From a virus (taxonomy: Duplodnaviria > Caudoviricetes): a stretch of DNA of 55,434 nucleotides. The notes under the pieces were generated by a model. The model saw only the letters and a program-made list of their open reading frames with translations. It made no database searches and had not been told where the DNA came from. Positions 1 through 55,434 of this stretch are shown here, in pieces. A program made the position numbers and the translations under genes. Position 1 is the stretch's first letter; each line of letters begins with the position of its first letter. The stretch lies in the IMG/VR virus record IMGVR_UViG_3300033153_009453, positions 1-55,434 of that record, one strand, 5' to 3'.

Positions 1-114
1 ATAATTGCCTCTATTTCTCAAGCTGTCTGGTCAGCTGTAGCCCCTGCCTCTATTCAGGTTAACTTAGTTTTCTCTGTGTCTGTATATAACCTATTTGTAC
101 TTCAATCTGTATGA
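1..114. repeat. Terminal direct repeat, copy 1 (circular assembly overlap)
   Basis: Bases 1-114 are identical to 55321-55434, and a minus-strand CDS reads in frame across the junction. Confidence 0.97.
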
Positions 115-902
115 TTGTCAACATCTAAAATTTCAGCTATTGTATTTCATCAATCTTGTATTAGTTTACCTGTAGTTAAGTTAAATGTAGCAATATTATC
201 GTCCGTAGCACTTCATGGTCAAACAACATCTCAAGCTCAAGCTCAATCATTTCATTTTACCGCTAAAATTCCCCAATATGTTACATTAGTTGGTACATTT
301 CAAGTACTTTCTAATATACAAATATATGAGCTACCATTATAACTAACTCAATCATTAACTGCGTACGTTGTACCTCCATTATAAGCTTGCTCCCATATTA
401 ATCCAATAGGTCATGGGTCTCAGTCATCTCATTTAGTTCATTCTATCACTCATTCTAAATTCCAAATACTTTCCTTGCTATAAACTTTCCAATTAGTTGT
501 ATTTATATATACGTCTCAATCTTGTCATTCTGTAGTTGGTGTAACTGTTCAGAATAATATATTAGCTCAAAGAGCTATATTGTCGTCTATAAAATCAGCT
601 AACACTTGTATATTAGTTACACTATTATCCAATACACCTCAGAAGTTTGTTGTATCAATAGGTATTATTGCCGCACTATGTGTATGGGAATTACTCGCAT
701 AATCTCAAGGTTTCGCTCAGCTATCAGTTAAATTTCAACTACCATCAAGTCAGGCGAAATTACCTGTAGTAGGTGATGAAACTTTATCAGCTTTATCATC
801 TAACAGGTTTTCTGTTTTTGTGCTACTGTAAACTGTAGTAGTAGAAGGTGAAGCATCATTAATGCTAGCACTACCATACGGTTTTGTATATATTCAGCTC
901 AT
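1..902 (-). CDS. Tail fibre protein, 5' part (continues across the circular junction to 53637; 862 codons in total)
   Basis: ATG at 902. With TGA=Gly it reads KADKVSSPTTGNFAGLDGSGNLTDSG, collagen-like KGDDGDPGPIG, carbohydrate-binding-like YAVNDGVSYNGSSYIC and GDVVGPGSATDDNIATF, all typical fibre motifs. Confidence 0.8.
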
Positions 903-903
903 A

Positions 904-1185
904 TTATTTATTGTTATTTCTTAAATATTCCTCTATTACTCTTTTAGAGAGAGGGTTAATATCAAGTTTTTTAAATTGCATAAGTCAAAATGATTTAAGT
1001 TCCTCTAAAGTTCAAATTCAATTCTCTAATAATACCTTAACTGTAAACTCTCAAACTCATTTTAATTTCAATAAATCAGTTTTAGTAAAACTACTAATCT
1101 TAGATTTAATTTTCTTCTTATTCTTAAAAGCCTCAGCTTCTATAAGCTTAGCTCTGTTTCCTGCAAAAACTTTAGCGTAATTCAT
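904..1185 (-). CDS. Small helix-hairpin-helix domain protein (93 aa)
   Basis: TDLLKLKGVGEFTVKVLLENGIGTLEEL matches the HhH signature when TGA=Gly. Confidence 0.7.
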
Positions 1186-1208
1186 TTAATTTTCTTATCC
1201 AAATAAAG

Positions 1209-1243
1209 AAAAAAGGTAGAACTGTGAGAAGCTCTACCTTTTT
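1209..1243. terminator. Intrinsic terminator downstream of the major capsid gene
   Basis: Hairpin AAAAAAGGTAGA...TCTACCTTTTT with A/T tracts on both sides. Confidence 0.8.
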
Positions 1244-1256
1244 ATTAATAGGGCAA

Positions 1257-2369
1257 TTAAATCGCACTACCTGTTCATGTAGACCCAACTACCATTTCTG
1301 GAAATAGTACTTGTGCTCCAAAGAACTTTTCTACTGTTACGAAAGCAGCTCTTGTTTGATTGTCTTCAAAGAAGCTAATTGCACTTTCACCAAACTTTAA
1401 TCTTCTTAAAGCTTTTCTTGCCTTAGCATGCTCTTTGTTCATTAAGAACCACATTGTAGCAGAACCAACATCTACTGTACTATCATTAATACTTGGTTGG
1501 TTCATAGTTTCTAATACAACTAGTCTAACCTTGAAACCTGCTCTCATGAACACGTTACCATAGTTATCATTAGTTGCAGCTCAACCTGTAAAGGTGTAAG
1601 GGGCAAACCCATTACCATCTGATAATATATCTAATGCTGTTTTCTCCAATTCAGGAGAAATTATTAAATCATATACTCAGTTGGAAGGTCTACTAATTCT
1701 TGTACCTAAACCATCTTTCATTCAAACTCTCAATCTATCAAGTGCCTCTAATAGAGAAGTAAATGATAATGCTGCGTAATTACCGCTTCAATCATCTACT
1801 ATATTAGAATATGCTTCACCTGTGTCTTGAACTATATGATTAGTTGAAAACAATGCTTTAGCATCATATACAGCACTTCATGGTCATTTAGCAGCCGATA
1901 TGTCAAACCCTAGCGTCAAACATTGAGTGTAATACTCATTCTCTTTCATTCTCATTGCGAAGGCTTGGTCTTCAACTCTATTTAAACTCTGTTGTAAATC
2001 TTTTAATAGGTCATCAGGAATAGCTTGTGCCATTGCTGCTCTTTCAATTCTCTTTCTGGTAAGAGAAGAAGCACCTGTACCTGTATATAGTCTTTCAACT
2101 TCATAAGAAATTTCTTGACCATACTTTTGCCCGATAACTTGGAATGTATCCCATTCACCAACTATCCTAGCTCATTCTTGTCCTAATTTTGTTTTAATTA
2201 TTCAATCTTTATCGTAAACTTCAAATTCTGTAAATCAAAGTTTCCCTGCAACATCTTCTTTAACTCTAGGGTCTAAAACCTTTTCGTCAAACATTTCAAT
2301 AACCACAGGTGATATTAATTTATAACTTTCATCATCTGAAAGTATACCAGCTTTTTGTACTACTGTCAT
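1257..2369 (-). CDS. Major capsid protein (Mu gpT-like family, 370 aa)
   Basis: Open only with TGA=Gly. Contains DAKALFSTNH and C-terminal VVGSTGTGSA, typical of gpT-like capsid proteins. Lies after scaffold and decoration genes and before a terminator. Confidence 0.75.
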
Positions 2370-2396
2370 CTTTTATTTTTTTTATTATAAATTAAA

Positions 2397-3722
2397 TTAT
2401 TTAGCTACCGTAAAGTCTCCAAGTGTTGAAGTTTTTACTTTGCGTAGATAAAGTTGGTCTGGGCTATCTGCTGAAACATTTACAGTACCTGTTGCTGCTG
2501 ATAATGTTTGAGTGTCTGCTCCTGAACCTGCTGTAGCTGCACATGTTATTGTGAACGATGTACCTGCTGCATCTGATGTAATTGTAACTGTTGTTGTACT
2601 ATCTACTGCTGTAACATTTCAATTTTGTGCTGAAATATTAATTGCTGCTGTAAGTCAAGCTGTTACATTCGCTACTGTTGCTGCTGTAGCTACGAAAGCT
2701 ACATCAGTTGCATTAATTGTAGCTGTAAATGTATCACCTACTTCTACGTTAGCTGGAGTTGCTGTTGATATTTGAGCTACCGCCACTACATTTGCTGTAG
2801 TATTAACTGTAGTTCAAGCTATATCGTCTGATGCGTTATCTACAACTGGACTTGAGAAGGCTGTACCTGCTACTGCTGCTGTAAATATTAAATCAGCTCC
2901 TGAGCTTGTCAATGTTACTCATACTGTTGCATAATCTGCTGCCGAGTTGGTAACAAAATCTGTTGCTGTTTGAGTAAGTGAAGTATTCCAAGTAAGTAAT
3001 TCTACTATACCTGCTGCCGTACAGTCTGCCGTACCTGTTGTACCAGCTGAAAGTGTACAAGTATCAACTTGTGCTACCGCCACTACATTTGCTGTACCTG
3101 TTGCTGCTGTAAGTGTTTGAGTATCATTACCTCATCCATTAACAGCTGTTCCTGATATTGTAAATGCTGTACCTGCTGTATCAGATGTAATTGTAACTTC
3201 TGTAGTATCATCTACTGCTGTTACATTACCACTCTCACCACTTAAATTAATTGCTGATGTTAAACCTGTAACTACATTTGCAACTGTTATTGCTGTAGCA
3301 GTAAAAGGAATATTAACACCATTAATTACAGCTGTAAACACATCTCCTATTTCTACATTAGCTGGAGTAAGTGTTGATATTTGAGCTACTGCCGATGTAG
3401 AACTTGCATTAACATTACCGTCTGAACCTAGGTTGAATTTACTACCTACATCAGATTGTGTTATTGTACCTGATGTAACTTCTATTTCAACTCTAGTTTC
3501 TGGCGTAAATCCTATATAATCTACTTTATCTTTCTTTACTGTTATATTGTCGCTGTCATAGGTTTCTATTTTAGCTGATAGTCAATATATTTTATCTCAA
3601 CTAACTGCTTTATTACCATATCAAGCTTTTATAGCAACTAAATCCTGTGTGTCTATATCTAAGGAATTAGCAGCTATTGGGCTATCCCCAATCCCTCTTT
3701 CTGGGCTTATTATTCTACTCAT
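2397..3722 (-). CDS. Capsid decoration/cement protein with three inserted T/A/V-rich repeat domains (441 aa)
   Basis: Immediately upstream of the capsid gene. Repeats begin AVAQISTLTPANVEIGDVFTA, AVAQVDTCTLSAG and AVAQISTATPANVEVGDTFTA. Confidence 0.6.
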
Positions 3723-3746
3723 TTATTCTTGTATTAAATAATAATA

Positions 3747-4421
3747 TTACTTTTTCTCTTTCAATCAAAGACTTTTCCTTAATTGATTTTGAGCTGTTAC
3801 CATGTCTTTCTTGTCAAGCTTTTGTTCACTTGGTTTCACCATAGTCTTTCATTGTAATTGTAAATAAGTTTCAACATCAATATCTAAGCTATTTGATATT
3901 AATTTTGTAGCCTTATTTACTCTTTCTTTAGATGGTAAGCTAGAACTTATACTTTTAAGTTCTTCCTTAATCTTTTCTGTAAAGTTAGGAATACTGGAAA
4001 CTATTTTTGAATTAACTGAAATATACTTATCTATTTCATCATCAATGTCTTTCTTTTCTAGTTTCATTTTTAATAACCTGTATTCTCTTTCCATCTTGTC
4101 AACTCAGTTGTTTTCATCAAACTTCTCAGTTGACTTTCCTTCTAGAACATCAGGTAACATTATCCTAAGTTCGTCAAGGTTATCATATCCCCAAACTTCT
4201 TTAATTATCTTATTTTGGATTTTACTTTCCATATTAAGTAATTCCTTTGGGTCATTTTCAGCAAGTTTCTTACTTATATCGATTAAAGCTTGGTTAGCCT
4301 TTGTTCAGAAAGCTTGTAGATTTACGTACTCTTCCTCAGAGTAAGTCTTTTTATCAGCCTGCTCTTTTGAGTTCTGATTATTCTCTTGAAATTCTGAATT
4401 GTTTTTTTCAGTCTGTTTCAT
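3747..4421 (-). CDS. Putative capsid scaffolding protein (224 aa)
   Basis: Charged and helical with a low-complexity N-terminus (KKTYSEEEY). Lies between portal and capsid genes and has its own promoter. Confidence 0.55.
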
Positions 4422-4439
4422 TATGTTATTGTTATTAAT

Positions 4440-4474
4440 ATAATATTCCTATTTAACTGTTTGTCAACTGTCTG
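4440..4474 (-). promoter_or_regulatory. Late promoter for scaffold/capsid genes
   Basis: TTGACA-16 bp-TATTAT on the minus strand. Shares the 19-bp ACTGTTTGTCAACTGTCTG with the terL promoter. Confidence 0.7.
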
Positions 4475-4483
4475 TATTTAGAG

Positions 4484-4717
4484 CTATTTCATCATTCATT
4501 TTAAATATCAAATCATGTATATAGCTCATTTAACAAATTCAGTTGAAAGATTTTCCGTCAGCATCTTATTTGTTACTTTGTTTTTTATTTTAGTAAGGGC
4601 TTTATTTATTACTTCTCATTCCCTTCCTAAAGATTTTAACTTCTCTTTTTCTTGGGGGTTAAGTTCCGCCTCATCCATAATATTCAAGAACTTTCTAAAC
4701 TCTAAATATTTAATCAT
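4484..4717 (-). CDS. Hypothetical protein (77 aa)
   Basis: ATG to TAG open with TGA=Gly and tightly packed in the operon. Confidence 0.7.
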
Positions 4718-4726
4718 TGCATTCTA

Positions 4727-5338
4727 TTATCAAAGTAAATCTTTCAAGTCATCCATTATATCTTCCGCTGTTCTCTCAGCGTTAACCTCTTCAATCTTTT
4801 GTTCAACCTTTTGAGTTGGATTAAAGTCTTTATGGGTTTTCTCTAAAAGTCTAAAAGAGTAGTCAACTTTCTCTTTATTCTTTATTCATTTCATTTCTCA
4901 TTTAATAGCCTTTCATATATTGTCAACACTTACATCCTGTAAGTATTCCATCTTCTGTTTCTTAAGTCTTTCAAATTCTTTTTTAAGTTCAGGATACCTT
5001 GCGAGTAACTGATATAGTGATTGTGGATTTGTCCATCAAGCTTCTCTACAAGCCTCTAATGTATTCATTTTTTGAAATGGTTGTATTCAATCATCTATAT
5101 TCTTTTGAGAGGTAATCTCAGAAGCTCAAAAGGTTGTAAGATTTACAACCTTTGCAATCCTTTTAGCCTGTTCAGTAAGGGGGATTTGAGGTCAGTGTTT
5201 TCTTCAATTCTTTCTTAAAGGAGTTCAATCATCCTTAATCTTTCAAGGTTTATATTGTCAGTATTTATATCAAGGATTTTCAGGGTTGTCCTTTGGTACA
5301 TAATTGTTTCCTTTATCTGGATATTTACATCAAGTCAT
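4727..5338 (-). CDS. Putative terminase small subunit (203 aa)
   Basis: HTH-like EACREAGWTNPQSLYQLLARYPELKKEF followed by FRLLEKTHKDFNPTQKVEQ, resembling TerS proteins. Confidence 0.5.
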
Positions 5339-5345
5339 ATTTATT

Positions 5346-7115
5346 TTATTCTAAAGGGATAGTATTCTTTTGTGCTCAACTAATAGTTGAAACATTTTGA
5401 GATTGATTTCTTTGTGCTGGTGGAACAAAGCTAGGGTCAGCCTCAGTTCATTGAGTTCAAGCGTTCTGTTGTTTATGGTCTTGTAATATTGATTTAGCTG
5501 TCTTTCAACTATCAGATTGTTCTGAAAGCTTTTCATAGTCAAAGCCAAACTTATCAGTAACTAATTTAGCTAACTGGGTTGCTGGTACTGGTCTACTTCA
5601 ATCAGAATTTTGCATACTTCAAACTACTTGAGCGTATTCTAATGCTTCTTGTAATTCTCTTTCTTTACTGTTTCAAAGCATTGTTTCTACGATTGGCAAC
5701 ACGTGTATTTGTCATCCTAGTAGATGCTTAGTTATCTTAGCACTTCCATATCATCAACTGTCAGAAGTAAATACTCATTCAGCGTCAATACTTCAACCTT
5801 CTATAGGTATTTCTTGACTTCAAATAGAATGGAGGAACTGTATATTTGACATTCTAATTTCTGCAAGTCTTCTATAGAAACCCCAAGCATTGTCTTTAAT
5901 GTTTTTATTAATTCTTTTCTTTGCTGATTTATTTTTACCTGCTGTCTTTGTTGCAGTCTCTCAAGATGATAATATTTGAGACCTATAGTCTACTCATGTT
6001 TGAGCAATTAAGTCTTCATCTACTTTATTTTCAGCTGAAAGTAATTCATTAACCGGAACATTAGGAGAGAATTGTTTAATTCAGTTTATATCATCTGTTT
6101 CATATACTTCTCAAATTCAGAATTGCATTTCATCTTCTTCAAGTTCTGCTGTTCTATCTTTAAGTATAATTCATATAGATGATTTTATTCATCTTATAAG
6201 AAGCGTTCTTAACTCATTCTTATACCTCTCATTCTGCTCTGTGAGTTCAAATTCACCTATTCACCAAATCCTCTCCTGTGCCTTGTTGTCCAAGTAAAGA
6301 GAAAAAGGTAACATCTTATGAGGATAAGGAATTGGTATATTTTTAATTTCAACTCAGTTGGCTTCGATTATATACTCATCTTTCGCCGAGTTCCAATACT
6401 CTATTTCCATTACAGTATTATCAGATTGCATCTCTTCAAATTCATTCCCAGTAGTTCAAGCTATTGGTGCGAAATCTCAGGTCATCTTTTTTACTTTATC
6501 TAGATTTTTTACAAAGTTATCTCATTCTTTTTCTTTGATATAATCTGTTTTATCAAAGTATCTTATAACTGCAACTTCTGTTGAGTTTCTTATATTTGTT
6601 CAGTTTATAAAGAAGTTCTGAAATGGAATACATTCTGAATATATTCAAGAATATATTAGCTTCTCTTCTTCTTTAAAATCTATTCATGTTGGGTTTCAAT
6701 CTTCATCTTCTGTATAAAAAGGAGTTTTTACTGTTTGCCGAATATGCTTAATTCAGTCAAAGAATACTCCTGTTCAGTTAGTAGTAGAGGATTGAATTGT
6801 TTCTGAGATAGCTTCATCAGTATTTGAAAGTAACCGATGGTAATCCCAAACATGCTTGGCAACCTTCCTATTAGCTCTTCATTTATCATCCATTCAAACA
6901 AACAACCATTCAGGTTGAGCTGATAACAAGTCGGCGTCCTTCTGGTACTTGATAGTAGCTCATATCTGAGTTCTAAAATCATTCTTATCAGGGGGAGTAG
7001 CCTCCTTTGCATTAGCCTTATTTCTCCGATTAGTAGCTTGTACCTGAGTTATGTGGTTCTCTTTAAGAGCCATTAGATTAGTTAATCTCTCTGTAACATA
7101 CGAGTATTTTATCAT
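5346..7115 (-). CDS. Portal protein (589 aa)
   Basis: Long ORF with TGA=Gly downstream of TerL. Size, position and Q/P/T-rich C-terminal tail fit a P22-like portal. Confidence 0.75.
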
Positions 7116-7120
7116 TCTTT

Positions 7121-7816
7121 TTAATTATTTTCTATTCTATTTTTAGCTATATTGAAATATTTATTATTAAGTTCAATTCAAATAAATTCTCTATTTAAAT
7201 TTTTACATGCTACTCAAGTTGTACCGCTTCCCATAAATGGGTCTAGTACTATTCATCATTCTGGGCAACTATTTCTTATTATCTTCTCAGTAAAATCCAA
7301 TGGTTTAATTGTTGGGTGTCCCCATAATTTTTTATCTTTATGATTTATTAATCATAAGTAAACAGTTTTAGCATCCTCATAACTTTGAGGCTTATTGTAA
7401 GCTCATGGTTTTTTGAAATATAAACAGTATTCATTGTCTGTGAGATACTTATTACAATAACTTGGTATTGCATTTCTCTTATTCCATATCAGTATATCAA
7501 ATAGACATTTTTTTTGTAATACGAAATATTCAAAATACATTGGAATTTGTTTTTTATTACACCAGATATATATATTAATCTTGTCTTGTAGTTGTTCTGC
7601 TTTTCTTATGAACTCTTTAAAATTATATCAATTATCAATTCAAGCCTCATTCACTTGCTTTATTGAATTTTTAAACTTCTTAATTGTGTTTATACTTCCT
7701 CATCCCGAGGTAACGCTCACCTCATAAGGTGGGTCTGTTATAATAGTATCAACCTTTACTCATTGTTCTATTAATTTATCCATTTCCTCAAGACAATCTC
7801 AATTTATTAGTTCCAT
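7121..7816 (-). CDS. DNA methyltransferase, N6-adenine/N4-cytosine, beta class (231 aa)
   Basis: NGDCLEEM, catalytic IITDPPY, HPTIKP, SAM-binding VLDPFMGSGTTGVA and FIGIEL. Confidence 0.93.
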
Positions 7817-7828
7817 ATATATATTGTA

Positions 7829-9304
7829 TTAATATCTAATTGTTTTCTTAACTCTATTCATTCTTTTATATTTTTTCTTTAATTCTTTAGTTTCACTATG
7901 GGGTTTATATCAGAAGATAAAATAACGCAAAGCGTCTAACGCATCATCATTTAATTTTATTACATCCTCACTTCAATTTCATTTATAGGCATGGACTGAA
8001 AGCTCCTTAACTAAGCTCATACATTTCTCAGAGATGTACAGCATCCCATTTTTAAAGAGCTCATTAACTTTAAATATACCTGCTCTTCTATTTGATAGAT
8101 TATTTTCTCATTTGGAAAACTTATCAGCTGGAATAGTATTAAGTCAATAAACTTCTTTCAATTCCATTCTTGCCCTCTTGTCAGCCGTATCAGCAACTAT
8201 ATATTCTAGGTTGATATGGTACTCTATCTCCTTCCCTCTAACCTCATCCCTAAGTTCGCCCAATCCCATATTCTTTTGATAAATCATATCAAAAACATAT
8301 ATATGTCAATCCATATCAACTGCTATAAATAACATCGCCATTGGATGGGAAACTCAAAAGTCTAAGGCTCAGTAGAACTTAGTTCAGTTTCATAACTTTC
8401 TAGGATGGAAGTATTCAATTAAGTTTTTATTTCTTCTAAATTCATTATAAACAAGTCAACTTGGCGGAATAAACATTCAGAACCTTCTTATTTTCTGCTC
8501 TTCTTCACTCAATCATTCTAACCAAGTATGGTCTGCATACTTATTCTCTAAGCTGTCTACTTCTTTGATATATGTTTTAGACTTTACATTCTCGCTTCAT
8601 TGTCAGTAGAAGTAATCATGGACAGCTGGATTAAACTTTGTTGGTGTAAATGAAAGCAACATCTGGGTACGTCTTCATCTTGTTCATCTAAGAAGTTCTA
8701 TAAAAATATCCTCTCTTTCAGGTAACTCATCTAGATGTATAAAATCAGGATTACTTCACTCAAGTCTAGCTTGTCAGGCATCATATGTTCTGAACATTAT
8801 CTTGTTTCAATTCTTTAATGTGATTTCCTTTAATGTTTGTGTACTTCAATCTCTTTTAACTTTAGCTAGTTCATTTTTAGGGAGCTTAATTATATCTCAT
8901 ATTGTGTTGGTTCAAAGAAAATAAGGTTCTAAGTTTGTCTTAATACTATCAGAAGTTTTAGTTACAACTAAGGTTTGTTTACTTTCTCAAATGTAAGGTA
9001 GATTATACTTTTTACATCACTCTTTTCATAGGGCTAGAAGTATATCAATATCACAACTTACAATTGTTTTACCTGAACCATTCCCTCAAATAAACATTAT
9101 ATATTTATATTTAGGTACGGGTCAATTTCTTGCTCCAACAGCATCTATTACTTTCTGTTGATGTTCCTGCGGAATAAAATCAAGAATAGGGTAATGGAGC
9201 TTTCTTTTTTTAAGCTCTTCAATCAATGCTTGTATTCCAAGTCGTTTTTTAATACTTAAAGTATCTAAGTTAACTTTCTCTAAATCTTTTAAACTAAGTT
9301 TCAT
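7829..9304 (-). CDS. terL: Terminase large subunit (491 aa)
   Basis: Walker A IGGNGSGKT, Walker B IHLDE, nuclease ALDFGVSHP and C-terminal NDDALDALRY. Confidence 0.92.
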
Positions 9305-9343
9305 AAAGGGGAGGTGGTGTGGAGGGTTACTATTATACAGGTA

Positions 9344-9378
9344 AGTATAGTTCTAAGTTACTGTTTGTCAACTGTCTG
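9344..9378 (-). promoter_or_regulatory. Late promoter upstream of terL
   Basis: TTGACA-16 bp-TATACT on the minus strand. Confidence 0.75.
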
Positions 9379-9408
9379 ATAAAATAGCCAAAGTTATAAC
9401 TAACATAC

Positions 9409-9506
9409 TTTAAATCGTTTCTAAGGCACTCTAAACCTCAAGGGTTATAAGTATACCTAAATAGTACTAGAAGTTGTCTAAGGGGTATTAGAATGAGTTC
9501 TAGAGG
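9409..9506 (+). repeat. Dispersed ~85-95 bp imperfect palindromic element, copy 1
   Basis: AAATCGTTTCTAAGGCA is shared with 37756, and TATACCTAA lies 40 bp after AAATC as in the other two copies. Confidence 0.6.
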
Positions 9507-9544
9507 TATATCTACAGTAGACACCACACCACAGTAAATTAACA

Positions 9545-9820
9545 GCGAAACGAAGTGAAGCCGCAGCAACACTAACTATAGGCGAATAAACTAATTTCCA
9601 AATAAAGAGAAAGAGTAATACCTTTTTCTTCTTTCTTTGGACGATAGGGATAACTTAGTTTACTAAGTTATTACTATCGTATTACTTTATTCTTTTTAGT
9701 TAAGTTTAAAGTGAGTTATTATTTATATATATTATATTATATTATATTATATTATATATATTACTATACGGCGAATTTGGATTAACTCTTAAAGTTACGG
9801 CGAAACGAAGTGAAGCCGCA
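9545..9820. repeat. 21-bp direct repeats flanking a hairpin and AT-rich tract (candidate origin or packaging region)
   Basis: GCGAAACGAAGTGAAGCCGCA at 9545-9565 and 9800-9820. Inverted repeat ACGATAG..TAACTTAGT TT ACTAAGTTA..CTATCGT at 9641-9680, and an (ATT/TAT)n tract at ~9717-9762. Confidence 0.7.
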
Positions 9821-10002
9821 AAAGTAATACCTTGTAGATATTTATATATTTAACTTTTTTCTTTTACTTGGAAAATTAACTCTAAAGCCCCTTCCCCAAA
9901 AAAAAAGAAACTATAATAAAGTTAGAACTTGATGGGGGATATAGGGGGATATAGTTATATTTTAAATATAGTTATACCTATAAGTTATATAATATTACTA
10001 TT

Positions 10003-10114
10003 GCCATCCCTTTCGGCGATACCTGGAAGAGAGCCATCCCTTTGGGCGGGGCTTATGAGGTTTATACCTTGCTATAGCCATCGCAATTATTAAGGGGGCT
10101 ATTAAAAGCCATCG
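10003..10114. promoter_or_regulatory. GCCATC-containing iteron-like repeats
   Basis: GCCATC at 10003, 10033, 10077 and 10108. The first two extend as GCCATCCCTTT(C/G)GGCG. Confidence 0.5.
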
Positions 10115-10367
10115 TATATACTTAGTATAATTTCTACCCTAGATGAGCAGCCGAATTTCATTTTTTAAATTTTCCTCTGAAAGTGAAGGAAACTAAGACA
10201 ATACGGTACTTACATTCTATGCCCCCTCGGGGGGGGGTGACCAGCCCCATCATCATACGATGACTTGTCAGGTAGTCAAGGTCGCATGGTACTGCCAACA
10301 CTAGCCTATAAAAGCCCTCCTAGACAACAATCTACTCTTTGTCAAGCGTTTGATGATACTGCCAAGC

Positions 10368-10395
10368 TTGACAATCGTATTTTAGGTGGTATAAT
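10368..10395 (+). promoter_or_regulatory. Consensus sigma70-like early promoter
   Basis: TTGACA-16 bp-TATAAT. Confidence 0.7.
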
Positions 10396-10798
10396 GTATA
10401 GAAGATAGAATGGCTTGACATTTCATGAAGTTATGGCTTAACAAAGCTTTAAATCTTGCTCAATTTTAACCGTAATCAATAGCCTGTAAAACAACTAACA
10501 ATAAAACCACCAACCAGACGCTAGTCTTAATATGGCTATTCAAAGCCTCTCCATACCATAATACTACAACCTCCAACCACCTTGCTTATTGATACCAAGT
10601 CTCATTAGTAGTCTCACTAAGCTTTAGAGAGCCAAAACTGTAAGCGTATTACTGTAGTAATACAGTCCCACATTACCCAAATAAAAGAATAATGGTATAT
10701 GTCAAGGCGAACTTGTACAAATAGTTTGCAATTAAGTCAATAAAGAGTATACTTATATTAGTTAAAGGAAAGGAATAATATTTATTAATAATAACATT

Positions 10799-10888
10799 AT
10801 GGGAACAGTAAAGATAGCAATAAGTCAAGCTCAAACTAGCTTAAAAGTAAAGAAAACATTAAATAAATATTATACTCCTAAATTGTAA
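10799..10888 (+). CDS. Small early protein (29 aa)
   Basis: Follows promoter 10726 and the conserved leader. Shares N-terminal MGTVK with the 12011 ORF. Confidence 0.5.
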   Translation: MGTVKIAISQAQTSLKVKKTLNKYYTPKL

Positions 10889-11027
10889 AACTTTACAATA
10901 TATTCGCCGAACTGGTTTAATTACTAGACATGGTTTAACTCGGTTATAATAAAAGAAATATAAAAAGTTTTGCAATTAAAAGAATAAATGATATAATAGA
11001 GTTACTTTAATATTTAATTATAAGATT

Positions 11028-11192
11028 ATGGAAATAATAATAACATTCTGGTCACTAATATTGGGTAATATATTTATATTCTTTATTACTTTTCTTATTA
11101 CTGAAAATGAGGAGAAAATAGCTATAGTAATATTTCCTACATTCTTTATTTCAGTTTTTATATTAACTCTGGTTTGTTTAATTAATAATTAA
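11028..11192 (+). CDS. Small membrane protein with two hydrophobic segments (54 aa)
   Basis: Leader TAATTATAAGATT-ATG and two hydrophobic stretches. Confidence 0.65.
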   Translation: MEIIITFWSLILGNIFIFFITFLITENEEKIAIVIFPTFFISVFILTLVCLINN

Positions 11193-11196
11193 GATT

Positions 11197-11520
11197 ATGA
11201 GTGAGCAAGATTTAGTTTCTTTGATAGAAAGACAAGACAAGGGATGATTTACTTTATCTATCAAAGGTAATATGGATAGGTATATAGTGTGACTAACTCA
11301 TAATAATAATGTTTCGGCGAAAAGATTAAAAGCCCAAATTAAAGAGTACAATATATTAGATAATGTCAACCTTTGAGGTTGGATTGATAATGAAACTAAT
11401 AAGCAATATATAGACATTTCTACCTCATGTAGAAGCCTTGACTTTGCTAAGAAGTTAGGTAAGCTATATAAGCAAATTGCTATATGGGATATGGAAACAA
11501 TGAGTGAAGTGAGGATTTAA
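11197..11520 (+). CDS. Conserved phage hypothetical protein (107 aa)
   Basis: GGFT...GGWID..T...YIDIS...AKKLG...QIAIWD pattern seen in phage early proteins. Requires TGA=Gly. Confidence 0.7.
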
Positions 11521-11537
11521 TAATTAATTATAAGATT

Positions 11538-11912
11538 ATGGCAACTAGTAACATACAACATACAGGACTAGAAGAAAGTATACATTTTATTGAGGATGAA
11601 GAAAATGTAGAATATATACAAGAATGCGTGGATTTTGATAAATATATTGAGGAGGTGAAAGTATATGATAATAATTCTAAAGAATGGGAGGAATTAGATT
11701 TAGAAATTAAAATGAAAGGTTGTTACTATGAATGAGCTAATTTAATTATAGAAAGTTCAGAAGACATTGAAGAAATGGACTTAAGCTTGACAAGCGAAAG
11801 GAAGATTACAAGAGCAATTAAAAGATTAGAAAAAGTAATGAGTACATATTCAATAAAAATTAAATGTGTAGGTAGTTTTAGCAATTGAGAAACAATTTTT
11901 GAAAGATGTTAA
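11538..11912 (+). CDS. Conserved phage hypothetical protein (124 aa)
   Basis: Extends past TGA to give GCYYEGANL...FSNGETIFE. Confidence 0.75.
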
Positions 11913-12010
11913 AAAGAAAATTAAAAAAAGTTTTGCAATTAAAGAAAAAAAGTCTTATACTTAGTAGTAGATAAATAAGGAAAACAATTTTAGTTTAATA
12001 ATTATAAATT

Positions 12011-12268
12011 ATGGGAACAGTAAAAAAACATGAAAGATTTTTTCATACTCCTGAAAAGGATATATTTTCAGTTCACTCTAATGAGTGAGGAGAAACTAAA
12101 GAAATAGGTAAAGCTAAAGAGTTTATACTATACATGAATTTCATGTTAAAATATGATAACCACAAGGAGGTTACTACTATATGGGAAGCCTTAGATAGTT
12201 TTCAAGCATATTATGCTTGACCTGAGGTTTGAGGGTGAATGGAAATATTTATAACTTATTGAAAATAA
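12011..12268 (+). CDS. Hypothetical protein (85 aa)
   Basis: Open with TGA=Gly, after promoter 11933. Confidence 0.7.
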
Positions 12269-12495
12269 TAGTAAGGAAAACTTTACAATATATTCGGCGA
12301 ACGACTTATAAAGTAATTATTCTAATTGTCAAGCTAAAATACTTGCAATTAAAGTAAAAAGTCTTATACTACTATTAGTTCAATTGAGAAGCAGTAACAT
12401 TCTACCTCACTAATCATAATGTATTAGACAAGTATACAAGAGGTATAATAAAAAGAATAGCTTCTACTTAATAATAATTCTTTAAATAAAATAAT

Positions 12496-13086
12496 ATGAA
12501 AAATATACAAATAGAACTACCTTTATTTACTGGCTTCTATCAAGGTGCTCACGACGGTAATATGGAGGTTGCAGAAGAGCAAATTATGGAAAACTATGAC
12601 TTTAATAATTATGATGACTTTATTAAAGCCTACAATATAGATTATAAAGCTATTCATAAGGAATATAGTAAAGATTATACTAATGAATATATTTCTTTAT
12701 TTGGGGAAAAAATAAAGAAAGTTACTTGAATAAATATAATTAAATTCATTAAACTAACTAGCCCACAATATTATAATTATTCTACTGATACAATAGATGT
12801 AGAAGTTGAAGTAAATCAAGAAGAGCTATTGGCTTTTATTAATAAAGCAGGTGTAAGCTTCATTCAATACATTAAGGGAACTAACACTTCTTCTGATTGA
12901 TTTATTACTTATATGCCTAATAATATAGAAGAGTATATTAAGAATATAATTGAATACCCTAACAGAATAAGCCAAGTGATAGAATACTATCTTGATAGTA
13001 TTACATTTAATGAGTACGATATAATTGAAAATATAGAAGTATCAGAAATATTTGAGAGTAATATCTCAAGTTGTCAAGCTAAATAA
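12496..13086 (+). CDS. Conserved phage hypothetical acidic protein (196 aa)
   Basis: LPLFTGFY...SPQYYNYSTDTI...SSDGF motifs. Confidence 0.75.
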
Positions 13087-13174
13087 TAATATTAGTTTGT
13101 AATTATAAGAAAAATCCTTATAATTACTCTTAGTTAAATAAGGAAAACAATTTTAATTTAATAATTATAAGATT

Positions 13175-13336
13175 ATGGTAACTAAAAAAGAAATAAAAAA
13201 TCAAGTTATGAATTTAATTATTCAAAGAAAAGATTGGATAGAAGAGCCCAACATGGACAGTAGAGATTGAGAGTTAACTAATGAATATGATAAGTGATAC
13301 TTACAAGCTTGTCAAGATATAAATAACTGGCTTTAA
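13175..13336 (+). CDS. Hypothetical protein (53 aa)
   Basis: Conserved leader plus promoter 13097. Reads YDKGYLQACQDI. Confidence 0.65.
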
Positions 13337-13354
13337 TTATTAATAATATAGATT

Positions 13355-13720
13355 ATGAGAAATATAGAAACAATAATTCTACTAGGACTATTAATAATGT
13401 TAATGATAATACTACCAACGCATCCTACTAACGCATATACAACCACTGATTTAGTAGAAGAAGAACAATGTTATAGTGACGGCGACTGTTACGACTTTTA
13501 CTTGATTGTAGAATGAGAAGGTTATAATGAAAGCTATTATACTAACTATTGGTATAATTGAAATACATATAAAATTCCAATGCCTAACACTAGACAACAC
13601 TTTCTTCTTTTACTTGGATACTTTGAGAATTGAACTCTAAGTAAGAATAATGATTATTATAATACTATGGTAATCCATAAGACATTACTGATGTATTGAA
13701 TGGAGGGTTTAATTTATTAA
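13355..13720 (+). CDS. Putative exported protein (121 aa)
   Basis: N-terminal hydrophobic signal ending T-N-A. Confidence 0.65.
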
Positions 13721-13818
13721 AGTTGAAATTAAATTTGACTTTGATAAAGAAAAGAATATAATAGAGTTAGTTAAATAAGGAAGCAAGGCTTCACTTTTAA
13801 TAATTAATTATAAACATT

Positions 13819-14133
13819 ATGAATAATTACAGAGTAATTATAGAAATAATAATAGAAGGAAAATGATTAGTTGAATTAATTTATAATTACAATAATGTAA
13901 GTTATGAAAAGGCTTATGAGTTAAGTCAAAATGAAGAATTACCTAAAGGTTACAAAGAGTGAAGCTTTGAAATTATAAGCATTTTAAAAATAATAGAAAG
14001 GGATTGCGACTTAGATGTGAATAATTATAAATCTTATTGTATAAGTGCAGATATTGATTTTAAATTGCAGGCTAGCTTAGATAATTTCCTTGAATGGACT
14101 GAGGATGCCTTAGAGGATTTAATTATAGATTAA
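13819..14133 (+). CDS. Hypothetical acidic protein (104 aa)
   Basis: Promoter 13735 and conserved leader, open with TGA=Gly. Confidence 0.7.
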
Positions 14134-14199
14134 TATTGTAAGTATATATAATTTAACTATTGTATATACTATAGAATTTTAATATTTAATTATAACATT

Positions 14200-14409
14200 A
14201 TGAGTAACAGGTATTTTGCAGATTACAGAAGGGGAAATATAGACGAACTAGCTATATACGACAGAGAAGAAAATGAGAACGGTATAGTTAATGTTGAAGT
14301 TGATTTTATAACATTAGAAGAGGATAATATAGATGAATGTGTAGAATACATTCTAAAAGAAAATAATATAAAAAAAGAGGAGGTTTGTGATTATACTAAT
14401 TTAATTTAA
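14200..14409 (+). CDS. Hypothetical acidic protein (69 aa)
   Basis: Present in the ORF track and has the conserved leader. Confidence 0.7.
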   Translation: MSNRYFADYRRGNIDELAIYDREENENGIVNVEVDFITLEEDNIDECVEYILKENNIKKEEVCDYTNLI

Positions 14410-14429
14410 TATTTATTAACTTGTAGATT

Positions 14430-14576
14430 ATGAACGAAAAATTAGAAATTCTTAGAGGGATTTTAAAAGACCAAAACGAGATTTTAATCATTTGTTCTAT
14501 TGAAAAGGAACATCATATTTTAAAACAAATAGAAGCTACTGAGGAGCAAATAAAACAAATGATTAATTGTTGGTAA
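14430..14576 (+). CDS. Hypothetical protein (48 aa)
   Basis: Leader TTGTAGATT-ATG. Confidence 0.55.
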   Translation: MNEKLEILRGILKDQNEILIICSIEKEHHILKQIEATEEQIKQMINCW

Positions 14577-14743
14577 TAATATATTTATAGAATAATCCTA
14601 CCTTAGTAGTAATCTACCATTATAGCTTATATATAATATAAACTACCAAGTCATAAGTAGATAATAATGAAGAGTGAAAAAGCCAATAGTTCTTTAATAT
14701 AATCCGAATTTATATAAATTACTTTATTTCTTTATTTGGAAAA

Positions 14744-14872
14744 ATGGAAGAATTAGAATTAATTTGACAACTTGAAGAGTTGTTGGAGAGTTGAAATTAT
14801 CAACCTCAAAAGAAAAAGGAATTAGAGAAAAGTATTTTAAAACTTAAAAAGAAACTATGATTAAAGAAATAA
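14744..14872 (+). CDS. Hypothetical protein (42 aa)
   Basis: Open with TGA=Gly and overlaps the next start. Confidence 0.5.
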
Positions 14873-15018
14873 CAGTAATGATAATAGTTATAACTATTTG
14901 TATAACCGCATATAGTATAAGTAAGGTATACAGTCCTTATAGCAATGACTGTGAGGCTTGTGAGTGTATTACTACTATCGAAAAAGACTGAAGCGAATAT
15001 GATGCCTTAATCTTCTAA
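14857..15018 (+). CDS. Small membrane-anchored protein (53 aa)
   Basis: N-terminal hydrophobic helix and a CEACEC motif. Confidence 0.55.
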
Positions 15019-15037
15019 TAATTATAACTAAAATATT

Positions 15038-15181
15038 ATGAAAAATAAAATAAAATTCTACATAAAGAAAACTACTTTACCCCACAAGGAATGGTGACCG
15101 TTTGAGAATAAAAAGAAAGCACACGAGGCTTTAATAGATATTAGGGATGATTTTCCTGATACGAAAGTATTTTCTAAATAA
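15038..15181 (+). CDS. Hypothetical protein (47 aa)
   Basis: Reads EWGPFENKKKA with TGA=Gly. Confidence 0.55.
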
Positions 15182-15185
15182 TATT

Positions 15186-15302
15186 ATGAAATTTGATACA
15201 AAAGTATTACTTTTTACTCTATTCTTATTTAGTCTTCTTACTAGTATTTTACTATTAATAGATTATCTAATGGAAAAAAAGATTTATAATTTAATCTTCT
15301 AG
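15186..15302 (+). CDS. Small membrane protein (38 aa)
   Basis: Single hydrophobic segment, followed by a CCCCCT/AGGGGG hairpin at ~15309-15326. Confidence 0.5.
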   Translation: MKFDTKVLLFTLFLFSLLTSILLLIDYLMEKKIYNLIF

Positions 15303-15469
15303 TAATTACCCCCTTTAATTAGGGGGATTTTACCTTAGATGAGTAGGCGAACTATAAAAATCTAATTTGTCAAGAGTTTTCTTTAAATTTAAATTTGCAA
15401 TTAAATAGTTATTCGTTATACTTAGGGTAGTTCAATTAAGAACACTTTATATTTTAATTATTATTTATT

Positions 15470-15769
15470 ATGAATTGAATAAATCATATAAGAGATACGA
15501 TTACTGATGAGGTTTTCATATTAAAATGAGAGAAAAGAAATTTATATAATTGAGATGATGTAGTATTTTTCTATTTATTTGAGAAAGATATTGATAAGAA
15601 TTTAATATCTCACAGGTGCGGGATATGTAAATATCTTGATTTAGATTTTTATTTTGAAAAATATTTTTTAAAAGATAAAAAAGTAACAACCTTAGAGGTT
15701 GGAGATTTTCAAAAATGAGAAGATATTTTCTTAGAACATAAAAGATATTGTCGAGCATCGAGAGGGTAA
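15470..15769 (+). CDS. Hypothetical protein (99 aa)
   Basis: After promoter 15395, open with TGA=Gly. Confidence 0.65.
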
Positions 15770-16124
15770 CCCCCCTTTATATTATTAACCTTGTAGATTA
15801 TGTTTAAAAATATTTTTAAAAGAAAATTAAAAATAAATTTGACTTTGATAAAGAAAAGAATATAATACTCTTAGTTAAATAAAAGCTTTTACATATTCGC
15901 CGAACTAATCATAATGTATTAGACATGTAATCCTCGGTATAATAAAAGAAATATAAAAAAGTTTTGACTTATAAGAATAAAAGAATATAATAGTTATGTG
16001 TTACAAGCTAACGGTTCGGCTACCTTAAACACTTTAAAGATAAGAGGTATTAAAAAGAAAATCGTATAAGACAGTAGGGTTTAATATAATTAATCCTCTG
16101 AGCTGGGGTTTAAATCCCTGATTT

Positions 16125-16247
16125 ATTAAAAACAAATACTTGTACATCAAGCTTCAAGGTAGCTCCTTGAAGGGTTGCAATTACATGCATCCTATAGAAT
16201 GTAATTAAGTTTCAAGTACTTAAGGTGTACAAGTATTTGTTTTTAAT
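16125..16247 (+). ncRNA. Multi-branched cloverleaf-like RNA closed by a 22-bp perfect stem
   Basis: Closing stem ATTAAAAACAAATACTTGTACA / TGTACAAGTATTTGTTTTTAAT. Internal stems CTTCAAGG/CCTTGAAG and AATTACAT/ATGTAATT, plus a T-arm-like AAGT-TTCAAGT-ACTT. Confidence 0.55.
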
Positions 16248-16258
16248 ATAAATTATAT

Positions 16259-16343
16259 GCCACCTTAGTTCAGTGGTAGAACAAAAGTAAGCCAGCTTTG
16301 AGCTGGATACTTTCGGTCGCTGGTTCAAATCCAGCAGGTGGCA
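16259..16343 (+). tRNA. Atypical tRNA-like RNA with extended anticodon arm (apical loop CT-TTG-AG, Gln-like)
   Basis: Acceptor GCCACCT/AGGTGGC, D arm GTTC-AGTGGTA-GAAC, T arm GCTGG-TTCAAAT-CCAGC. The anticodon arm is AAAGTA-AG-CCAGCTTTGAGCTGG-A-TACTTT. No encoded CCA. Confidence 0.7.
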
Positions 16344-16479
16344 ACATTTTAAATAAAGACAGTGATGGATTGTATAATTCTGCTTTTGCAGATTGGGTTA
16401 ATTTTCTAGTAAGGGTTGACCTGCACATTATACAATCCTTTTTGTTTTTATTTTTGATTTTATTTCTTAATAAGCTAAC

Positions 16480-16725
16480 ATGAATTCTAATGTGCTTTCA
16501 CTTAAAGGTGAAACTCAGGGAGCTATTTATTTTATAACACTCAATTATTTAAGAGTAACTCAAGATATATTTTTTGGATATTATTGATATAGTAGATGGA
16601 TTAATGGTATACCTATAACAGTAGATGGGTACTGAGTACCCTATAATGAAGATAATGAAGCTGAAACTACTTCATATTGAAGGAAGAAAAATACTTATGC
16701 TCCCTTATTTTTTAGGGATTTTTAA
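16480..16725 (+). CDS. Hypothetical protein (81 aa)
   Basis: Open with TGA=Gly. Confidence 0.55.
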
Positions 16726-16916
16726 GTATCTCATCATATGATTAGGGGGTATCTAATGACATAATGAGAAGTAATAGAATATTTAAAAAGAATATATTAC
16801 TCTTTTTCAAAGAGTAGAAGAGGGCTTTATAGATAGTCTCCATATAAAATGAAAAAAGAGTTTATATAATTTTTTTATTTTACTTGGGCTATATTTATTT
16901 CTTAACAAGTCAATAG

Positions 16917-17369
16917 ATGTGATTAATAGTCAAGCATATAATACAAGAAGTTCCTGCTTATGGAAGAGAAACAACCTCCTATAAAATAGGAAGACAAATA
17001 TTCAAGGAAAACCATAAAGATTATGATTTACATAGAAGTCTGTACTATATCTTACAGAGGTTACCTAAGGAGTACTTCTGTATTAAGAAAGATATAGATA
17101 ATCCCTTATGGGGAAACTATATTAAATGGCTTAAAGGAAAGCCTAATGGAACATGGGATATAGATAGTCCAAGAGGTATCTACTTTTGAAAAATGGCTGA
17201 TTGGGGTTATTTTCGGCAACGCACTTGTTGGGGGGAATTACTAACCCTCAAAGATTGGGATTATATAATTAATCCCCCTAAAAGGAGGTTAAGAAGAATA
17301 TGAAATACTTCTTTAAGGAGAGGATTAAGGAAATTATTAATTAATAAAATAAAAAGATGGAAGGACTAA
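16917..17369 (+). CDS. Hypothetical protein (150 aa)
   Basis: Open with TGA=Gly; Trp-rich central part. Confidence 0.65.
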
Positions 17370-17470
17370 CAAATGAACAATTAGATGAATTGGAGAGCTA
17401 CTGTTGAGTAGCAAAATCTCTAACTTATACTGAGAGAAAATTGAGGGAGTACGAAAGGGGGGAAGTTTAA
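17357..17470 (+). CDS. Hypothetical protein (37 aa)
   Basis: Start overlaps the upstream gene, open with TGA=Gly. Confidence 0.45.
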
Positions 17471-17613
17471 TATTTAATTTTATAAGATTATGTTAAAATG
17501 GTTACAATAATAAGCTTAGATGAGCTTTACAAAAGGGATTGTACTATTGACGAAGCTATAGTATATCAGAATAACAATGAGAGTAGATTTTATTTATGTA
17601 AAATAATTTAACT

Positions 17614-17997
17614 ATGGAATTTGATAAAATATATAATGACTTTACAACCCAAGTCTTGCCGAAAATATCGGAGGGGTTGACTATGACTAAAGATTATGCT
17701 TTAGATTTACTTGGTAGATATATAAATTACCTTATAGTAACTGATACTATTACCTTAGTGGCAACAATTCTATTAAGTCTAGGAATAATAATCCTATATA
17801 GGGTTATATGGAAAAAGTCTAAAGACTTTAATAGTCATGATAAAGAGACATACAGGGTTTGATGTTGAGTAATAGGAGTGATGCTTTTATTTATTACACT
17901 AAGTGTTGTATTACAGAGTGGCACAAATCTTATACAAGACTTACTTATACCTGAAATAAGGGTATATCAAGAGTTTTGAAATAATTTTAATAAATAA
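17614..17997 (+). CDS. Membrane protein with two TM segments (127 aa)
   Basis: The ORF-track gene extended through TGA shows two hydrophobic helices. Confidence 0.75.
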
Positions 17998-18008
17998 TTT
18001 AAAAGTAT

Positions 18009-18713
18009 ATGGTTTCTAAAAAAACAATTGAGATAATGGAGTTAATAATGGGAGTAATAGTAGTTTTATTCATTTTCACTCTAACAACAATGTTAGTTTT
18101 CTCAGTCCCCAAGGCTTCCGCCGAAGAAGTTAAGATTGATTATACTAATAAATGTATTCCTTTCTCTCTAGCTGGAGGAGAAATTCTAAGGTTAAGAACC
18201 AAGATTACAATATTAGGGGCTGAGAATTTAGTCCTTAGAGCAAGGTTAAAGTCTTTAGGGACTGTTAGTACCCAAAAGGTATTAAAGTCCGGTAGAGTGA
18301 CTAAAAAGGGGTATAGAGTAGATGATTACCGCCATGAGTATATTAACTATGCGTTCTCACTAGGTTTGAATGATAAAGTTATGTATAGAAGTTCAGGAAC
18401 TAATAGTGCCTCTAAGGAGTTCGTAGGGTTACTAGAAGCTGAGAATAGTGCTTGGAATATTAGAACAAGAAGTAATTCTAGTTATTGGAGACCAGCAGAT
18501 ACTATAGAATGATACTGGAGACCAGCAGGCACTTATTGGGACTTTGGATTTTGTCAAATAAGTAATTATTATCATCCTAGTAAAACTGAAAATAAGAGAT
18601 TTTATACAGATTGGAAATGGCAAATAGACCAATGTTATAAGCTATGGAGATGATGAACTAAGTTCTATTGAGCTAAGAATATATCTAGAACAATTTTAAG
18701 ATTTAACTTTTAA
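18009..18713 (+). CDS. Membrane-anchored or exported lytic transglycosylase-like protein (234 aa)
   Basis: N-terminal TM/signal, then coiled-coil, then LLEAENSAWN...DFGFCQI..YH, resembling SLT/lysozyme-fold motifs I and II. Confidence 0.55.
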
Positions 18714-18719
18714 ATAAAT

Positions 18720-18926
18720 ATGAAAAAAATAATAATACTAGCTATATTAATAGCTACATTAACTAGTTGTTGAAAAGATTGTACATTCTATAATATGTCT
18801 AATGAAGACATAATTAAAGAAGTTAAAAAGTGTAAAGAAGCTGGAATGTGACATGAGTTTAATAAAGTCTCTTGACGGGGATTTTGTCCTAGACCTAAGG
18901 AGGTTATTTGTTCAGGTTATTTATAA
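18720..18926 (+). CDS. Putative lipoprotein (68 aa)
   Basis: MKKIIILAILIATLTSC-G lipobox. Confidence 0.65.
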
Positions 18927-18944
18927 ATATAAAATATATTAAAT

Positions 18945-19274
18945 ATGGAAAAATGTAAAGCTTGTGAAGAGGCTGTTAAAAAGTACAACCTTGATAAAGA
19001 AAGAACACTTTGGTATTATAGTCTACCTAGAGATATGGAAAGATGAAGTGTTTGGAGTGAAAAAAGCTATGGAATTGAGGGTTTAGATATAAATTTTAGA
19101 GATAATAGACTACATTTATATCTTAAAAAAGTTAATAATACCTTGATGGAACAAGAATTAGGGTTTTGTAGAACAAGTATTGCTTGTAAAGTACAAGGGT
19201 TTTCTATAAAAGAAGAAGCTATTGAAGCTTATAATAAAGCCTTAAAAGAAGAATATGAAAGTAATTTACTTTAA
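18945..19274 (+). CDS. Hypothetical protein (109 aa)
   Basis: Open with TGA=Gly. Confidence 0.65.
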
Positions 19275-19289
19275 TTAAAAAGCTAAAAT

Positions 19290-19841
19290 ATGAAAAGAAA
19301 ATGGGAACTACTTGCAAAGATTAAACCGTTAGTCAATAGGGGATGTTGTATTCATACTGAGTATAAGGTATGAAACGAATACGCTTATGAATTAATAGGT
19401 AATAATACTATTACCTTAACCATTCGTTGAGAATGGAATAACCCTAAATGAGGGGTTAATAAAATTAATAATAATATTATTAAAAGAACATTTAATAATA
19501 TTATTAAGGAAACTAATGCAGAAAAGGTTTCACCTCCAATAACCTTGGAAATTTGATATGAAGATAGCCTAAGGCTTCTCTATCATCATTATCCTTTTGG
19601 GGAAACTAATAATTCTAATTCAGTATTAGTTAACTGACAGAATAGAATAATAGCCATTCAATGGAATGGATTAAAGAATACTTCCTTAGTTCATTCTAAT
19701 GAGGTTAGAAATATACCTAATTATATTGTATTGAATAATTCTAAAAAAGTAGAATGAAAGTTCTATTTGGAGGATTTAGATATTATAACTAAGTGTTTGA
19801 GAGATTTATTTAATAATAATAAAGAATATGGGAAAATTTAG
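19290..19841 (+). CDS. Hypothetical protein (183 aa)
   Basis: Open with TGA=Gly and overlaps the next gene. Confidence 0.65.
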
Positions 19842-20676
19842 GGATTACCAAGAGGATTTAATATTTAATAAATCTAAGGATTGCTCTTTTGCAATAGAGT
19901 TAGAAATAGGATTAACCTTTTACGAAAAAGAAATAGAGTGACTACATTCTAATAGAATAAGGGAAAGTTCTAATATTATGGAACTAAGAGACCTTCACCT
20001 TAGAGACAAGAAAACAATTTCTAAGGTTTATAAGAAATGTCAAGAATATTATAAAGATAAGTTTCCATTATGAGCTAACGGTCATAATAGTTGAGGAGTA
20101 CATTTTCATGTATTTTGAGATTTTGATATATTTGAAGATACTAGTATTAATAAATTCAATTCACTTTTAATTAATTGCCCATTTTTTATGAAGCTTTATA
20201 ATTGAAGTTTTTATAATAGACAAAATAGGATGCACAGATTTGAAGATTATAGAGATGTAGAAGATAACTCTAAGGGATTATGTGTGACTTGTAATAGTGT
20301 TGGCTCTTTTGAATTTAGATGTAATAATGTTATTGATGGGAGATTATTAGGGTATTACCAATGAGTACTATTGGCAGCAAAAAAGAAAATTAAATTTGAA
20401 AAAGTTTCCAATAAAATTGAAACCTACTCAAAAAGATGAGATACTAAAGGATATTGACAACGGAATGAGGGTAATCATTCTATACTTAAATGAACTAAAT
20501 ATGAGGATTGAGTGACTGATATACCAATTGAAGATTGTGAGGGTATAAAAGTCTCTCAAGAAGATAAAGGTATAATTCTAAGGAATGTGGAAATTATCGT
20601 TTCCCTTCTAAAAGAAGAGGGATTAACTAATTCTTCTAAGGCTTTCGGGGAATATTTGGATGAATTTAATTTTTAA
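19828..20676 (+). CDS. Putative amidoligase (COOH-NH2 ligase, glutamine-synthetase-like fold; 282 aa)
   Basis: FAIELEIG, SGGVHFHVF and SFEFRCNN motifs. Confidence 0.65.
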
Positions 20677-20686
20677 TTATAAATAA

Positions 20687-21082
20687 ATGGGTAAAATAAT
20701 TTGAGTATATGGTACTCTAAAGAGAAGTGAAGGTAACTATTCTGTAATGGAAAGGGCAAAAGGTGAGTATATAGGAGATGACTATATTAGATTTGACAAA
20801 GTCTGAGATTGCGGCTTCCCTAAAGTTAAACTTTCAGCGGAAAGTAATAAATATTTACTTGTAGAATTGTTTGAAGTTCCAGAAATAGGAGTTGAATGAC
20901 CCTTAGATGGATTAGAAGGATATAATCCTAATTCTTCTTACAATCATTACAATAGAGTTAAGACAGTAACTCTAAAATGAAAAGAAATAGAAGTATATGA
21001 AATAGCCTGAGATACAGAAGATTGTTGTGAGAATTACTTTTCTCATATTGATTGAGAGAGACTATTTTATAATCGGAAATAG
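20687..21082 (+). CDS. Gamma-glutamylcyclotransferase (AIG2/GGCT family; 131 aa)
   Basis: GVYGTLKRSEGN, VELFEV and LDGLEGY...YNR. Confidence 0.85.
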
Positions 21083-21164
21083 TTCAATATACTATTTTAT
21101 ATTGGCTTTTATATAATTGAGAAAAAAGATTATGTAGGAGTATTATTTATTAATTATATATATT

Positions 21165-22217
21165 ATTTGCTGAATTGCCATCGTTAGATGAAAAAAGAGG
21201 CTTGCAGAAGCTTTAACTAACCAAGTAGATAGATGATTAGAATGAATGGGGGTAATAACCCCTAAGTGTTATTATAGAGCTTTATATAAGAAGCTTAAAA
21301 ATTATCTTTCTTATATAAAGAATTGTATTGAAGAAGATAGTATTTATATACTCCACCATAGAAAAGCCTCTGTAGGAGCTATATGTTTAGATAATGTCCA
21401 CCCTTTTGAGGGGGAGAGCTTTATTTTAGTTCAAAATTGAACTATTAGAAACTTTTATAAAGCATATAAAAATATTTATTGAAAGGAAACTGATACAGAA
21501 ACACTTCTTTCTTACTTGGAAGAAAAAGCTTCCTGTTTGAATGATATACCAATCATTCTCAAAGAGCTTTCAGAAACCTATAAGGAAGATTTTTGAATAA
21601 TTATAATTAAATCTAGAATTGAGGATAAAATATTATTCTATACTGATGGTAGTAGAGAAAGTTATATAGATATAAATACCACCAATAATACTATAAATGG
21701 TATTTATAACTATAATACCCATTCAGGGTATGAAAATACAGGACATATAGTGCTTTCCTATAAGGGGGTAATCTTAGAAAATACCTTTAAAAGTTTTAAT
21801 AAGAAAACATTTTATTTATATACTTCTTGAATACAGAAGAGGAAGAATGCAATAACTACTAGAACCTATTATGGGGAAGGTTGGAAGTGGGATTATCTCT
21901 CACGAAGTTATAAGTATACTCCCCCTAAAAAGGACAAGAGTAAAGTAGATGAATATGAAAAAGAAAAGGAAAAGATTAGAAACGAAGTTTCATACTTATT
22001 TGAAGAGTATAAGGCTTCTGACATGTATTGGATTATATGGGATTTTCTTGAGAATGTATGGGAGACGAAGCTCCCAACCGAGATTAATGCAAAACGGGCT
22101 TTTGTAGAATGGTATTATAATTTTAAAATTATGGATGAATATAAAAAATACCAATGTATTATGGAAAGAATAGAATGAGAGTTCTATGAAGCTTTCAAAA
22201 TTATCTTTAATAAATAA
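21165..22217 (+). CDS. Class II glutamine amidotransferase (Ntn-hydrolase; 350 aa) with apparent ATT start
   Basis: (ATT)-C-G-I...DRGLEGMG, HHRKASVG, NVHPF, VQNGTI and ETDTE. There is an in-frame TAG at 21135 and no ATG between it and the Cys. Confidence 0.8.
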
Positions 22218-22228
22218 TAAAATAAAAT

Positions 22229-23605
22229 ATGAAAGTATGAATAGAAGTAGAGCTTCATTCTAACGGTGAGAGTTTTTATGATATAAAAGACTGTCTATGA
22301 TTGAGCTTTAATTCATTTAATGAAGAATGAATTAAAATGAGTGAAGAATATTATAGAAGTACTATTGAGTTTAATTTCATGCCTATAGGATTAGATAAAA
22401 AGGAATTTAATAGAATTTCTGATTATTTAAAAGATAAAAGAGAAAGATTTAATTTGAAATTAAATTGAGGTAGACCTCAATTCACCTGAACTCATCTCCA
22501 TCTATTTGAAACCTCTTCTTTTAGAAGAAATAGATTATTAAAGTGAGTATTAAGCTTTATTAAAGATAATTTTGATGGATTAAGTAAAGGTTCTAAAGAG
22601 AGATTATTACTAGCTCACCAACTCTGGGGATTTTATGACCATAAGGTCACTAATGGAGAATGGATTAATATTATTAGGGGAAATGGATTTAATATTACTA
22701 ATTATAGTTTAAGCTATGATAAACCTAAATATAGTCCAGTAATTAAATCACCAGCCATAGAAGGATGAAAACCTTTATCAACTGAGATTAGATGTATTCC
22801 TAATGAATATATCTTTAATGGTAAAGCTTATGAGCTTTGTAGGGAAATTGAAAATGGGGAGTTATATAGGAGAGAACCCTTGGAGGCTATTGACTTTTTT
22901 AAATTCCTAATAAAGGATTTAAGATGACAAGAGGTGGTAATTCCTAGTTTATTTCATAATTCTAATGTTGACTTACTTGACCATGAGGGAATTATACGAT
23001 TAATTAACCAACATTGAAGTGAAGCTGTATTTGGCTATTCATCAATATGTAATTGATGGAATTTAAGAAATGTTTGCAGTAGATTTAACTCATTCAAAGA
23101 AGAGTTAAAGAAATTTAGATTAATTAATCAAAGATTAATCTTTAAAAATATTAATCTACTACTTAATCTTTTTAATGAACATAGCTTCAATAAAGCTAAG
23201 TTTGGTGAAATTAAAGATTATATTAATCAATTTGATAATGATGAATTTAGTAATAATTATTCTTGAAGAAGTTCTGAGTTAGTAAGAATACCTAGATTTT
23301 CAACAGAAATGATTATTGACTTTATTAAAGATATTAATAGTGAAGAAAAAGTTACAATAATAAATAACTTACTAATTTCACTTGAATGAAGAATTATATG
23401 AAATGACTTAAGGAGATTATGTGAATATGAAAATTCATTAACAGTAGAAGGAGATACTGGTGAAGTAGTTGGATTAATTCCAAACACCTTCTCTGATACG
23501 TTAGTTGAGCTAAGAAATAACTGCCTTATACCTAATAATTCATTTACGGGACAATTCTCTTACATGAGAGATTATAGTAATATTAACATTAATGACGATG
23601 AATAA
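22229..23605 (+). CDS. Second putative amidoligase (458 aa)
   Basis: MKVGIEVELH, TIEFN, FTGTHLHLF and STEIRCIPN. Confidence 0.65.
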
Positions 23606-24650
23606 ATTTAAAAGATATAATAGGATATATTCATTATTAGATAATGAGTGAAAACCTAGAGAAGAAACTGATTGAATATTGAAAGGAATTTGTAGTATTC
23701 AAGAAAAAATAGATTGATGTAATCTTTCAGTTTGGATGGAAGACTGAGAGATTAGAGTTTGAAGTAGAAGTCAAGAGGTGACTAAGGATGGCTTTAGATG
23801 AGCTGTAGACTATATTACTACCCATACAGGCATAAAAGCTCTCCTAGGGGGCTTAGAATGAGATATAAGACTATATGGTGAATGGTTAGTTCCTCATACT
23901 ATTACTAATTATTTACCAGAAGCATATAATCATTTTTACTTATTTGATATAGAGCAAGATGGAGAATTATTATCAACCTTAGAAGTTGATAATTTAGCTT
24001 CTAAATATTGAATTAAGAAACCTCATCTTATAGGGTTAATTAATAATCCTACTATTAAAGAGCTTACCTTCTTAATAGGGAAGACTTGGCTTAAATGAGA
24101 TAAGAAAGACTGAGGGGAAGGAATAGTAATTAAAAACTTAGATTTTACTAATAAATTCTGAGATACTTGCTACGCTAAAATAGTTGGTGATGACTTTAAA
24201 GAAAGTAATGCTATTGTCTTTGGTAATCATAAAAAATGAGATATTGAGATGGGGCTTGCTACTAACTTTTGTAATTTAGCAAGAGTAAAGAAAATTATAA
24301 ATAAAGTAGAGGAAACTCTAGATAGAAAAATATTAAAAACTGATATTAATCAAATAATTTGAAGAGTTCAGTATGATATTATTACCGAAGAAATCTGGGA
24401 AATACAAAAGAAATGAATAATTAGCTTTAGGCAATTAAAGTCTCTTATAGGGAGGAGGGCAGCTAGAATAGCTATTGATATTATTGAGGGGAATAAGGAG
24501 AGTGTTGCATTTAGTAATGCTCCCCAATTAAATAAGAAAGAAGAAGTTGTAGTGATTAATGAAGATTTAGATTATGCTACATATAAGGCTTTTTTAGATG
24601 AAACACAACCTATTTTACCTTTTAAAAAATTACCAGAATGAACAAAATAA
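23598..24650 (+). CDS. RNA ligase (Rnl2-like nucleotidyltransferase; 350 aa)
   Basis: Motif I QEKIDGCN, then RLYGEW, FYLFDI, GEGIVIKN and YAKIV. Confidence 0.85.
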
Positions 24651-25516
24651 TAGCTTTGAGAGGCATTCCTTGCAGCTGAAAGAGTAGCTTCGCCCAAATA
24701 AAGAAAAAAAAGGATTGAGCGAAAATATTTAATAAAGACGCTATAAGAGACAGACTTGGAATTACCCCCGAAACTTGGAGTAAGTCCGCCGAAAAGAGAG
24801 TTATAAGTGAAGAGAGAAAATGAGTAGAGAAGGCTATGGGGGAATGAAGAGAGCTTATAGTGGTTGACAATACTCATTTATGAGCCTTTAATACCCATCT
24901 TTTCTTTTATAAGGGACTAGCTAAAACCTATAATTATGAGTTTGAAGTTAAAGACTTTTACTGTAGTAGAGATGAAGCTATAGAGAGAGATAGCCTTAGA
25001 GAGAGGAAGGTAGGAGTTAAGGTTATAGATAAGATGATTAAACTCCATGGTAATTGAGGTAATGTTCCAGTATTCGCCTCTTACAGAGAACAAACGGAAG
25101 ATTTACTAAATGCTTATATATTTGACATTGACTGTACATTAGCCCAGATGGATAATAATAGAAGCCCATACGATTACTCTAAGGTTTATGAAGATAAGCC
25201 TAACCAGTATATTATTAATATAGCTAAAGACTTAGCTTTCACTAATAATATCATCGTAGTGAGTTGAAGAGAGGATAGCTGTAGGGGTGATACCATTAGA
25301 TGGTTAAAAGCCTTCTGAGTGCCTTATAGTGACCTTTATATGAGGAAGGCTTGAGATACTAGGAAGGATAGTATAGTTAAGAAGGAAATATTTGAGAATG
25401 AGATAGAGGGGAAGTATAATATATGAGGAGTATTTGACGATAGAGACCAAGTTTGCAAAATGTGGAGGTTAGAATTAAAGTTGCCCTGTCTTCAAGTTTT
25501 TTACGGGTCTTTCTAG
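24638..25516 (+). CDS. pseT: Polynucleotide kinase/3'-phosphatase (T4 PseT-like; 292 aa)
   Basis: P-loop GIPCSGKSS, HAD motif FDIDCTLA, VSGR, MRKAGDTRKD and VFDDRDQV. Confidence 0.9.
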
Positions 25517-25532
25517 CTATTTAGTCAAATGC

Positions 25533-25560
25533 TTGACAAATAGTAGATTAGAAATATGTT
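25533..25560 (+). promoter_or_regulatory. Middle promoter (replication genes)
   Basis: TTGACA-16 bp-TATGTT with AGTAGATT in the spacer. Confidence 0.55.
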
Positions 25561-25583
25561 GATAATTTTTTAAATAGTTAATT

Positions 25584-25757
25584 ATGAATAATTTAAGTGA
25601 AATACAAAAGGGGTATATAAAGGAAAGATTAGCGTATAGCTATGATTTACTTCATTATATATCCATGGAAGAGCCAGAGCAAATTACAGAGTGTAAGGAA
25701 GAAATAAAGAGACTTGATATTATTATTAATAAGTTATTAGAATGCAACAATATATAA
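25584..25757 (+). CDS. Hypothetical protein (57 aa)
   Basis: Follows the promoter and overlaps the next start. Confidence 0.6.
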   Translation: MNNLSEIQKGYIKERLAYSYDLLHYISMEEPEQITECKEEIKRLDIIINKLLECNNI

Positions 25758-26545
25758 ATCTAAGTCAAGCTCACCTTGCTCAGTTCTGATTATCAGTTAT
25801 TGATTGAATATTATTAGACTATATAATTAGAGCTCATACTTGGGCGAAAGATATTATAGTTGACGGAAGGAAATATTATTGGATTAATATGGGAAAAATA
25901 ATATCAGACTTACCAACTCTTGGGATTTCTAATGAAAATAGTATGAGAAAACATATTAGTAAATTAGTTAATCTAGACTTTCTAGACCGCATAACACAGG
26001 GGAATAAATCATACTTTGCTCCTACTGATAAGGTAGAGGAATATTGTGTAGGATGACCGCCATCCCCAAAAGGAGGGCAGGTATCGCCCAATAGGATGGT
26101 AAGTATCGCCGAACGGCGTGACAATAGTAATATTAATAATAATATTAAATATATATCTATTTCTGTTGCCCAAGTAAAAGAAAAAAAGGGGGAATTGATT
26201 AAAGAGTTAGAATGGTTACTTTCTTCTTTACGAGGACAAACAGACCTTAAAGATGTTGGTGCAGATGATATAATAGTTCTATGGAACTCTTATAGTTCTA
26301 AGTTTAAATTACCTAAGGTTAATCTAGATAATCCTAAAAGTTTAACTATTAGGAAAATTAAAGAGGCTTGGGGGAAATTAAAGTCTGAATTTACTAAGGA
26401 AGAGTTCAATGTTGGACTACAGAATTATTTTAAGGAGATAGAACAAAGGAAACCTGATGGTAACTATTATACCCATAGGTTCTCTTTATTCAGCTTCCTA
26501 ACACAAGTAAACTGAATTAGAAAGTTTATGTTAATCAATATTTAG
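25742..26545 (+). CDS. Putative replication initiator (N-terminal winged helix, lambda O-like layout; 267 aa)
   Basis: GRKYYWINMGKIISDLPTLGISNENSMRKHISKLVNLDFL resembles a wHTH. Internal iteron-like repeats and an AT-rich tract; lies upstream of the primase-helicase. Confidence 0.65.
26050..26160 (+). promoter_or_regulatory. Candidate replication origin: three ~22-bp iteron-like units plus AT-rich tract
   Basis: AGGATGACCGCCATCCCCAAA / AGGAGGGCAGGTATCGCCCAAT / AGGATGGTAAGTATCGCCGAAC, then an almost pure A/T run. Confidence 0.5.
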
Positions 26546-26574
26546 TAAAGTCAAGTAGAACTTTAATCAAAAGT

Positions 26575-26602
26575 TTGACAAGAAGTAGATTAAGAATATA
26601 CT
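26575..26602 (+). promoter_or_regulatory. Middle promoter
   Basis: TTGACA-16 bp-TATACT with AGTAGATT in the spacer. Confidence 0.7.
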
Positions 26603-26644
26603 AGTGTTAGGAAGCTAAATAATTTATTTATTAATATATAGAAT

Positions 26645-27013
26645 ATGTTAGAAAAAGTTTTGATTGTGACAGCAGATTGGAATGATGGAGATTATGTTAC
26701 TAAGATTACTCGTTATAAAGACTGAGTAATACCTAAACAAGACCAAATAATAATTGAAGCAATAGCTAAGGTTAATACTTCATATGATGAAGATATTGAA
26801 GGAAAAATTTGGGAATTAATCCCTAAAGAAGCTAAGGATGAAATAATGGATAAATGGATAAAAGAAGAATGAGAAGAAAGAGTTAAAGAATATTGAGAAG
26901 ATTGGATTAATGACCTTATATGAGACTTTTTACCTTATGTGGATAACTGAGAAATCCATACAATAAAAAGCGTAGAAGTACTTGAAATTAATAATAGAAC
27001 AAAATACTTATAA
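26645..27013 (+). CDS. Conserved phage hypothetical protein (122 aa)
   Basis: ADWNDGDYVT...LPYVDNGEIHTIKSVEV. Confidence 0.75.
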
Positions 27014-27016
27014 TCT

Positions 27017-28690
27017 ATGGGAAAAACAACAATAGAACAATTAAACCAGAAGGATGTCGCCGAAATACTTGGAGCTTTACAAATAAAATTCTCTAAGAAA
27101 TGAAGTACTTTTTCTCTTTATGAGGGCAATAAGTCTACAGGTTGATGGAAGGCCTCAATAGATTGAGAGTTTAAAGACTTTAGTAATAAATGAAGAGCAG
27201 AAGGTGATAGATTAAAGTTTATAGCCTCCTACTTAGGAGTTTCTACTCACGAAGCCTTGAATTGGGTAGAAGAAACTTTCTGAATTAAATGAGATAAATG
27301 AGGTAATGAAACAAGAGGTTCACCTCTTACGAATAAACGGAATAAATTTAAGCCCCTTAATGAGGAACAAATAGAATACCTTTCCTCTAGAGGTATATAT
27401 AAATACGATTGGTGTAGAAGTTATAAGAATAATATTTGTATTCAAATATGTACTGGTAGAGAGAATATAACCTCTCTACAAAGTAGAAATATAGGTGAAT
27501 GAAATAGATATTATGTAGAAGCCTCCACAGATAGTGATGGCTTATTTATCCATAAGTTAGATTATTCTAAGAAGGCTTTAATTGTTGTTGAATGAATGAC
27601 AGATTATTTAAGCTTAAGGCAATATACAACTAATGTTGTAGGTCTTGTAAACGCTAAGAATGATGGTCAAATACAAATGATTAAAGACTTGTCTAATGAG
27701 TTTGAAATATACTTTGTGCCTGATAATGATGATGCAGGGAAAGTAACAATAGAGAAGTTTAATAAGTTATGATTGCATTATAATTTGTTTAGGTTAGAAC
27801 CTTATTGAATGAAGGACATTAATGATGTATTAGTTAACTATTGACTTTGAGAAGAGATACTAACTATAATATTTACTGAAAGTGAGAAACCTTTAGGTAA
27901 CTTAGAGTTAGCTAGAGTAAAAGCTTTAGAGTACAAAGCATTATACGAAGAGAATGATTGACATTTAGGTTTCCCTTCCTGATACGAGCCACTAGATAAG
28001 TATACGGATGGAGTTATAAGATGAAAGGTTTATATGATTATGGCTTATAGTAATGTGGGTAAGACAAGATTTGCCTACTCCTTACTAAAAAATATGATTA
28101 AGCTTAAAAAGAGAATACATTTCTATTCCTTAGAAGTTGATACTGGGATGTTGTTTCTAGAGATTATCCAGTCTATATACTGACGGAATAGAGGGAAAAC
28201 CATGGAAGGCTTGAAAGATTTAGATTTAACTGAACTTGAGAAATGTATAGAAATACATGATGATGTACGCTCCTTAGATAAGATTGTACAATCTATTAAG
28301 AACGAAAAACCCGAAGTAGCCTTTATAGACTTTGTCCAGAATATAGAGGAGAAAGGTTGAGAGTATGAGAAGATGACTAATATCGCCCTAACCTTACAGA
28401 AGCTAGCTATATTTACAGGAACTACTATATTTCCTTTAAGTCAAGTAGCTAATGAAGGTAGGTTTGCTTGAGGTGATGCTTTACCTAAATGAAGTTGAGC
28501 CTTATTTGCTAGTAGTGATGTAATCTTTACCCTTTGGGCGAAAGACTGAGAGAAGTACCTTACAATTAGTAAGAATAAGTATTGAAAGGCAAATGTGAAT
28601 TATATACTTGATATAGATTATCAAACCTCCACCTTTAGGATGGCAGAGGATAATCTAGAAGAAGTTTGAGGCTTTAAATGATTAACTTAA
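27017..28690 (+). CDS. Bifunctional DNA primase-helicase (Toprim plus DnaB-like; 557 aa)
   Basis: Primase motifs IVVEGMTDYLS, PDNDDAGK and KDIND. Helicase motifs AYSNVGKT, FYSLE, AFIDFVQ, LSQV, KGSG and SKNKYG. Confidence 0.9.
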
Positions 28691-28696
28691 GGAAAT

Positions 28697-28918
28697 ATGA
28701 TATATAAAATAAAAACAACTAAAGAGAAGGTATCTAGGTGAATAGAGGAAATTAAGAGAAACTGAGGAAGTTATTATAATTGAGAGTTTTCAATTTCAGG
28801 AGTAACTTGAAGAGCGACATTTGGTCTTGCAAACTATTTACATATAGATATTACAGATAAGCCTTGGTTAGCTAGTTGGGATATGATAGAGGAGAAAATA
28901 AATGAGTTTTTTAAGTAA
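28697..28918 (+). CDS. Hypothetical protein (73 aa)
   Basis: Open with TGA=Gly; reads ITDKPWLASWDMIEEKI. Confidence 0.7.
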
Positions 28919-28931
28919 TTAATTTAAGAGA

Positions 28932-29165
28932 ATGAGAGATAATTGTAAAGATTGTTGAAATATTGTTCCTAATGGGCATGATAGATGTAAATATTGTATT
29001 ATATTAAATAACTCAGATTTTGGGCAACTTTCATATAAAGAAGACTGAGATAAAATCTTCTGTCATGGCTCGGATTTTATTAATCTACAAGAAAGTATTG
29101 CTTGATTTGGAAACTCAGAAGACGAGGCAAGAGAAGATTATGCTATTAATTTAAGGAAAAAATAA
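28932..29165 (+). CDS. Zinc-ribbon-containing hypothetical protein (77 aa)
   Basis: CKDCG...RCKYC and FINLQESIAGFG. Confidence 0.65.
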
Positions 29166-29182
29166 AAAAGTCTAAAAAAGTT

Positions 29183-29210
29183 TTGACAAAGAGTAAATCC
29201 TGAATATACT
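29183..29210 (+). promoter_or_regulatory. Middle promoter
   Basis: TTGACA-16 bp-TATACT with AGTAAATC in the spacer. Confidence 0.7.
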
Positions 29211-29250
29211 GTATGTAGGGTAAAGGGAAAGGTTAAAACGAAAATAATAA

Positions 29251-29802
29251 ATGGATAAAGTTATTGTTATCACCTGAGTTAGCTGTAGCGGTAAGACAAC
29301 CTTACAAGAAGAGTTAACAAGAAGATGATATGAAAGCCCTATAAATTTTACTACTAGGTCTCCTAGAAGCAAAAACTATTCCTCAATAGATGAGGACTGA
29401 GATTACAACTCTAAAGAGTTTGGAGAATATATATTCCTCAATAAAAGTAATTTCCTTAAGAAGCTAAGAAATTGAGATTTTCTTGAACATGTTCAGTACT
29501 GTAAAAACTGGTATTGAATAAGTAAATTTCTACCGAATTGAAAGGTAGTATTGATACTTGACCCTATTGGGAGAAATCAAGTACTTCGATACTTTAGTGA
29601 TATTTGAGTAGAAGTAGTTACTTATTACTTAGAAATAAGTAAGAAAGTTCAAGATGAAAGGTTACAACAAAGGAAACTTGATGATAAACAAGTTATATCA
29701 AGAAAAAAAGACTTTGAACGGTTTAGTCCTACAAATAAGTGTAGAAAGCTAAATTGAACCGTAGCTGTCAAAGAATTAGCTGATATAATAGAAAACGCTT
29801 AA
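29251..29802 (+). CDS. gmk: Guanylate kinase-like nucleotide kinase (183 aa)
   Basis: ITGVSCSGKTT, FTTRSPR and FLEHVQYCKNWYG. Confidence 0.8.
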
Positions 29803-30269
29803 TGGGAAACTTTAGAGAAGATTTAAAAAAGGGAGAAGAAATGGAAGAGGTAGTAAGAGAATTACTTAACACTAAGTGATTTAGCTTACTAAAAAATCCA
29901 CAAAATAAAGAGATGGATTTGTTAATTATAGAAAAGTGAATTGAGGTCAAATTTGATGAGTATGCACAATATAGTGGTAACTTTTATATTGAATTTGAAA
30001 GTAACTGAAAGCCTTCTTGAATATTTAGAGAAGAGACGGTACATTTAGAATATTGGGCTCACACCGACGGAATAACACTAAATCTCTTAGAATGAGATAA
30101 ATTTAAAGAGCGGGTAAGTGATAAGATAGGAAAATGTAGAGATAACAAGTCTAACACCTCTAGAGGATTTAGAGTTGTAGAACAATGAGGTGACGGTTGA
30201 AGAACCAAAGGATTGCTAGTGCCTGTAGAAAAACTACAAAGTCAAGCAAAATATATTTTTAATTTATAA
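29802..30269 (+). CDS. PD-(D/E)XK family endonuclease (155 aa)
   Basis: FREDLKKGEEME, MDLL, IEVKFD and GNFYIEFESNGKPSGI. Confidence 0.7.
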
Positions 30270-30279
30270 ATAGTAAAAG

Positions 30280-30546
30280 ATGGTAAATATAAAATCAATA
30301 AACGAAGTAAAAAATGCAGAAAAAGTAACTATTACTCTTTCAAAAGAGGATATAGTAAAATTCCTACATTTCGCTAACTTTGGAGCTAGAACAATGGAAG
30401 CAATAGGAGAGGTTTACAAAGGTAATAAACAAGACTTAGACTTAAAAATAAGTAGAGAAGTTTCTAACGGAATTAAAGACCAATTAGAACTAGTAGACGA
30501 TGAAGGAAGATACCTTAAAACAAGTAACTTAGTTATAACTGATTAA
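30280..30546 (+). CDS. Hypothetical protein (88 aa)
   Basis: In the ORF track; no TGA and highly biased codon use. Confidence 0.75.
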   Translation: MVNIKSINEVKNAEKVTITLSKEDIVKFLHFANFGARTMEAIGEVYKGNKQDLDLKISREVSNGIKDQLELVDDEGRYLKTSNLVITD

Positions 30547-30559
30547 TCCCAAAAAATAA

Positions 30560-31087
30560 ATGTTAGGAAATTGAAAGAACGATGATAAGAACTTTATTAA
30601 CCTGAAACTAACAGCTACACCTTGAGAAACAAATATCAGCCCAGTATTTACAGTACTGGGTGCTGATTTCAAGGAAACAGCTGAGACTTATAGTCAAGTT
30701 AAATGAAAGTTAATTAAGATAAATCCAACCTTTACTCCAGCTAAGGGTAATATGGGTGACATATACTGATTTAAAGCATTTTTAGAGGATGGAGATGAAA
30801 TGTGTGTGGTAGAAAGTACTATTACTAACGCATCTAAAGACCTACTTAATGCTTTACTTGTTAATATAGGCATAGTACTAAGTATAAGCTTGTACTTGAA
30901 TAAAAGAAGTTATCCAACAGCTTCTGTGAAGCTAGAAGATTGAAATTGGGCTCAAACTGCCTTTGAATTTTCAGCCCTTGACAACAAGGCGTTGTATGAG
31001 AAGATGGTTGAAATACAAGAACCAAAAACAACAGTTAAGGTAGAAGATAAATGAGAAGAACTTTTAGCTGAGGATATACCTTTTTAA
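30560..31087 (+). CDS. Putative single-stranded DNA-binding protein (175 aa)
   Basis: Acidic C-terminal tail ending LAEDIPF, in the replication cluster. Confidence 0.6.
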
Positions 31088-31096
31088 ATAAGTAAT

Positions 31097-31255
31097 ATGA
31101 AAATAGAAATTGATGTAAGTGAATATATTCAACTTGTATACGATAACTGAAAGCTAGCAGCCTTAGAAGAAGAATGAGTAGATAGTATAATCTCTGAGCC
31201 AAGTTGGGATAGTTACGAAGAGGTTACAAATATTGTAACGAGTTCATTAGAATAA
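31097..31255 (+). CDS. Hypothetical protein (52 aa)
   Basis: KLAALEEEGVD motif. Confidence 0.6.
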
Positions 31256-31375
31256 TTGGGAAGATAAGAGAGGTTGGTTTAAAAGGTAAATCCTATTGCT
31301 GTAATAGTCCTCTCTTCACCCAATAGTGTTTCAGGGGAGAGGGATTGCACTATAACTAATCAAACTCCTCCATTC

Positions 31376-31452
31376 GCTCTCTTAGCTCAATGGAGTAGAG
31401 CGTTCGCCTTGTAAGCGAAAGGTTATCAGTTCAAGTCTGATAGGGAGCTCCA
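31376..31452 (+). tRNA. tRNA-Thr(TGT)
   Basis: GCTCTCT/AGGGAGC acceptor, TTCGC-CTTGTAA-GCGAA anticodon arm, ATCAG-TTCAAGT-CTGAT T arm, encoded CCA. Confidence 0.93.
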
Positions 31453-31472
31453 ATTAAAAGAAAATATATTGC

Positions 31473-31776
31473 TAATAGAATTTAGGAGACTGGCAACTTC
31501 CGTGCAATAGTTGGATTAATCTCCATGAGCAATATGCGTTTCTATTACACCCCTAACAAGGATAGCAGCGTAAAGATAAGGATTAGAGTAATCTAATCTA
31601 GCCTACTGTGAAAGGCGAAAATCCTACAAAAGTAGGTAGAGAATTTAGAGTGGAAACATTCTATAGTAAATTACCACCCCGAAATAGGCTAACCTCTCCT
31701 CACCCGAAAGTTAGTTGACCGAGAAACTCTGCCCCTCTATATTTTAGAGACGGAATGTAAGGAAATTGGAAGGGGT
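31473..31776 (+). ncRNA. Candidate large structured ncRNA(s) between two tRNAs
   Basis: No ORF and higher GC. Stems TAATAGAA/TTCTATTA, ACCCCT/AGGGGT and TAGCCTA/TAGGCTA. Hairpins GATTAGA-GTAA-TCTAATC, CCTAC-AAAA-GTAGG and TAGAGTG-GAAA-CATTCTA. Confidence 0.55.
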
Positions 31777-31806
31777 ATGTATACAGTAATTTACTTCTCT
31801 TTATTT

Positions 31807-31880
31807 AGCGAGCTATTGTAACGGTAGCATAACAGTCTCATAAGCTGTAGGATGTGGTTCAACTCCACAGCTCGCCACCA
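31807..31880 (+). tRNA. tRNA-Met(CAT) (A1:C72 mismatch, possibly initiator-like)
   Basis: AGCGAGC/GCTCGCC acceptor, ACAGT-CTCATAA-GCTGT anticodon arm, TGTGG-TTCAACT-CCACA T arm, ACCA end. Confidence 0.85.
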
Positions 31881-31901
31881 AATAAAATTAAAGAATTAAA
31901 T

Positions 31902-32084
31902 ATGGATAAAATAGCAAGGATTAGCTCAATGGTTAAACTTTTAAGACCCGAGAAAAGTAAAGAAGTTTTCCTATCAAAAATAGAATTTGATTATTATGTT
32001 AGGACTTTTAAGATAAAAAAACCTTGAAAGCAATTCAACCATATGGGGTATAGTATTTATTTAATAGAAGAATTATGAAGCTAA
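31902..32084 (+). CDS. Hypothetical protein (60 aa)
   Basis: Open with TGA=Gly. Confidence 0.55.
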
Positions 32085-32251
32085 TAAAAAGAGTAAATTG
32101 AATTTGGGATAGTATGGGCGTTGCCTTCATTTGTTGGAGATATGATGACCGAAGAGAGTTTAATGAACAATGAATTAAACAATCTATTGAGATTAGATTA
32201 AATCTAATTCCTAAAATAAGTATTGACTTTAAAATTACTAAAAATAAATAA
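32075..32251 (+). CDS. Hypothetical protein, tandem paralog A (58 aa)
   Basis: MKLIKRV..IW...VAFICWRY...EIRLN. Confidence 0.65.
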
Positions 32252-32252
32252 T

Positions 32253-32429
32253 ATGAAATTAATAAAAAAAGTAACAGAAGAGTGGTGAAGATTGGATATA
32301 GCTTTTTTATGTTGGAGATACCAACATATTTCAAAAGGAAGGATGAAATATTTGGAAATTAGATTTAACTTTCCTTATAGATATTTTCTATGATTTGATT
32401 TAGTTATATGAAAATACTCGTATGACTAA
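32253..32429 (+). CDS. Hypothetical protein, tandem paralog B (58 aa)
   Basis: MKLIKKV..EW...IAFLCWRY...EIRFN. Confidence 0.65.
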
Positions 32430-32451
32430 ACTTATTTAATAAAAAGTATAT

Positions 32452-32682
32452 ATGAAAATACTTGTAAGAATTAAGATTTTATTTTTATGGCTTTCAAAGA
32501 ACTGGAGATTATGGTTATTAAAAATAGAATATGATGATAAAATATATCGGACAGATATAGCTATCTATAGAAGATTAGGAGATTTTTTTAAACAAACGGA
32601 GGGATTAGAGAATACTTATAAGTCTAAAAAGAAAGCAATTGAAGTGGACTATGATGCAGATATTTATTTCTTAAAGCAATAA
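32452..32682 (+). CDS. Hypothetical protein (76 aa)
   Basis: In the ORF track; tight operon packing. Confidence 0.65.
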   Translation: MKILVRIKILFLWLSKNWRLWLLKIEYDDKIYRTDIAIYRRLGDFFKQTEGLENTYKSKKKAIEVDYDADIYFLKQ

Positions 32683-32683
32683 T

Positions 32684-33331
32684 ATGGAAAAGCTTTTAAT
32701 TATATGAGACCTCCATTGACTAAATATCTGGAAAGACCTTGTTAAGAAATATGAATTTGACAAGGTTATTTTTTTAGGAGACTATGTTGATAGTTTTGGC
32801 GTTCCAGATGATGAGATGGTGAGTAATCTACAAGAGATTATTAAATACAAGAAAGAGAATATAGAGAATACTATCCTTTTATGGGGAAACCATGACTTAC
32901 AATATATTGACAAGAAGTTTAGATGTAGTTGATATAGACATAGAATTGCAAAGACTTTGTATAATATATATAATCCAAATAAGAACCTATTTAAGGTAGT
33001 CCATTTGGAATGAGATTATGTATTTTCACATGCAGGCTTTACAGATTGATGGATAAATGAGAACTTCCTAGCTTGATGGTTTGAAGAAGAATTAAATGCT
33101 ATTCCTGATTGTTTAAGTCAAGTATGATTTGAAAGATGAGGTTGTACTAAATTTGGTAGCCCTGTTTGGGCTTGAAGAGAAGAAACTGAGAAGGATGAGT
33201 TTGTATTAGGGAGTTTAATACAAGTTGTATGACATACAGCTGTTCCCCATATAATTGACAAGTGACATATAATATATTGTGATAATTTAGAGTTTGGAAA
33301 TTGAGTACCTTTAATTCTTAATGTTGAGTAA
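32684..33331 (+). CDS. Calcineurin-like metallophosphoesterase (215 aa)
   Basis: IGDLHG, FLGDYVD, WGNHD, FSHAG and QVVGHT. Confidence 0.9.
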
Positions 33332-33525
33332 TGGAAGACTTTATAAAGTATTATTATAGAAGTATAAAATGAAATAAAGCTATAGGAAACAATCCTAGAT
33401 ATATTTATACATTATACAGATACTTTATATTGAATGCAAAATATTGAAGCTTAGGATGGAAGGTTAAGAAGTGGTTATTACAACCTATTTGACCTAATGA
33501 AGATGTACATTGGAGTAGAATTTAA
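33331..33525 (+). CDS. Hypothetical protein (64 aa)
   Basis: TAATG stop/start coupling, open with TGA=Gly. Confidence 0.55.
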
Positions 33526-33677
33526 TAAATAAAGCAGTTATATATATGAGAACATATAAAAAAGAGAATGGTGAAATAATCACCCATAGTGATAGTAAGA
33601 TTATGTATACTTGGGCTTCTAAGGAAGAGATAGAGAAAGGGGAAGATTGATATTATATGTTAATGAGTTAATAGAAT

Positions 33678-34622
33678 ATGAGCGATAAACTACCAGAAGG
33701 TTATATTAAATGAATAGAGAGGGTTAGTAATGTTGTTAGTTTTCTTTTTCCATTTAAAGGAGAAGATAAAAAGAGATATATTGAATGGGTATATAAGTCT
33801 CTTTCTCCAATTATAGAGTTTTCCTGAGACTTTGATAATCAAAAGGCTAGAGATTTAATAGCTGAATACCCTGAGTTTGTATGATTGAACTACAATATAG
33901 GTCATATGGTAGCTTTAGAAGCCTTATATATAAAAGAGGCTCAAGAAGTATGAACAACAATCCATTCCCATATGGAGAACTATATCCTATGAAATGCTAA
34001 TGATTGGTGTATAGATAGCCCTGAAACTGATTTTGGAATTAAATATATTTCCCAACTAAAAGAAGAAGGCTACACCTATATCGCCGAAAAGGTTATAAGG
34101 GATAAAAATAACCGCTTTCAATGAACTATAGATTTAGTTCAAATAGACGAGGACACTAAAACGGTTTGGTTGTATGATTGGAAGACTTGGTGAATAGCTA
34201 AGGAAAGATTTAATCTTCCAAATAAATATAGAAAACCATATAGTAAACTAAAGAAGGTAGCTCTACAGCTTTCTCTTTATGCGGAATACTTTCGCCAGAA
34301 AGGTTATACTATATGATGAATATATGCTGTATGGTTACATCATACTTGAGCGTATGAGTATCCGTTGAAGTTATGGACTACAGATGAGATAAACTCATTA
34401 TTAGAGAAGTTTATCAAGAGAGATTGATTACTTCCCCCAAATATAGATTTAATTTTTAAATATAATCCTATGAGACTAGAAATAAATACCGCAATACCAG
34501 ATAATACTTATTCTAATGCTAGAGTTATTCTAGAACAGAATGATATTGAAAAGTTTCCTAATCCAGAGAAGGCTATAGAAAGTGCAATTTCCTTACAAAA
34601 ATACTTATTAAGTAAATATTAA
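33678..34622 (+). CDS. PD-(D/E)XK exonuclease (RecB/Cas4-like; 314 aa)
   Basis: EVGTTIHSHME, FQGTIDLV, LYDWKT and LQLSLYA. Confidence 0.8.
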
Positions 34623-34624
34623 GA

Positions 34625-35761
34625 ATGAAATTAGATATAAACAAGTTACACCCTATTCCTAAGAAAATTGGAATAAGTACATTCTGATTAGCTGTATACA
34701 GTAAACCTAATAAAGAAATAGAGGAATTTATTAATTTTCATAACCTTAAAGTAGAAGAGAGTGGAAAATATACAAATATTCTAATTTGAGAAGATTGAAA
34801 CATTTTTAACTTATTCAAGCAACCAGAACAATTTGCTTATATGGATGGATTTTCCCCAAATATAAATAAAAGTCTTCATGCTTGACATTTAGCTAACTTA
34901 GTTACAGCTAAAGCATTTCAAAAGCTGTGAATTACAGAGAAAACGATTGCATTAATGGGGGACACTTTACAATGAACTAATGAAAAATACTTAGAAGAAT
35001 ATTTTAATTTAATACATAAGTTTAAATATAAACTTCACAATACCTACTTTGCTTCAAACATGGTTTATAATTGAAGGCTTCAAGCTTGAAATGATAAATA
35101 TGAATGAACTAAAGTATTTAATATAGATTGAAATAAGATTGTATGAACTAAGAAAGATGGAAGTAGTTCTTATTTTTATCAGGATGCTGCCTTGGCAGAA
35201 TTATTAAACAAGAAAACCTTATATCTAACAGGTAGTGAACAAAATCAACACTTTGAATTATTAGGTAAAATATTTAATATAAAACATATATGATTATGAT
35301 TACTTAAACTTTCGGGCAAGAAAATGTCAAGTAGAGTTTGAAATGTTATTATGGCTAAAGATTTAGTTAAGACAGAATTGGATTATAATATCTTTGCAGG
35401 GCATATTCTTAAAAGAAACCCTAAGACAGAAAAGATTATTAATCTTGATGAACTTAATAATCCAACTTATAGCCCTTGATTATATATAAGCTATACAATG
35501 GCTAGATTGTATTCTGCAGGATGTGAAGATGAGAAATGATGTTCAGCTAGGCTAGATTATGCTTATTTAAAATCTAAGTGTAATTTAAATCCATCCATTC
35601 TATTTAACGAGTTATTTAGTTATTGTGTTTCAATCAATTCCCTATATGAAAAGAAAAGAATTAAATGAAATGCTGATAATTTAATATTGTTTTCTGATAT
35701 GTTAGGTAGCTTAACTACACAATGTGAAAGATTGGGATTATTTAAAACTAAAAAGGTATAA
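34625..35761 (+). CDS. argS: Compact arginyl-tRNA synthetase-like protein (class I aaRS; 378 aa)
   Basis: HIGH region FSPNINKSLHAGHLAN, KKDGSSSYFYQDAA, LYLTGSEQNQHF, KMSKS region HIGLGLLKLSGKKMSSRVGNVI and SPGLYISYTMARLYS, in the same order as in ArgRS. Confidence 0.85.
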
Positions 35762-36027
35762 TGGCATTTAGAGATGAAAACTGAAACATAATTACAGCTA
35801 GACAAGTTTCGGCGAACAATAGAAGGGGAGTTAAAGGAAGTTACTTTTCTTTAGTTGGAAAAAAAATTTGGTATGTTGAAGATGATTATAAGTTATACGA
35901 AGGAGTAATTATACAAGAGATGGAGGGAAATATTGTTAGAACTAGAGTAATTGATAGACATATTAATTATACAGGATGAGAAGTAGAGAGAGATGTAGGG
36001 TTAAATATTGTAAGATTTAAAAAGTAA
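35761..36027 (+). CDS. Hypothetical protein (88 aa)
   Basis: TAATG coupling to the argS-like gene. Confidence 0.65.
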
Positions 36028-36029
36028 AT

Positions 36030-36254
36030 ATGGAAATTGAAACTTTGTATGATGTGGGTGATACAGTTTACTATATGCACCACAATAAGGTGCAAGAAGA
36101 TAGTATTTATGAAGTGAATATAAAAAGATGCTTAAATCATTATTCTATTACAACTACAGAAATAACATATCTTTTTAGCTGAAAATGGAGAAAAGGTAGC
36201 TGGTCGATAACAGACGTGTTTAGAACAAAGAAAGCCTTATTAAATAGTTTATAA
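36030..36254 (+). CDS. Conserved phage hypothetical protein (74 aa)
   Basis: IETLYDVGDTVYYM...VFRTKKALLNSL. Confidence 0.7.
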
Positions 36255-36258
36255 ATAA

Positions 36259-36567
36259 ATGAAAGTATTTACAGAAAAACACCTAAAGGAATGTATAGAA
36301 TACCAAATGAAATTAAATTGATATTCTATTACATATAATACAATTAAAAGACTTGATAAACATTGAGTTCAATGGTATCACGATTTTACAACAACAGAAA
36401 AGAAAGAAAAAGAATATAAGAAATGGCTTTTCAAATATTTTAAACCTTTTGAGAAGAATAAAAAGGTAAGAAAATCTAAGGTATCTTACTTTATTTTATC
36501 ATATTGACTTAGAATTATAAATGAAAATAGTAACTCCGATATACATGGTTCAAAAGTTCAAGACTAA
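36259..36567 (+). CDS. Hypothetical protein (102 aa)
   Basis: Open with TGA=Gly. Confidence 0.65.
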
Positions 36568-36904
36568 GAAGAGTAAGAATATCTCACTTAATATGAATTG
36601 GTATAGGAATGTCCATTACCTTATAAATAATAAGATGAAGAAAGAGTTTAAGGTTCTTATTTCCTCTCAAATAGAATGAAAAGTACTTAAGCCTCCAATT
36701 AGAGCTGAATATACACTATATTGGAGTAGGTTGAGTGATTTAGATAATCGGGGAGCTGTTGTAACTAAATACTTACAAGATGCTTTGGTTGAATATTGAG
36801 TTATAGAAGATGATAATTTTAATTTCATAGTAGAGAATAATTATAAAGTTTGAGGGAAGGATAGAGATAACCCTAGATTTGAGGTATTATTAATAGAAAT
36901 ATAA
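36521..36904 (+). CDS. RusA-like Holliday junction resolvase (127 aa)
   Basis: LNMNWYRN, SDLDNx, KYLQDALVEYGVIEDDN and NPRFEV. Confidence 0.8.
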
Positions 36905-36906
36905 AT

Positions 36907-37113
36907 ATGAAACCTAAACCAAGAATGTGTAGGTGTAGAGACTGTAGAGGTTATAGAAGCTGGTCTAGGCATCTACAACATCAACGCTATAGACAGTTTC
37001 AAAGAAAGGTATTTAATAGAAAGTTTAGAAAGTATTCTAAAGCTTTATTACAAAAAGGTAATTATGACGATTTACCTAATTATTGAAAATTTATAGAATT
37101 TTATACAGATTAA
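36907..37113 (+). CDS. Arg-rich small protein with CxCxxC (68 aa)
   Basis: MCRCRDCR...YTD. Confidence 0.65.
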
Positions 37114-37119
37114 AAAACA

Positions 37120-37437
37120 ATGGACAAATATACAAAAGATATTAGAAAGTTTCTCATAAAGGAGAATATGGAAGTTTATTATAAAGATAAACTATATGTT
37201 GTAGTAAAAATTAATGAAGATTGAACTGTTTTTATACAAGAACAATTTAAAAAATTGGAAACTGCTGTTAGATTTGAAAAAAATCCTAACGATTACAAGA
37301 CTGTTAATATTAATGAATTAATGTTTACAATCAATTTTGGAGAAGTAATAGAAGAGGAGGAACTAAAGAGACAACTAGATGCTTGGGATGCAAAAAGGAA
37401 TAAGAAAATATTTAAAAATATGGGAATAACTAATTAA
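37120..37437 (+). CDS. Hypothetical protein (105 aa)
   Basis: The ORF-track gene extended upstream through TGA to the ATG at 37120. Confidence 0.65.
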
Positions 37438-37439
37438 TT

Positions 37440-37745
37440 ATGAGAACAATATATATTAGGCTAATAGCCTACTTAAAAGCTGAGATGATGCTAAAGAGAA
37501 AGAGTAGAACTTTTATGAAAAAGATTTACAAAAATAGAATTGAAGCAAACTTAAAATGAGATAGAGAGTTTGTAATATTCGCTATTGATAAAATGAGTGA
37601 GAGTTTTCATTCAAATAAACTATCAGTAGAATATATAGAGAAGTTATTGTATGGGTTTTACTTTATGACCTGAAAAAAGGAATTAAATAGAGCTATACTT
37701 GAAACTATCAAGCAAAGGAAGGAAGAATTGAAGAAAGGGGTGTAA
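37440..37745 (+). CDS. Hypothetical protein (101 aa)
   Basis: Open with TGA=Gly. Confidence 0.65.
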
Positions 37746-37752
37746 ACCACCA

Positions 37753-37840
37753 TTAAAATCGTTTCTAAGGCATCTTAGTTGCCCTAGACTATACTTATAC
37801 CTAAAACCTATAACAAGTACCTTAGAGGCGATGTTTTAAA
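37753..37840 (+). repeat. Dispersed imperfect palindromic element, copy 2
   Basis: TTAAAATCGTTTCTAAGG ... TATACCTAAA ... CCTTAGAGGCGATGTTTTAA; the arms pair using G.T wobbles. Confidence 0.65.
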
Positions 37841-37857
37841 GAAATAATATTAAAATA

Positions 37858-38181
37858 ATGAAATATTTAACAAAGAATAGATGAAATGTTGAAATAGAGA
37901 GAGAATTTGTAGCTATTGATACAAAAGATGTTAAAGTTATAACTCTTACTCTTTCAAGTAGAGGCGTATTATTTGGTTCAACTTCTAGTGCTTATAATTT
38001 TGATGGAAAAGGAAATACTGAGCGTACAATTTGTTTAAATAGTTGTTGGGGTTCTGTTGTTGGTGGTGGTTGGATAGACTTAAATATACCTAATGGTTAT
38101 GAATATGGTTGAATAATGTTTGATAAGTATGATGTTATTATAACATTGATTAATAAGGATGTTAGTTTATTTTGATTATAA
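37858..38181 (+). CDS. Hypothetical protein (107 aa)
   Basis: Open with TGA=Gly. Confidence 0.65.
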
Positions 38182-38187
38182 TATAAA

Positions 38188-38412
38188 ATGGAAGAAATAA
38201 AAGACTTTGTATGAAATACAGCTGAGATGTGAGATATAATCGCCTTTATAGGAAGTAGAAAGGGGAAACTAGAAGAGAGGGAGATTTTTAAGTTAGAAAC
38301 TCACGGTTATCATAAATACAATGCTGAGATACAATCAAGAACTACAGGATTTATAAGAAACACATATTTACGAGAGAATAATTTTATAATATTAGAAAAG
38401 AAATGAAATTAA
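38188..38412 (+). CDS. Hypothetical protein (74 aa)
   Basis: IKDFVGN...GDIIAF. Confidence 0.65.
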
Positions 38413-38633
38413 AAATTAAACAAGTAGTTCAGGAGTTTAAGTCAACTTATGATGAAAAAATAAAATGAGTATATGTTATAGAGATAACAGAAACAGAACG
38501 CAGTAATTGAGAAGAAATAATAGTGAGGGATTGAGATGTTTTTCAAAAACTTACTCATTGTTTAAATTGAAGTATATTAGAGGGGCATTTTACTGAAAAG
38601 TTCAACGACGAACTTAAAAGAATATTTGTATAA
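38403..38633 (+). CDS. Hypothetical protein (76 aa)
   Basis: Open with TGA=Gly. Confidence 0.6.
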
Positions 38634-38643
38634 GAATAAAGTA

Positions 38644-39090
38644 ATGAAATATTTAAGTAAACAAATAACTTTACAAGAAGTACCTAATGAGATTAGTTTA
38701 AGTTATCTCATTACAGGTTGCCCTTGAAGATGTAAGGGCTGCCATTCCCCAGAAGCTAGAGATTGAAGTTTAGGAGAAGAGTTAACAGTAGAGGTGCTAG
38801 CCTCTCATCTAAAAGAGAATGACGGTATTACTTGTGTTTGTTTTTTAGGAGGAGATTGGGAGGATTTAACATTATTTAGTTTAATTCTAGGAATTAAAGG
38901 TCAATGATTAAAAGTTTGTCTATATACGTCAAAGGAAAGTGCCCCTAAGGGGTTAGGATGATATTTAGATTATCTAAAGACTTGACCTTATATAGAAGAA
39001 TTATGAGGACTTGATAATCCTAAAACAAATCAAAAGTTTTTTAATTTTAGAACTTGAGAAAAACTAAATAAATATTTTTTAAAGAAATAG
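38644..39090 (+). CDS. nrdG: Anaerobic ribonucleotide reductase activating protein (radical SAM; 148 aa)
   Basis: QEVPNEISL, GCPGRCKGCHSP (CxxxCxxC), FLGGDW, DYLKTGPY and TNQ. Confidence 0.92.
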
Positions 39091-39093
39091 AAT

Positions 39094-39270
39094 ATGCTTA
39101 ATATAAGTTTAGAAGGATTAATTTGGGACTTAAAGGAAGATTGGGAAGATTGATGAACCACTAGTGAAGACATCCGTAAAAAAATAGAAAAGGAACTTAA
39201 AAAAATATCTGAGGATGATTTAAGACAATGAGTTTTAGATTATTTTACAGAGGAAATTTGTAGTTGATAA
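39094..39270 (+). CDS. Hypothetical acidic protein (58 aa)
   Basis: Lies between nrdG and nrdD, open with TGA=Gly. Confidence 0.55.
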
Positions 39271-39280
39271 TAATAGTTAA

Positions 39281-41065
39281 ATGTTTGTAAAATTAACAAA
39301 AGACCAAATAAAGAAAAAAAAAGAGTTTATAGAGAACTATAAAACTAAAAACAATCCTGCAACTCTATCAACATTAGATGCAAATGCAAATGTAGCTCAT
39401 AAAAATATAGCCACACTTGAAGCTGAAATCAATAAAGATGTTAATATTCAAATTAATAGAGCAATTGTAAGTGATAAAATAACTGAGATGTTCGGCGAAG
39501 AGTTAGGAAGTGAATATGTGAGGCAAATAGAAGACCATGAGATATATGTCCATGATGAGACAAGCTTAAAGCCTTATTGTGTTAGCGTAAGTATGTACCC
39601 ATTGTTAACGCATTGAATGACTACATTATGATGAGAAAGTAAAGCTCCTAAGAATATATACAGCTTCGCAGGTAGCTTTGTAAACCTAGTATTCGCTATA
39701 GCTAGTCAATTTGCTTGAGCTGTAGCAACTGTAGAGTTTTTAATGTACTTTGACCATTTTGCTAGAAAGCAATGGGGAGAAGGTTATACTAAGAATATAA
39801 CACCTGAGCTTCATAAAGAGCTTACTCAACTATTCCAGCATGTAGTATACTCAATAAATCAACCAGCTGCCGCAAGAGGGTATCAATCCGTCTTTTTTAA
39901 CATAAGTATATTTGATAAGAATTACTTTACTTCTTTATTCGGAGACTTTGTGTTTCCAGATTGAGATATTCCTAAATGGTCTAGTCTTGACGGACTACAG
40001 AAAGTGTTTATGGAATGGTTCAATGAAGAGAGGAGTAAAGCTGTTCTAACATTTCCTGTAATTACAGCTGCAATGTTGACAGAGAATAATGAAGTGAAAG
40101 ATAAGGACTTTGCTGATTTTATAAGTAAGGAAATGAGTGAGGGTAATTCCTTCTTTGTATATCAATCAGATAGTGTTGACAGCCTCTCAGCGTGCTGCAG
40201 GCTCAAGTCTACCATTACTGACAATACATTTAGTTATTCCCTATGAGCTTGATGAGTTAGTACTTGAAGTATTAATGTTATAACTATTAACTTTAATAGA
40301 TTAATTCAGAAATGAATTGATTTAAAGGAGCAAATAGACAGAATACATAAATATCAACTGTCTTACTTAGAAGTGATTAAGGATTATAAGAGAGCTTGAC
40401 TATTACCTGTATATGATGCTGGTTATATAAGTTTAAGTAAGCAATTTCTAACCATCTGAATTAATTGAATGGTTGAAGCTGCTGAAAGTTTAGGATTAGA
40501 AGCCTCTAATAACGACGAATATAAGGCTTGGGTTGCTACCCAGCTAAAAGTTATTTACGATGCAAATAAGGCTATTAAAGCATCATCTGGAGTGATGTTT
40601 AATACAGAGTTTGTTCCAGCTGAGAACTTATGAGTTAAGAATAGTAAATGGGACAAGAAGGATTGATTAAAGGCTATAAGAGATTGTTATAACTCTTATT
40701 TTTATAAAGTAGAAGATGAAGAGACAAGTATGATTGATAAATTTTCCCTCCATTGAAAAGATATGATTGAATACTTAGATTGATGAAGTGCTCTCCATTT
40801 AAACTTAGATGAATTATTAACTAAAGAGAATGCTTTGAAGTTACTTAATTTATGAGCTAAATCAGGTTGTAATTACTTTACATTTAATGTAAGAAGTACA
40901 ATATGTAATGGCTGTGGGTATATAAACAAAGAAACTAAGCAATTCTGTACTAAGTGTGGTTCTATGGATATAGACTATGGTACAAGAGTTATAGGGTATT
41001 TAAAGAGAGTTTCAGCTTTTTCAGAAGCTAGACAAACCGAAGCCCATATAAGATTTTATAATTAA
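39281..41065 (+). CDS. nrdD: Anaerobic (class III) ribonucleoside-triphosphate reductase (594 aa)
   Basis: Three ORF-track fragments join through TGA. Motifs IYVHD..LKPYC, LSACCRL, FVPAENLG, GGSALHLN, CNGCG..CTKCG and glycyl-radical TRVIGYL. Confidence 0.95.
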
Positions 41066-41078
41066 AAAAACAACTATA

Positions 41079-41252
41079 ATGAATTATTGAAGAGTAGATT
41101 TAGCTCGTAGAATTTTAGTTAGCCTTATGGTTAATACAACTAAAAATCCTAAGTTTCTATCAGGAGAAAAAGATTGACCTAAGCTATGTAAAAGAAATAT
41201 GGCTGTTGCAAGATGTATTCTAGAAATAGATGCGTTGAAGAAGATTTTATAA
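41079..41252 (+). CDS. Hypothetical protein (57 aa)
   Basis: Open with TGA=Gly. Confidence 0.55.
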
Positions 41253-41263
41253 TTAAAGAATTA

Positions 41264-41437
41264 ATGATTAAAACAGTTTGAGATTTAATGGAAGAATTAG
41301 GTAGTTATCCATATAATATGGGGCTAGTAATTACCTCCTCTCATAAGAACGGTTGGGAGGGGAAAGTTATAAATAATATTTACTCTAATATTGAAGATGA
41401 TACTATTCATCTAGACATATGAGATAACTTAGAATAA
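41264..41437 (+). CDS. Hypothetical protein (57 aa)
   Basis: IKTVGDLMEELGSYP pattern common in small phage proteins. Confidence 0.6.
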
Positions 41438-41439
41438 TA

Positions 41440-41601
41440 ATGATTATAATAACAATAATATTAGTCTTCTTAGTAGCTATATTAGGCGACTTAGCTCTTT
41501 ACTATAAAAGACTAAGTGAAAGAACAATAAAGTTAAATGGAGAGTTAATAAAAGACAATAAGAGTATTCTTAAAATACTTGAGACAACAAAAAAGAGGTA
41601 A
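41440..41601 (+). CDS. Small membrane-anchored protein (53 aa)
   Basis: N-terminal hydrophobic helix followed by a basic coiled-coil. Confidence 0.55.
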   Translation: MIIITIILVFLVAILGDLALYYKRLSERTIKLNGELIKDNKSILKILETTKKR

Positions 41602-41623
41602 TAATTTATAATAAAAAAAATAT

Positions 41624-41917
41624 ATGGAAAGAAAATGACTTACTGTAACAAAGGAACTAGAAGAGCTTAAAGATAAAGAAAAATTAGAAGATATAAAAAA
41701 ATCCTTATCTCATTCTCCTAATATTATCAAAACCGTAGCAAGTTTGATTGCCTTATTAGAAAAGTTCCCTAGTGAAAATAGTTTTAACATTAGGGTTTTC
41801 CCTAAAGATGATAAATTTGGAAATACTCTAAATATAGATAAATTATTTTGTTATTGAAATGATGTATATGTAGATACAAGTATAGTTCCTAACTCTGTAA
41901 TAGAGGTAAAAGGATAA
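41624..41917 (+). CDS. Hypothetical protein (97 aa)
   Basis: Contains IKTVASLIALLEKFP, similar to the 41264 protein. Confidence 0.6.
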
Positions 41918-41933
41918 AAAAAAGAATACAAAT

Positions 41934-41971
41934 AAAAAAAGAGGTAGAATTAATTTTCTACCTCTTTTTTT
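41934..41971. terminator. Bidirectional intrinsic terminator where the two transcription arms converge
   Basis: AAAAAAAGAGGTAGAA-TTAATT-TTCTACCTCTTTTTTT. Confidence 0.9.
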
Positions 41972-44900
41972 ATTTCAATGGAATTTTATTTTTCTTAGCT
42001 ATTCTTTTAAGTTCCTTTTTTATGTTAGCTATTTTACTATCAGAAAGTATTCAAGTACCTTTCAATTTATAAAATTGTTTCTTCATTTTCTCCAATCATT
42101 CATCTTGTAAAATACGAGCAAATCTTTGCCCTATTTTATCAGCACTCATCCCAGTAAAAAAGAAATAATTAGTTCAATACTTTAATTTAATTTCTTTATC
42201 TTTAAGTTCTTCTTTTAGAATTTTCTTATAATCACTTTCATAAAATTCATAACTTTTATATTCCTTTATAAGTTCTTGTACCCCCTCTTTATATTCACCC
42301 ATACTTTTCATTTCTTCAAGTCTAGTTCTAATCCTTTGTCTATGGTCTGCCTTAAATGATTGTTCAGCGAAACCTTCTTCTGTGGCTATATCTTCTTCCG
42401 AAGTAAGTTCTTGAAGCTTGTAAGCTTTCTTAAATACACCAGTTATTCTAGCTATCGGTCATTTAACATTAGTCTCTGATACTCAAACATCAGAAATCTT
42501 ATTTAAAGCAAGAGCTGCTGTATCGGAAAGTACTCATGTTGGGTCAAATGTTTCAAAGAACTTTTCTAATTTAATTGGAGAAGGTTGTTGTCCTCATTCA
42601 ATTACTCAGCTCTCACTAACTTCTCATCAAGTAATTAATGCCCAAGCTTTAGAAAGCTTTATATACAATGGGTTCGTATACTTAGTATATTGCTCCGTAC
42701 CTTGTCTTTTATCATAATCTGATACTAAGTCCTTATCTCTGAAAAAGTCTTTGTTTAGAGTAACTTCTAGGACTTGTTTAAGTCAGGGTGGTAATTTAGA
42801 TGGGTCTACTCATAAAGGCTTTTCTAAGTCTCCTCCATAAGTTAAATCTTGAAATAAGGGGTTTAATCCCATCTTACCTATACCACCATTTTCGTGTAGG
42901 TCAACCACCATTGGATATATCCATTTAATAGGAGGTACTTTAGATAGTACTTTATAGAAACTCATTTCTCAATTCTCTTCATCTAAAGAAGCAAATCAAG
43001 CTTGTGTGCGTTTAAAGGCGGATTGTTTTCTTAAAGCATCTCATCTTTCGCCTGAATAGTTATATTGATACATAATCTCAGCTATAGCTGTAGAACCTCC
43101 AAGAACTCAAACTATAAACTTTCTTGGGTTATCATCAAACATCTTCTTCATAGCCAAGTTACTAGAGAGTGCTGTATTAAGGTATGGGATGAACTTTGAT
43201 ATATCATTTATAGCTTTACTAGCTGAGGCATAATCCATTATACTTCTAGCTACACGACTAGCATCCTGAGCATCAGCTCATAATCATTTAAGTTCATTTG
43301 TTAACCCTTTTACATCTGTTTGTCAATCCACCACATATTTCTTAGCTATTTTCTGGAAATCAGGAGCACTTAACCCTTTTTTCTTTAGTTGGGCTTCAAA
43401 AGTCGGAAGTCTAGTAGTATTTTTCTCTATTATATGTCATAAGGCGTTATACAGTTTATGGGTCTTAAGAGACCATTCTCTAATCTTACCAACCTTATTT
43501 ATATCTTCTACTCATAAAAATTCTCAAAACTCTCTTTCAAATAATTTAGTTCTAGTAAAATCTCCTCAATGTTCCTTCAACATTGCGTGCATTGCAATTT
43601 TACCTTCTGGTGTTCCCATATAACTAGTTCATTTAGCGAATTTACTTGTATTAGTAGAAGCTAATACCATAGATTTAATATAATCTACCATATTTCATCA
43701 GTTAAGCCAATTCTTCATAGCTGCCATCGGTGCTTCATATGCTGGAGCTCCTACTTGAAAAGCTATATTAGCTGATACTGCCATTGTTTTAAGTATTCTA
43801 GATGGTGTTTGAGCTATAGTACTCAATAAACTTATTGCTCCTGCATCATTTTTGTCTAATGCTTCTTTATAATAAGCTGGAACTTCCACATATATCTTCT
43901 TTCCATTTTGAAATGCTTCCACAATAGCTCATCATCTTTCTGTAACCTTATCCTCAGGAACTATTTTAGCTATTCCTAAATCTTCACCATACTCTAGCAT
44001 TGTATTAACTAACTTAGACCTTGTTGCTACCTTAGTTCTATAAGCTAAGTTTTTAGCTAGATTTTCCAAAGCATTCTTTGATAAATCAACATCCTCAGTT
44101 CATTCTCATAACTTTTGTCCCATCTTAACTAAGCGTCAATTGTCATCGTTTTTAACTGCTGTTTCTATTACCGCTACATCTCATTTATCTGGAACATATA
44201 CTGGATTATTTTTCTTAAATGCTGCTACCTCCTCAGGTGTTCTCATTCAAGCCTCTATTTCAAGGTCTAATACTTGATTATTAGGTCTCTCAGCTATTTT
44301 AGCTAACTCCTCATACTTTCATTCTCTTTCTGCAATACTCATTTTAAGTCTTTCAGGTGTCCAATCCATTTTAGCTCAGTTCTCAAAATTTTGAACTGTG
44401 GAAAATGCCTTTCATCTTCCTGCTTGTGATATTGCCTTGTTATACCTTGACTTTTCCCAAAGGTATTGATTAAAGTCCTCAAAGTCTCCTCATGCCTCTT
44501 TAACAATTCTATTAAAGTCTCCTTTAATATTATCAGCTTTATTAAAAGTTTGAGCTACATCCAAGTCATTTTCAACTTTCTTTATAGCTGGACTTAATTT
44601 CCAGTTAACACTTTTGTCTCCTACTGATTGCCCGAATAGTCTATTTTGATTTTCATAGATTTTAGAAGCACTTCTATTATAAATATAATCAAAAGTATTA
44701 GCAAGACTACCTTTCTTTGGGTCCCACATTTTTAAATCTTTAGCCCTCTTCTCTATAAATCATTCTTTAATAGGTTTCTTTCTAGCTCTCTTTATACTCT
44801 CTTCTCTCATCCTTTTAACTAAAGCTGCCTCAGATGCCCCCTTGATGGGGTCTACTTTAGCTCATTCCTTAACTGATTTAGTAAATCACTCTTCTACTAT

Positions 44901-46109
44901 TGGTAGTTTAGCTCAAGAGAATTTAGCAAACTTCTCAACTCATTCAAAAGTTAGCTTCTTAAATTCCTCGGAAAACATTTGAACTCATTTTTGAACTTCT
45001 TTATTTCTAAATAAAGCTTTTATTCATCACTTACCTAAATCATAAGCCTTCTTTCAAGCTTTATAACCTCACTTTACAGCCTTAGGTGAGAGTTTAATTC
45101 ATAGACTTGTTAGAAACATTAAAGCTCACTCAGTAGCCTGTGGGTCATCTTCCCATAACCATTTTCAAGTCAAACCGTAGTAAGGTCAAGCTACTGCTGC
45201 AACTCATACCCCTAGTTTAGCCATATTAGTTAAGCTAGGGTTTATTGTATTCTCTAAGGCTATCATTGTTTTCCCTACAGCTGTTTTAGGTCAAGCTTTT
45301 AAGGCTAGCTGCCCTAATCATTTAGATATTCATCACATTGTAAGCAGGTTTGCCACAACATCATAAACTATAGTGTATGGTTCAAGCTTTTCTAAATCAT
45401 TCCTTAGTTCTCAGTCCGATTTTTCTACTATCTTTCTTCTTTTTTCTTGTGCTGTGTCCATATTTAGGTAATCATTCATACTTAAATTGGTTCAAAATAG
45501 ATATTCAATTCTATCTTGAAAAGCTTCTGTGTCTTTTCACGCCTTCATCCAATCAAAGTCTCTAAACTCTACCATTGATTTATACATTTCCTTTGTATTG
45601 AAATATCAAGCAGCTCATATAGTATATAATGAACCAAAAGGCTTACTAATAGCAGTATCTACGGGTTTATCCATTACTTGAGCAACTCACTTTAATACCT
45701 TTCATGTTCATTCCTTAATTTGTTCTTCAAAAAGCTTTGTTACACTGTCTTTAACTGTAAAATCTTCTGAGGACTTTAGCTTTCATCATACTTCCGTAAA
45801 GCCTATATCTTCATCCGTTATTTCTTTATTTGGAAGAGTACTACCTCTTCAATATGTAGCGTAAGTCTCAGATGCCGGAGTATTTTCTACTGGTTTATTT
45901 ATTATTAGGTTTTTGTATGTTTCTGGTTTATTTTCTTTATAGGGAGCAGAACTTAGCCCGCTCTCCTTTCTCATTATAGTAGCTGTTTCATATAAGTCTT
46001 CCTCATCATCTTCCTCATACATTGTAGAAAAGCCCTCAGTCTTATATCTCCAAGCTTTCTCTTCCTCATCCTTTGTAGGGGGAACATATTTCCCAAAGTA
46101 ATCTGCCAT
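41970..46109 (-). CDS. Large internal virion/DNA-ejection protein, C-terminus LPD38-like (1379 aa)
   Basis: Three ORF-track fragments join through TGA. Largely helical, with FIPYLN, PPWLKQVLEVTSNKDFFRDKDLV and SPIKLEKFF; last gene of the podovirus structural operon. Confidence 0.65.
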
Positions 46110-46126
46110 TTGTTTTTAAATTAAAA

Positions 46127-48532
46127 TTATAAAGCATCTAAAGCACTGTAATCTCCCTCTTCTTCCTCTTCTTCTTTTTCAGCCTTCTTAGCTCTTTCAG
46201 CTATCTCGTCTCCTATTATAGCTTTTATAGTTTCAACCCCAGCCTTCTTGTCAGGGTATTTTTTGAAATATCTAAAATATTCTTCTCTTACGTTTGATGG
46301 ATTTATTTTGTCCATCACTTTTGATAATTCTTTAGTACCTTCTATGTCCTTCTCTTCTCTTGCTTTCTCTTTATTCTTTTTATCTGCAAACTCTTTTACA
46401 TTTTTAGTTGGACGCTCCCCTTTAAGGACACTATCCAACATACTTAATAATTGACTACTTGATGTTAAAGCTCTATTTCAAGCAACTCATTTATAAGTAC
46501 TTTCATTACCTGCATCTTTTGGTAGACTTGCCCATATTCCGCTTATTCTCTTTTGGAATTGTTGAGGTGTAATCTTTCAGCTCTTAAAGTCATTAAAGCT
46601 TGAACCCATTAGCTTCATCGCCATTTTATCTTGTAATTCAGGTGTAAACTTTTCATTTCAAGTTAATCCCATATCTCTAATTAAGCCTCTTAATGTTCAA
46701 CTAACTATTTGATATTTCCCCATTGCTCATCCTATATAATTCTCTCCATCAGATGATAAGTAAAGTCTACTTTGTTGAAACTTTTGTAGTTCCTTTAGGG
46801 TCATATTAGTAATCTTTGTTTTAGTTTGACTTCAAGCTCAAAATAGAGCTTCATAGTTTCAATTGGTTCATTCAGCACTTGAAATAAAATCTAGTAACTC
46901 ACTAGTTCAACCACTTCATGCAGTATAATCTTGGTTTTCAACATCAAACTGTCTTGCTTCTTCTCTAGCCTTAGCTTGGTCAAGTGCATATTCTGCTCCG
47001 AATTTAGCTTTGTCAAATGCAAACTTCCTTTCCTCTAAGGAAACAGCACTTTGTCTTGCTTTGTATTCAGGTGTTTCACTTAGGACTTGCTTTGTAGCAA
47101 TAGCTGTAGCCTCTTCTAGAGTGCTTCAACCTTCCATTAATCTGTGGACATTACCGTTTATTTCTGCTCTAGTCTCTTCCGATGTAATATAACCTTCCCC
47201 CATCATTTTAGATACATTAGCTGAAACGGATTTCGCTATTGAACTTTTCTTAATTGAAGTTAAATCAATTAAGTTTAATCAAGCCTTTCTTGCTAAAGTA
47301 TCTAATTCAACATCATTCATTTCAAATAATGCTCAGCTAGTTATTTTATCATTTATATTCTCTTTTGCTAAACCTTGGTCTTTTTCAATTTGGTTTTGTA
47401 TGTCTATTTGATATTTATATCATCTATCTTGAATTTTAATCATATCATCTATATGTTGGCGTTCTAAGTCTCCAACTTCACTTCTATAATCCTTTAATAT
47501 CCCATCTATTGCTTCCTCCTTCTCTTGAGTACTTAATAGTAAACTCTTAGTAGTATCTTGTATTCTTTTTTCTGCTTGTTCATCTAAATCATCTAACTTA
47601 TCAGAGTAAGTATTTATTGTTTGATTGATTAATCAAGAATATTGCAGATTAGCTTTCTCTAATTCTATACCTACCTTAGATATTTCCACTCATGTAAAAG
47701 CTTCATTATAACTCATCTTAGCTTTTATTTGAGCTATAGCAGCTATTCAGTCAGTTGCTATTTGTTGAGATTGGTTTATAATTCAAGAACTAAAACCTAA
47801 TCATAACTTTTGATAAGCCCAAGCTGATTGTTGTCTTTCTATTTCTATTGCAGCCTCTGCTTCTATAATTGAGTTCTCATTTTGTATTCTCTGGTACTCT
47901 TGTGAGGCTTCTAATTTCTCTCTATCAGCCTCAGCTAACCTCATTGATAAGTCTTTCTCTTTCTGTAATCTTTCAACCTCTCAAGCTTTTTCATCTTCTA
48001 ATCTAACCCTCCTTTCATCTTCTAATAAAGATAGTTTTTCATCTTGTTTCGTTAATAAATCTTGTAATTCTTTTGCATGGGTCTCTGTTCTTTCTATATC
48101 AGTTTCTTTAGCTGTTTCCAAATCAGATATTTTAGTTTCTTTTAATTCTTCCAACTTCTGTCAAGCTGCTGTATTTTGTGCTAATATTTGTTCCGCCGTT
48201 CATTTAACGTCTCAAGGTTCAATTGTAGGAGTTGAAGGTGCATCAACTGTTCCCGTAGGCGTTGTAGTGTCTTCTCCAACTAAAGAAGAAGGAGTAACGG
48301 GGGTATCGGCGACCTTTAATCATGTTCAAGTTGCTGCTATTTCCGCTGCATCATTCCTACTTCCAGCTGTTTCTTTTATATCTGGGGTTAATTTAAATCA
48401 TTTTCCTACTACCTTACGGGTACGTTGAACTGGTTTTACTGTCGCTGGTTTTGGCGGTAATACTTTATTTGTATCTTTCCCAGCTCACGGAATAGTTGCA
48501 GTTACTTTCTTTTTTCCTCTTACTACTACCAT
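46127..48532 (-). CDS. Internal virion/ejection protein with lambda-R-like lysozyme domain (801 aa)
   Basis: Long coiled-coil, then LLDFISSAEGT...AMGKYQIVSGTL...FTPELQDKMA...IWASLP (muramidase/transglycosylase motifs) at ~46500-46900. Confidence 0.75.
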
Positions 48533-48546
48533 ATTTTATTTATTTA

Positions 48547-50364
48547 TTAATAATAATTTGATTGTGAAACTCTTAAAGGTTTAATTCTAAAGTTTACACT
48601 TGAAACCTCCACATATCAATCTCATTCATGGGTAAGTCTGAACTGAAATATTCTTGCATCATCAAATAAGTCAATCTTTTCTCTAAATCTATTGGTAACT
48701 CAAGTTGCCGCAGAAATTATTCTTTTAGTTGGGTTAGCTCCTGTTCAAATCTCTAAAGCTACTCAGTCTGCTAGTATTTCAATTTCTAGATTTTTAGTAC
48801 CTCAAATTCAAGTTATATCTCATATAACTTCTACTTCTTTTCCCCTAACATAATCTACTTCATCTATAAAGGCGTACTCCTTACTTGTTCTAGTTCAGTC
48901 TGTAGTCCATCAATCATTATCTTCATATAGTTTTCAGTTAGTTCACTCTATAGAAAAGTAGCATCATTTAGCTACTCATACATTCTTAGTTGTTTCTTTT
49001 ATCCAACTTTTCTCATCAACATTATAACAATATATAATATCGTTAATTGTCGGTGTTCATCATTCCTCTACTGTTGTAAACCTTAGGTTAGGATAACAGT
49101 AGTAAAGCCTTTGCTGTATTCAATCTATATCGCTGTCTTGGTTGTTAAACCATTCATCTACTTCATCACTCACTGCGGTGTCTCTAAGGGTTGTTAAGTT
49201 CTGCTCATAACTTAATCTCCTAACCTTTTCAGTAATTCAATCATAGTAAAATATATCTTGTTCTACTTTTACTATACAAGCCTTGTCTTTAGCTCAATTA
49301 TTTGTAATTTTATTTACATTGAAATTAAAACTTGTTCAAGTATCAGTTTCACTATTTGAATACCATATTTCATCTTCTTTGAATATATACAATCAATTCT
49401 CTCATACTATTAATCAAGCAATATTACCATCTCATCATACCCTTTGGGCTCATGCTGAATAGGCTGTAAAATCCATTACTAGATGGGGCTCTGATGGAGT
49501 TGATGTTTTAGAAAAGTATAATACATTACTGTCTTCTAAAAAGTACACAAACTTACCATTATAATACACTCAACCTTTAGCTTTTATTAAATCTGAACCA
49601 TTGTACATATTAACTCAAAATAGACTATCTCAGCCTCATATATTTTGATAATATTGAGTATTTCATCCATCTGTAATTAAAATTAAATCATCTCAACTTT
49701 TAATTATTTCAGGGTTAGTAACATCTCAACTAAATTGTCAAAGTCCCACGTCTCAAGTATTAGCTCAAGTATCTGATACATCAATTCTTCAAGCATTTTG
49801 CTTAGCCCAAATAAATAATCAATCTAATTGTGTTAATCAAGGTGTATGGTAATAACTTCATACTTCACTATCAATATTTGTATCAATAATATCAGTTACC
49901 AAAGCTTCATATACATCATCCTTAGTATCTCAAGCTTGAACTGTATAACTCGAAGCTATAGGTCAATAACTAAAGTCTACTCATGTTACCGTAATTTCAT
50001 ATACCTGTCAAGCACTTATACTTCATGGGATATTCCAAAACCAAGAATGTATATTATTATCATTATTAAGCCAAATATTATTAACTCACTTTGTAATCTC
50101 TAAAAAGCTACCATAATGTGTCATATATACATTTTGGTCTATTATGTCAACACTTCTAATTTCATGGTTACCTATTTTATTTATTTGGTTCAGCTCATAT
50201 TCTTTATAGCCTTGACTATTTATAAGCTTATTTCAAAAAAAGTTCCAATTCTCTTGAGCTAAAGCTTGTATATCTTCTATTTCACTTGGATAATCTCTAA
50301 GGTTAACACCTCATGTTAAGTCTTTAAGTCTAAAGTCCTGAAATCAATGGGTATATCAAGTCAT
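48547..50364 (-). CDS. Tail nozzle/stabilisation protein (P22 gp10 / T7 gp12-like; 605 aa)
   Basis: N-terminal DLTGGVNLRD, beta-rich, with LYFSKTS and LYIFKE. Lies between the adaptor and ejection genes. Confidence 0.65.
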
Positions 50365-50377
50365 ATTTCTTTGTTAA

Positions 50378-51451
50378 TTATAAATCATCATAAAATCATT
50401 CTGGTATAATTTCTATTGTTCTATATTCTAATCCTCTATCAAAGGTAGAAGCAAATCAAATTTTACTTTTCGTTTTCCTAGTTCACTTAGCTTTATAAGC
50501 TTTATATTTCCTGTACTCTTTTTCAAAAGCATTCTCGTAGTATTGCCATCTATCGTCTTCTCTAGAAGCTAATAATCTATATACTACATCATATACAGGT
50601 ACTCTCTTATATCTGTAAGGAAGGTTTAGTATATCTTCATCTTTAGTCATTATAGCGTAATCAGGAACATACTTTACGACTAATGTATATTCAGTTGAAC
50701 TATATGGAAGATAAAGGTACTCATTTCCTTGGTAGTCTTTTATAATTGTAAATCTATCTATAGTATCCATATAAAAATCTCTACTGTCAATATGTTCTAA
50801 TTTATATCAATCCACATATACTTCACTTACTCTTTCTACTCAATATGGTATTCTATGTCAAACAATCATTCTGTCAAAATCATCTATCAAATCATTTCCC
50901 GCTACTTCAAATTTAATTCAGTCATAATCATAATAATTATAATAAATTCATTTTCAAACTAGAAAGCTTCACATTATAGCTAATGGATAACTTTCAGCTG
51001 TAGTGATACTTACTGTATTCTGGTCTTTCTCAACCGTTAGTCAGTTTAATCATTTTAATGAGTAATGCTGTATGTTACCTCTTTCAGGTACTCAATCTAA
51101 CATTGTTCAAATTGTCTGATTTAACTCTCTTCTTATTTTAGGTTTAGGATAAATAGTAGATGAGGAAGTTCTTCAAATCTCTTCCCAAACTTCATCTATT
51201 AAATCTCACAATGTAACTTCGCCGTTACCTAAAATATCCCTTTCTTCCCTAGTAAAAGAAGAAATAGTAATTGAAGTTACTGGGGCGACTGTTACGGTTA
51301 CTGTATCATGGATGAACGTATAAGCTGTTCATATATCACTTCAATCAACAATTATATTACTTATATAACCTATATACTCTTCTAGAACATATTCTTTATT
51401 TGCTCCATCTATATCTCAAGTTGGAACTTCATTCTCTATTAGTTTTAACAT
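50378..51451 (-). CDS. Head-to-tail adaptor-like protein (357 aa)
   Basis: TLGDLIDEVWEEIG N-terminal helix and LNLPYRYKRVPVY; lies just before the nozzle gene. Confidence 0.55.
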
Positions 51452-51470
51452 ATTTGTACTTTATTTGGTA

Positions 51471-51554
51471 TTTAAATCATTTCTTAGAGCTTCTAGGAGG
51501 TTTTAGGACACATTGTACCTAATCATTCTAAAAGCCCCTTAGAAAGCATTTAAA
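51471..51554 (+). repeat. Dispersed imperfect palindromic element, copy 3
   Basis: TTTAAATCATTTCT ... TGTACCTAA ... CCTTAGAAAGCATTTAAA, with the same 40-bp AAATC-to-core spacing. Confidence 0.55.
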
Positions 51555-52130
51555 TTATCTTTTATTTTCTATTACTTCTCTAGCTCTCGCTATTTCAATT
51601 AACTCTTTAGTTTCTTGTTCTGTAAGAGGATTATTTCCTTCGTGAGAATTAAATATTGGCTCAATTCAAGCTTGTTTTAAAGCTCTCTCCATTATTCAAG
51701 AATATTTACTTTGTTCCCCTTGTTTAGTCTTTGCTTTGTCTGTAGTTCCTTCTTCTTTATAAGGTATTCAGTTATCTTGAAAGTGTGGTAAATCCTTTCA
51801 CCGTAAATCAAAACCCCAAACAATTCAATATTTGGCTGCTATATTAGCTATTTTAGTCCACTCTTTTATATTACTTGGATATAGTTCCTTTCACCTAAAG
51901 GCTATATCGATTGCCTTTCTTGTCTTATGGTAAGAGTTTAATGTCCAAGTAACCTTATTTCACTTCCTAGTTCTTCATTGTCCATATAAATATATTTGCC
52001 TTTCTTGGCTTCTATATGTTTCAGTAATGAATACTTCCTTTCAGGCTTCCTTAATAAATAACTCTACTTTCCTTTTAAAAGAGGGTGTAAGCTCATTAAT
52101 ATCTCGGCAAGGTGTTTTTATGTTAGTCAT
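51555..52130 (-). CDS. Endolysin, peptidase M15 (L-Ala-D-Glu endopeptidase-like; 191 aa)
   Basis: CRDINEL, ITETYRSQERQ..LY.QGRT, SYH...AIDI and GIVWGFDLxGKDLPHFQ. Confidence 0.9.
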
Positions 52131-52135
52131 AATGT

Positions 52136-52312
52136 TTATGTTAGCTTTTTAAAATAATCAACTTTAGGAAGGATTATTCCAGAAGGCTTATCTTTTCTAA
52201 TCCTTTTCCTTTTAAGCTTTCTTTTAGGCTTTGTAATTCTAACTTTTACCTTTACTTTCCTTTTACCTTTTTTAGGTTTAACTTTTATAGTTGTTTTCTT
52301 TACGTAAGCCAT
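52136..52312 (-). CDS. Very basic small protein (58 aa, about 26 K/R)
   Basis: MAYVRKTTIKVKPKKGKRKVKVKVRITKPKRKLKRKRIRK... Confidence 0.6.
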   Translation of the reverse strand: MAYVKKTTIKVKPKKGKRKVKVKVRITKPKRKLKRKRIRKDKPSGIILPKVDYFKKLT

Positions 52313-52315
52313 TTA

Positions 52316-52450
52316 CTATTTATTATATTGTAATATCGGTCATTCTGCTATTAAAGCAGTTTTTATTTCTTCCAGTTGAAAGCTTTGATATACTTCCACT
52401 CATAGTATTAATAGAATTATTACAATTAATAAATAAATACTATTTTTCAT
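52316..52450 (-). CDS. Small single-TM protein in the lysis cassette (44 aa)
   Basis: TAATG coupling to the holin and a hydrophobic N-terminus. Confidence 0.55.
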
Positions 52451-52758
52451 TATTTCTTTAATCATAGTTTCTCTTTTATTATATTAATTCAATCTTTTTC
52501 TATATAATCTAGAATAGGAGCAGTTAGGAAACCTATAACTCATATCAAAGCATATTTACTATCTCCCATAGTTGCTGGAATTGCCCATCAGGCTATTACT
52601 CCTAACCATCAAGCTAAGAAGGCATTCAAGAGAAACATTCATCTCTTAAAGATTACTTTTTTTTTCCTTACTTGGTTTAGATACATAACAATACCTCATG
52701 TTCAACTTACACTTGCGAAGATTAATACTTGTTTCCACATAGCTAATTTTTCTTCCAT
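52450..52758 (-). CDS. Holin (LydA-like, three hydrophobic segments; 102 aa)
   Basis: Gly-rich TM helices and a basic C-terminus, adjacent to the endolysin. Confidence 0.65.
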
Positions 52759-52765
52759 TTTGTTT

Positions 52766-52963
52766 TTATTTGTTGTAATTTGTTAAATACCTTCTAAGTC
52801 CATCTATTGATGTACCAGCTATTAACCCATATATTATTTTCATATCAAAGTTTCCACTTTGAATTTGTTCTAGGAATATTAGAATAACAGGTGTATAGAT
52901 TATAAGTATTTGCCTTACTATTCTTTTTAAATCCTCTTTCTTTAATTCGTATTTGTTACTCAT
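52766..52963 (-). CDS. Second holin-like membrane protein (65 aa)
   Basis: Two hydrophobic segments, within the lysis cassette. Confidence 0.55.
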   Translation of the reverse strand: MSNKYELKKEDLKRIVRQILIIYTPVILIFLEQIQSGNFDMKIIYGLIAGTSIDGLRRYLTNYNK

Positions 52964-52969
52964 TTTATT

Positions 52970-53635
52970 TTAATTATAAGATAATCAGCTTCATCAATTA
53001 TATAAGCTTGTAATTTCTGCTTGTGTTAAAGTTTTACTCCAATATCATGTTTCATCAATTTTTCAATCAAATCATCTATTAATATATGTTTGTCATATTT
53101 GCAAAGAAGTTGTTGTTGTACAACTCCCACTAGCAGCCTGTGTTCATCTTAATACTCAATTTAAGTATATTCTTATGTTACTACCATCATATGTTGCTAT
53201 TACATTATACCATGTACCAGTAGTTATAGCTACAGAGCTTGTTATTCATGCAGCAACTCAATATAGATAGATATTAGGATAATCTGATGTACTTAATTGA
53301 AAATGAAACCCCGCACCGGTTGTTGTTGTGCTTCATATTATTCATCTATAATTTCATAGTGCATCTAAATAAATCCAAGAACTAATTGAAAATGTTGTTC
53401 AAGGAGTTATATTCGAAAGCCCAACATAATCAGTTGTTCAGTTATAACTATATGCTCAGTCTACCTTTCAGCTTGAGGTATATGAAGCTCAACTTATTGT
53501 TCATGTATTACTTCAATGTGCATCTGGAAAACTACCATTAGTATCAGCTCTCCAATAACTAACTAGTCATGTGGTTAAGGTTGGATGACTACTTATCGTG
53601 CCAAGGTTAAATATATATGGGTTTATTATAAACAT
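52970..53635 (-). CDS. LamG/concanavalin A-like domain tail protein (221 aa)
   Basis: GLVSYW, FSISSWI, WYNVIATYDG and FDGKIDETGYWSKTLTQAEITSLYNGG. Confidence 0.85.
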
Positions 53636-53636
53636 T

Positions 53637-55434
53637 TTATTGGTGTCAAATTATATAAACTTTCAATCATGTCTCGTCTGCGTCTCATGTTACCGCATCA
53701 ATATCAATTGTTATTTCAGCATCATCTGCTAAAGCACTATCATCTATTACGGCAGGAGTTGCGGCTGTTGTACTTGTTAACTCTGTATTATCAATTGTTA
53801 GCTTAGTTGAAAGTATTGTTGTTCAACTCTCATTAATATCAATTGTTGTAGTTCAGCTTGTTCATCAAGCTCATGTAAGTGAAGCTCTAACATCTGTTAC
53901 CGTGAAAGCGTAAGGCATTCTAAATGTTAACTTCTCTGTTCAGGTTGTTAATGCTGTAGTCTCATCTGAGGCTGCAAGAGCTATAACTTCTGTATATCAA
54001 TCACAATTACTTAAATCTCAACTTGCAGGCACTCCTAATGCTGGAGTTACTAATGTTGGAGATGTAGCAAATACTAACTCTCAACTTCATGTCTCATTAC
54101 TTATCACACTTGCTAATTCTGCGGAGGTGGTAGCTGCAAATTGGTCTAATGGGTCTCATACTACTGCCATATTACCTAAATCTACATTACTATCAGGCAT
54201 TGTAATTGTTCTTGTTGTAGCTGTTGTTATTCAACTAGCATCTAGTGCTATTTTCTTTGTTGTATCAGCTGTATTTTCAACCCTGAATGTACTATCAAGA
54301 AATGTTGAAGAAGCTGATGTAGAACTACCTGCTGCTGTATTAGGTAAGGTTCACCTCAAATCATCTCAAGCTCAATCATAAGCTGTAAAGTTACCTCAAC
54401 TTAATCTTCATATCATTCTATATATTAATATAGAAGTTCATTTAAAATCTTCATCAATTGAAAAGTCTGCATACTTACTACTATCTTGTCTAGCATCCGC
54501 TTCTGAGGAATAACTTCAAGAAGGCTTACTAATATATAATTTACTGTCAGATGTTAAATTACTATAAGTGTAATAGAAAACATATGGAACATATTTATTA
54601 TTAATACTTCAACCTGTACTATCTGTTGTAATACTCGCCATATTAGTTATAGCTGTGTATGGTGTTGTTTCATCATTTTTTATGTAAAATGTAGCTGGAC
54701 TTGTAATTGCTGGAGTTGCATGCTTGTGCATTTGAAACATCACTCAACTTGAAACCGCCACATTTACAGTTGCTCCTCAACTTCAACTATAACTAAGTGC
54801 ATTTCAACTTTGCCAAGTTGCATGTTGATTTCTAATCCATTCATTAAGATGTGTCATATGTCAGTTATCTCCTGATGTGAAAACATGGTCTGCCCATTCA
54901 TGGGTTTTATATGTTCAGCTTGCCGCTACAAATGTAGCACTTCAAACAAAGGTAACTAATACTGGCACATATTCAACAGATGGAAAACTTGTAGTAGAAG
55001 TAGTTAATAAATTTGTACTCTTAAGTATATAAACATAGTTTATTTGTGGGACTGTATCTGTTCCAGCTGTTAGATTAACACTTGCTGGACTTGGAGTACA
55101 GTCTAATGTTTGTATTCAGCTTGATGTTGAATACCTTACATCTCATGTTCAAGTCTTTTCTAATGTAGCTGAAATTGTACCTCAATCAGATGTTACGTCT
55201 ACTGAGCCCTCATCAATCATAGCTCAATTGAAAAAGTCCATTAACTCTCAATTATTTGAGAAGTAGGTGTCAATTTCATCATGGGTTGTAGTTCAAATGT
55301 CTGCTATATTAGTATGACTTATAATTGCCTCTATTTCTCAAGCTGTCTGGTCAGCTGTAGCCCCTGCCTCTATTCAGGTTAACTTAGTTTTCTCTGTGTC
55401 TGTATATAACCTATTTGTACTTCAATCTGTATGA
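53637..55434 (-). CDS. Tail fibre protein, 3' part (joined to 902..1 across the junction)
   Basis: DTTKKIALDASGITTATTRTITMPD and C-terminal DDAEITIDIDAVTG...GLKVYIIG; in frame with the ATG at 902. Confidence 0.8.
55321..55434. repeat. Terminal direct repeat, copy 2
   Basis: Identical to 1-114. Confidence 0.97.

Follow-up and report, generated by a model that had tools for sequence, protein, structure and literature searches.

Genetic code 25, in which TGA is read as glycine, has been known since 2013, and phages that use it have been published. Liu, Jaffe, Chen, Bor and Banfield (mBio 2023; PMC10746230) report about 50 phage scaffolds of Absconditabacteria, mostly in code 25, and 57 of Gracilibacteria. 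A complete code-25 phage of 39,071 bp, RSA-ATP1, associated with Absconditicoccaceae, followed in mBio in 2026 (PMC13059738). The remark in the first-pass annotation of the DNA analysed here that complete phages of these lineages are scarce is therefore dated, and the present genome adds to those already described.

Like the phages of Liu et al. (PMC10746230), this one is of metagenomic (IMG/VR-type) origin, has dense in-frame TGA codons, TAA or TAG stops and hardly any genes in code 11, and appears to share the code of its host and not to override it. In contrast to those phages, which were linked to hosts by CRISPR spacers, no spacer link was found in the genomes searched here. The genome also resembles RSA-ATP1 as described in the available text (PMC13059738): both are complete circular Caudoviricetes assemblies readable only in code 25, both code for a tRNA-Met(CAT), and the host of RSA-ATP1 was likewise deduced largely from the code. 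However, RSA-ATP1 has its own tRNA-Gly-sup(TCA), whereas the phage described here has none and instead harbours a sealed Gly-type tRNA-like gene. Eleven RSA-ATP1 proteins have Patescibacteriota matches, and related prophages exist; no relative of the present phage was detected among the searched genomes of the host lineage. Internal UGA codons occur in 39 of the 65 RSA-ATP1 ORFs and, here, in 71 of 81 genes over 55.3 kb, and auxiliary genes (NrdDG, Rnl/Pnkp and an ArgRS-like protein) further distinguish this phage from RSA-ATP1.

The code 4 and code 15 phages of standard-code hosts (Borges et al., bioRxiv 10.1101/2021.08.26.457843) similarly let a stop codon serve as sense over large parts of their genomes, and there, as here, the recoded codon is most frequent in late structural genes. 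In the accounts available (also PMC10746230), they encode suppressor tRNAs and sometimes release factors or aminoacyl-tRNA synthetases, and their early genes are readable by the host. In contrast, TGA stands for Gly in the present genome, the suppressor is absent and the early genes are recoded. The genome provides a complete, gene-rich reference for a clade, recoded throughout, that comprises at least about 20 clusters of capsid genes and forms part of a still small set of code-25 phages, and it shows that such a phage can manage without a suppressor tRNA of its own.

Genome layout and reading frames

The window, i.e. the whole stretch of DNA that was analysed, is the entire record of 55,434 nt, with 30.4% G+C. 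Its first and last 114 nt match exactly, leaving 55,320 bp of unique sequence. As this repeat falls within the tail-fibre gene, it indicates a circular or permuted assembly without a physical end. Two minus-strand ORFs (3-902 and 53637-55433) run open at the window ends and belong to one frame, as worked out by hand from their coordinates. The main features are as follows.

1..114, no strand: terminal direct repeat, copy 1 (exact 114-nt match to 55321-55434)
1257..2369, minus: major capsid protein, Mu gpT-like; 20 relatives with 47-92% identity, several with PF25209 or PF10124
5346..7115, minus: putative portal protein, 589 aa, 34 TGA, proposed from its size and position adjoining TerL
7121..7816, minus: N6/N4 DNA methyltransferase, 11 TGA (PF01555, E 1.4e-32; PDB 5hfj, E 3.8e-30)
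7829..9304, minus: terminase large subunit (TerL), 28 TGA, one of them in Walker A (PF03237, PF17289)
9573..11027, no strand: divergent control region between the late (minus) and early (plus) arms, with sigma-70-type promoter-like sites
11028..19274, plus: early block, 20 small ORFs of no assigned function, 16 of them with TGA; phrog_37559 is the sole family match
16259..16343, plus: Gly-type tRNA-like gene (Rfam tRNA, 57.8 bits; 20 nt replace the 7-nt loop)
23592..25516, plus: RNA ligase (23592-24650; PF09414, E 6e-21) and polynucleotide kinase-phosphatase (24638-25516; PF25109, E 9e-46; PF13671)
27017..28690, plus: primase-helicase (Toprim and DnaB-like), 25 TGA (PF03796, PF13155; phrog_239, E 3.7e-36)
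31376..31877, plus: tRNA-Thr(TGT), 31376-31449, and tRNA-Met(CAT), 31807-31877 (ARAGORN, Rfam)
34625..35761, plus: ArgRS-like protein, 378 aa, 17 TGA (PF00750, E 1.4e-6)
38626..41065, plus: anaerobic ribonucleotide reductase; NrdG activase 38626-39090 and NrdD 39281-41065, 19 TGA (PF13597, E 8.5e-100; PF04055, PF13353; PDB 4coi, E 2e-62)
41930..41975, no strand: hairpin terminator at the convergence of the arms
41970..53635, minus: tail and lysis arm, with a 1,379-aa LPD38-domain protein, an 801-aa protein with a lysozyme-like domain, 605-aa and 357-aa tail proteins, M15 endolysin (51555-52130), holin (52450-52758) and LamG-fold protein (52970-53635) (PF18857, PF13539, PF16083, PF13385; phrog_90, phrog_6523, phrog_785)
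53637..55320, minus: tail-fibre gene, 3' part; the 5' part lies at 1-902 across the contig junction (about 861 aa in total)
55321..55434, no strand: terminal direct repeat, copy 2 (exact 114-nt end match)

The genome is organized in two arms. The plus-strand early and replication arm spans 11.0-41.9 kb, and the minus-strand arm, with the packaging, head, tail and lysis genes, extends from 9.6 kb via the contig junction to 42.0 kb. The two diverge at a promoter-rich region, with 16 promoter-like sites vs 9.7 +/- 3.1 in shuffles and a perfect TTGACA-16-TATAAT at 10368-10395 (plus strand), and converge at the hairpin terminator (one terminator-like site vs 0.1 expected). The median same-strand intergenic gap is 12 nt, and roughly every second ORF lacks a function assignment from Pfam or PHROGs. 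At the edge of the control region, positions 10964-11030 are 85% identical over 67 nt to one genome of the candidate host class.

Several assignments rest on additional comparisons. The tail-fibre piece at 3-902 matches phrog_5073 (tail fibre) and CBM_5_12. The putative portal protein has no Pfam or PHROG match, and its gene occupies the syntenic position of the ORF that follows TerL in three IMG/VR relatives (L001-L003). The methyltransferase gene is inserted between the TerL and portal genes, at a position that is empty in these relatives. A phrog_548 match was obtained for the RNA ligase/kinase-phosphatase locus, a pair of the tRNA-repair type. The ArgRS-like protein retains the HIGH (HAxH) and KMSS motifs and belongs to a family of ~390-aa proteins with ~50% identity, whose profile matches yeast ArgRS (1bs2, E 1.2e-6).

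The comparison of coding density across genetic codes, proposed as a check in the first-pass annotation, yielded long ORFs only with TGA as a sense codon. In code 11, stop-to-stop ORFs of 100 aa or more number 22 (2,724 aa in total, longest 203); with TGA as sense, there are 86 (19,115 aa, longest 1,381), and with TAG as sense 38 (4,616 aa). Greedy selection yielded 89 ORFs, which together take up 89.5% of the DNA. All of them end in TAA (80) or TAG (9) and none in TGA, as first annotated, and 636 of their 16,521 codons are in-frame TGA. These are evenly spread along gene length (53-78 per length decile), with no accumulation ahead of stops. TGA makes up 4.1% of the codons overall and 54% of those for Gly. 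The 71 genes that contain it represent all four modules, and the remaining 10 code for 48-88 aa. The seven motifs noted earlier each have TGA (x) exactly where it had been placed: TerL FIxGNGSGKT, methyltransferase LINxDCL and GTTxVA, RNA ligase KIDxCN, PNKP PCSxKS, phosphoesterase IIxDLHxL and ArgRS-like LHAxHL.

With the 114-nt end repeat, TerL, the Mu gpT-like capsid protein, the tail fibre, endolysin and holin, and a portal protein recognized by position only, the window corresponds to a whole Caudoviricetes genome, which bears out the earlier claim of completeness. We consider it highly probable that it represents a complete, tailed, apparently virulent phage in code 25 that depends on a code-25 host. 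It is unlikely to be a temperate or plasmid-like element. Prophages are common in these bacteria (15 and 12 are given in the available text of PMC10746230), and the unannotated half of the ORFs could hide a lysogeny gene. However, the proteins searched (69 in Pfam, 63 in PHROGs) gave no match to any family of integrases, excisionases, recombinases, repressors or partition proteins, in line with the lytic lifestyle first proposed, a search of 401 genomes of the candidate host class turned up no related prophage, and the circular map is devoid of a visible attachment-site-like tRNA fragment.

Candidate hosts

No tRNA with a TCA anticodon was detected by ARAGORN, including at an 80% threshold, or by Rfam, as the first-pass annotation had also reported. 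As no suppressor tRNA is present and genes of the early, replication and late groups alike contain TGA, a code-25 host is the only economical reading. We likewise take the phage to follow the code of its host, as first proposed, with recoding probably not used for lysis timing. From the very start of infection, translation would need a cell with tRNA-Gly(UCA) and without RF2. To our knowledge, the Absconditabacterales (SR1) and the BD1-5 Gracilibacteria are the only such cells, and no further code-25 lineage is established; we thus infer that the host belongs to one of these two groups. The available text of Liu et al. (2023; PMC10746230) names only these two lineages as code-25.

Composition agrees with such a host. 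The G+C content is 0.30 in the phage vs 0.30 and 0.27 in loci of the two candidate orders, and the TGA share of Gly codons is 0.54 vs 0.43 and 0.53. Shine-Dalgarno-like sites are at background level in the candidate orders (7.5% and 5.4%), and the phage, with one in 81 genes, does not exceed background either. Few such sites are also compatible with a Bacteroidota host. Promoters of Bacteroidota would contrast with sigma-70-type sites, and the sigma-70-type promoter-like sites of the phage may count against a host of that phylum.

The proposal of a Gracilibacteria/Absconditabacteria host is thus supported by code and composition, but not by any spacer, prophage or shared-gene link. The CRISPR sample covered 345 genomes representing the two orders (one per species, many incomplete), with 74 Cas1-bearing genomes and 63 arrays adjoining Cas1, 34 of them in one order (33 of 141 genomes) and 29 in the other (41 of 204 genomes). 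The spacer match to Gracilibacteria/SR1 genomes suggested in the first-pass annotation was not obtained: in the 63 arrays, which cover all but 8 of the 48 Cas1 places of the second order, the best matches reached 16-17 nt, no more than the reversed-sequence control gave. Searching the 401 class genomes with a TerL profile gave only five weak partial matches, all of them free of internal stops, and a peptide-pattern scan based on the TerL alignment found none in 185,579 species genomes. When 66 phage proteins were compared by tblastn with host-lineage DNA (1.07 Mb), the only matches were NrdD (24-29% identity), TerL (23-28%) and a methyltransferase motif.

The phage NrdD is 61-65% identical to proteins of standard-code Flavobacteriia and similar bacteria and only 26-32% identical to those of Absconditabacterales, with no match at E<=1e-20 in the other order. 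It belongs to one recoded clade among standard-code sequences. It exemplifies the acquisition by code-25 phages of genes nearest to those of standard-code bacteria, with rewriting of their Gly codons.

There is a small chance that the code-25 host lies outside the sampled Absconditabacterales and BD1-5, in another Patescibacteriota group or an unrecognized code-25 clade. The 345 representative genomes share no spacer, close structural gene or auxiliary gene with the phage, whose auxiliary genes are nearest to those of standard-code bacteria. Nevertheless, the search took a single, often incomplete genome per species, G+C content, TGA share and Shine-Dalgarno scarcity suit the two orders well, and we know of no other established code-25 lineage.

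Less probable still is a standard-code host, e.g. a relative of Flavobacteriia, on which the phage would itself impose UGA as Gly in the manner of recoded gut phages. The similarity of its NrdD to those of Flavobacteriia and the Gly-type tRNA-like gene in the early arm would fit this. However, the tRNA-like gene has neither UCA nor an open anticodon loop, no tca candidate appears at the 80% ARAGORN threshold, and the Pfam search of the phage proteins matched no release-factor family or GlyRS gene. In addition, TGA occurs in 16 of the 20 early ORFs and in 36 of the 40 replication/metabolism genes, so that nothing could be made before suppression was set up, and the promoter-like sites are of the sigma-70 type.

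Glycine at TGA positions and codon usage across modules

The alignments agree with the earlier assignment of TGA to Gly positions. Of the 19 TGA columns of NrdD (119 homologues), 18 have a Gly majority, with 1,914 Gly and 89 Trp in the 2,261 pooled cells; the Trp cells trace to W-rich, mistranslated recoded relatives. In the ArgRS-like protein, 10 of the 17 TGA columns have a Gly majority, including four of invariant Gly, and none has a Trp majority. Alignment of TGA columns to Trp had been named beforehand as the observation that would speak against Gly; columns with a Trp majority amount to 0 of 36. When late genes were compared with those of three relatives, GGN stood opposite TGA at 107 of 187 non-gap codons and TGG at none, and in the methyltransferase, TGA lies opposite Gly of PDB 5hfj in GTTxVA and FIxIE. 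TGA and GGN together make up 7.5% of codons, and TGG 0.5-1.4%.

Reading TGA as Trp (code 4), as a public protein collection does for this window (W at 19 of 19 NrdD and 17 of 17 ArgRS-like TGA positions), has next to no probability, since it is refuted by the alignment columns (28 with a Gly majority, 0 with Trp), finds no TGA-to-TGG exchange in 187 codon comparisons and would imply ~5% Trp across the proteome. In practice, the proteins of this genome contain about 650 erroneous residues in that collection.

The first-pass annotation had called the recoding uniform. This is correct insofar as early, replication and late genes all contain TGA, but its share of Gly codons climbs from 0.39 in the early module to 0.47 in replication, 0.58 in head and 0.65 in tail/lysis genes (chi-square 42.4, 3 d.f., p = 3e-9). 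The capsid gene, with 10 TGA and 23 GGN codons, has the smallest TGA share of the large late genes. All three IMG/VR relatives, 13 of 13 metagenome relatives and a further relative, L185, likewise need TGA as sense. The entire clade has probably inherited the code, and the use of TGA would be adjusted as for any other codon, with TGA avoided in a highly expressed capsid gene and abundant in tail genes; recoding would then not serve as a lysis timer.

tRNA genes and a Gly-type tRNA-like gene

The tRNA-Thr and tRNA-Met genes sit in a 1.2-kb stretch without convincing ORFs, and the intervening spacer shows no better folding than shuffled sequences (z -1.63). The tRNA-Thr is only 73-88% identical to tRNAs of the host orders.

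A third tRNA-type gene, an aberrant one of Gly type, had been missed in the first-pass annotation. Its anticodon arm forms a closed hairpin of 12 bp capped by a UUG triloop, devoid of the 7-nt anticodon loop and of UCA, and its fold has a z-score of -4.46. The D-arm/T-loop pattern corresponds to the tRNA-Gly pattern in 54 of the 60 IMG/VR loci scanned. We tentatively propose, as a conjecture with a small chance of being correct, that it is a functioning non-decoding mimic (a decoy or sponge) or else the remnant of a UGA-reading tRNA-Gly(UCA). A mimic might bait a host factor directed at tRNA-Gly, either to attack or to measure it, e.g. an anticodon nuclease or GlyRS, and might work jointly with the repair pair formed by the phage RNA ligase and kinase-phosphatase. 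Alternatively, the gene could be the leftover of a tRNA-Gly(UCA) of the kind that RSA-ATP1 retains. Either possibility, if true, would show how code-25 phages gain or lose control of the reassigned codon.

Coding yield and the reading of TGA as glycine

We compared the coding yield of the genome under several codes from the number and total length of the stop-to-stop ORFs with 100 aa or more. The standard code (code 11) gave 22 ORFs that total 2,724 aa, the longest of 203 aa. Reading TGA as a sense codon gave 86 ORFs that total 19,115 aa, the longest of 1,381 aa, which bears out the proposal of the first-pass annotation that TGA is a sense codon; treating TAG as sense brought little gain (38 ORFs, 4,616 aa). 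Codon counts were made on a greedy, non-overlapping set of 89 ORFs that covers 89.5% of the DNA and contains 636 in-frame TGA codons among 16,521. As had been stated, all genes in this set end in TAA (80) or TAG (9). The in-frame TGA codons are evenly spread along the genes (53-78 per gene-length decile), so they do not represent leaky stops towards the ends of genes. The genes are densely packed, with a median gap of 12 nt between those on the same strand.

TGA encodes glycine. Two proteins were each aligned with 119 homologues, and TGA was translated as X in the queries to keep the alignments free of bias:

39281-41065, plus strand: NrdD
34625-35761, plus strand: ArgRS-like protein of 378 aa in which the HIGH and KMSS-type motifs are kept

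In the NrdD alignment, Gly is the majority residue in 18 of the 19 TGA columns and Ala in the remaining one; the pooled 2,261 cells contain 1,914 Gly and 89 Trp. The source of the Trp cells is eight W-rich relatives, plus a single cell in a ninth, and these W-rich relatives are recoded genes themselves, rendered with code 4 (TGA as Trp) by the protein collection. The ArgRS-like protein has 17 TGA columns, ten of them with a Gly majority, including four that are invariant across all 119 homologues. Trp is the majority residue in no TGA column of either protein. In solved structures, Gly lies opposite TGA in the GTT-G-VA and FI-G-IE motifs of the methyltransferase, as well as at many NrdD positions. 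The late genes have no standard-code homologues that are near enough, and therefore five of them were aligned codon by codon with those of three IMG/VR relatives, whose TerL proteins are 72-90% identical. Opposite TGA, 107 of 187 non-gap codons are GGN and none is TGG. If TGA is Gly, the proteome comprises 7.5% Gly and has a Trp content of about 1%, which would rise to about 5% if TGA were Trp. Code 4 is ruled out by the Gly-majority columns and by the lack of TGG in the codon alignments. In all seven motifs quoted in the first-pass annotation, TGA is placed as stated; its observation of a TGA = Gly genome is confirmed, and its interpretation was right in the main line.

The public protein collection renders this genome with TGA as Trp (entries P0001 and P0126). 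Its entries have W at 19 of 19 NrdD and 17 of 17 ArgRS-like TGA positions, and an excess of W is also found in the entries of recoded relatives. Code-25 phage proteins are systematically mistranslated in this collection.

We next consider the distribution of TGA among the genes, whose recoding had been described as uniform. This holds insofar as TGA is present in all four modules, in 71 of their 81 genes, the ten genes without it coding for 48-88 aa. The share of TGA among Gly codons is graded, however: 0.39 in the early, 0.47 in the replication/metabolism, 0.58 in the head/packaging and 0.65 in the tail/lysis module (chi-square 42.4, p = 3e-9). Differences also exist inside the late arm: TGA and GGN codons number 10 and 23 in the capsid gene, 50 and 14 in one tail gene. 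Such graded use resembles a tuning of codon usage, in which the reassigned codon is avoided by the gene with the highest expression. It does not resemble a switch, since TGA decoding is also needed to read the early and replication genes.

Genome ends and gene map

The window of 55,434 nt comprises the complete record of this genome. The G+C content is 30.4%, and the first 114 nt are identical to the last 114. One tail-fibre gene is in two pieces, each open at the window end:

3-902, minus strand: tail-fibre gene, piece at the left end
53637-55433, minus strand: tail-fibre gene, piece at the right end

The two pieces share one frame, as worked out by hand from their coordinates. The gene thus exits one end and re-enters at the other, and therefore the 114-nt repeat is where an assembly that is circular or permuted overlaps itself, which leaves 55,320 bp of unique sequence.

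Annotation with Pfam and PHROGs revealed a two-arm layout, with a minus-strand late arm that begins immediately upstream of TerL, at a promoter-like site, and passes through the contig junction, and a plus-strand early/replication arm. The order of genes is as follows:

Late arm, minus strand, first: TerL, DNA methyltransferase, putative portal
Late arm, then: small head genes, Mu gpT-like capsid protein
Late arm, then: tail fibre, LamG-fold protein, holin, M15 endolysin
Late arm, last: two tail proteins, 801-aa protein with a lysozyme-like domain, 1,379-aa protein with an LPD38 domain
Early arm, plus strand, from 11,028: 20 small ORFs without assigned function
Early arm, next: GGACT/GATase cluster, RNA ligase, polynucleotide kinase-phosphatase
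Early arm, next: primase-helicase, guanylate-kinase-like protein, two tRNA genes, metallophosphoesterase
Early arm, last: PD-(D/E)XK exonuclease, ArgRS-like protein, RusA, NrdG/NrdD

Between the diverging arms lies a region of 1.4 kb that has promoter-like sites of the sigma-70 type, including a perfect TTGACA-16-TATAAT; where the arms converge, there is a strong hairpin terminator. Two sequences were considered as repeated motifs: TTTTGCAA-N14-19-TATAAT has a single occurrence, and AGTTTTGCAA is not more frequent than expected by chance. The early promoter-like stretch at 10964-11030 (plus strand) consists of TTTTGCAA-N16-TATAAT and its flanks. In a search restricted to the class of the candidate hosts, this stretch has 78-85% identity over 48-76 nt with several genomes.

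Neither Pfam nor PHROGs, which left about half of the ORFs unannotated, gave a match to an integrase, repressor, partition gene, release factor or DNA polymerase. The only replication genes found are those of the primase-helicase, the exonuclease and RusA. As no DNA polymerase gene was detected, replication may use the host polymerase or an unrecognised enzyme.

Several other loci deserve mention. The DNA methyltransferase gene (7121-7816, minus strand) lies between TerL and portal only in this genome; as those two genes are adjacent in all three IMG/VR relatives (L001, L002 and L003), it looks recently inserted. The RNA ligase gene adjoins that of the polynucleotide kinase-phosphatase (23592-25516, plus strand). 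In T4, such a pair mends tRNAs cut by host anticodon nucleases, and by analogy its presence hints at a tRNA-targeting defence in the host. The region 19828-23605 (plus strand) codes for a GGACT-type gamma-glutamyl cyclotransferase, a protein with a class-II glutamine amidotransferase domain and unannotated proteins of 282 and 458 aa; this cluster may serve to modify small molecules or peptides. Adjacent to the capsid gene, 2397-3722 (minus strand) codes for a 441-aa protein with a very high content of Thr, Ala and Val and an internal duplication of ~200 residues. Its gene has the lowest TGA share among the late genes (8 TGA versus 29 GGN), and the protein may be a capsid decoration protein.

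Origins of NrdD and the ArgRS-like protein

The phage NrdD has 61-65% identity with proteins of standard-code bacteria (Flavobacteriia and others, with Capnocytophaga and Chryseobacterium among them). In contrast, its identity is 26-32% in one of the candidate host orders, and the other has no match at E<=1e-20, which rules out NrdD as a host-derived gene. In an unrooted tree built with FastTree from the 120 best matches, nine recoded NrdDs, i.e. that of this phage and the metagenomic proteins P0002-P0008 and P0014, form one group (SH-like support 99) placed among standard-code sequences. This unrooted tree suggests a single capture from standard-code bacteria, after which Gly codons would have been rewritten to TGA.

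The ArgRS-like protein is about two thirds the length of an ArgRS. Its family comprises ~390-aa proteins of ~50% identity encoded on long bacterial contigs; only a few members are named, and these come from Ignavibacteria MAGs. The single sequence gave no match against the PDB; a profile of the family matches yeast ArgRS.

tRNA genes and the host

ARAGORN and Rfam detected three tRNA genes, those for Thr(TGT) and Met(CAT) plus an aberrant one. As announced in the first-pass annotation, there is no tRNA with a tca anticodon; ARAGORN returned no such candidate at a relaxed 80% threshold, and those below it are all inside ORFs. The TGA decoder is not phage-encoded. The tRNA-Thr and tRNA-Met genes are in a 1.2-kb region without convincing ORFs (31256-32451). 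The 354 nt between them have a higher G+C content than the surroundings, no significant fold (z -1.63) and no Rfam match. The aberrant gene is:

16259-16343, plus strand: Gly-type tRNA-like gene, tRNA score 57.8 bits

The acceptor, D and T arms are normal, and 20 nt take the place of the 7-nt anticodon loop. The predicted fold is a cloverleaf (z = -4.46), with the anticodon arm closed into a 12-bp helix that ends in a UUG triloop. The D-arm and T-loop belong to the tRNA-Gly type: their pattern matches 66 loci in IMG/VR, each as long as a normal tRNA, and the 60 loci scanned correspond to tRNA-Gly (TCC or GCC; 54), Thr (3), Val (1) or undetected (2). As it stands, the predicted product cannot read a codon. 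A stricter pattern found no copies elsewhere in IMG/VR, the fragments of the relatives contain no tRNA, and a comparison with five genomes gave only arm matches of 23-26 nt.

From its first gene onwards, the phage requires UGA to be decoded as Gly, with no means of its own for doing so, and therefore the host must already use code 25. By inference from the code, the host would belong to the Absconditabacterales (SR1) or the BD1-5 Gracilibacteria. Phages of these lineages have been described: Liu et al. 2023 matched Absconditabacteria and Gracilibacteria spacers to IMG/VR and GVD, and report 50 and 57 phage scaffolds, respectively (PMC10746230). All but 6 of the Absconditabacteria phage scaffolds and 4 of 38 large Gracilibacteria ones are described as clearly code-25, and 26 of 547 scaffolds as circular (PMC10746230). 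RSA-ATP1 (mBio 2026) is a complete code-25 phage of 39,071 bp, whose host was assigned to Absconditicoccaceae largely from genes readable only under code 25 (PMC13059738). It is reported to have a tRNA-Gly-sup(TCA) (PMC13059738), unlike the present genome, which is larger and has no such tRNA. The claim that complete phages of these lineages are scarce is out of date in view of these publications (PMC10746230, PMC13059738), and the present genome is a further code-25 phage of a kind already known.

The genome style does fit the candidate host orders. The G+C contents of loci from the two orders are 0.30 and 0.27 (phage, 0.30), the TGA shares of Gly codons 0.43 and 0.53 (phage, 0.54), and Shine-Dalgarno-like sequences in these loci are not above background. 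In the phage, a Shine-Dalgarno-like core lies within 20 nt upstream of the start in a single gene out of 81, versus 9.6% at random positions.

Of the host assignment in the first-pass annotation, the dependence on code 25 stands; the searches for a direct link by CRISPR, TerL, NrdD and tblastn were all negative. Candidate-host genomes were reached through a motif search, and Cas1 was found in 33 of 141 genomes of one order and 41 of 204 of the other. The 40 + 40 Cas1 neighbourhoods examined contain 34 + 29 CRISPR arrays, as detected with our own k-mer script. The best spacer match to the phage in these arrays (blastn-short) is 16-17 nt, and reversed-sequence controls were as good or better (up to 40.1 bits), so the CRISPR link was dropped. 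When positions 1-20000 were compared by blastn with five and then with 401 genomes, all matches were AT-rich, promoter-like or to methyltransferase sequences; the larger search scored only two candidates per genome, which makes it weak as a test for spacers. A 40-nt match of 95% (L087) was rejected as a spacer, since it sits in an AT-rich intergenic stretch and not in an array. TerL peptide patterns had no match in the species genomes, and a TerL profile gave only five weak, partial, stop-free matches in 401 genomes of the class. Nothing further emerged when 66 phage proteins were compared by tblastn with 1.07 Mb of DNA from the host lineages. The comparison of tRNAs with those of the host orders, proposed earlier, was uninformative and gave no link (73-88% identity for tRNA-Thr, no match for tRNA-Met).

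Sampled words of the genome were found at small shares (0.06-0.12) in 11 sequence runs, ten of salt lake metagenome and one of sediment, from which we make no claim on habitat; no RNA runs are listed among them. Finally, all the relatives fetched are recoded, namely the three IMG/VR contigs, 13 of 13 metagenome contigs (with capsid identity down to 29%) and the further relative L185. The code is therefore a trait of the clade.

Follow-up and report, generated by a model that had tools for sequence, protein, structure and literature searches.

Is the genome of this phage (IMGVR_UViG_3300033153_009453:1-55434; the window, that is, the whole stretch of DNA analyzed, is the 55.4-kb genome itself) read with one altered codon or with two? 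The 48 ORFs of at least 100 aa (14,069 codons) contain 600 in-frame TGA codons, so TGA is a sense codon, as in translation table 25. The same ORFs contain 138 TGG, 14 CGG, 6 CGA, 12 CGT, 11 CGC, 378 AGA, and 101 AGG codons; two further CGG codons in short credible ORFs bring the in-frame total to 16, spread over both early and late genes. Read as Trp, CGG would make up about one tenth of the Trp codons (16 CGG vs. 138 TGG). We consider it highly probable that the genome uses a doubly altered code, with UGA = Gly (table 25) and CGG = Trp, and with CGA, CGU, CGC, AGA, and AGG all = Arg. Since CGG would encode Trp in the phage, annotation with table 25 or table 4 puts Arg where these phage proteins would carry Trp.

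All ten codons quoted in the original prediction of this code (nine CGG, and the CGA at 52104-52106) are in frame at the positions given there. Ten of the 16 CGG codons in credible genes could be compared with relatives, and none of them falls on an Arg column:
7026-7028, minus strand: CGG, portal aa30, conserved Trp column; TGG in 55 of 72 standard-code homologues, Arg in 0
6834-6836, minus strand: CGG, portal aa94, conserved Trp column; TGG in 60 of 72 standard-code homologues
6738-6740, minus strand: CGG, portal aa126; near relatives aromatic, distant ones variable
51801-51803, minus strand: CGG, M15 endolysin aa110, conserved Trp column ahead of D-x-P-H-F; TGG in 80 of 80 loci
27338-27340, plus strand: CGG, primase-helicase aa108, on a conserved Trp column; among 48 aligned proteins, 33 W, 4 R, 3 F, and 1 Y
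28184-28186, plus strand: CGG, primase-helicase aa390; variable column that says nothing either way
36749-36751, plus strand: CGG, RusA-like aa77, adjoining the D-L-D-N motif on its 3′ side; hydrophobic/aromatic column
26114-26116, plus strand: CGG, replication-initiator-like ORF 25742-26545 aa125; TGG in the ~90% relative L107
29719-29721, plus strand: CGG, guanylate-kinase-like aa157; CGG in L107, TGG in L109 (54% identical)
30111-30113, plus strand: CGG, ORF 29754-30269 aa120, the single non-fitting site; CGG in L107, AAG (Lys) in L109, the only informative relative

Four of the ten (portal aa30 and aa94, primase aa108, and endolysin aa110) lie on conserved Trp columns. At portal aa30, TGG is also found in seven of eight TGA-recoded relatives and in the 90% relative L001. 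At portal aa94, a column that belonged to one of the homologue search patterns (with W or R permitted), the remaining standard-code homologues have M (5), F (3), C (1), or a gap (3), and the recoded relatives have TGG (6) or CGG (2). At primase aa108, the 20 related loci have TGG (9), CGG (4), CGA (4), TTT (1), or a gap (2). The endolysin site, for which the conserved WGGxW motif of M15 peptidases had been invoked, needs a finer reading: TGG is present at all 80 loci (75 standard-code and 5 recoded) in one alignment, but W is found in 51 of 119 proteins, every one from the near “DL-W” subfamily, and the W of the far subfamily falls one column before the CGG in two other alignments, so that the motif argument hinges on the placement of a one-residue gap. 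Overall, these four portal, endolysin, and primase columns are Trp or aromatic and not Arg or Lys, as predicted.

The other six compared codons comprise two on aromatic/hydrophobic columns, two with TGG in a close relative, one on a variable column, and one opposite Lys. Portal aa126 has Y 11, R 8, W 5, H 4, F 3, and others 11 among 42 proteins (CGG in L001 and L002, TGG in L003, and TAT, TTA, or AAG in further relatives), and P 26, K 17, and R 8 in the 72 standard-code homologues. RusA-like aa77 has F 11, W 4, L 4, I 2, and R 1 among 22 homologues, the sole R coming from a TGA-recoded close relative. The 26114 codon faces AAA in the distant L007, within a poorly conserved linker, and primase aa390 has K 32, I 27, V 16, Q 10, L 10, R 10, W 1, and others in 150 proteins. 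The codon at 30111, put forward earlier as an example of Trp, does not bear this out: the only relative that informs on it has Lys. The remaining six CGG codons are without a usable homologue:
17214-17216, plus strand: CGG, ORF 16917-17369 aa100; in frame, homologue searches negative
18876-18878, plus strand: CGG, lipoprotein ORF 18720-18926 aa53; in frame, homologue with DNA not found
20461-20463, plus strand: CGG, ORF 19828-20676 aa212; in frame, homologue searches negative
21074-21076, plus strand: CGG, GGACT-like ORF aa130, penultimate residue; in frame, outside the Pfam match (7-108)
22095-22097, plus strand: CGG, GATase-like ORF aa284; in frame, L110 gapped at the site
32548-32550, plus strand: CGG, ORF 32452-32682 aa33; in frame, homologue searches negative

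At the four CGG columns of portal and endolysin, Trp accounts on average for 0.67 of the residues in standard-code homologues, and Gly is the commonest residue (0.30) over 42 TGA columns; control codons in the same alignments gave 0.40 R for AGA, 0.37 R for AGG, 0.39 W for TGG, and 0.30 G for TGA. Judged from these alignments, the placement of CGG on Trp columns exceeds chance. Codon fates were scored against the ~90%-identical L001 and L107 over 4,158 aligned codons. Eight phage CGG codons are unchanged (6) or TGG (2), with no other outcome; 29 phage TGG codons are TGG (26), CGG (2), or Phe (1); and none of ~153 AGR/CGY Arg codons turns into CGG or TGG. All four changes involving CGG are thus swaps with TGG, in both directions. 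That CGG is plain Arg, its Trp-column matches arising by chance or by true W-to-R substitutions, would take just one mutation per site (a single transition separates TGG from CGG), but it is next to incredible and we reject it, given the conservation of the portal and endolysin Trp columns, the two-way TGG-CGG swaps, and other Arg codons that never meet TGG.

The reading of CGA was assessed at six in-frame codons. Four align with Arg and two give no information, and no CGA stands on a column of Trp or other aromatic residues:
52104-52106, minus strand: CGA, endolysin aa9, nearly invariant Arg; 79 of 80 loci have an Arg codon and one has AAG
9242-9244, minus strand: CGA, large terminase aa21, Arg column; five of seven relatives have Arg
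29587-29589, plus strand: CGA, kinase aa113; AGA in L107, GAG in L109
22997-22999, plus strand: CGA, ORF 22229-23605 aa257; AGA in L110
26231-26233, plus strand: CGA, ORF 25742-26545 aa164, uninformative; GCT in L107, AAA in L007
21903-21905, plus strand: CGA, GATase-like ORF aa220, uninformative; GAC in L110

Endolysin aa9 is R in 114 and K in 4 of 119 proteins. The codons at terminase aa21 are CGT (L001), AGA (L002-L005), GTA (L006), and CAA (L007), the best pairwise alignment with a PDB entry (low confidence) sets Lys against kinase aa113, and one relative's CGA stands opposite a phage AGA. By these alignments, CGA remains Arg in the phage, which agrees with the original prediction. The full Absconditabacteria code, in which CGA and CGG are both Trp, is already published (PMC8629427), and in more distant members of the phage family (L112, L113, L115, L116, L119, and L121) the Trp columns of primase aa44 and aa108 do carry CGA; for this phage, however, we reject it as very improbable, since four of its six CGA codons are on Arg columns, none is on a Trp column, and its closest relatives exchange CGA for CGT or AGA.

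With CGG taken as Trp and CGA as Arg, the question becomes how they are decoded. Searches with ARAGORN and Rfam gave three phage tRNA genes, none with a CCG or UCG anticodon:
31376-31452, plus strand: tRNA-Thr(UGU), found by ARAGORN and Rfam
31808-31876, plus strand: tRNA-Met(CAU), found by ARAGORN and Rfam
16258-16345, plus strand: tRNA-like gene with an over-long anticodon arm; “???” in ARAGORN, RF00005 at 57.8 bits, anticodon other than CCG or UCG

Five genomes of the candidate-host class have tRNA-Thr genes with 80-86% identity to the tRNA-Thr(UGU). The phage also encodes a truncated ArgRS-like enzyme; it is conceivable that, during infection, this enzyme and the long-arm tRNA play a part in how arginine-box codons are read.

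Among 201 sampled bacterial genomes of a UGA=Gly class, eight have tRNA(CCG) genes, and all of these carry A1:U72 and G73, the same marks as the organism's own tRNA-Trp(CCA); in one of the eight, the Arg tRNAs carry A73. Identity was scored at 1:72 and 73, as the D-loop is unusual and position 20 not assignable. A tRNA(CCG) with Trp identity elements had been proposed as a check of the code; the tRNA(CCG) genes here show Trp-type marks at the positions scored, in genomes whose tie to the phage is indirect. Two single-contig genomes of this class (G070 and G023) both lack tRNA(UCG) and tRNA(ACG), and the tools for CGN and AGR codons in the matching bacterial genomes are Arg(GCG), Arg(UCU), Arg(CCU), and the Trp-type tRNA(CCG) only. 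In 108 ortholog pairs of G070 and G023, CGG is opposite TGG in 11 of 14 cases and never opposite an Arg codon, and CGA is opposite Arg in four of nine and Lys in three of nine. CGA is among their rarest codons (1.3 per 10,000 in G070 and 4.4 in G023), and four rpoC genes contain none, but G023 still has 172 CGA codons, on Arg/Lys columns. From their genes, G070 and G023 are predicted to use the same code as the phage: UGA = Gly, CGG = Trp, and CGA = Arg.

These data also bear on whether CGG is decoded ambiguously, part Trp and part Arg, or is in transition, in which case conservation would reveal the majority reading only. Arg would be acceptable at 28184, where the column varies (K/I/V/R), and at 30111, where a relative has Lys, and ambiguous translation can be excluded by experiment alone, as stated by Shulgina and Eddy in the part of their paper (PMC8629427) that concerns it. 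Yet no swap between CGG and an Arg codon occurs in the 4,158 aligned codons or in the 108 bacterial pairs, and G070 and G023 are without any Arg-type tRNA (UCG or CCG) able to read CGG, so we regard such ambiguity as quite improbable. Somewhat less so, though still unlikely, is that the host, having no cognate tRNA, leaves CGA in effect without an assignment, and that the six phage CGA codons are slow or leaky, with Arg inserted inefficiently, perhaps as a regulatory device near gene starts. The missing tRNAs and the rarity of CGA in G070 and G023 are in line with this, as are two of the six phage codons near gene starts (aa9 and aa21). On the other hand, the nearly invariant endolysin Arg still uses CGA; the use of CGA on Arg/Lys columns in G023 means that something reads CGA as Arg; and the argument leans on G070 and G023, which are genomes of the candidate class rather than an established host.

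We therefore retain CGG = Trp with CGA = Arg. Since the phage is without a tRNA for CGG, it would have to use a host tRNA(CCG), presumably charged with tryptophan by the host TrpRS, to supply this reading. The phage has probably drifted alongside the host code through synonymous TGG-CGG changes. CGA appears to be kept as Arg in the phage and in the code-sharing bacteria although their encoded tRNAs cannot pair with it by known wobble; we tentatively raise an undescribed decoding route as one possible, if doubtful, explanation. The host probably lies within the tiny uncultured bacteria that share the altered code. When phage positions 1-20000 were compared with 401 genomes, the hits were limited to contigs of related phages within a single MAG and to short AT-rich matches. 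The idea that the code could pinpoint the host lineage stands in part: it narrows the host to a type of lineage but not to one host.

The closest known system is that of the Absconditabacteria (SR1), with UGA = Gly and both CGA and CGG = Trp [Shulgina and Eddy, 2021 (eLife, PMC8629427)]. According to the relevant sections of that paper, they share with the phage UGA = Gly, CGG = Trp, low GC, and rare CGN codons, and their tRNA(CCG) has G73 and A1:U72, as in the matching bacterial genomes; they differ in depending on tRNA(UCG) as well as tRNA(CCG), the former of which G070 and G023 do not have, and in reading CGA as Trp, which is Arg in the phage. The same sections predict CGG = Trp for some Gracilibacteria, and CGG-only reassignment to Trp is also described, in parts of PMC8629427 and PMC13092985, for Anaerococcus and the RFN20/Onthovivens Bacilli. 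As in the phage, CGG is Trp and CGA is Arg in these CGG-only systems (for Gracilibacteria the likeness rests on CGG), and they have a dedicated tRNA(CCG) and, like G070 and G023, no tRNA(UCG); but in the Bacillota UGA stays a stop and CGA is read by tRNA(ICG), whereas the present code has UGA = Gly and shows no decoder for CGA. From what these sections give, the bacterial version of the present code is largely predicted by Shulgina and Eddy (2021). The expectation that a doubly altered code is rarely if ever documented is thus qualified for bacteria by the Gracilibacteria; for phages it agrees with our literature search, which found no report of UGA = Gly and CGG = Trp with CGA = Arg. Code-25 phages of Gracilibacteria and Absconditabacteria (mBio 2023, PMC10746230; Borges et al., 10.1101/2021.08.26.457843) likewise have in-frame TGA = Gly and are linked to these CPR hosts; “CGG” occurs 0 times in the accessible text of either paper, and neither seems to have taken a second reassignment into account. 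A further parallel is offered by two baboon-gut phage assemblies with predicted AGG = Met, which, as far as the pertinent passages of PMC8629427 describe them, also use the host's reassigned Arg codon, do not carry the cognate tRNA, and rely on host tRNAs. They differ from our phage in the codon, the amino acid, and the host phylum, and here the change in a sense codon is added to a change in a stop codon.

The 55,434 bases of the window form a single contig that spans the entire record, with a G+C content of about 30%, two gene blocks on opposite strands, and 600 in-frame TGA codons in the long ORFs (table 25). Pfam recognized a large terminase, an M15 endolysin, a Toprim/DnaB primase-helicase, RusA and an RNA ligase, as well as an anaerobic ribonucleotide reductase, a guanylate-kinase-like protein, a GGACT protein and a GATase protein; the window is a tailed phage that uses TGA as a sense codon. 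Across the 14,069 codons of 48 long ORFs there are 14 CGG, 6 CGA, 12 CGT, 11 CGC, 378 AGA, 101 AGG, and 138 TGG codons. Two CGG from two short credible ORFs bring the credible total to 16; three more, in small ORFs overlapping real genes, were excluded from this count. We listed every in-frame CGN codon with its context, and the nine CGG codons and one CGA codon on which the original prediction (CGG read as Trp, CGA still as Arg) had been built are all in frame where it placed them. CGG is not a by-product of a TCG(C/G)CGA palindrome, since no in-frame CGG directly precedes CGA. The census also includes an ORF whose called start lies within another gene:

29754-30269 (+ strand): ORF with a called TTG start, overlapping the end of the kinase ORF (29754-29802)

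The CGT/CGC codons at 29760 and 29796 were rejected as real Arg codons: they fall in the kinase overlap and swap with TGT/TGC in the related contig L107, so this ORF probably begins instead at the ATG of residue 17.

Two loci are closest to this phage: L001, from IMG/VR, which matches window positions 68-9864 at ∼90% nucleotide identity, and L107, a metagenome contig with replication genes sharing ∼87-95% protein identity with those of the window. Single-protein scans of IMG/VR returned one close relative with the portal (L001) and none with the primase, and tblastn of the portal against GenBank phages gave no match. We compared codon fates between the window and these two loci over 4,158 aligned codons, 3,156 of them identical.

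Fates of window codons in L001 and L107
CGG (n = 8): 6 CGG, 2 TGG, 0 other
TGG (n = 29): 26 TGG, 2 CGG, 1 Phe
AGR/CGY Arg (n about 153): 143 Arg, 1 CGA, 4 Lys, 2 Asn, 1 Leu, 2 Cys; 0 CGG/TGG
CGA (n = 3): 1 CGT, 1 AGA, 1 Ala

The two changes from Arg to Cys lie in an ORF overlap, probably out of frame, and one AGA of the window faces CGA in L107. By these fates, CGG is synonymous with TGG, and CGA with the Arg codons.

A protein database search with the portal found 43 homologues, whose consensus has W at positions where the window encodes Gly by TGA; the source sequences had therefore been translated with TGA as Trp, and their "W" is ambiguous. Homologues are stored in this form in the database (the window's own endolysin is present as a 95% identical entry), so that Trp counts are inflated and alignments mislead unless the DNA is checked. 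We used instead codon-level loci, collected by alignment-based pattern scans, or proteins with low W content. The portal scan of IMG/VR gave 80 loci, eight with in-frame TGA and 72 without TGA in the match, the latter being 23-30% identical. Portal aa30 (CGG), a column absent from all search patterns, faces TGG in 55 of the 72 standard-code homologues (Ala 7, Tyr 3, Ile 3, Leu 1, gap 3) and in 7 of the 8 recoded relatives. At aa94 (CGG) there are 60 TGG among the 72 (Met 5, Phe 3, Cys 1, gap 3), and six TGG and two CGG in the recoded relatives, a count that is somewhat biased because this column is in one search pattern (W or R allowed). The third portal site, aa126 (CGG), is variable in distant homologues (Pro 26, Lys 17, Arg 8 of 72); within the family it is Tyr 11, Arg 8, Trp 5, His 4, and Phe 3 (n = 42), and its codons in three close relatives are CGG, CGG, and TGG.

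The endolysin offers one site of each kind. At the protein level (119 homologues), aa9 (CGA) aligns with R in 114 and K in 4, and aa110 (CGG) with W in 51, K in 45, S in 12, N in 4, R in 3, G in 3, and Y in 1. All 51 Trp residues belong to the nearer subfamily, in which D-L-W precedes D-x-P-H-F; in the farther W-G-G-x-W subfamily the second Trp is one column before aa110, in the 119-protein alignment and in pairwise alignments with the PDB entries 2vo9 and 6akv. The near subfamily supports the CGG site in either alignment; for the far subfamily, the argument from the M15 WGGxW motif hinges on the placement of a one-residue gap. A codon scan based on the near-subfamily alignment, with neither site in the search patterns, found 80 loci, of which five have in-frame TGA and 75 do not: aa110 is TGG in all 80, and aa9 is an Arg codon in 79 (CGA 31, AGA 28, CGT 10, AGG 7, CGC 2, CGG 1) and AAG in one.

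For the primase-helicase, 150 representative homologues were retrieved, of which 48 align at aa108 (CGG), with W 33, R 4, F 3, Y 1, and others 7; the R residues are those of the closest, TGA-recoded proteins. Among 20 related metagenome loci, all but one of which have TGA in frame within the match, this position is TGG in nine, CGG in four, CGA in four, and TTT in one, with two gaps. The column of aa390 (CGG) is variable and uninformative (K 32, I 27, V 16, others). Further sites are as follows.

Other CGG and CGA sites of the window and what they face in homologues or related loci (L-numbers)
RusA aa77, CGG: F 11, W 4, L 4, I 2, R 1 (n = 22)
Kinase aa157, CGG: TGG in L109
ORF 25742 aa125, CGG: TGG in L107; AAA in the distant L007, within a linker
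ORF 29754 aa120, CGG: AAG in L109, the sole site against Trp
Terminase aa21, CGA: CGT/AGA in 5 of 7 relatives
Kinase aa113, CGA: AGA in L107
ORF 22229 aa257, CGA: AGA in L110

The other two CGA sites face Ala/Lys and Asp, and informative homologues were not found for six CGG sites. RusA had no match in PDB, the alignment of the kinase to PDB is of low confidence at both kinase sites, and PHROGs gave nothing for six of the nine proteins searched. As a control, only standard-code portal and endolysin homologues were considered, at columns occupied in half or more of them: mean W is 0.67 over the four CGG columns, R is 0.99 at the single CGA column, and the control codons yield the expected residues (AGA, R 0.40 over 22 sites; AGG, R 0.37 over 8; TGG, W 0.39 over 8; TGA, G 0.30 over 42; TAT, Y 0.37 over 21). 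The proposed reading of CGG as Trp alongside CGA as Arg is thus supported by both the profile-column tally and the codon fates; Arg and Lys do not predominate at CGG, nor does Trp at CGA.

None of the three phage tRNA genes, Thr-UGU, Met-CAU, and an unusual long-armed one, has anticodon CCG or UCG. Two unusual features of the window touch on decoding:

16258-16345 (+ strand): tRNA-like gene (RF00005, 57.8 bits) whose acceptor, D and T arms are normal; the 7-nt anticodon loop is replaced by a 20-nt insert that makes a second helix, and ARAGORN names no anticodon
34625-35761 (+ strand): 378-aa ORF similar to the arginyl-tRNA synthetase catalytic core (Pfam tRNA-synt_1d, E 1.4e-6; TIGR00456 argS, E 3.6e-10, 38.8 bits, far under the cut-off of 261)

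The ORF is much shorter than a normal arginyl-tRNA synthetase; H-A-G-H and K-M-S-S-R motifs are visible, and it had no PDB or PHROG match. It is intriguing in a phage whose code is minus one arginine codon.

A portal relative (L081, 51% identical) was found on a 3.5-kb contig of a MAG named "Patescibacteria group bacterium" (genome G001). This genome encodes a tRNA(UCA) whose acceptor marks are of the Gly type, a tRNA-Trp(CCA), Arg tRNAs (GCG, CCU) with A73, and a tRNA(CCG) with A1:U72 and G73, as in its tRNA-Trp. A candidate for the tRNA-CCG with Trp identity marks that the original prediction would place in candidate host MAGs is present in 8 of 201 sampled genomes of the class of G001; all eight have A1:U72, G73, and compensatory stem changes, with D-loop position 20 left without assignment. 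A1:U72 and G73 are among the provisional Trp-identity criteria of Shulgina and Eddy (2021; PMC8629427). Most of these tRNA(CCG) genes (L106, L129-L135) also have an A.C mismatch at 31:39, next to the anticodon loop, and one additional pair at the stem's far end; this arrangement may be relevant to the four-base-pair anticodon-stem question raised in PMC13092985.

Two of the eight genomes are single contigs: G070 (1,184,529 bp, 34 tRNA genes) and G023 (1,489,121 bp, 37 tRNA genes). Both contain Arg(UCU), Arg(CCU), Arg(GCG), a Trp-type tRNA(CCG), Trp(CCA), and tRNA(UCA), and neither has a tRNA(UCG) or tRNA(ACG), in agreement with ARAGORN on all of G023. CGA is among their rarest codons (loci L153-L299).

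CGA and CGG codons per 10,000
G070 (over 400 kb): CGA 1.3, CGG 1.3
G023: CGA 4.4, CGG 3.0
Phage: CGA 4.3, CGG 10

In 108 G070/G023 ortholog pairs, CGG faces TGG in 11 of 14 cases (Leu 1, Met 1, Ile 1), and CGA faces Arg in 4, Lys in 3, Ile in 1, and Gly in 1 of 9. In rpoC of four genomes, the main family-model match contains 30-51 TGA and no CGA, and the single CGG falls on the Trp of the R-P-E-W motif. Based on the tRNA sets, the ortholog-pair tallies, and the rpoC sites, the predicted code of this lineage is UGA=Gly, CGG=Trp, and CGA=Arg, the same as that of the phage. With CGA predicted to be Arg and no tRNA(UCG) or tRNA(ACG) encoded, known wobble rules do not account for the reading of CGA in these genomes. 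Other atypical tRNA genes were seen in both. In G070, a UGA=Gly bacterium, ARAGORN calls a tRNA with anticodon UUA ("tRNA-Stop") at positions 25-98 of L155 (G070:C1:71030-71150); it is the weakest Rfam tRNA match in that genome (42.2 bits) and may be either a false call or a tRNA of suppressor type. In G023, L179 (G023:C1:256890-257230) contains three clustered atypical tRNA genes, for two of which ARAGORN gives four-base anticodons (ggaa, tttg), beside a tRNA resembling Val(UAC).

When 401 genomes of the class of G001 were searched with window 1-20000, the only matches were to related phage contigs in G001, besides numerous short AT-rich ones; windows 16001-36000 and 36001-55434 against five genomes found only tRNA-Thr similarity (80-86%) and a further phage contig of G001. 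These searches did not identify the host.

Reassignment of CGA and CGG to Trp has been reported in Absconditabacteria, and of CGG to Trp predicted in some Gracilibacteria, by Shulgina and Eddy (2021; PMC8629427), who also describe phages in which AGG is predicted to encode Met although they lack their own tRNA for it. The bacterial cases are restated in a NAR paper and a preprint, both of 2026, and a 2026 PeerJ paper assigns table-25 users to GTDB class JAEDAM01, orders Absconditabacterales and BD1-5. The code-25 phage papers that we retrieved seem not to consider CGG, and no report of a CGG=Trp phage turned up in our literature search, which was of limited coverage. Our results support that this phage shares a doubly altered host code in its CGG-only variant, with the virus tracking the reassignment of a sense codon on top of that of a stop codon. 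Table-25 and table-4 pipelines write Arg for ∼10% of its tryptophans, including several conserved sites in portal, endolysin, primase, and RusA, which leads to poorer homology searches and structure models; the phage code is of use in annotation and in typing hosts by their code.

Related phages differ in how they appear to read the two codons:

CGG only as Trp: this phage, L001, L107
CGA and CGG as Trp: L112, L113, L115, L116, L119, L121
Both as Arg: L006 (CGA and CGG on Arg columns)

CGA is on Arg columns in L107, L110, L114, and L122. Judged from sequence, this is one family of TGA=Gly phages with at least three variants of the arginine-box code, which would make that code a cheap marker of the infected branch of UGA=Gly bacteria. 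The six loci of the second type have CGA on the primase Trp columns aa44 and aa108, a pattern like the Absconditabacteria code; the window differs from it in keeping CGA as Arg.

What the first reader, a model, noticed from the sequence alone, without database searches (positions are those of the whole stretch)
34625..35761. A 55-kb phage encodes a minimal arginyl-tRNA synthetase-like enzyme
Seen: invisible in the standard-code ORF track, a 378-aa ORF carries the ArgRS catalytic landmarks in order: FSPNINKSLHAGH (HIGH, ~34850), KKDGSSSY..QD, YLTGSEQ..HF, KKMSSRVGNVI (KMSKS, ~35318) and PGLYISYTMAR. Established: bacterial ArgRS is roughly 550-580 aa, and viral aaRS genes are mainly known from giant viruses and jumbo phages. 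Inference: the N-terminal, connective and anticodon-binding regions are much reduced, and the phage has no tRNA-Arg. The enzyme may charge host tRNAs promiscuously, charge a non-canonical RNA, feed aminoacyl groups into a modification pathway, or interact with the CGG reassignment. This is a strong candidate for an undescribed system.
Basis: partly seen in the sequence, partly recalled or inferred. Interest (0 to 1): 0.88.

Follow-up and report, generated by a model that had tools for sequence, protein, structure and literature searches.

The report
Miniature phage arginyl-tRNA synthetase
A small phage that uses an altered genetic code carries a one-third-shortened but intact-looking copy of the enzyme that loads arginine onto tRNA; it belongs to a large, mostly giant-phage family that databases already label ArgRS but that I found described in no paper.

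Summary
Under table 25, window 34625-35761 (+) is a 378-aa ORF with 17 in-frame TGA; 10 of them fall on glycine-majority columns of the family and none on tryptophan columns.

It is a real ArgRS homologue: Pfam PF00750 above cut-off, HHalign probability 99.9 against canonical ArgRS, colinear from the N-domain to the C-terminus, and Foldseek top hits ArgRS.

It is not a one-off. It belongs to a ~390-aa "mini-ArgRS" family found in 37 IMG/VR records. All 12 near-complete carriers are 190 kb or larger and none of the 37 has a canonical argS.

Family evidence points to ordinary tRNA-Arg charging:
- 22 of 34 tRNA genes within 500 bp are tRNA-Arg, against 11 of 186 farther away.
- The arginine-binding residues and the anticodon-domain homology are kept.
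- The family is about 4-fold depleted in arginine, though this member only 2-fold.

What is special here is a complete 55-kb code-25 phage with no tRNA-Arg, with CGG read as Trp, and with an RNA ligase/PNKP pair.

This scan has flagged the same family before on other DNA.

The parts
34625..35761 (+). mini-ArgRS gene, 378 codons plus TAA, 17 TGA = Gly (protein P0001)
   Evidence: ORF; PF00750 28 bits over cut-off 23.3; TIGR00456 38.8 bits, below 261.65; family; AF2 pLDDT 91, Foldseek top hits ArgRS; HHalign 99.9%
34625..34831 (+). reduced N-terminal (Add1-like) domain, residues 1-69, with Y49-T50-N51
   Evidence: Profile alignment to the Plasmodium ArgRS N-domain. HHalign pairs GKYTNILI with canonical GPYLN. 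N51 is invariant in A1 and its partner Asn is invariant in the 8 canonical sequences. No PF03485 hit for P0001 itself.
34844..34888 (+). D74-G-F-S-P-N79 ... H85-A-G-H88: arginine-binding Asp/Asn and the HIGH signature
   Evidence: Invariant columns D74, S77, P78, N79, H85, G87, H88. Aligned to yeast E148..N153..HAGH. Residue roles from PMC3956977 (passages read).
35171..35185 (+). Y183-F-Y-Q-D187, guanidinium-binding Tyr/Asp pair
   Evidence: Invariant in A1. Aligned to yeast Y347/D351. The E. coli equivalents Y313/D317 bind the guanidinium group.
35237..35254 (+). E205-Q206-N-Q-H209-F210; Q206 is the Gln that holds the arginine main chain
   Evidence: Invariant E205, Q206, H209, F210. Q206 aligns to yeast Q375, whose role is described in PMC3956977.
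35321..35335 (+). K233-M-S-S-R237, the KMSKS-type loop
   Evidence: K233, S236, G239, N240 are invariant. Aligned with canonical GKMSSRxG.
35474..35758 (+). reduced all-helical C-terminal domain (residues 284-378), homologous to the DALR anticodon-binding domain
   Evidence: Four helices in the model. HHalign is colinear to the canonical C-terminus. Family members P0169, P0161 and P0181 hit PF05746 over the equivalent stretch. P0001 itself has no PF05746 hit at E <= 1.

Best explanation
The gene encodes a functional, miniaturised class I arginyl-tRNA synthetase. It most likely binds L-arginine and ATP in a normal ArgRS pocket. It most likely recognises tRNA-Arg through a cut-down N-domain (D-loop A20) and a cut-down DALR-type domain (anticodon C35, U/G36), and esterifies arginine to A76.

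This phage has no tRNA-Arg of its own, so the substrates would be the host's tRNA-Arg. These would be mainly AGR decoders, since 564 of the 589 Arg codons in the window's ORFs are AGA or AGG once the 27 CGA/CGG codons are set aside as probable Trp (616 counting all six Arg-box codons).

Its role would be to keep Arg-tRNA-Arg available for phage protein synthesis when host supply is limiting or shut down. The family's strong avoidance of arginine in its own sequence fits an enzyme that must still be translatable when charged tRNA-Arg is scarce.

Shown: homology, architecture, conserved pocket residues, association with tRNA-Arg genes, arginine depletion. Inferred: catalysis, substrate, and the reason a 55-kb phage keeps it.
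For: 1. Homology and fold.
- PF00750 is above its gathering score.
- HHalign A1 against 8 canonical ArgRS: probability 99.9, E = 4.6e-36, 364 columns, colinear.
- AF2 model pLDDT 91, pTM 0.90. The first 10 Foldseek PDB hits are all ArgRS, E about 1e-13, TMq up to 0.72.

2. Pocket.
- D74, N79, H88, Y183, D187 and Q206 are invariant in 28 of 28 family members.
- They align with yeast E148, N153, Y347, D351 and Q375.
- N153/Q375 and the E. coli D118/Y313/D317 equivalents are the arginine-binding residues according to PMC3956977 (passages).

3. tRNA link.
- In 46 sources, 22 of 34 tRNA genes within 500 bp of the gene are tRNA-Arg, against 11 of 186 farther away (Fisher p = 5e-14).
- After dropping 4 near-duplicate loci the figures are 20 of 32 against 11 of 162, p = 1e-11, with 10 loci involved.
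- 25 of 31 distinct tRNA-Arg genes show GGA, that is A20.

4. Sole ArgRS in phages.
- 0 of 37 IMG/VR carrier records has a match over the argS cut-off, and 36 of 37 have only the weak mini-type match.
- 5 of 5 MAGs that hold a mini copy also have a canonical argS.

5. Selection. P0001 keeps 75 of the 78 columns that are invariant in the other 27 members; the misses are W35F, L80I and S90A.

6. Arginine depletion.
- Family mean 0.87% Arg against 3.84% in neighbouring ORFs; lower in 45 of 45 loci; the lowest-Arg protein of 150 aa or more in 37 of 45.
- Arg is the most depleted of the 20 residues, ratio 0.24.
- 29 of 121 listed members have no Arg at all.

7. Context. The window also encodes an RNA ligase and a PNKP, the T4-type tRNA-repair pair.
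Against: - No biochemical data exist for any member that I could find.
- P0001 scores 38.8 bits against TIGR00456, whose cut-off is 261.65, and gives no Pfam hit for the N-terminal or DALR domains.
- About 160 residues of a canonical ArgRS are missing.
- Two arginines that are invariant in the 8 canonical sequences are absent: HxGHxR is Ser in 27 of 28 members and Ala in P0001, and a second is deleted in 28 of 28. The deleted one may correspond to E. coli R324, which props up the guanidinium-binding Asp. That correspondence is inferred, not aligned residue by residue.
- This phage has no tRNA-Arg, and 23 of 46 sources have no tRNA gene in their flanks at all.
- P0001 is only 2-fold Arg-depleted: 7 Arg, 1.85% against 3.88%. 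Five of 33 window proteins of 150 aa or more are lower, and binomial p = 0.02. The 'starvation-proof' argument is therefore weak for this particular member.
- The host is unknown, so neither its tRNA-Arg set nor its own ArgRS could be examined.
Confidence: 0.7

Rival explanations
1. The enzyme charges a non-canonical acceptor. One option is the phage's odd tRNA at 16259-16343. Another is the host tRNAs with CCG/UCG anticodons that read CGG/CGA as Trp, which would shift decoding during infection.
For: The N-domain that reads A20 is cut to about 65 residues. The phage has an unusual tRNA with a 20-nt insert in the anticodon arm. Absconditabacteria tRNAs for CGA/CGG keep C35-G36, which are ArgRS identity elements, and are told apart by lacking A20 (PMC8629427 passages; PMC4742068 passages).
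Against: The phage itself uses CGG at conserved Trp positions of its portal protein. Columns 30 and 94 are W in 33 of 37 relatives, R in 3 and G in 0, so arginylating those tRNAs would damage its own proteins. Y49-x-N51 aligns with the canonical Tyr/Asn. The odd tRNA has GGU rather than GGA in its D-loop, and its best loop reading is UUG, not an Arg anticodon. The family is spread mostly through phages that do not use table 25, next to ordinary tRNA-Arg genes.
Confidence: 0.08
2. It is a tRNA-independent arginine-activating enzyme that feeds arginyl groups into a modification or small-molecule pathway, in the manner of aaRS paralogues such as GluQRS/YadB or MshC (examples recalled, not checked here).
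For: The gene sits in the replication/nucleotide-metabolism block beside a metallophosphoesterase, a PD-(D/E)XK nuclease, a RusA-like protein and NrdD. The protein is strongly diverged from equivalog ArgRS.
Against: No protein family is a conserved neighbour: the most widespread other cluster occurs in only 9 of 46 loci. The anticodon-binding domain homology is retained. tRNA-Arg genes are the only enriched neighbours. Canonical ArgRS needs tRNA to activate arginine (PMC3956977 introduction passage).
Confidence: 0.07
3. It is a non-catalytic tRNA-Arg or arginine binder, acting as a decoy, sensor, or shield against a tRNA-Arg-cutting defence.
For: Two canonical invariant arginines are missing. 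The phage carries tRNA-repair genes, which suggests pressure from tRNA-targeting defences.
Against: HIGH and the KMSSR loop, the ATP-handling signatures, are conserved across the family; H85, G87, H88, K233, S236 and G239 are invariant. A pure binder would not need them.
Confidence: 0.05
4. It is a recently captured host (CPR) ArgRS, with the host's own enzyme equally short.
For: CPR bacteria have streamlined proteins, and the host genome could not be examined.
Against: The best non-self identity in 5.8 billion proteins is 51-53%, on phage-type contigs. In the tree P0001 is a separate deep branch (end branch 0.54) inside the 47-row phage clade (SH-aLRT 98). Only 8 loci were found in 185,579 species genomes, none of them labelled CPR. 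The 17 TGA-Gly codons argue for long residence in a code-25 genome.
Confidence: 0.03

Closest known systems
Canonical class I arginyl-tRNA synthetase (Pfam PF03485 + PF00750 + PF05746; TIGR00456; PDB 1F7U, 1IQ0, 4OBY/5YYM)
   Same: Same fold and same domain order. HIGH and MSxR loops, the arginine-pocket residues, and the Tyr/Asn of the N-domain are shared.
   Different: 378 aa against 540-610 aa. The first half of Add1 is gone, about 75 residues of the insertion after HIGH are gone, and the post-KMSKS and DALR helices are trimmed. 13-16% identity to solved ArgRS. Below the equivalog cut-off. Arg-poor, with canonical invariant Arg residues replaced or deleted.
Phage mini-ArgRS family, e.g. UniProt A0A8D9CCB2 'Arginine--tRNA ligase [uncultured marine phage]' (385 aa) and the copies in huge phages LR745206.1 and LR756504.1
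   Same: 45% identity and TM 0.82 to A0A8D9CCB2. 43-47% identity over 99-100% of the query to the two 634-636-kb phage records. Same length, and 75 shared invariant columns.
   Different: The window's copy is in a complete 55-kb genome, against 190 kb or more for the 12 near-complete IMG/VR carriers. It is written in code 25, has no adjacent or genomic tRNA-Arg, has 7 Arg (family median 1-2), and has lost the family-invariant Trp.
aaRS genes of huge phages (Al-Shayeb et al. 2020, PMC7162821; passages read)
   Same: Phage-borne synthetases alongside phage tRNAs and tRNA-repair genes, proposed to keep translation running for the phage.
   Different: [quoted passage not shown] The mini-ArgRS fails the TIGRFAM cut-off and forms its own clade, apart from the 8 canonical ArgRS used as outgroup.
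Truncated aaRS paralogues with non-translational roles (GluQRS/YadB, MshC, cyclodipeptide synthases; recalled, except MshC, which appears as a weaker Foldseek hit)
   Same: A shortened class I core.
   Different: Those have lost or replaced the anticodon-binding domain or the amino-acid specificity. Here both appear to be retained.

Membership tests
Arginyl-tRNA synthetase (class I, subclass Ia) | Rossmann-fold catalytic domain matching PF00750 above the gathering score | tested here: met
   28.0 bits against 23.3, E = 1.4e-6. Only profile positions 187-321 of 349 are in the best stretch.
Arginyl-tRNA synthetase (class I, subclass Ia) | HIGH and KMSKS-type (MSxR/K) signatures | tested here: met
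   H85-A-G-H88 and K233-M-S-S-R237, in invariant or near-invariant family columns.
Arginyl-tRNA synthetase (class I, subclass Ia) | Arginine-pocket residues (E. coli D118, N123, Y313, D317, Q341) | tested here: met
   D74, N79, Y183, D187 and Q206 are invariant in A1 and align with yeast E148, N153, Y347, D351 and Q375. Roles come from PMC3956977 passages. Actual binding was not tested.
Arginyl-tRNA synthetase (class I, subclass Ia) | C-terminal DALR anticodon-binding domain (PF05746) | tested here: inconclusive
   P0001 has no PF05746 hit at E <= 1. However, HHalign is colinear through the canonical C-terminus, and 4 of the 9 homologues scanned that are not canonical-type, P0169, P0161, P0181 and P0182, hit PF05746.
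Arginyl-tRNA synthetase (class I, subclass Ia) | N-terminal Add1 domain (PF03485) with the Tyr/Phe-Asn/Gln A20 pocket | tested here: inconclusive
   No PF03485 hit. Only the last ~25 residues align in HHalign, including Y49-x-N51 against the canonical Y-x-N. The motif's role comes from PMC3956977; the residue-by-residue equivalence is inferred.
Arginyl-tRNA synthetase (class I, subclass Ia) | NCBIfam equivalog score (TIGR00456, 261.65 bits or more) | tested here: not met
   38.8 bits. The same holds for all 37 phage records searched: 0 of 37 over the cut-off.
Arginyl-tRNA synthetase (class I, subclass Ia) | Arg-tRNA-Arg formation | not testable with these tools
   Only indirect evidence: enrichment of tRNA-Arg genes next to family members.
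Phage mini-ArgRS family (~390 aa; alignment A1) | Full-length alignment and shared invariant columns | tested here: met
   100% coverage at 45-53% identity. 75 of the 78 columns invariant in the other 27 members are kept. P0001 lies inside the 47-row clade, SH-aLRT 98.
Phage mini-ArgRS family (~390 aa; alignment A1) | Strong arginine depletion | tested here: inconclusive
   Family 0.87% against 3.84% in neighbours. P0001 is 1.85% against 3.88%, ranking 6th lowest of 34 window proteins of 150 aa or more.
Non-translational truncated aaRS paralogues (GluQRS-type) | Loss of the anticodon-binding domain | tested here: not met
   A C-terminal helical domain homologous to DALR is retained.

The most novel reading that the evidence does not exclude
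The mini-ArgRS is a purpose-built emergency synthetase. It would be a phage enzyme stripped of arginine, and of every dispensable domain, so that it can still be made and can restart arginine charging after the host's Arg-tRNA-Arg supply has collapsed through defence, stringent shut-down or the phage's own takeover.

In this 55-kb phage it would act together with the RNA ligase/PNKP pair as a compact translation-rescue kit. Because the phage reads CGG as Trp, its trimmed N-domain must still discriminate tRNA-Arg from the reassigned tRNA(CCG/UCG). That would make it a natural minimal model of ArgRS identity.
Probability: 0.25. Interest if true: 0.75.

Novelty: new variant of a known kind. Interest (0 to 1): 0.55.

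Why it matters
If active, a 378-aa ArgRS would be, as far as I recall, well below the size of any characterised ArgRS. It would define which parts of the enzyme are dispensable for arginine activation and for tRNA-Arg identity.

The family-wide purge of arginine from an arginine-charging enzyme, together with its placement next to tRNA-Arg genes, suggests a general phage strategy for surviving a collapse of charged tRNA.

This window adds three things. It shows the gene is not confined to jumbo phages, since the genome is complete at 55 kb. It places the gene in a host system with UGA = Gly and CGG = Trp, where ArgRS discrimination against C35-G36 tRNAs matters. And it lacks any phage tRNA-Arg, so a host tRNA must be the substrate.

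All of this can be tested with ordinary enzymology.

Tried and rejected
- **Conserved protein neighbours.** All-against-all BLAST of ORFs from 45 loci plus the window found none. The next most widespread cluster is in 9 of 46 loci.

- **Single-sequence PDB search.** It gave only weak TyrRS/ArgRS HIGH-region hits, E >= 0.04. The profile search was needed.

- **PHROGs.** Only marginal hits for P0001.

- **Fused forms.** P0219 (1077 aa) and P0142 (491 aa, Laminin_G_3 plus a partial core) carry the domain at their C-terminus, but Pfam gave no function for the extra part of P0219. Not pursued.

- **Host assignment.**
  - The NrdD search gave 65-67% identity to Flavobacteriia, which is uninformative.
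  - The host is therefore inferred from the code only.

- **CGA/CGG meaning from PDB alignments.** The RusA-like protein had no hit and the kinase alignment was uninformative at the two codons. The portal alignment did answer for CGG. CGA was not tested.

- **Arg-codon leader peptide.** An earlier scan note raised a leader peptide in front of the gene. There are only 2 nt between the upstream stop (34622) and the ATG (34625), so there is no room for one here.

- **Expression.** The look-up of sequencing runs listed 4 DNA runs with 0.06 of the words each, and no RNA holder was listed.

- **Literature.** Eight searches found no paper describing a ~390-aa phage ArgRS or arginine depletion of phage synthetases. 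What I read:
  - Passages only of PMC7162821, PMC7824862, PMC10746230, PMC8629427, PMC4742068, PMC3956977 and PMC9437257.
  - Only listings or abstracts for the rest.
  - Supplementary tables of PMC7162821 were not viewable and may list these genes.
  - Shimada et al. 2001 is not held. My memory that T. thermophilus Tyr77/Asn79 read A20 is recalled, not checked.
Full report
**Observation.** Under the bacterial code the stretch 34625-35761 holds only short fragments. Under table 25 it is one 378-codon ORF on the + strand with 17 in-frame TGA.

The choice of Gly, not Trp, for TGA is backed by the family alignment. Ten of the 17 TGA positions fall in columns where Gly is the majority among 27 homologues, and six of these are Gly in all 27, including the G of HIGH and of MSSRxGN. 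None falls in a Trp-majority column.

The window is a whole virus record with a 114-bp direct terminal repeat, rated 100% complete. It is a phage, with a large terminase, a primase-helicase, an endolysin-bearing tail protein and NrdD. Coding density is 0.87 under TGA-recoded tables against 0.21 under table 11. ARAGORN and Rfam agree on three tRNAs only: Thr(tgt), Met(cat) and one odd tRNA. There is no tRNA-Arg.

**What the protein is.** Pfam PF00750, the ArgRS catalytic domain, is hit above its gathering score: 28.0 against 23.3 bits. The NCBIfam equivalog argS is hit far below its cut-off: 38.8 against 261.65 bits.

An AlphaFold2 model built on a 28-sequence alignment is confident, with pLDDT 91 and pTM 0.90. 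Its ten best PDB matches are all arginyl-tRNA synthetases: yeast 1F7U, T. thermophilus 1IQ0, human 4R3Z, E. coli 5YYM and others, with E about 1e-13, TMq up to 0.72 and 13-16% identity. CysRS, MetRS and GluRS follow.

A profile-profile comparison of the family (A1) with eight canonical ArgRS (A2) gives probability 99.9 and E = 4.6e-36. It aligns mini residues 30-377 colinearly with canonical residues 54-540. The roughly 160 missing residues are:
- the first half of the N-terminal Add1 domain;
- about 75 residues of the insertion that follows HIGH;
- a stretch after the KMSKS loop;
- parts of the C-terminal helical domain.

The C-terminal domain is homologous to the DALR anticodon-binding domain. 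P0001 itself gives no PF05746 hit, but family members P0169, P0161 and P0181 do over the equivalent residues, and the HHalign alignment runs to the very C-terminus. All three functional modules of ArgRS are therefore present, each trimmed.

**Active site.** In the 28-sequence alignment 75 columns are invariant. They include D74, S77, P78, N79, H85, G87, H88, Y183, D187, E205, Q206, H209, K233, S236, G239 and N240.

The profile alignment to yeast ArgRS pairs D74 with E148, N79 with N153, Y183 with Y347, D187 with D351 and Q206 with Q375. According to the E. coli ArgRS structure paper, N123 and Q341 (yeast Asn153 and Gln375) hold the arginine main chain, and D118, Y313 and D317 hold the guanidinium group, with R324 propping up D118 (PMC3956977, passages). 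The spacings match: D to N is 5, N to the second His of HIGH is 9, and Y to D is 4.

[quoted passage not shown] HHalign pairs the mini Y49-T-N51 with the canonical Y-x-N, whose Asn is invariant in the eight canonical sequences. I could not verify that these are the same residues.

**The family.** P0001 has 211 homologues at E <= 1e-3 in the word-indexed search. Nearly all are 385-400 aa, 41-53% identical over the full length. Twelve of the 120 listed carry JGI's name 'arginyl-tRNA synthetase'.

The exhaustive profile search of 1.84 billion cluster representatives finds 1823 proteins at E <= 1e-3 and 99 at E <= 1e-30. The strong ones are almost all 360-440 aa. Canonical 540-610-aa ArgRS appear only from about 1e-18.

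Other collections:
- IMG/VR holds 37 loci on contigs of 11-676 kb.
- The 50,697 GenBank phage records hold two, both unannotated 634-636-kb 'uncultured phage' genomes.
- BFVD holds a 385-aa 'Arginine--tRNA ligase [uncultured marine phage]' at 45% identity and TM 0.82.
- Among 185,579 species genomes a motif scan found only 8 loci, all in MAGs.

In the five MAGs I checked, a canonical argS (544-594 aa, over the cut-off) is present as well. In one case it lies on the same 522-kb contig. By contrast, none of the 37 viral records has a canonical argS, and 36 have only the weak mini-type match.

Among those records the 12 that are at least 90% complete are all 190,865 bp or larger. The window's complete 55-kb genome is therefore an outlier.

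I built a quick maximum-likelihood tree of 68 rows:
- the window;
- 43 locus proteins of 340 aa or more, with L043 and L045 left out as partial;
- 16 hand-picked representatives;
- 8 canonical ArgRS as outgroup.

It puts all 60 mini proteins on one side of a branch with SH-aLRT 100. P0001 is a separate, fairly deep lineage (end branch 0.54) inside a 47-row clade with support 98, and it is in no smaller well-supported group. With only eight canonical sequences and a root imposed on them, monophyly against all cellular ArgRS is not proven.

**What it works on.** No protein family is a conserved neighbour; the most widespread other cluster is in 9 of 46 loci. tRNA genes are a different matter.
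- Across 45 loci plus the window, 220 tRNA genes were found.
- Of the 34 within 500 bp of the mini-ArgRS gene, 22 are tRNA-Arg. Of the 186 farther away, 11 are (Fisher p = 5e-14).
- After dropping four near-duplicate loci the figures are 20 of 32 against 11 of 162, p = 1e-11, spread over 10 loci.
- The anticodons are tct, cct, acg and tcg.
- 25 of 31 distinct tRNA-Arg sequences have A directly after G18-G19, that is A20. Bacterial ArgRS identity rests on A20, C35 and G/U36 (PMC4742068, passages).

Against this, 23 of the 46 sources, the window not among them, show no tRNA at all in their flanks. The window's nearest tRNA is a tRNA-Met 2.7 kb away.

Taken together with the absence of any other ArgRS in the phage records, the simplest reading is that this is the phages' working ArgRS for ordinary tRNA-Arg.

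**Arginine depletion.**
- Mean Arg content is 0.87% against 3.84% in the other ORFs of the same loci. It is lower in 45 of 45 loci and is the lowest of all proteins of 150 aa or more in 37 of 45.
- Ten of 45 have no Arg, and 29 of the 121 proteins have none.
- Arg is the most depleted of the 20 residues, at ratio 0.24; Trp is next at 0.47.
- The eight canonical ArgRS have 3.1-6.7% Arg.

Four arginines are invariant in those eight. Their fate in the family is as follows:
- The one after HIGH is Ser in 27 of 28 members, and Ala in P0001.
- One is deleted in all 28.
- The MSxR arginine is kept in 18 of 28.
- The YxxAR arginine is kept in 23 of 28.

P0001 is at the relaxed end, with 7 Arg (5 AGA, 2 AGG), 1.85% against 3.88% for the window. 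Five of 33 other large window proteins are lower, and binomial p = 0.02. P0001 is nonetheless under constraint: it keeps 75 of the 78 columns that are invariant in the other 27 members.

**Setting in this phage.** The gene lies in the + strand replication/nucleotide block. It sits 2 nt after a PD-(D/E)XK nuclease gene, and its stop overlaps the start of an 88-aa ORF. Upstream are a class II glutamine-amidotransferase-domain protein, an RNA ligase (PF09414) and a polynucleotide kinase-phosphatase, the T4-type tRNA-repair pair.

**Genetic code.** The phage's code goes beyond table 25. The portal gene has three CGG codons.
- In an alignment with 37 relatives, columns 30 and 94 are W in 33, R in 3, Y in 1 and G in 0.
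- That is the pattern of true Trp columns, not of Gly columns, which show W/G mixtures because the database read TGA as W.
- The third column is aromatic-rich: Y 10, R 7, W 5.
- In a 91%-identical relative, codon 30 is TGG.

This matches the Absconditabacteria code, UGA = Gly and CGA/CGG = Trp, reported by Shulgina and Eddy (PMC8629427, passages). That paper notes the reassigned tRNAs are distinguished from tRNA-Arg by lacking A20.

The mini-ArgRS gene contains no CGA or CGG. The family is spread through phages that mostly do not use table 25, so I see no evidence that the enzyme serves the reassignment. The reassignment does, however, require that the enzyme not charge C35-G36 tRNAs lacking A20. 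That fits the retained Tyr/Asn motif and is a sharp bench test.

The gene is a member of a large phage family of miniature ArgRS. That family is auto-annotated as ArgRS in public databases, is undescribed in the papers I could search (eight searches, listed under Tried and rejected), and has already been flagged several times by this scan on other DNA. It most likely charges tRNA-Arg, here the host's.

What this window adds is the smallest complete carrier genome I saw, a code-25/CGG = Trp setting, and the absence of any phage tRNA-Arg.

Noticed in passing
window 5346-7115 (-), codons 30, 94, 126; 27 CGA/CGG codons window-wide: CGG sits at conserved Trp columns of the portal protein: W in 33 of 37 relatives, R in 3, G in 0. 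Codon 30 is TGG in the 91%-identical L046. The phage therefore appears to read CGG as Trp in addition to TGA as Gly, so table 25 mistranslates these codons. CGA was not tested.
   Followed up: partly
window 16259-16343 (+): A tRNA (Rfam 57.8 bits) with 20 nt where the 7-nt anticodon loop should be. The insert can extend the anticodon stem (CCAG/CTGG) and present a loop CUUUGAG, giving anticodon UUG. ARAGORN cannot name it. The D-loop has GGU, not GGA.
   Followed up: partly
window 23592-24650 (+) and 24638-25516 (+): Overlapping RNA ligase (PF09414, E = 6e-21) and polynucleotide kinase-phosphatase (AAA_33 + HAD_PNKP, E = 9e-46) genes, a T4-like tRNA-repair pair in a 55-kb phage. They are preceded by a class II glutamine-amidotransferase-domain protein (21246-22217) and a 458-aa protein with no family hit.
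   Followed up: partly
P0219 (1077 aa) and P0142 (491 aa): Longer proteins carry a mini-ArgRS-like part at the C-terminus. P0219 residues 738-1075 follow 737 residues with no Pfam hit. P0142 has a Laminin_G_3 domain in front of a partial core. These could be fusions or gene-calling chimeras.
   Followed up: partly
G041:C14 (the record that holds L007): A canonical argS (at about 19.3 kb) and a mini-ArgRS (at about 496 kb) lie on the same 522-kb MAG contig. Several IMG/VR carriers are classed 'provirus'. Some mini-ArgRS copies may therefore sit in integrated elements rather than free phages.
   Followed up: no
window 34625-35761, protein P0001: The protein contains no tryptophan at all. The one Trp that is invariant in the 27 other aligned family members is Phe (TTT) here.
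   Followed up: no
L006, L017/L018, L021, L041, L043 (flanks of the mini-ArgRS in large phage contigs): Dense tRNA arrays of 16-26 genes in 20 kb. They include several that ARAGORN reports with 2-nt 'anticodons', some 85-93-nt forms of tRNAs that are normally short (Asn, Thr, Met, Cys, Val), and CTA-anticodon tRNAs in L026 and L035.
   Followed up: no
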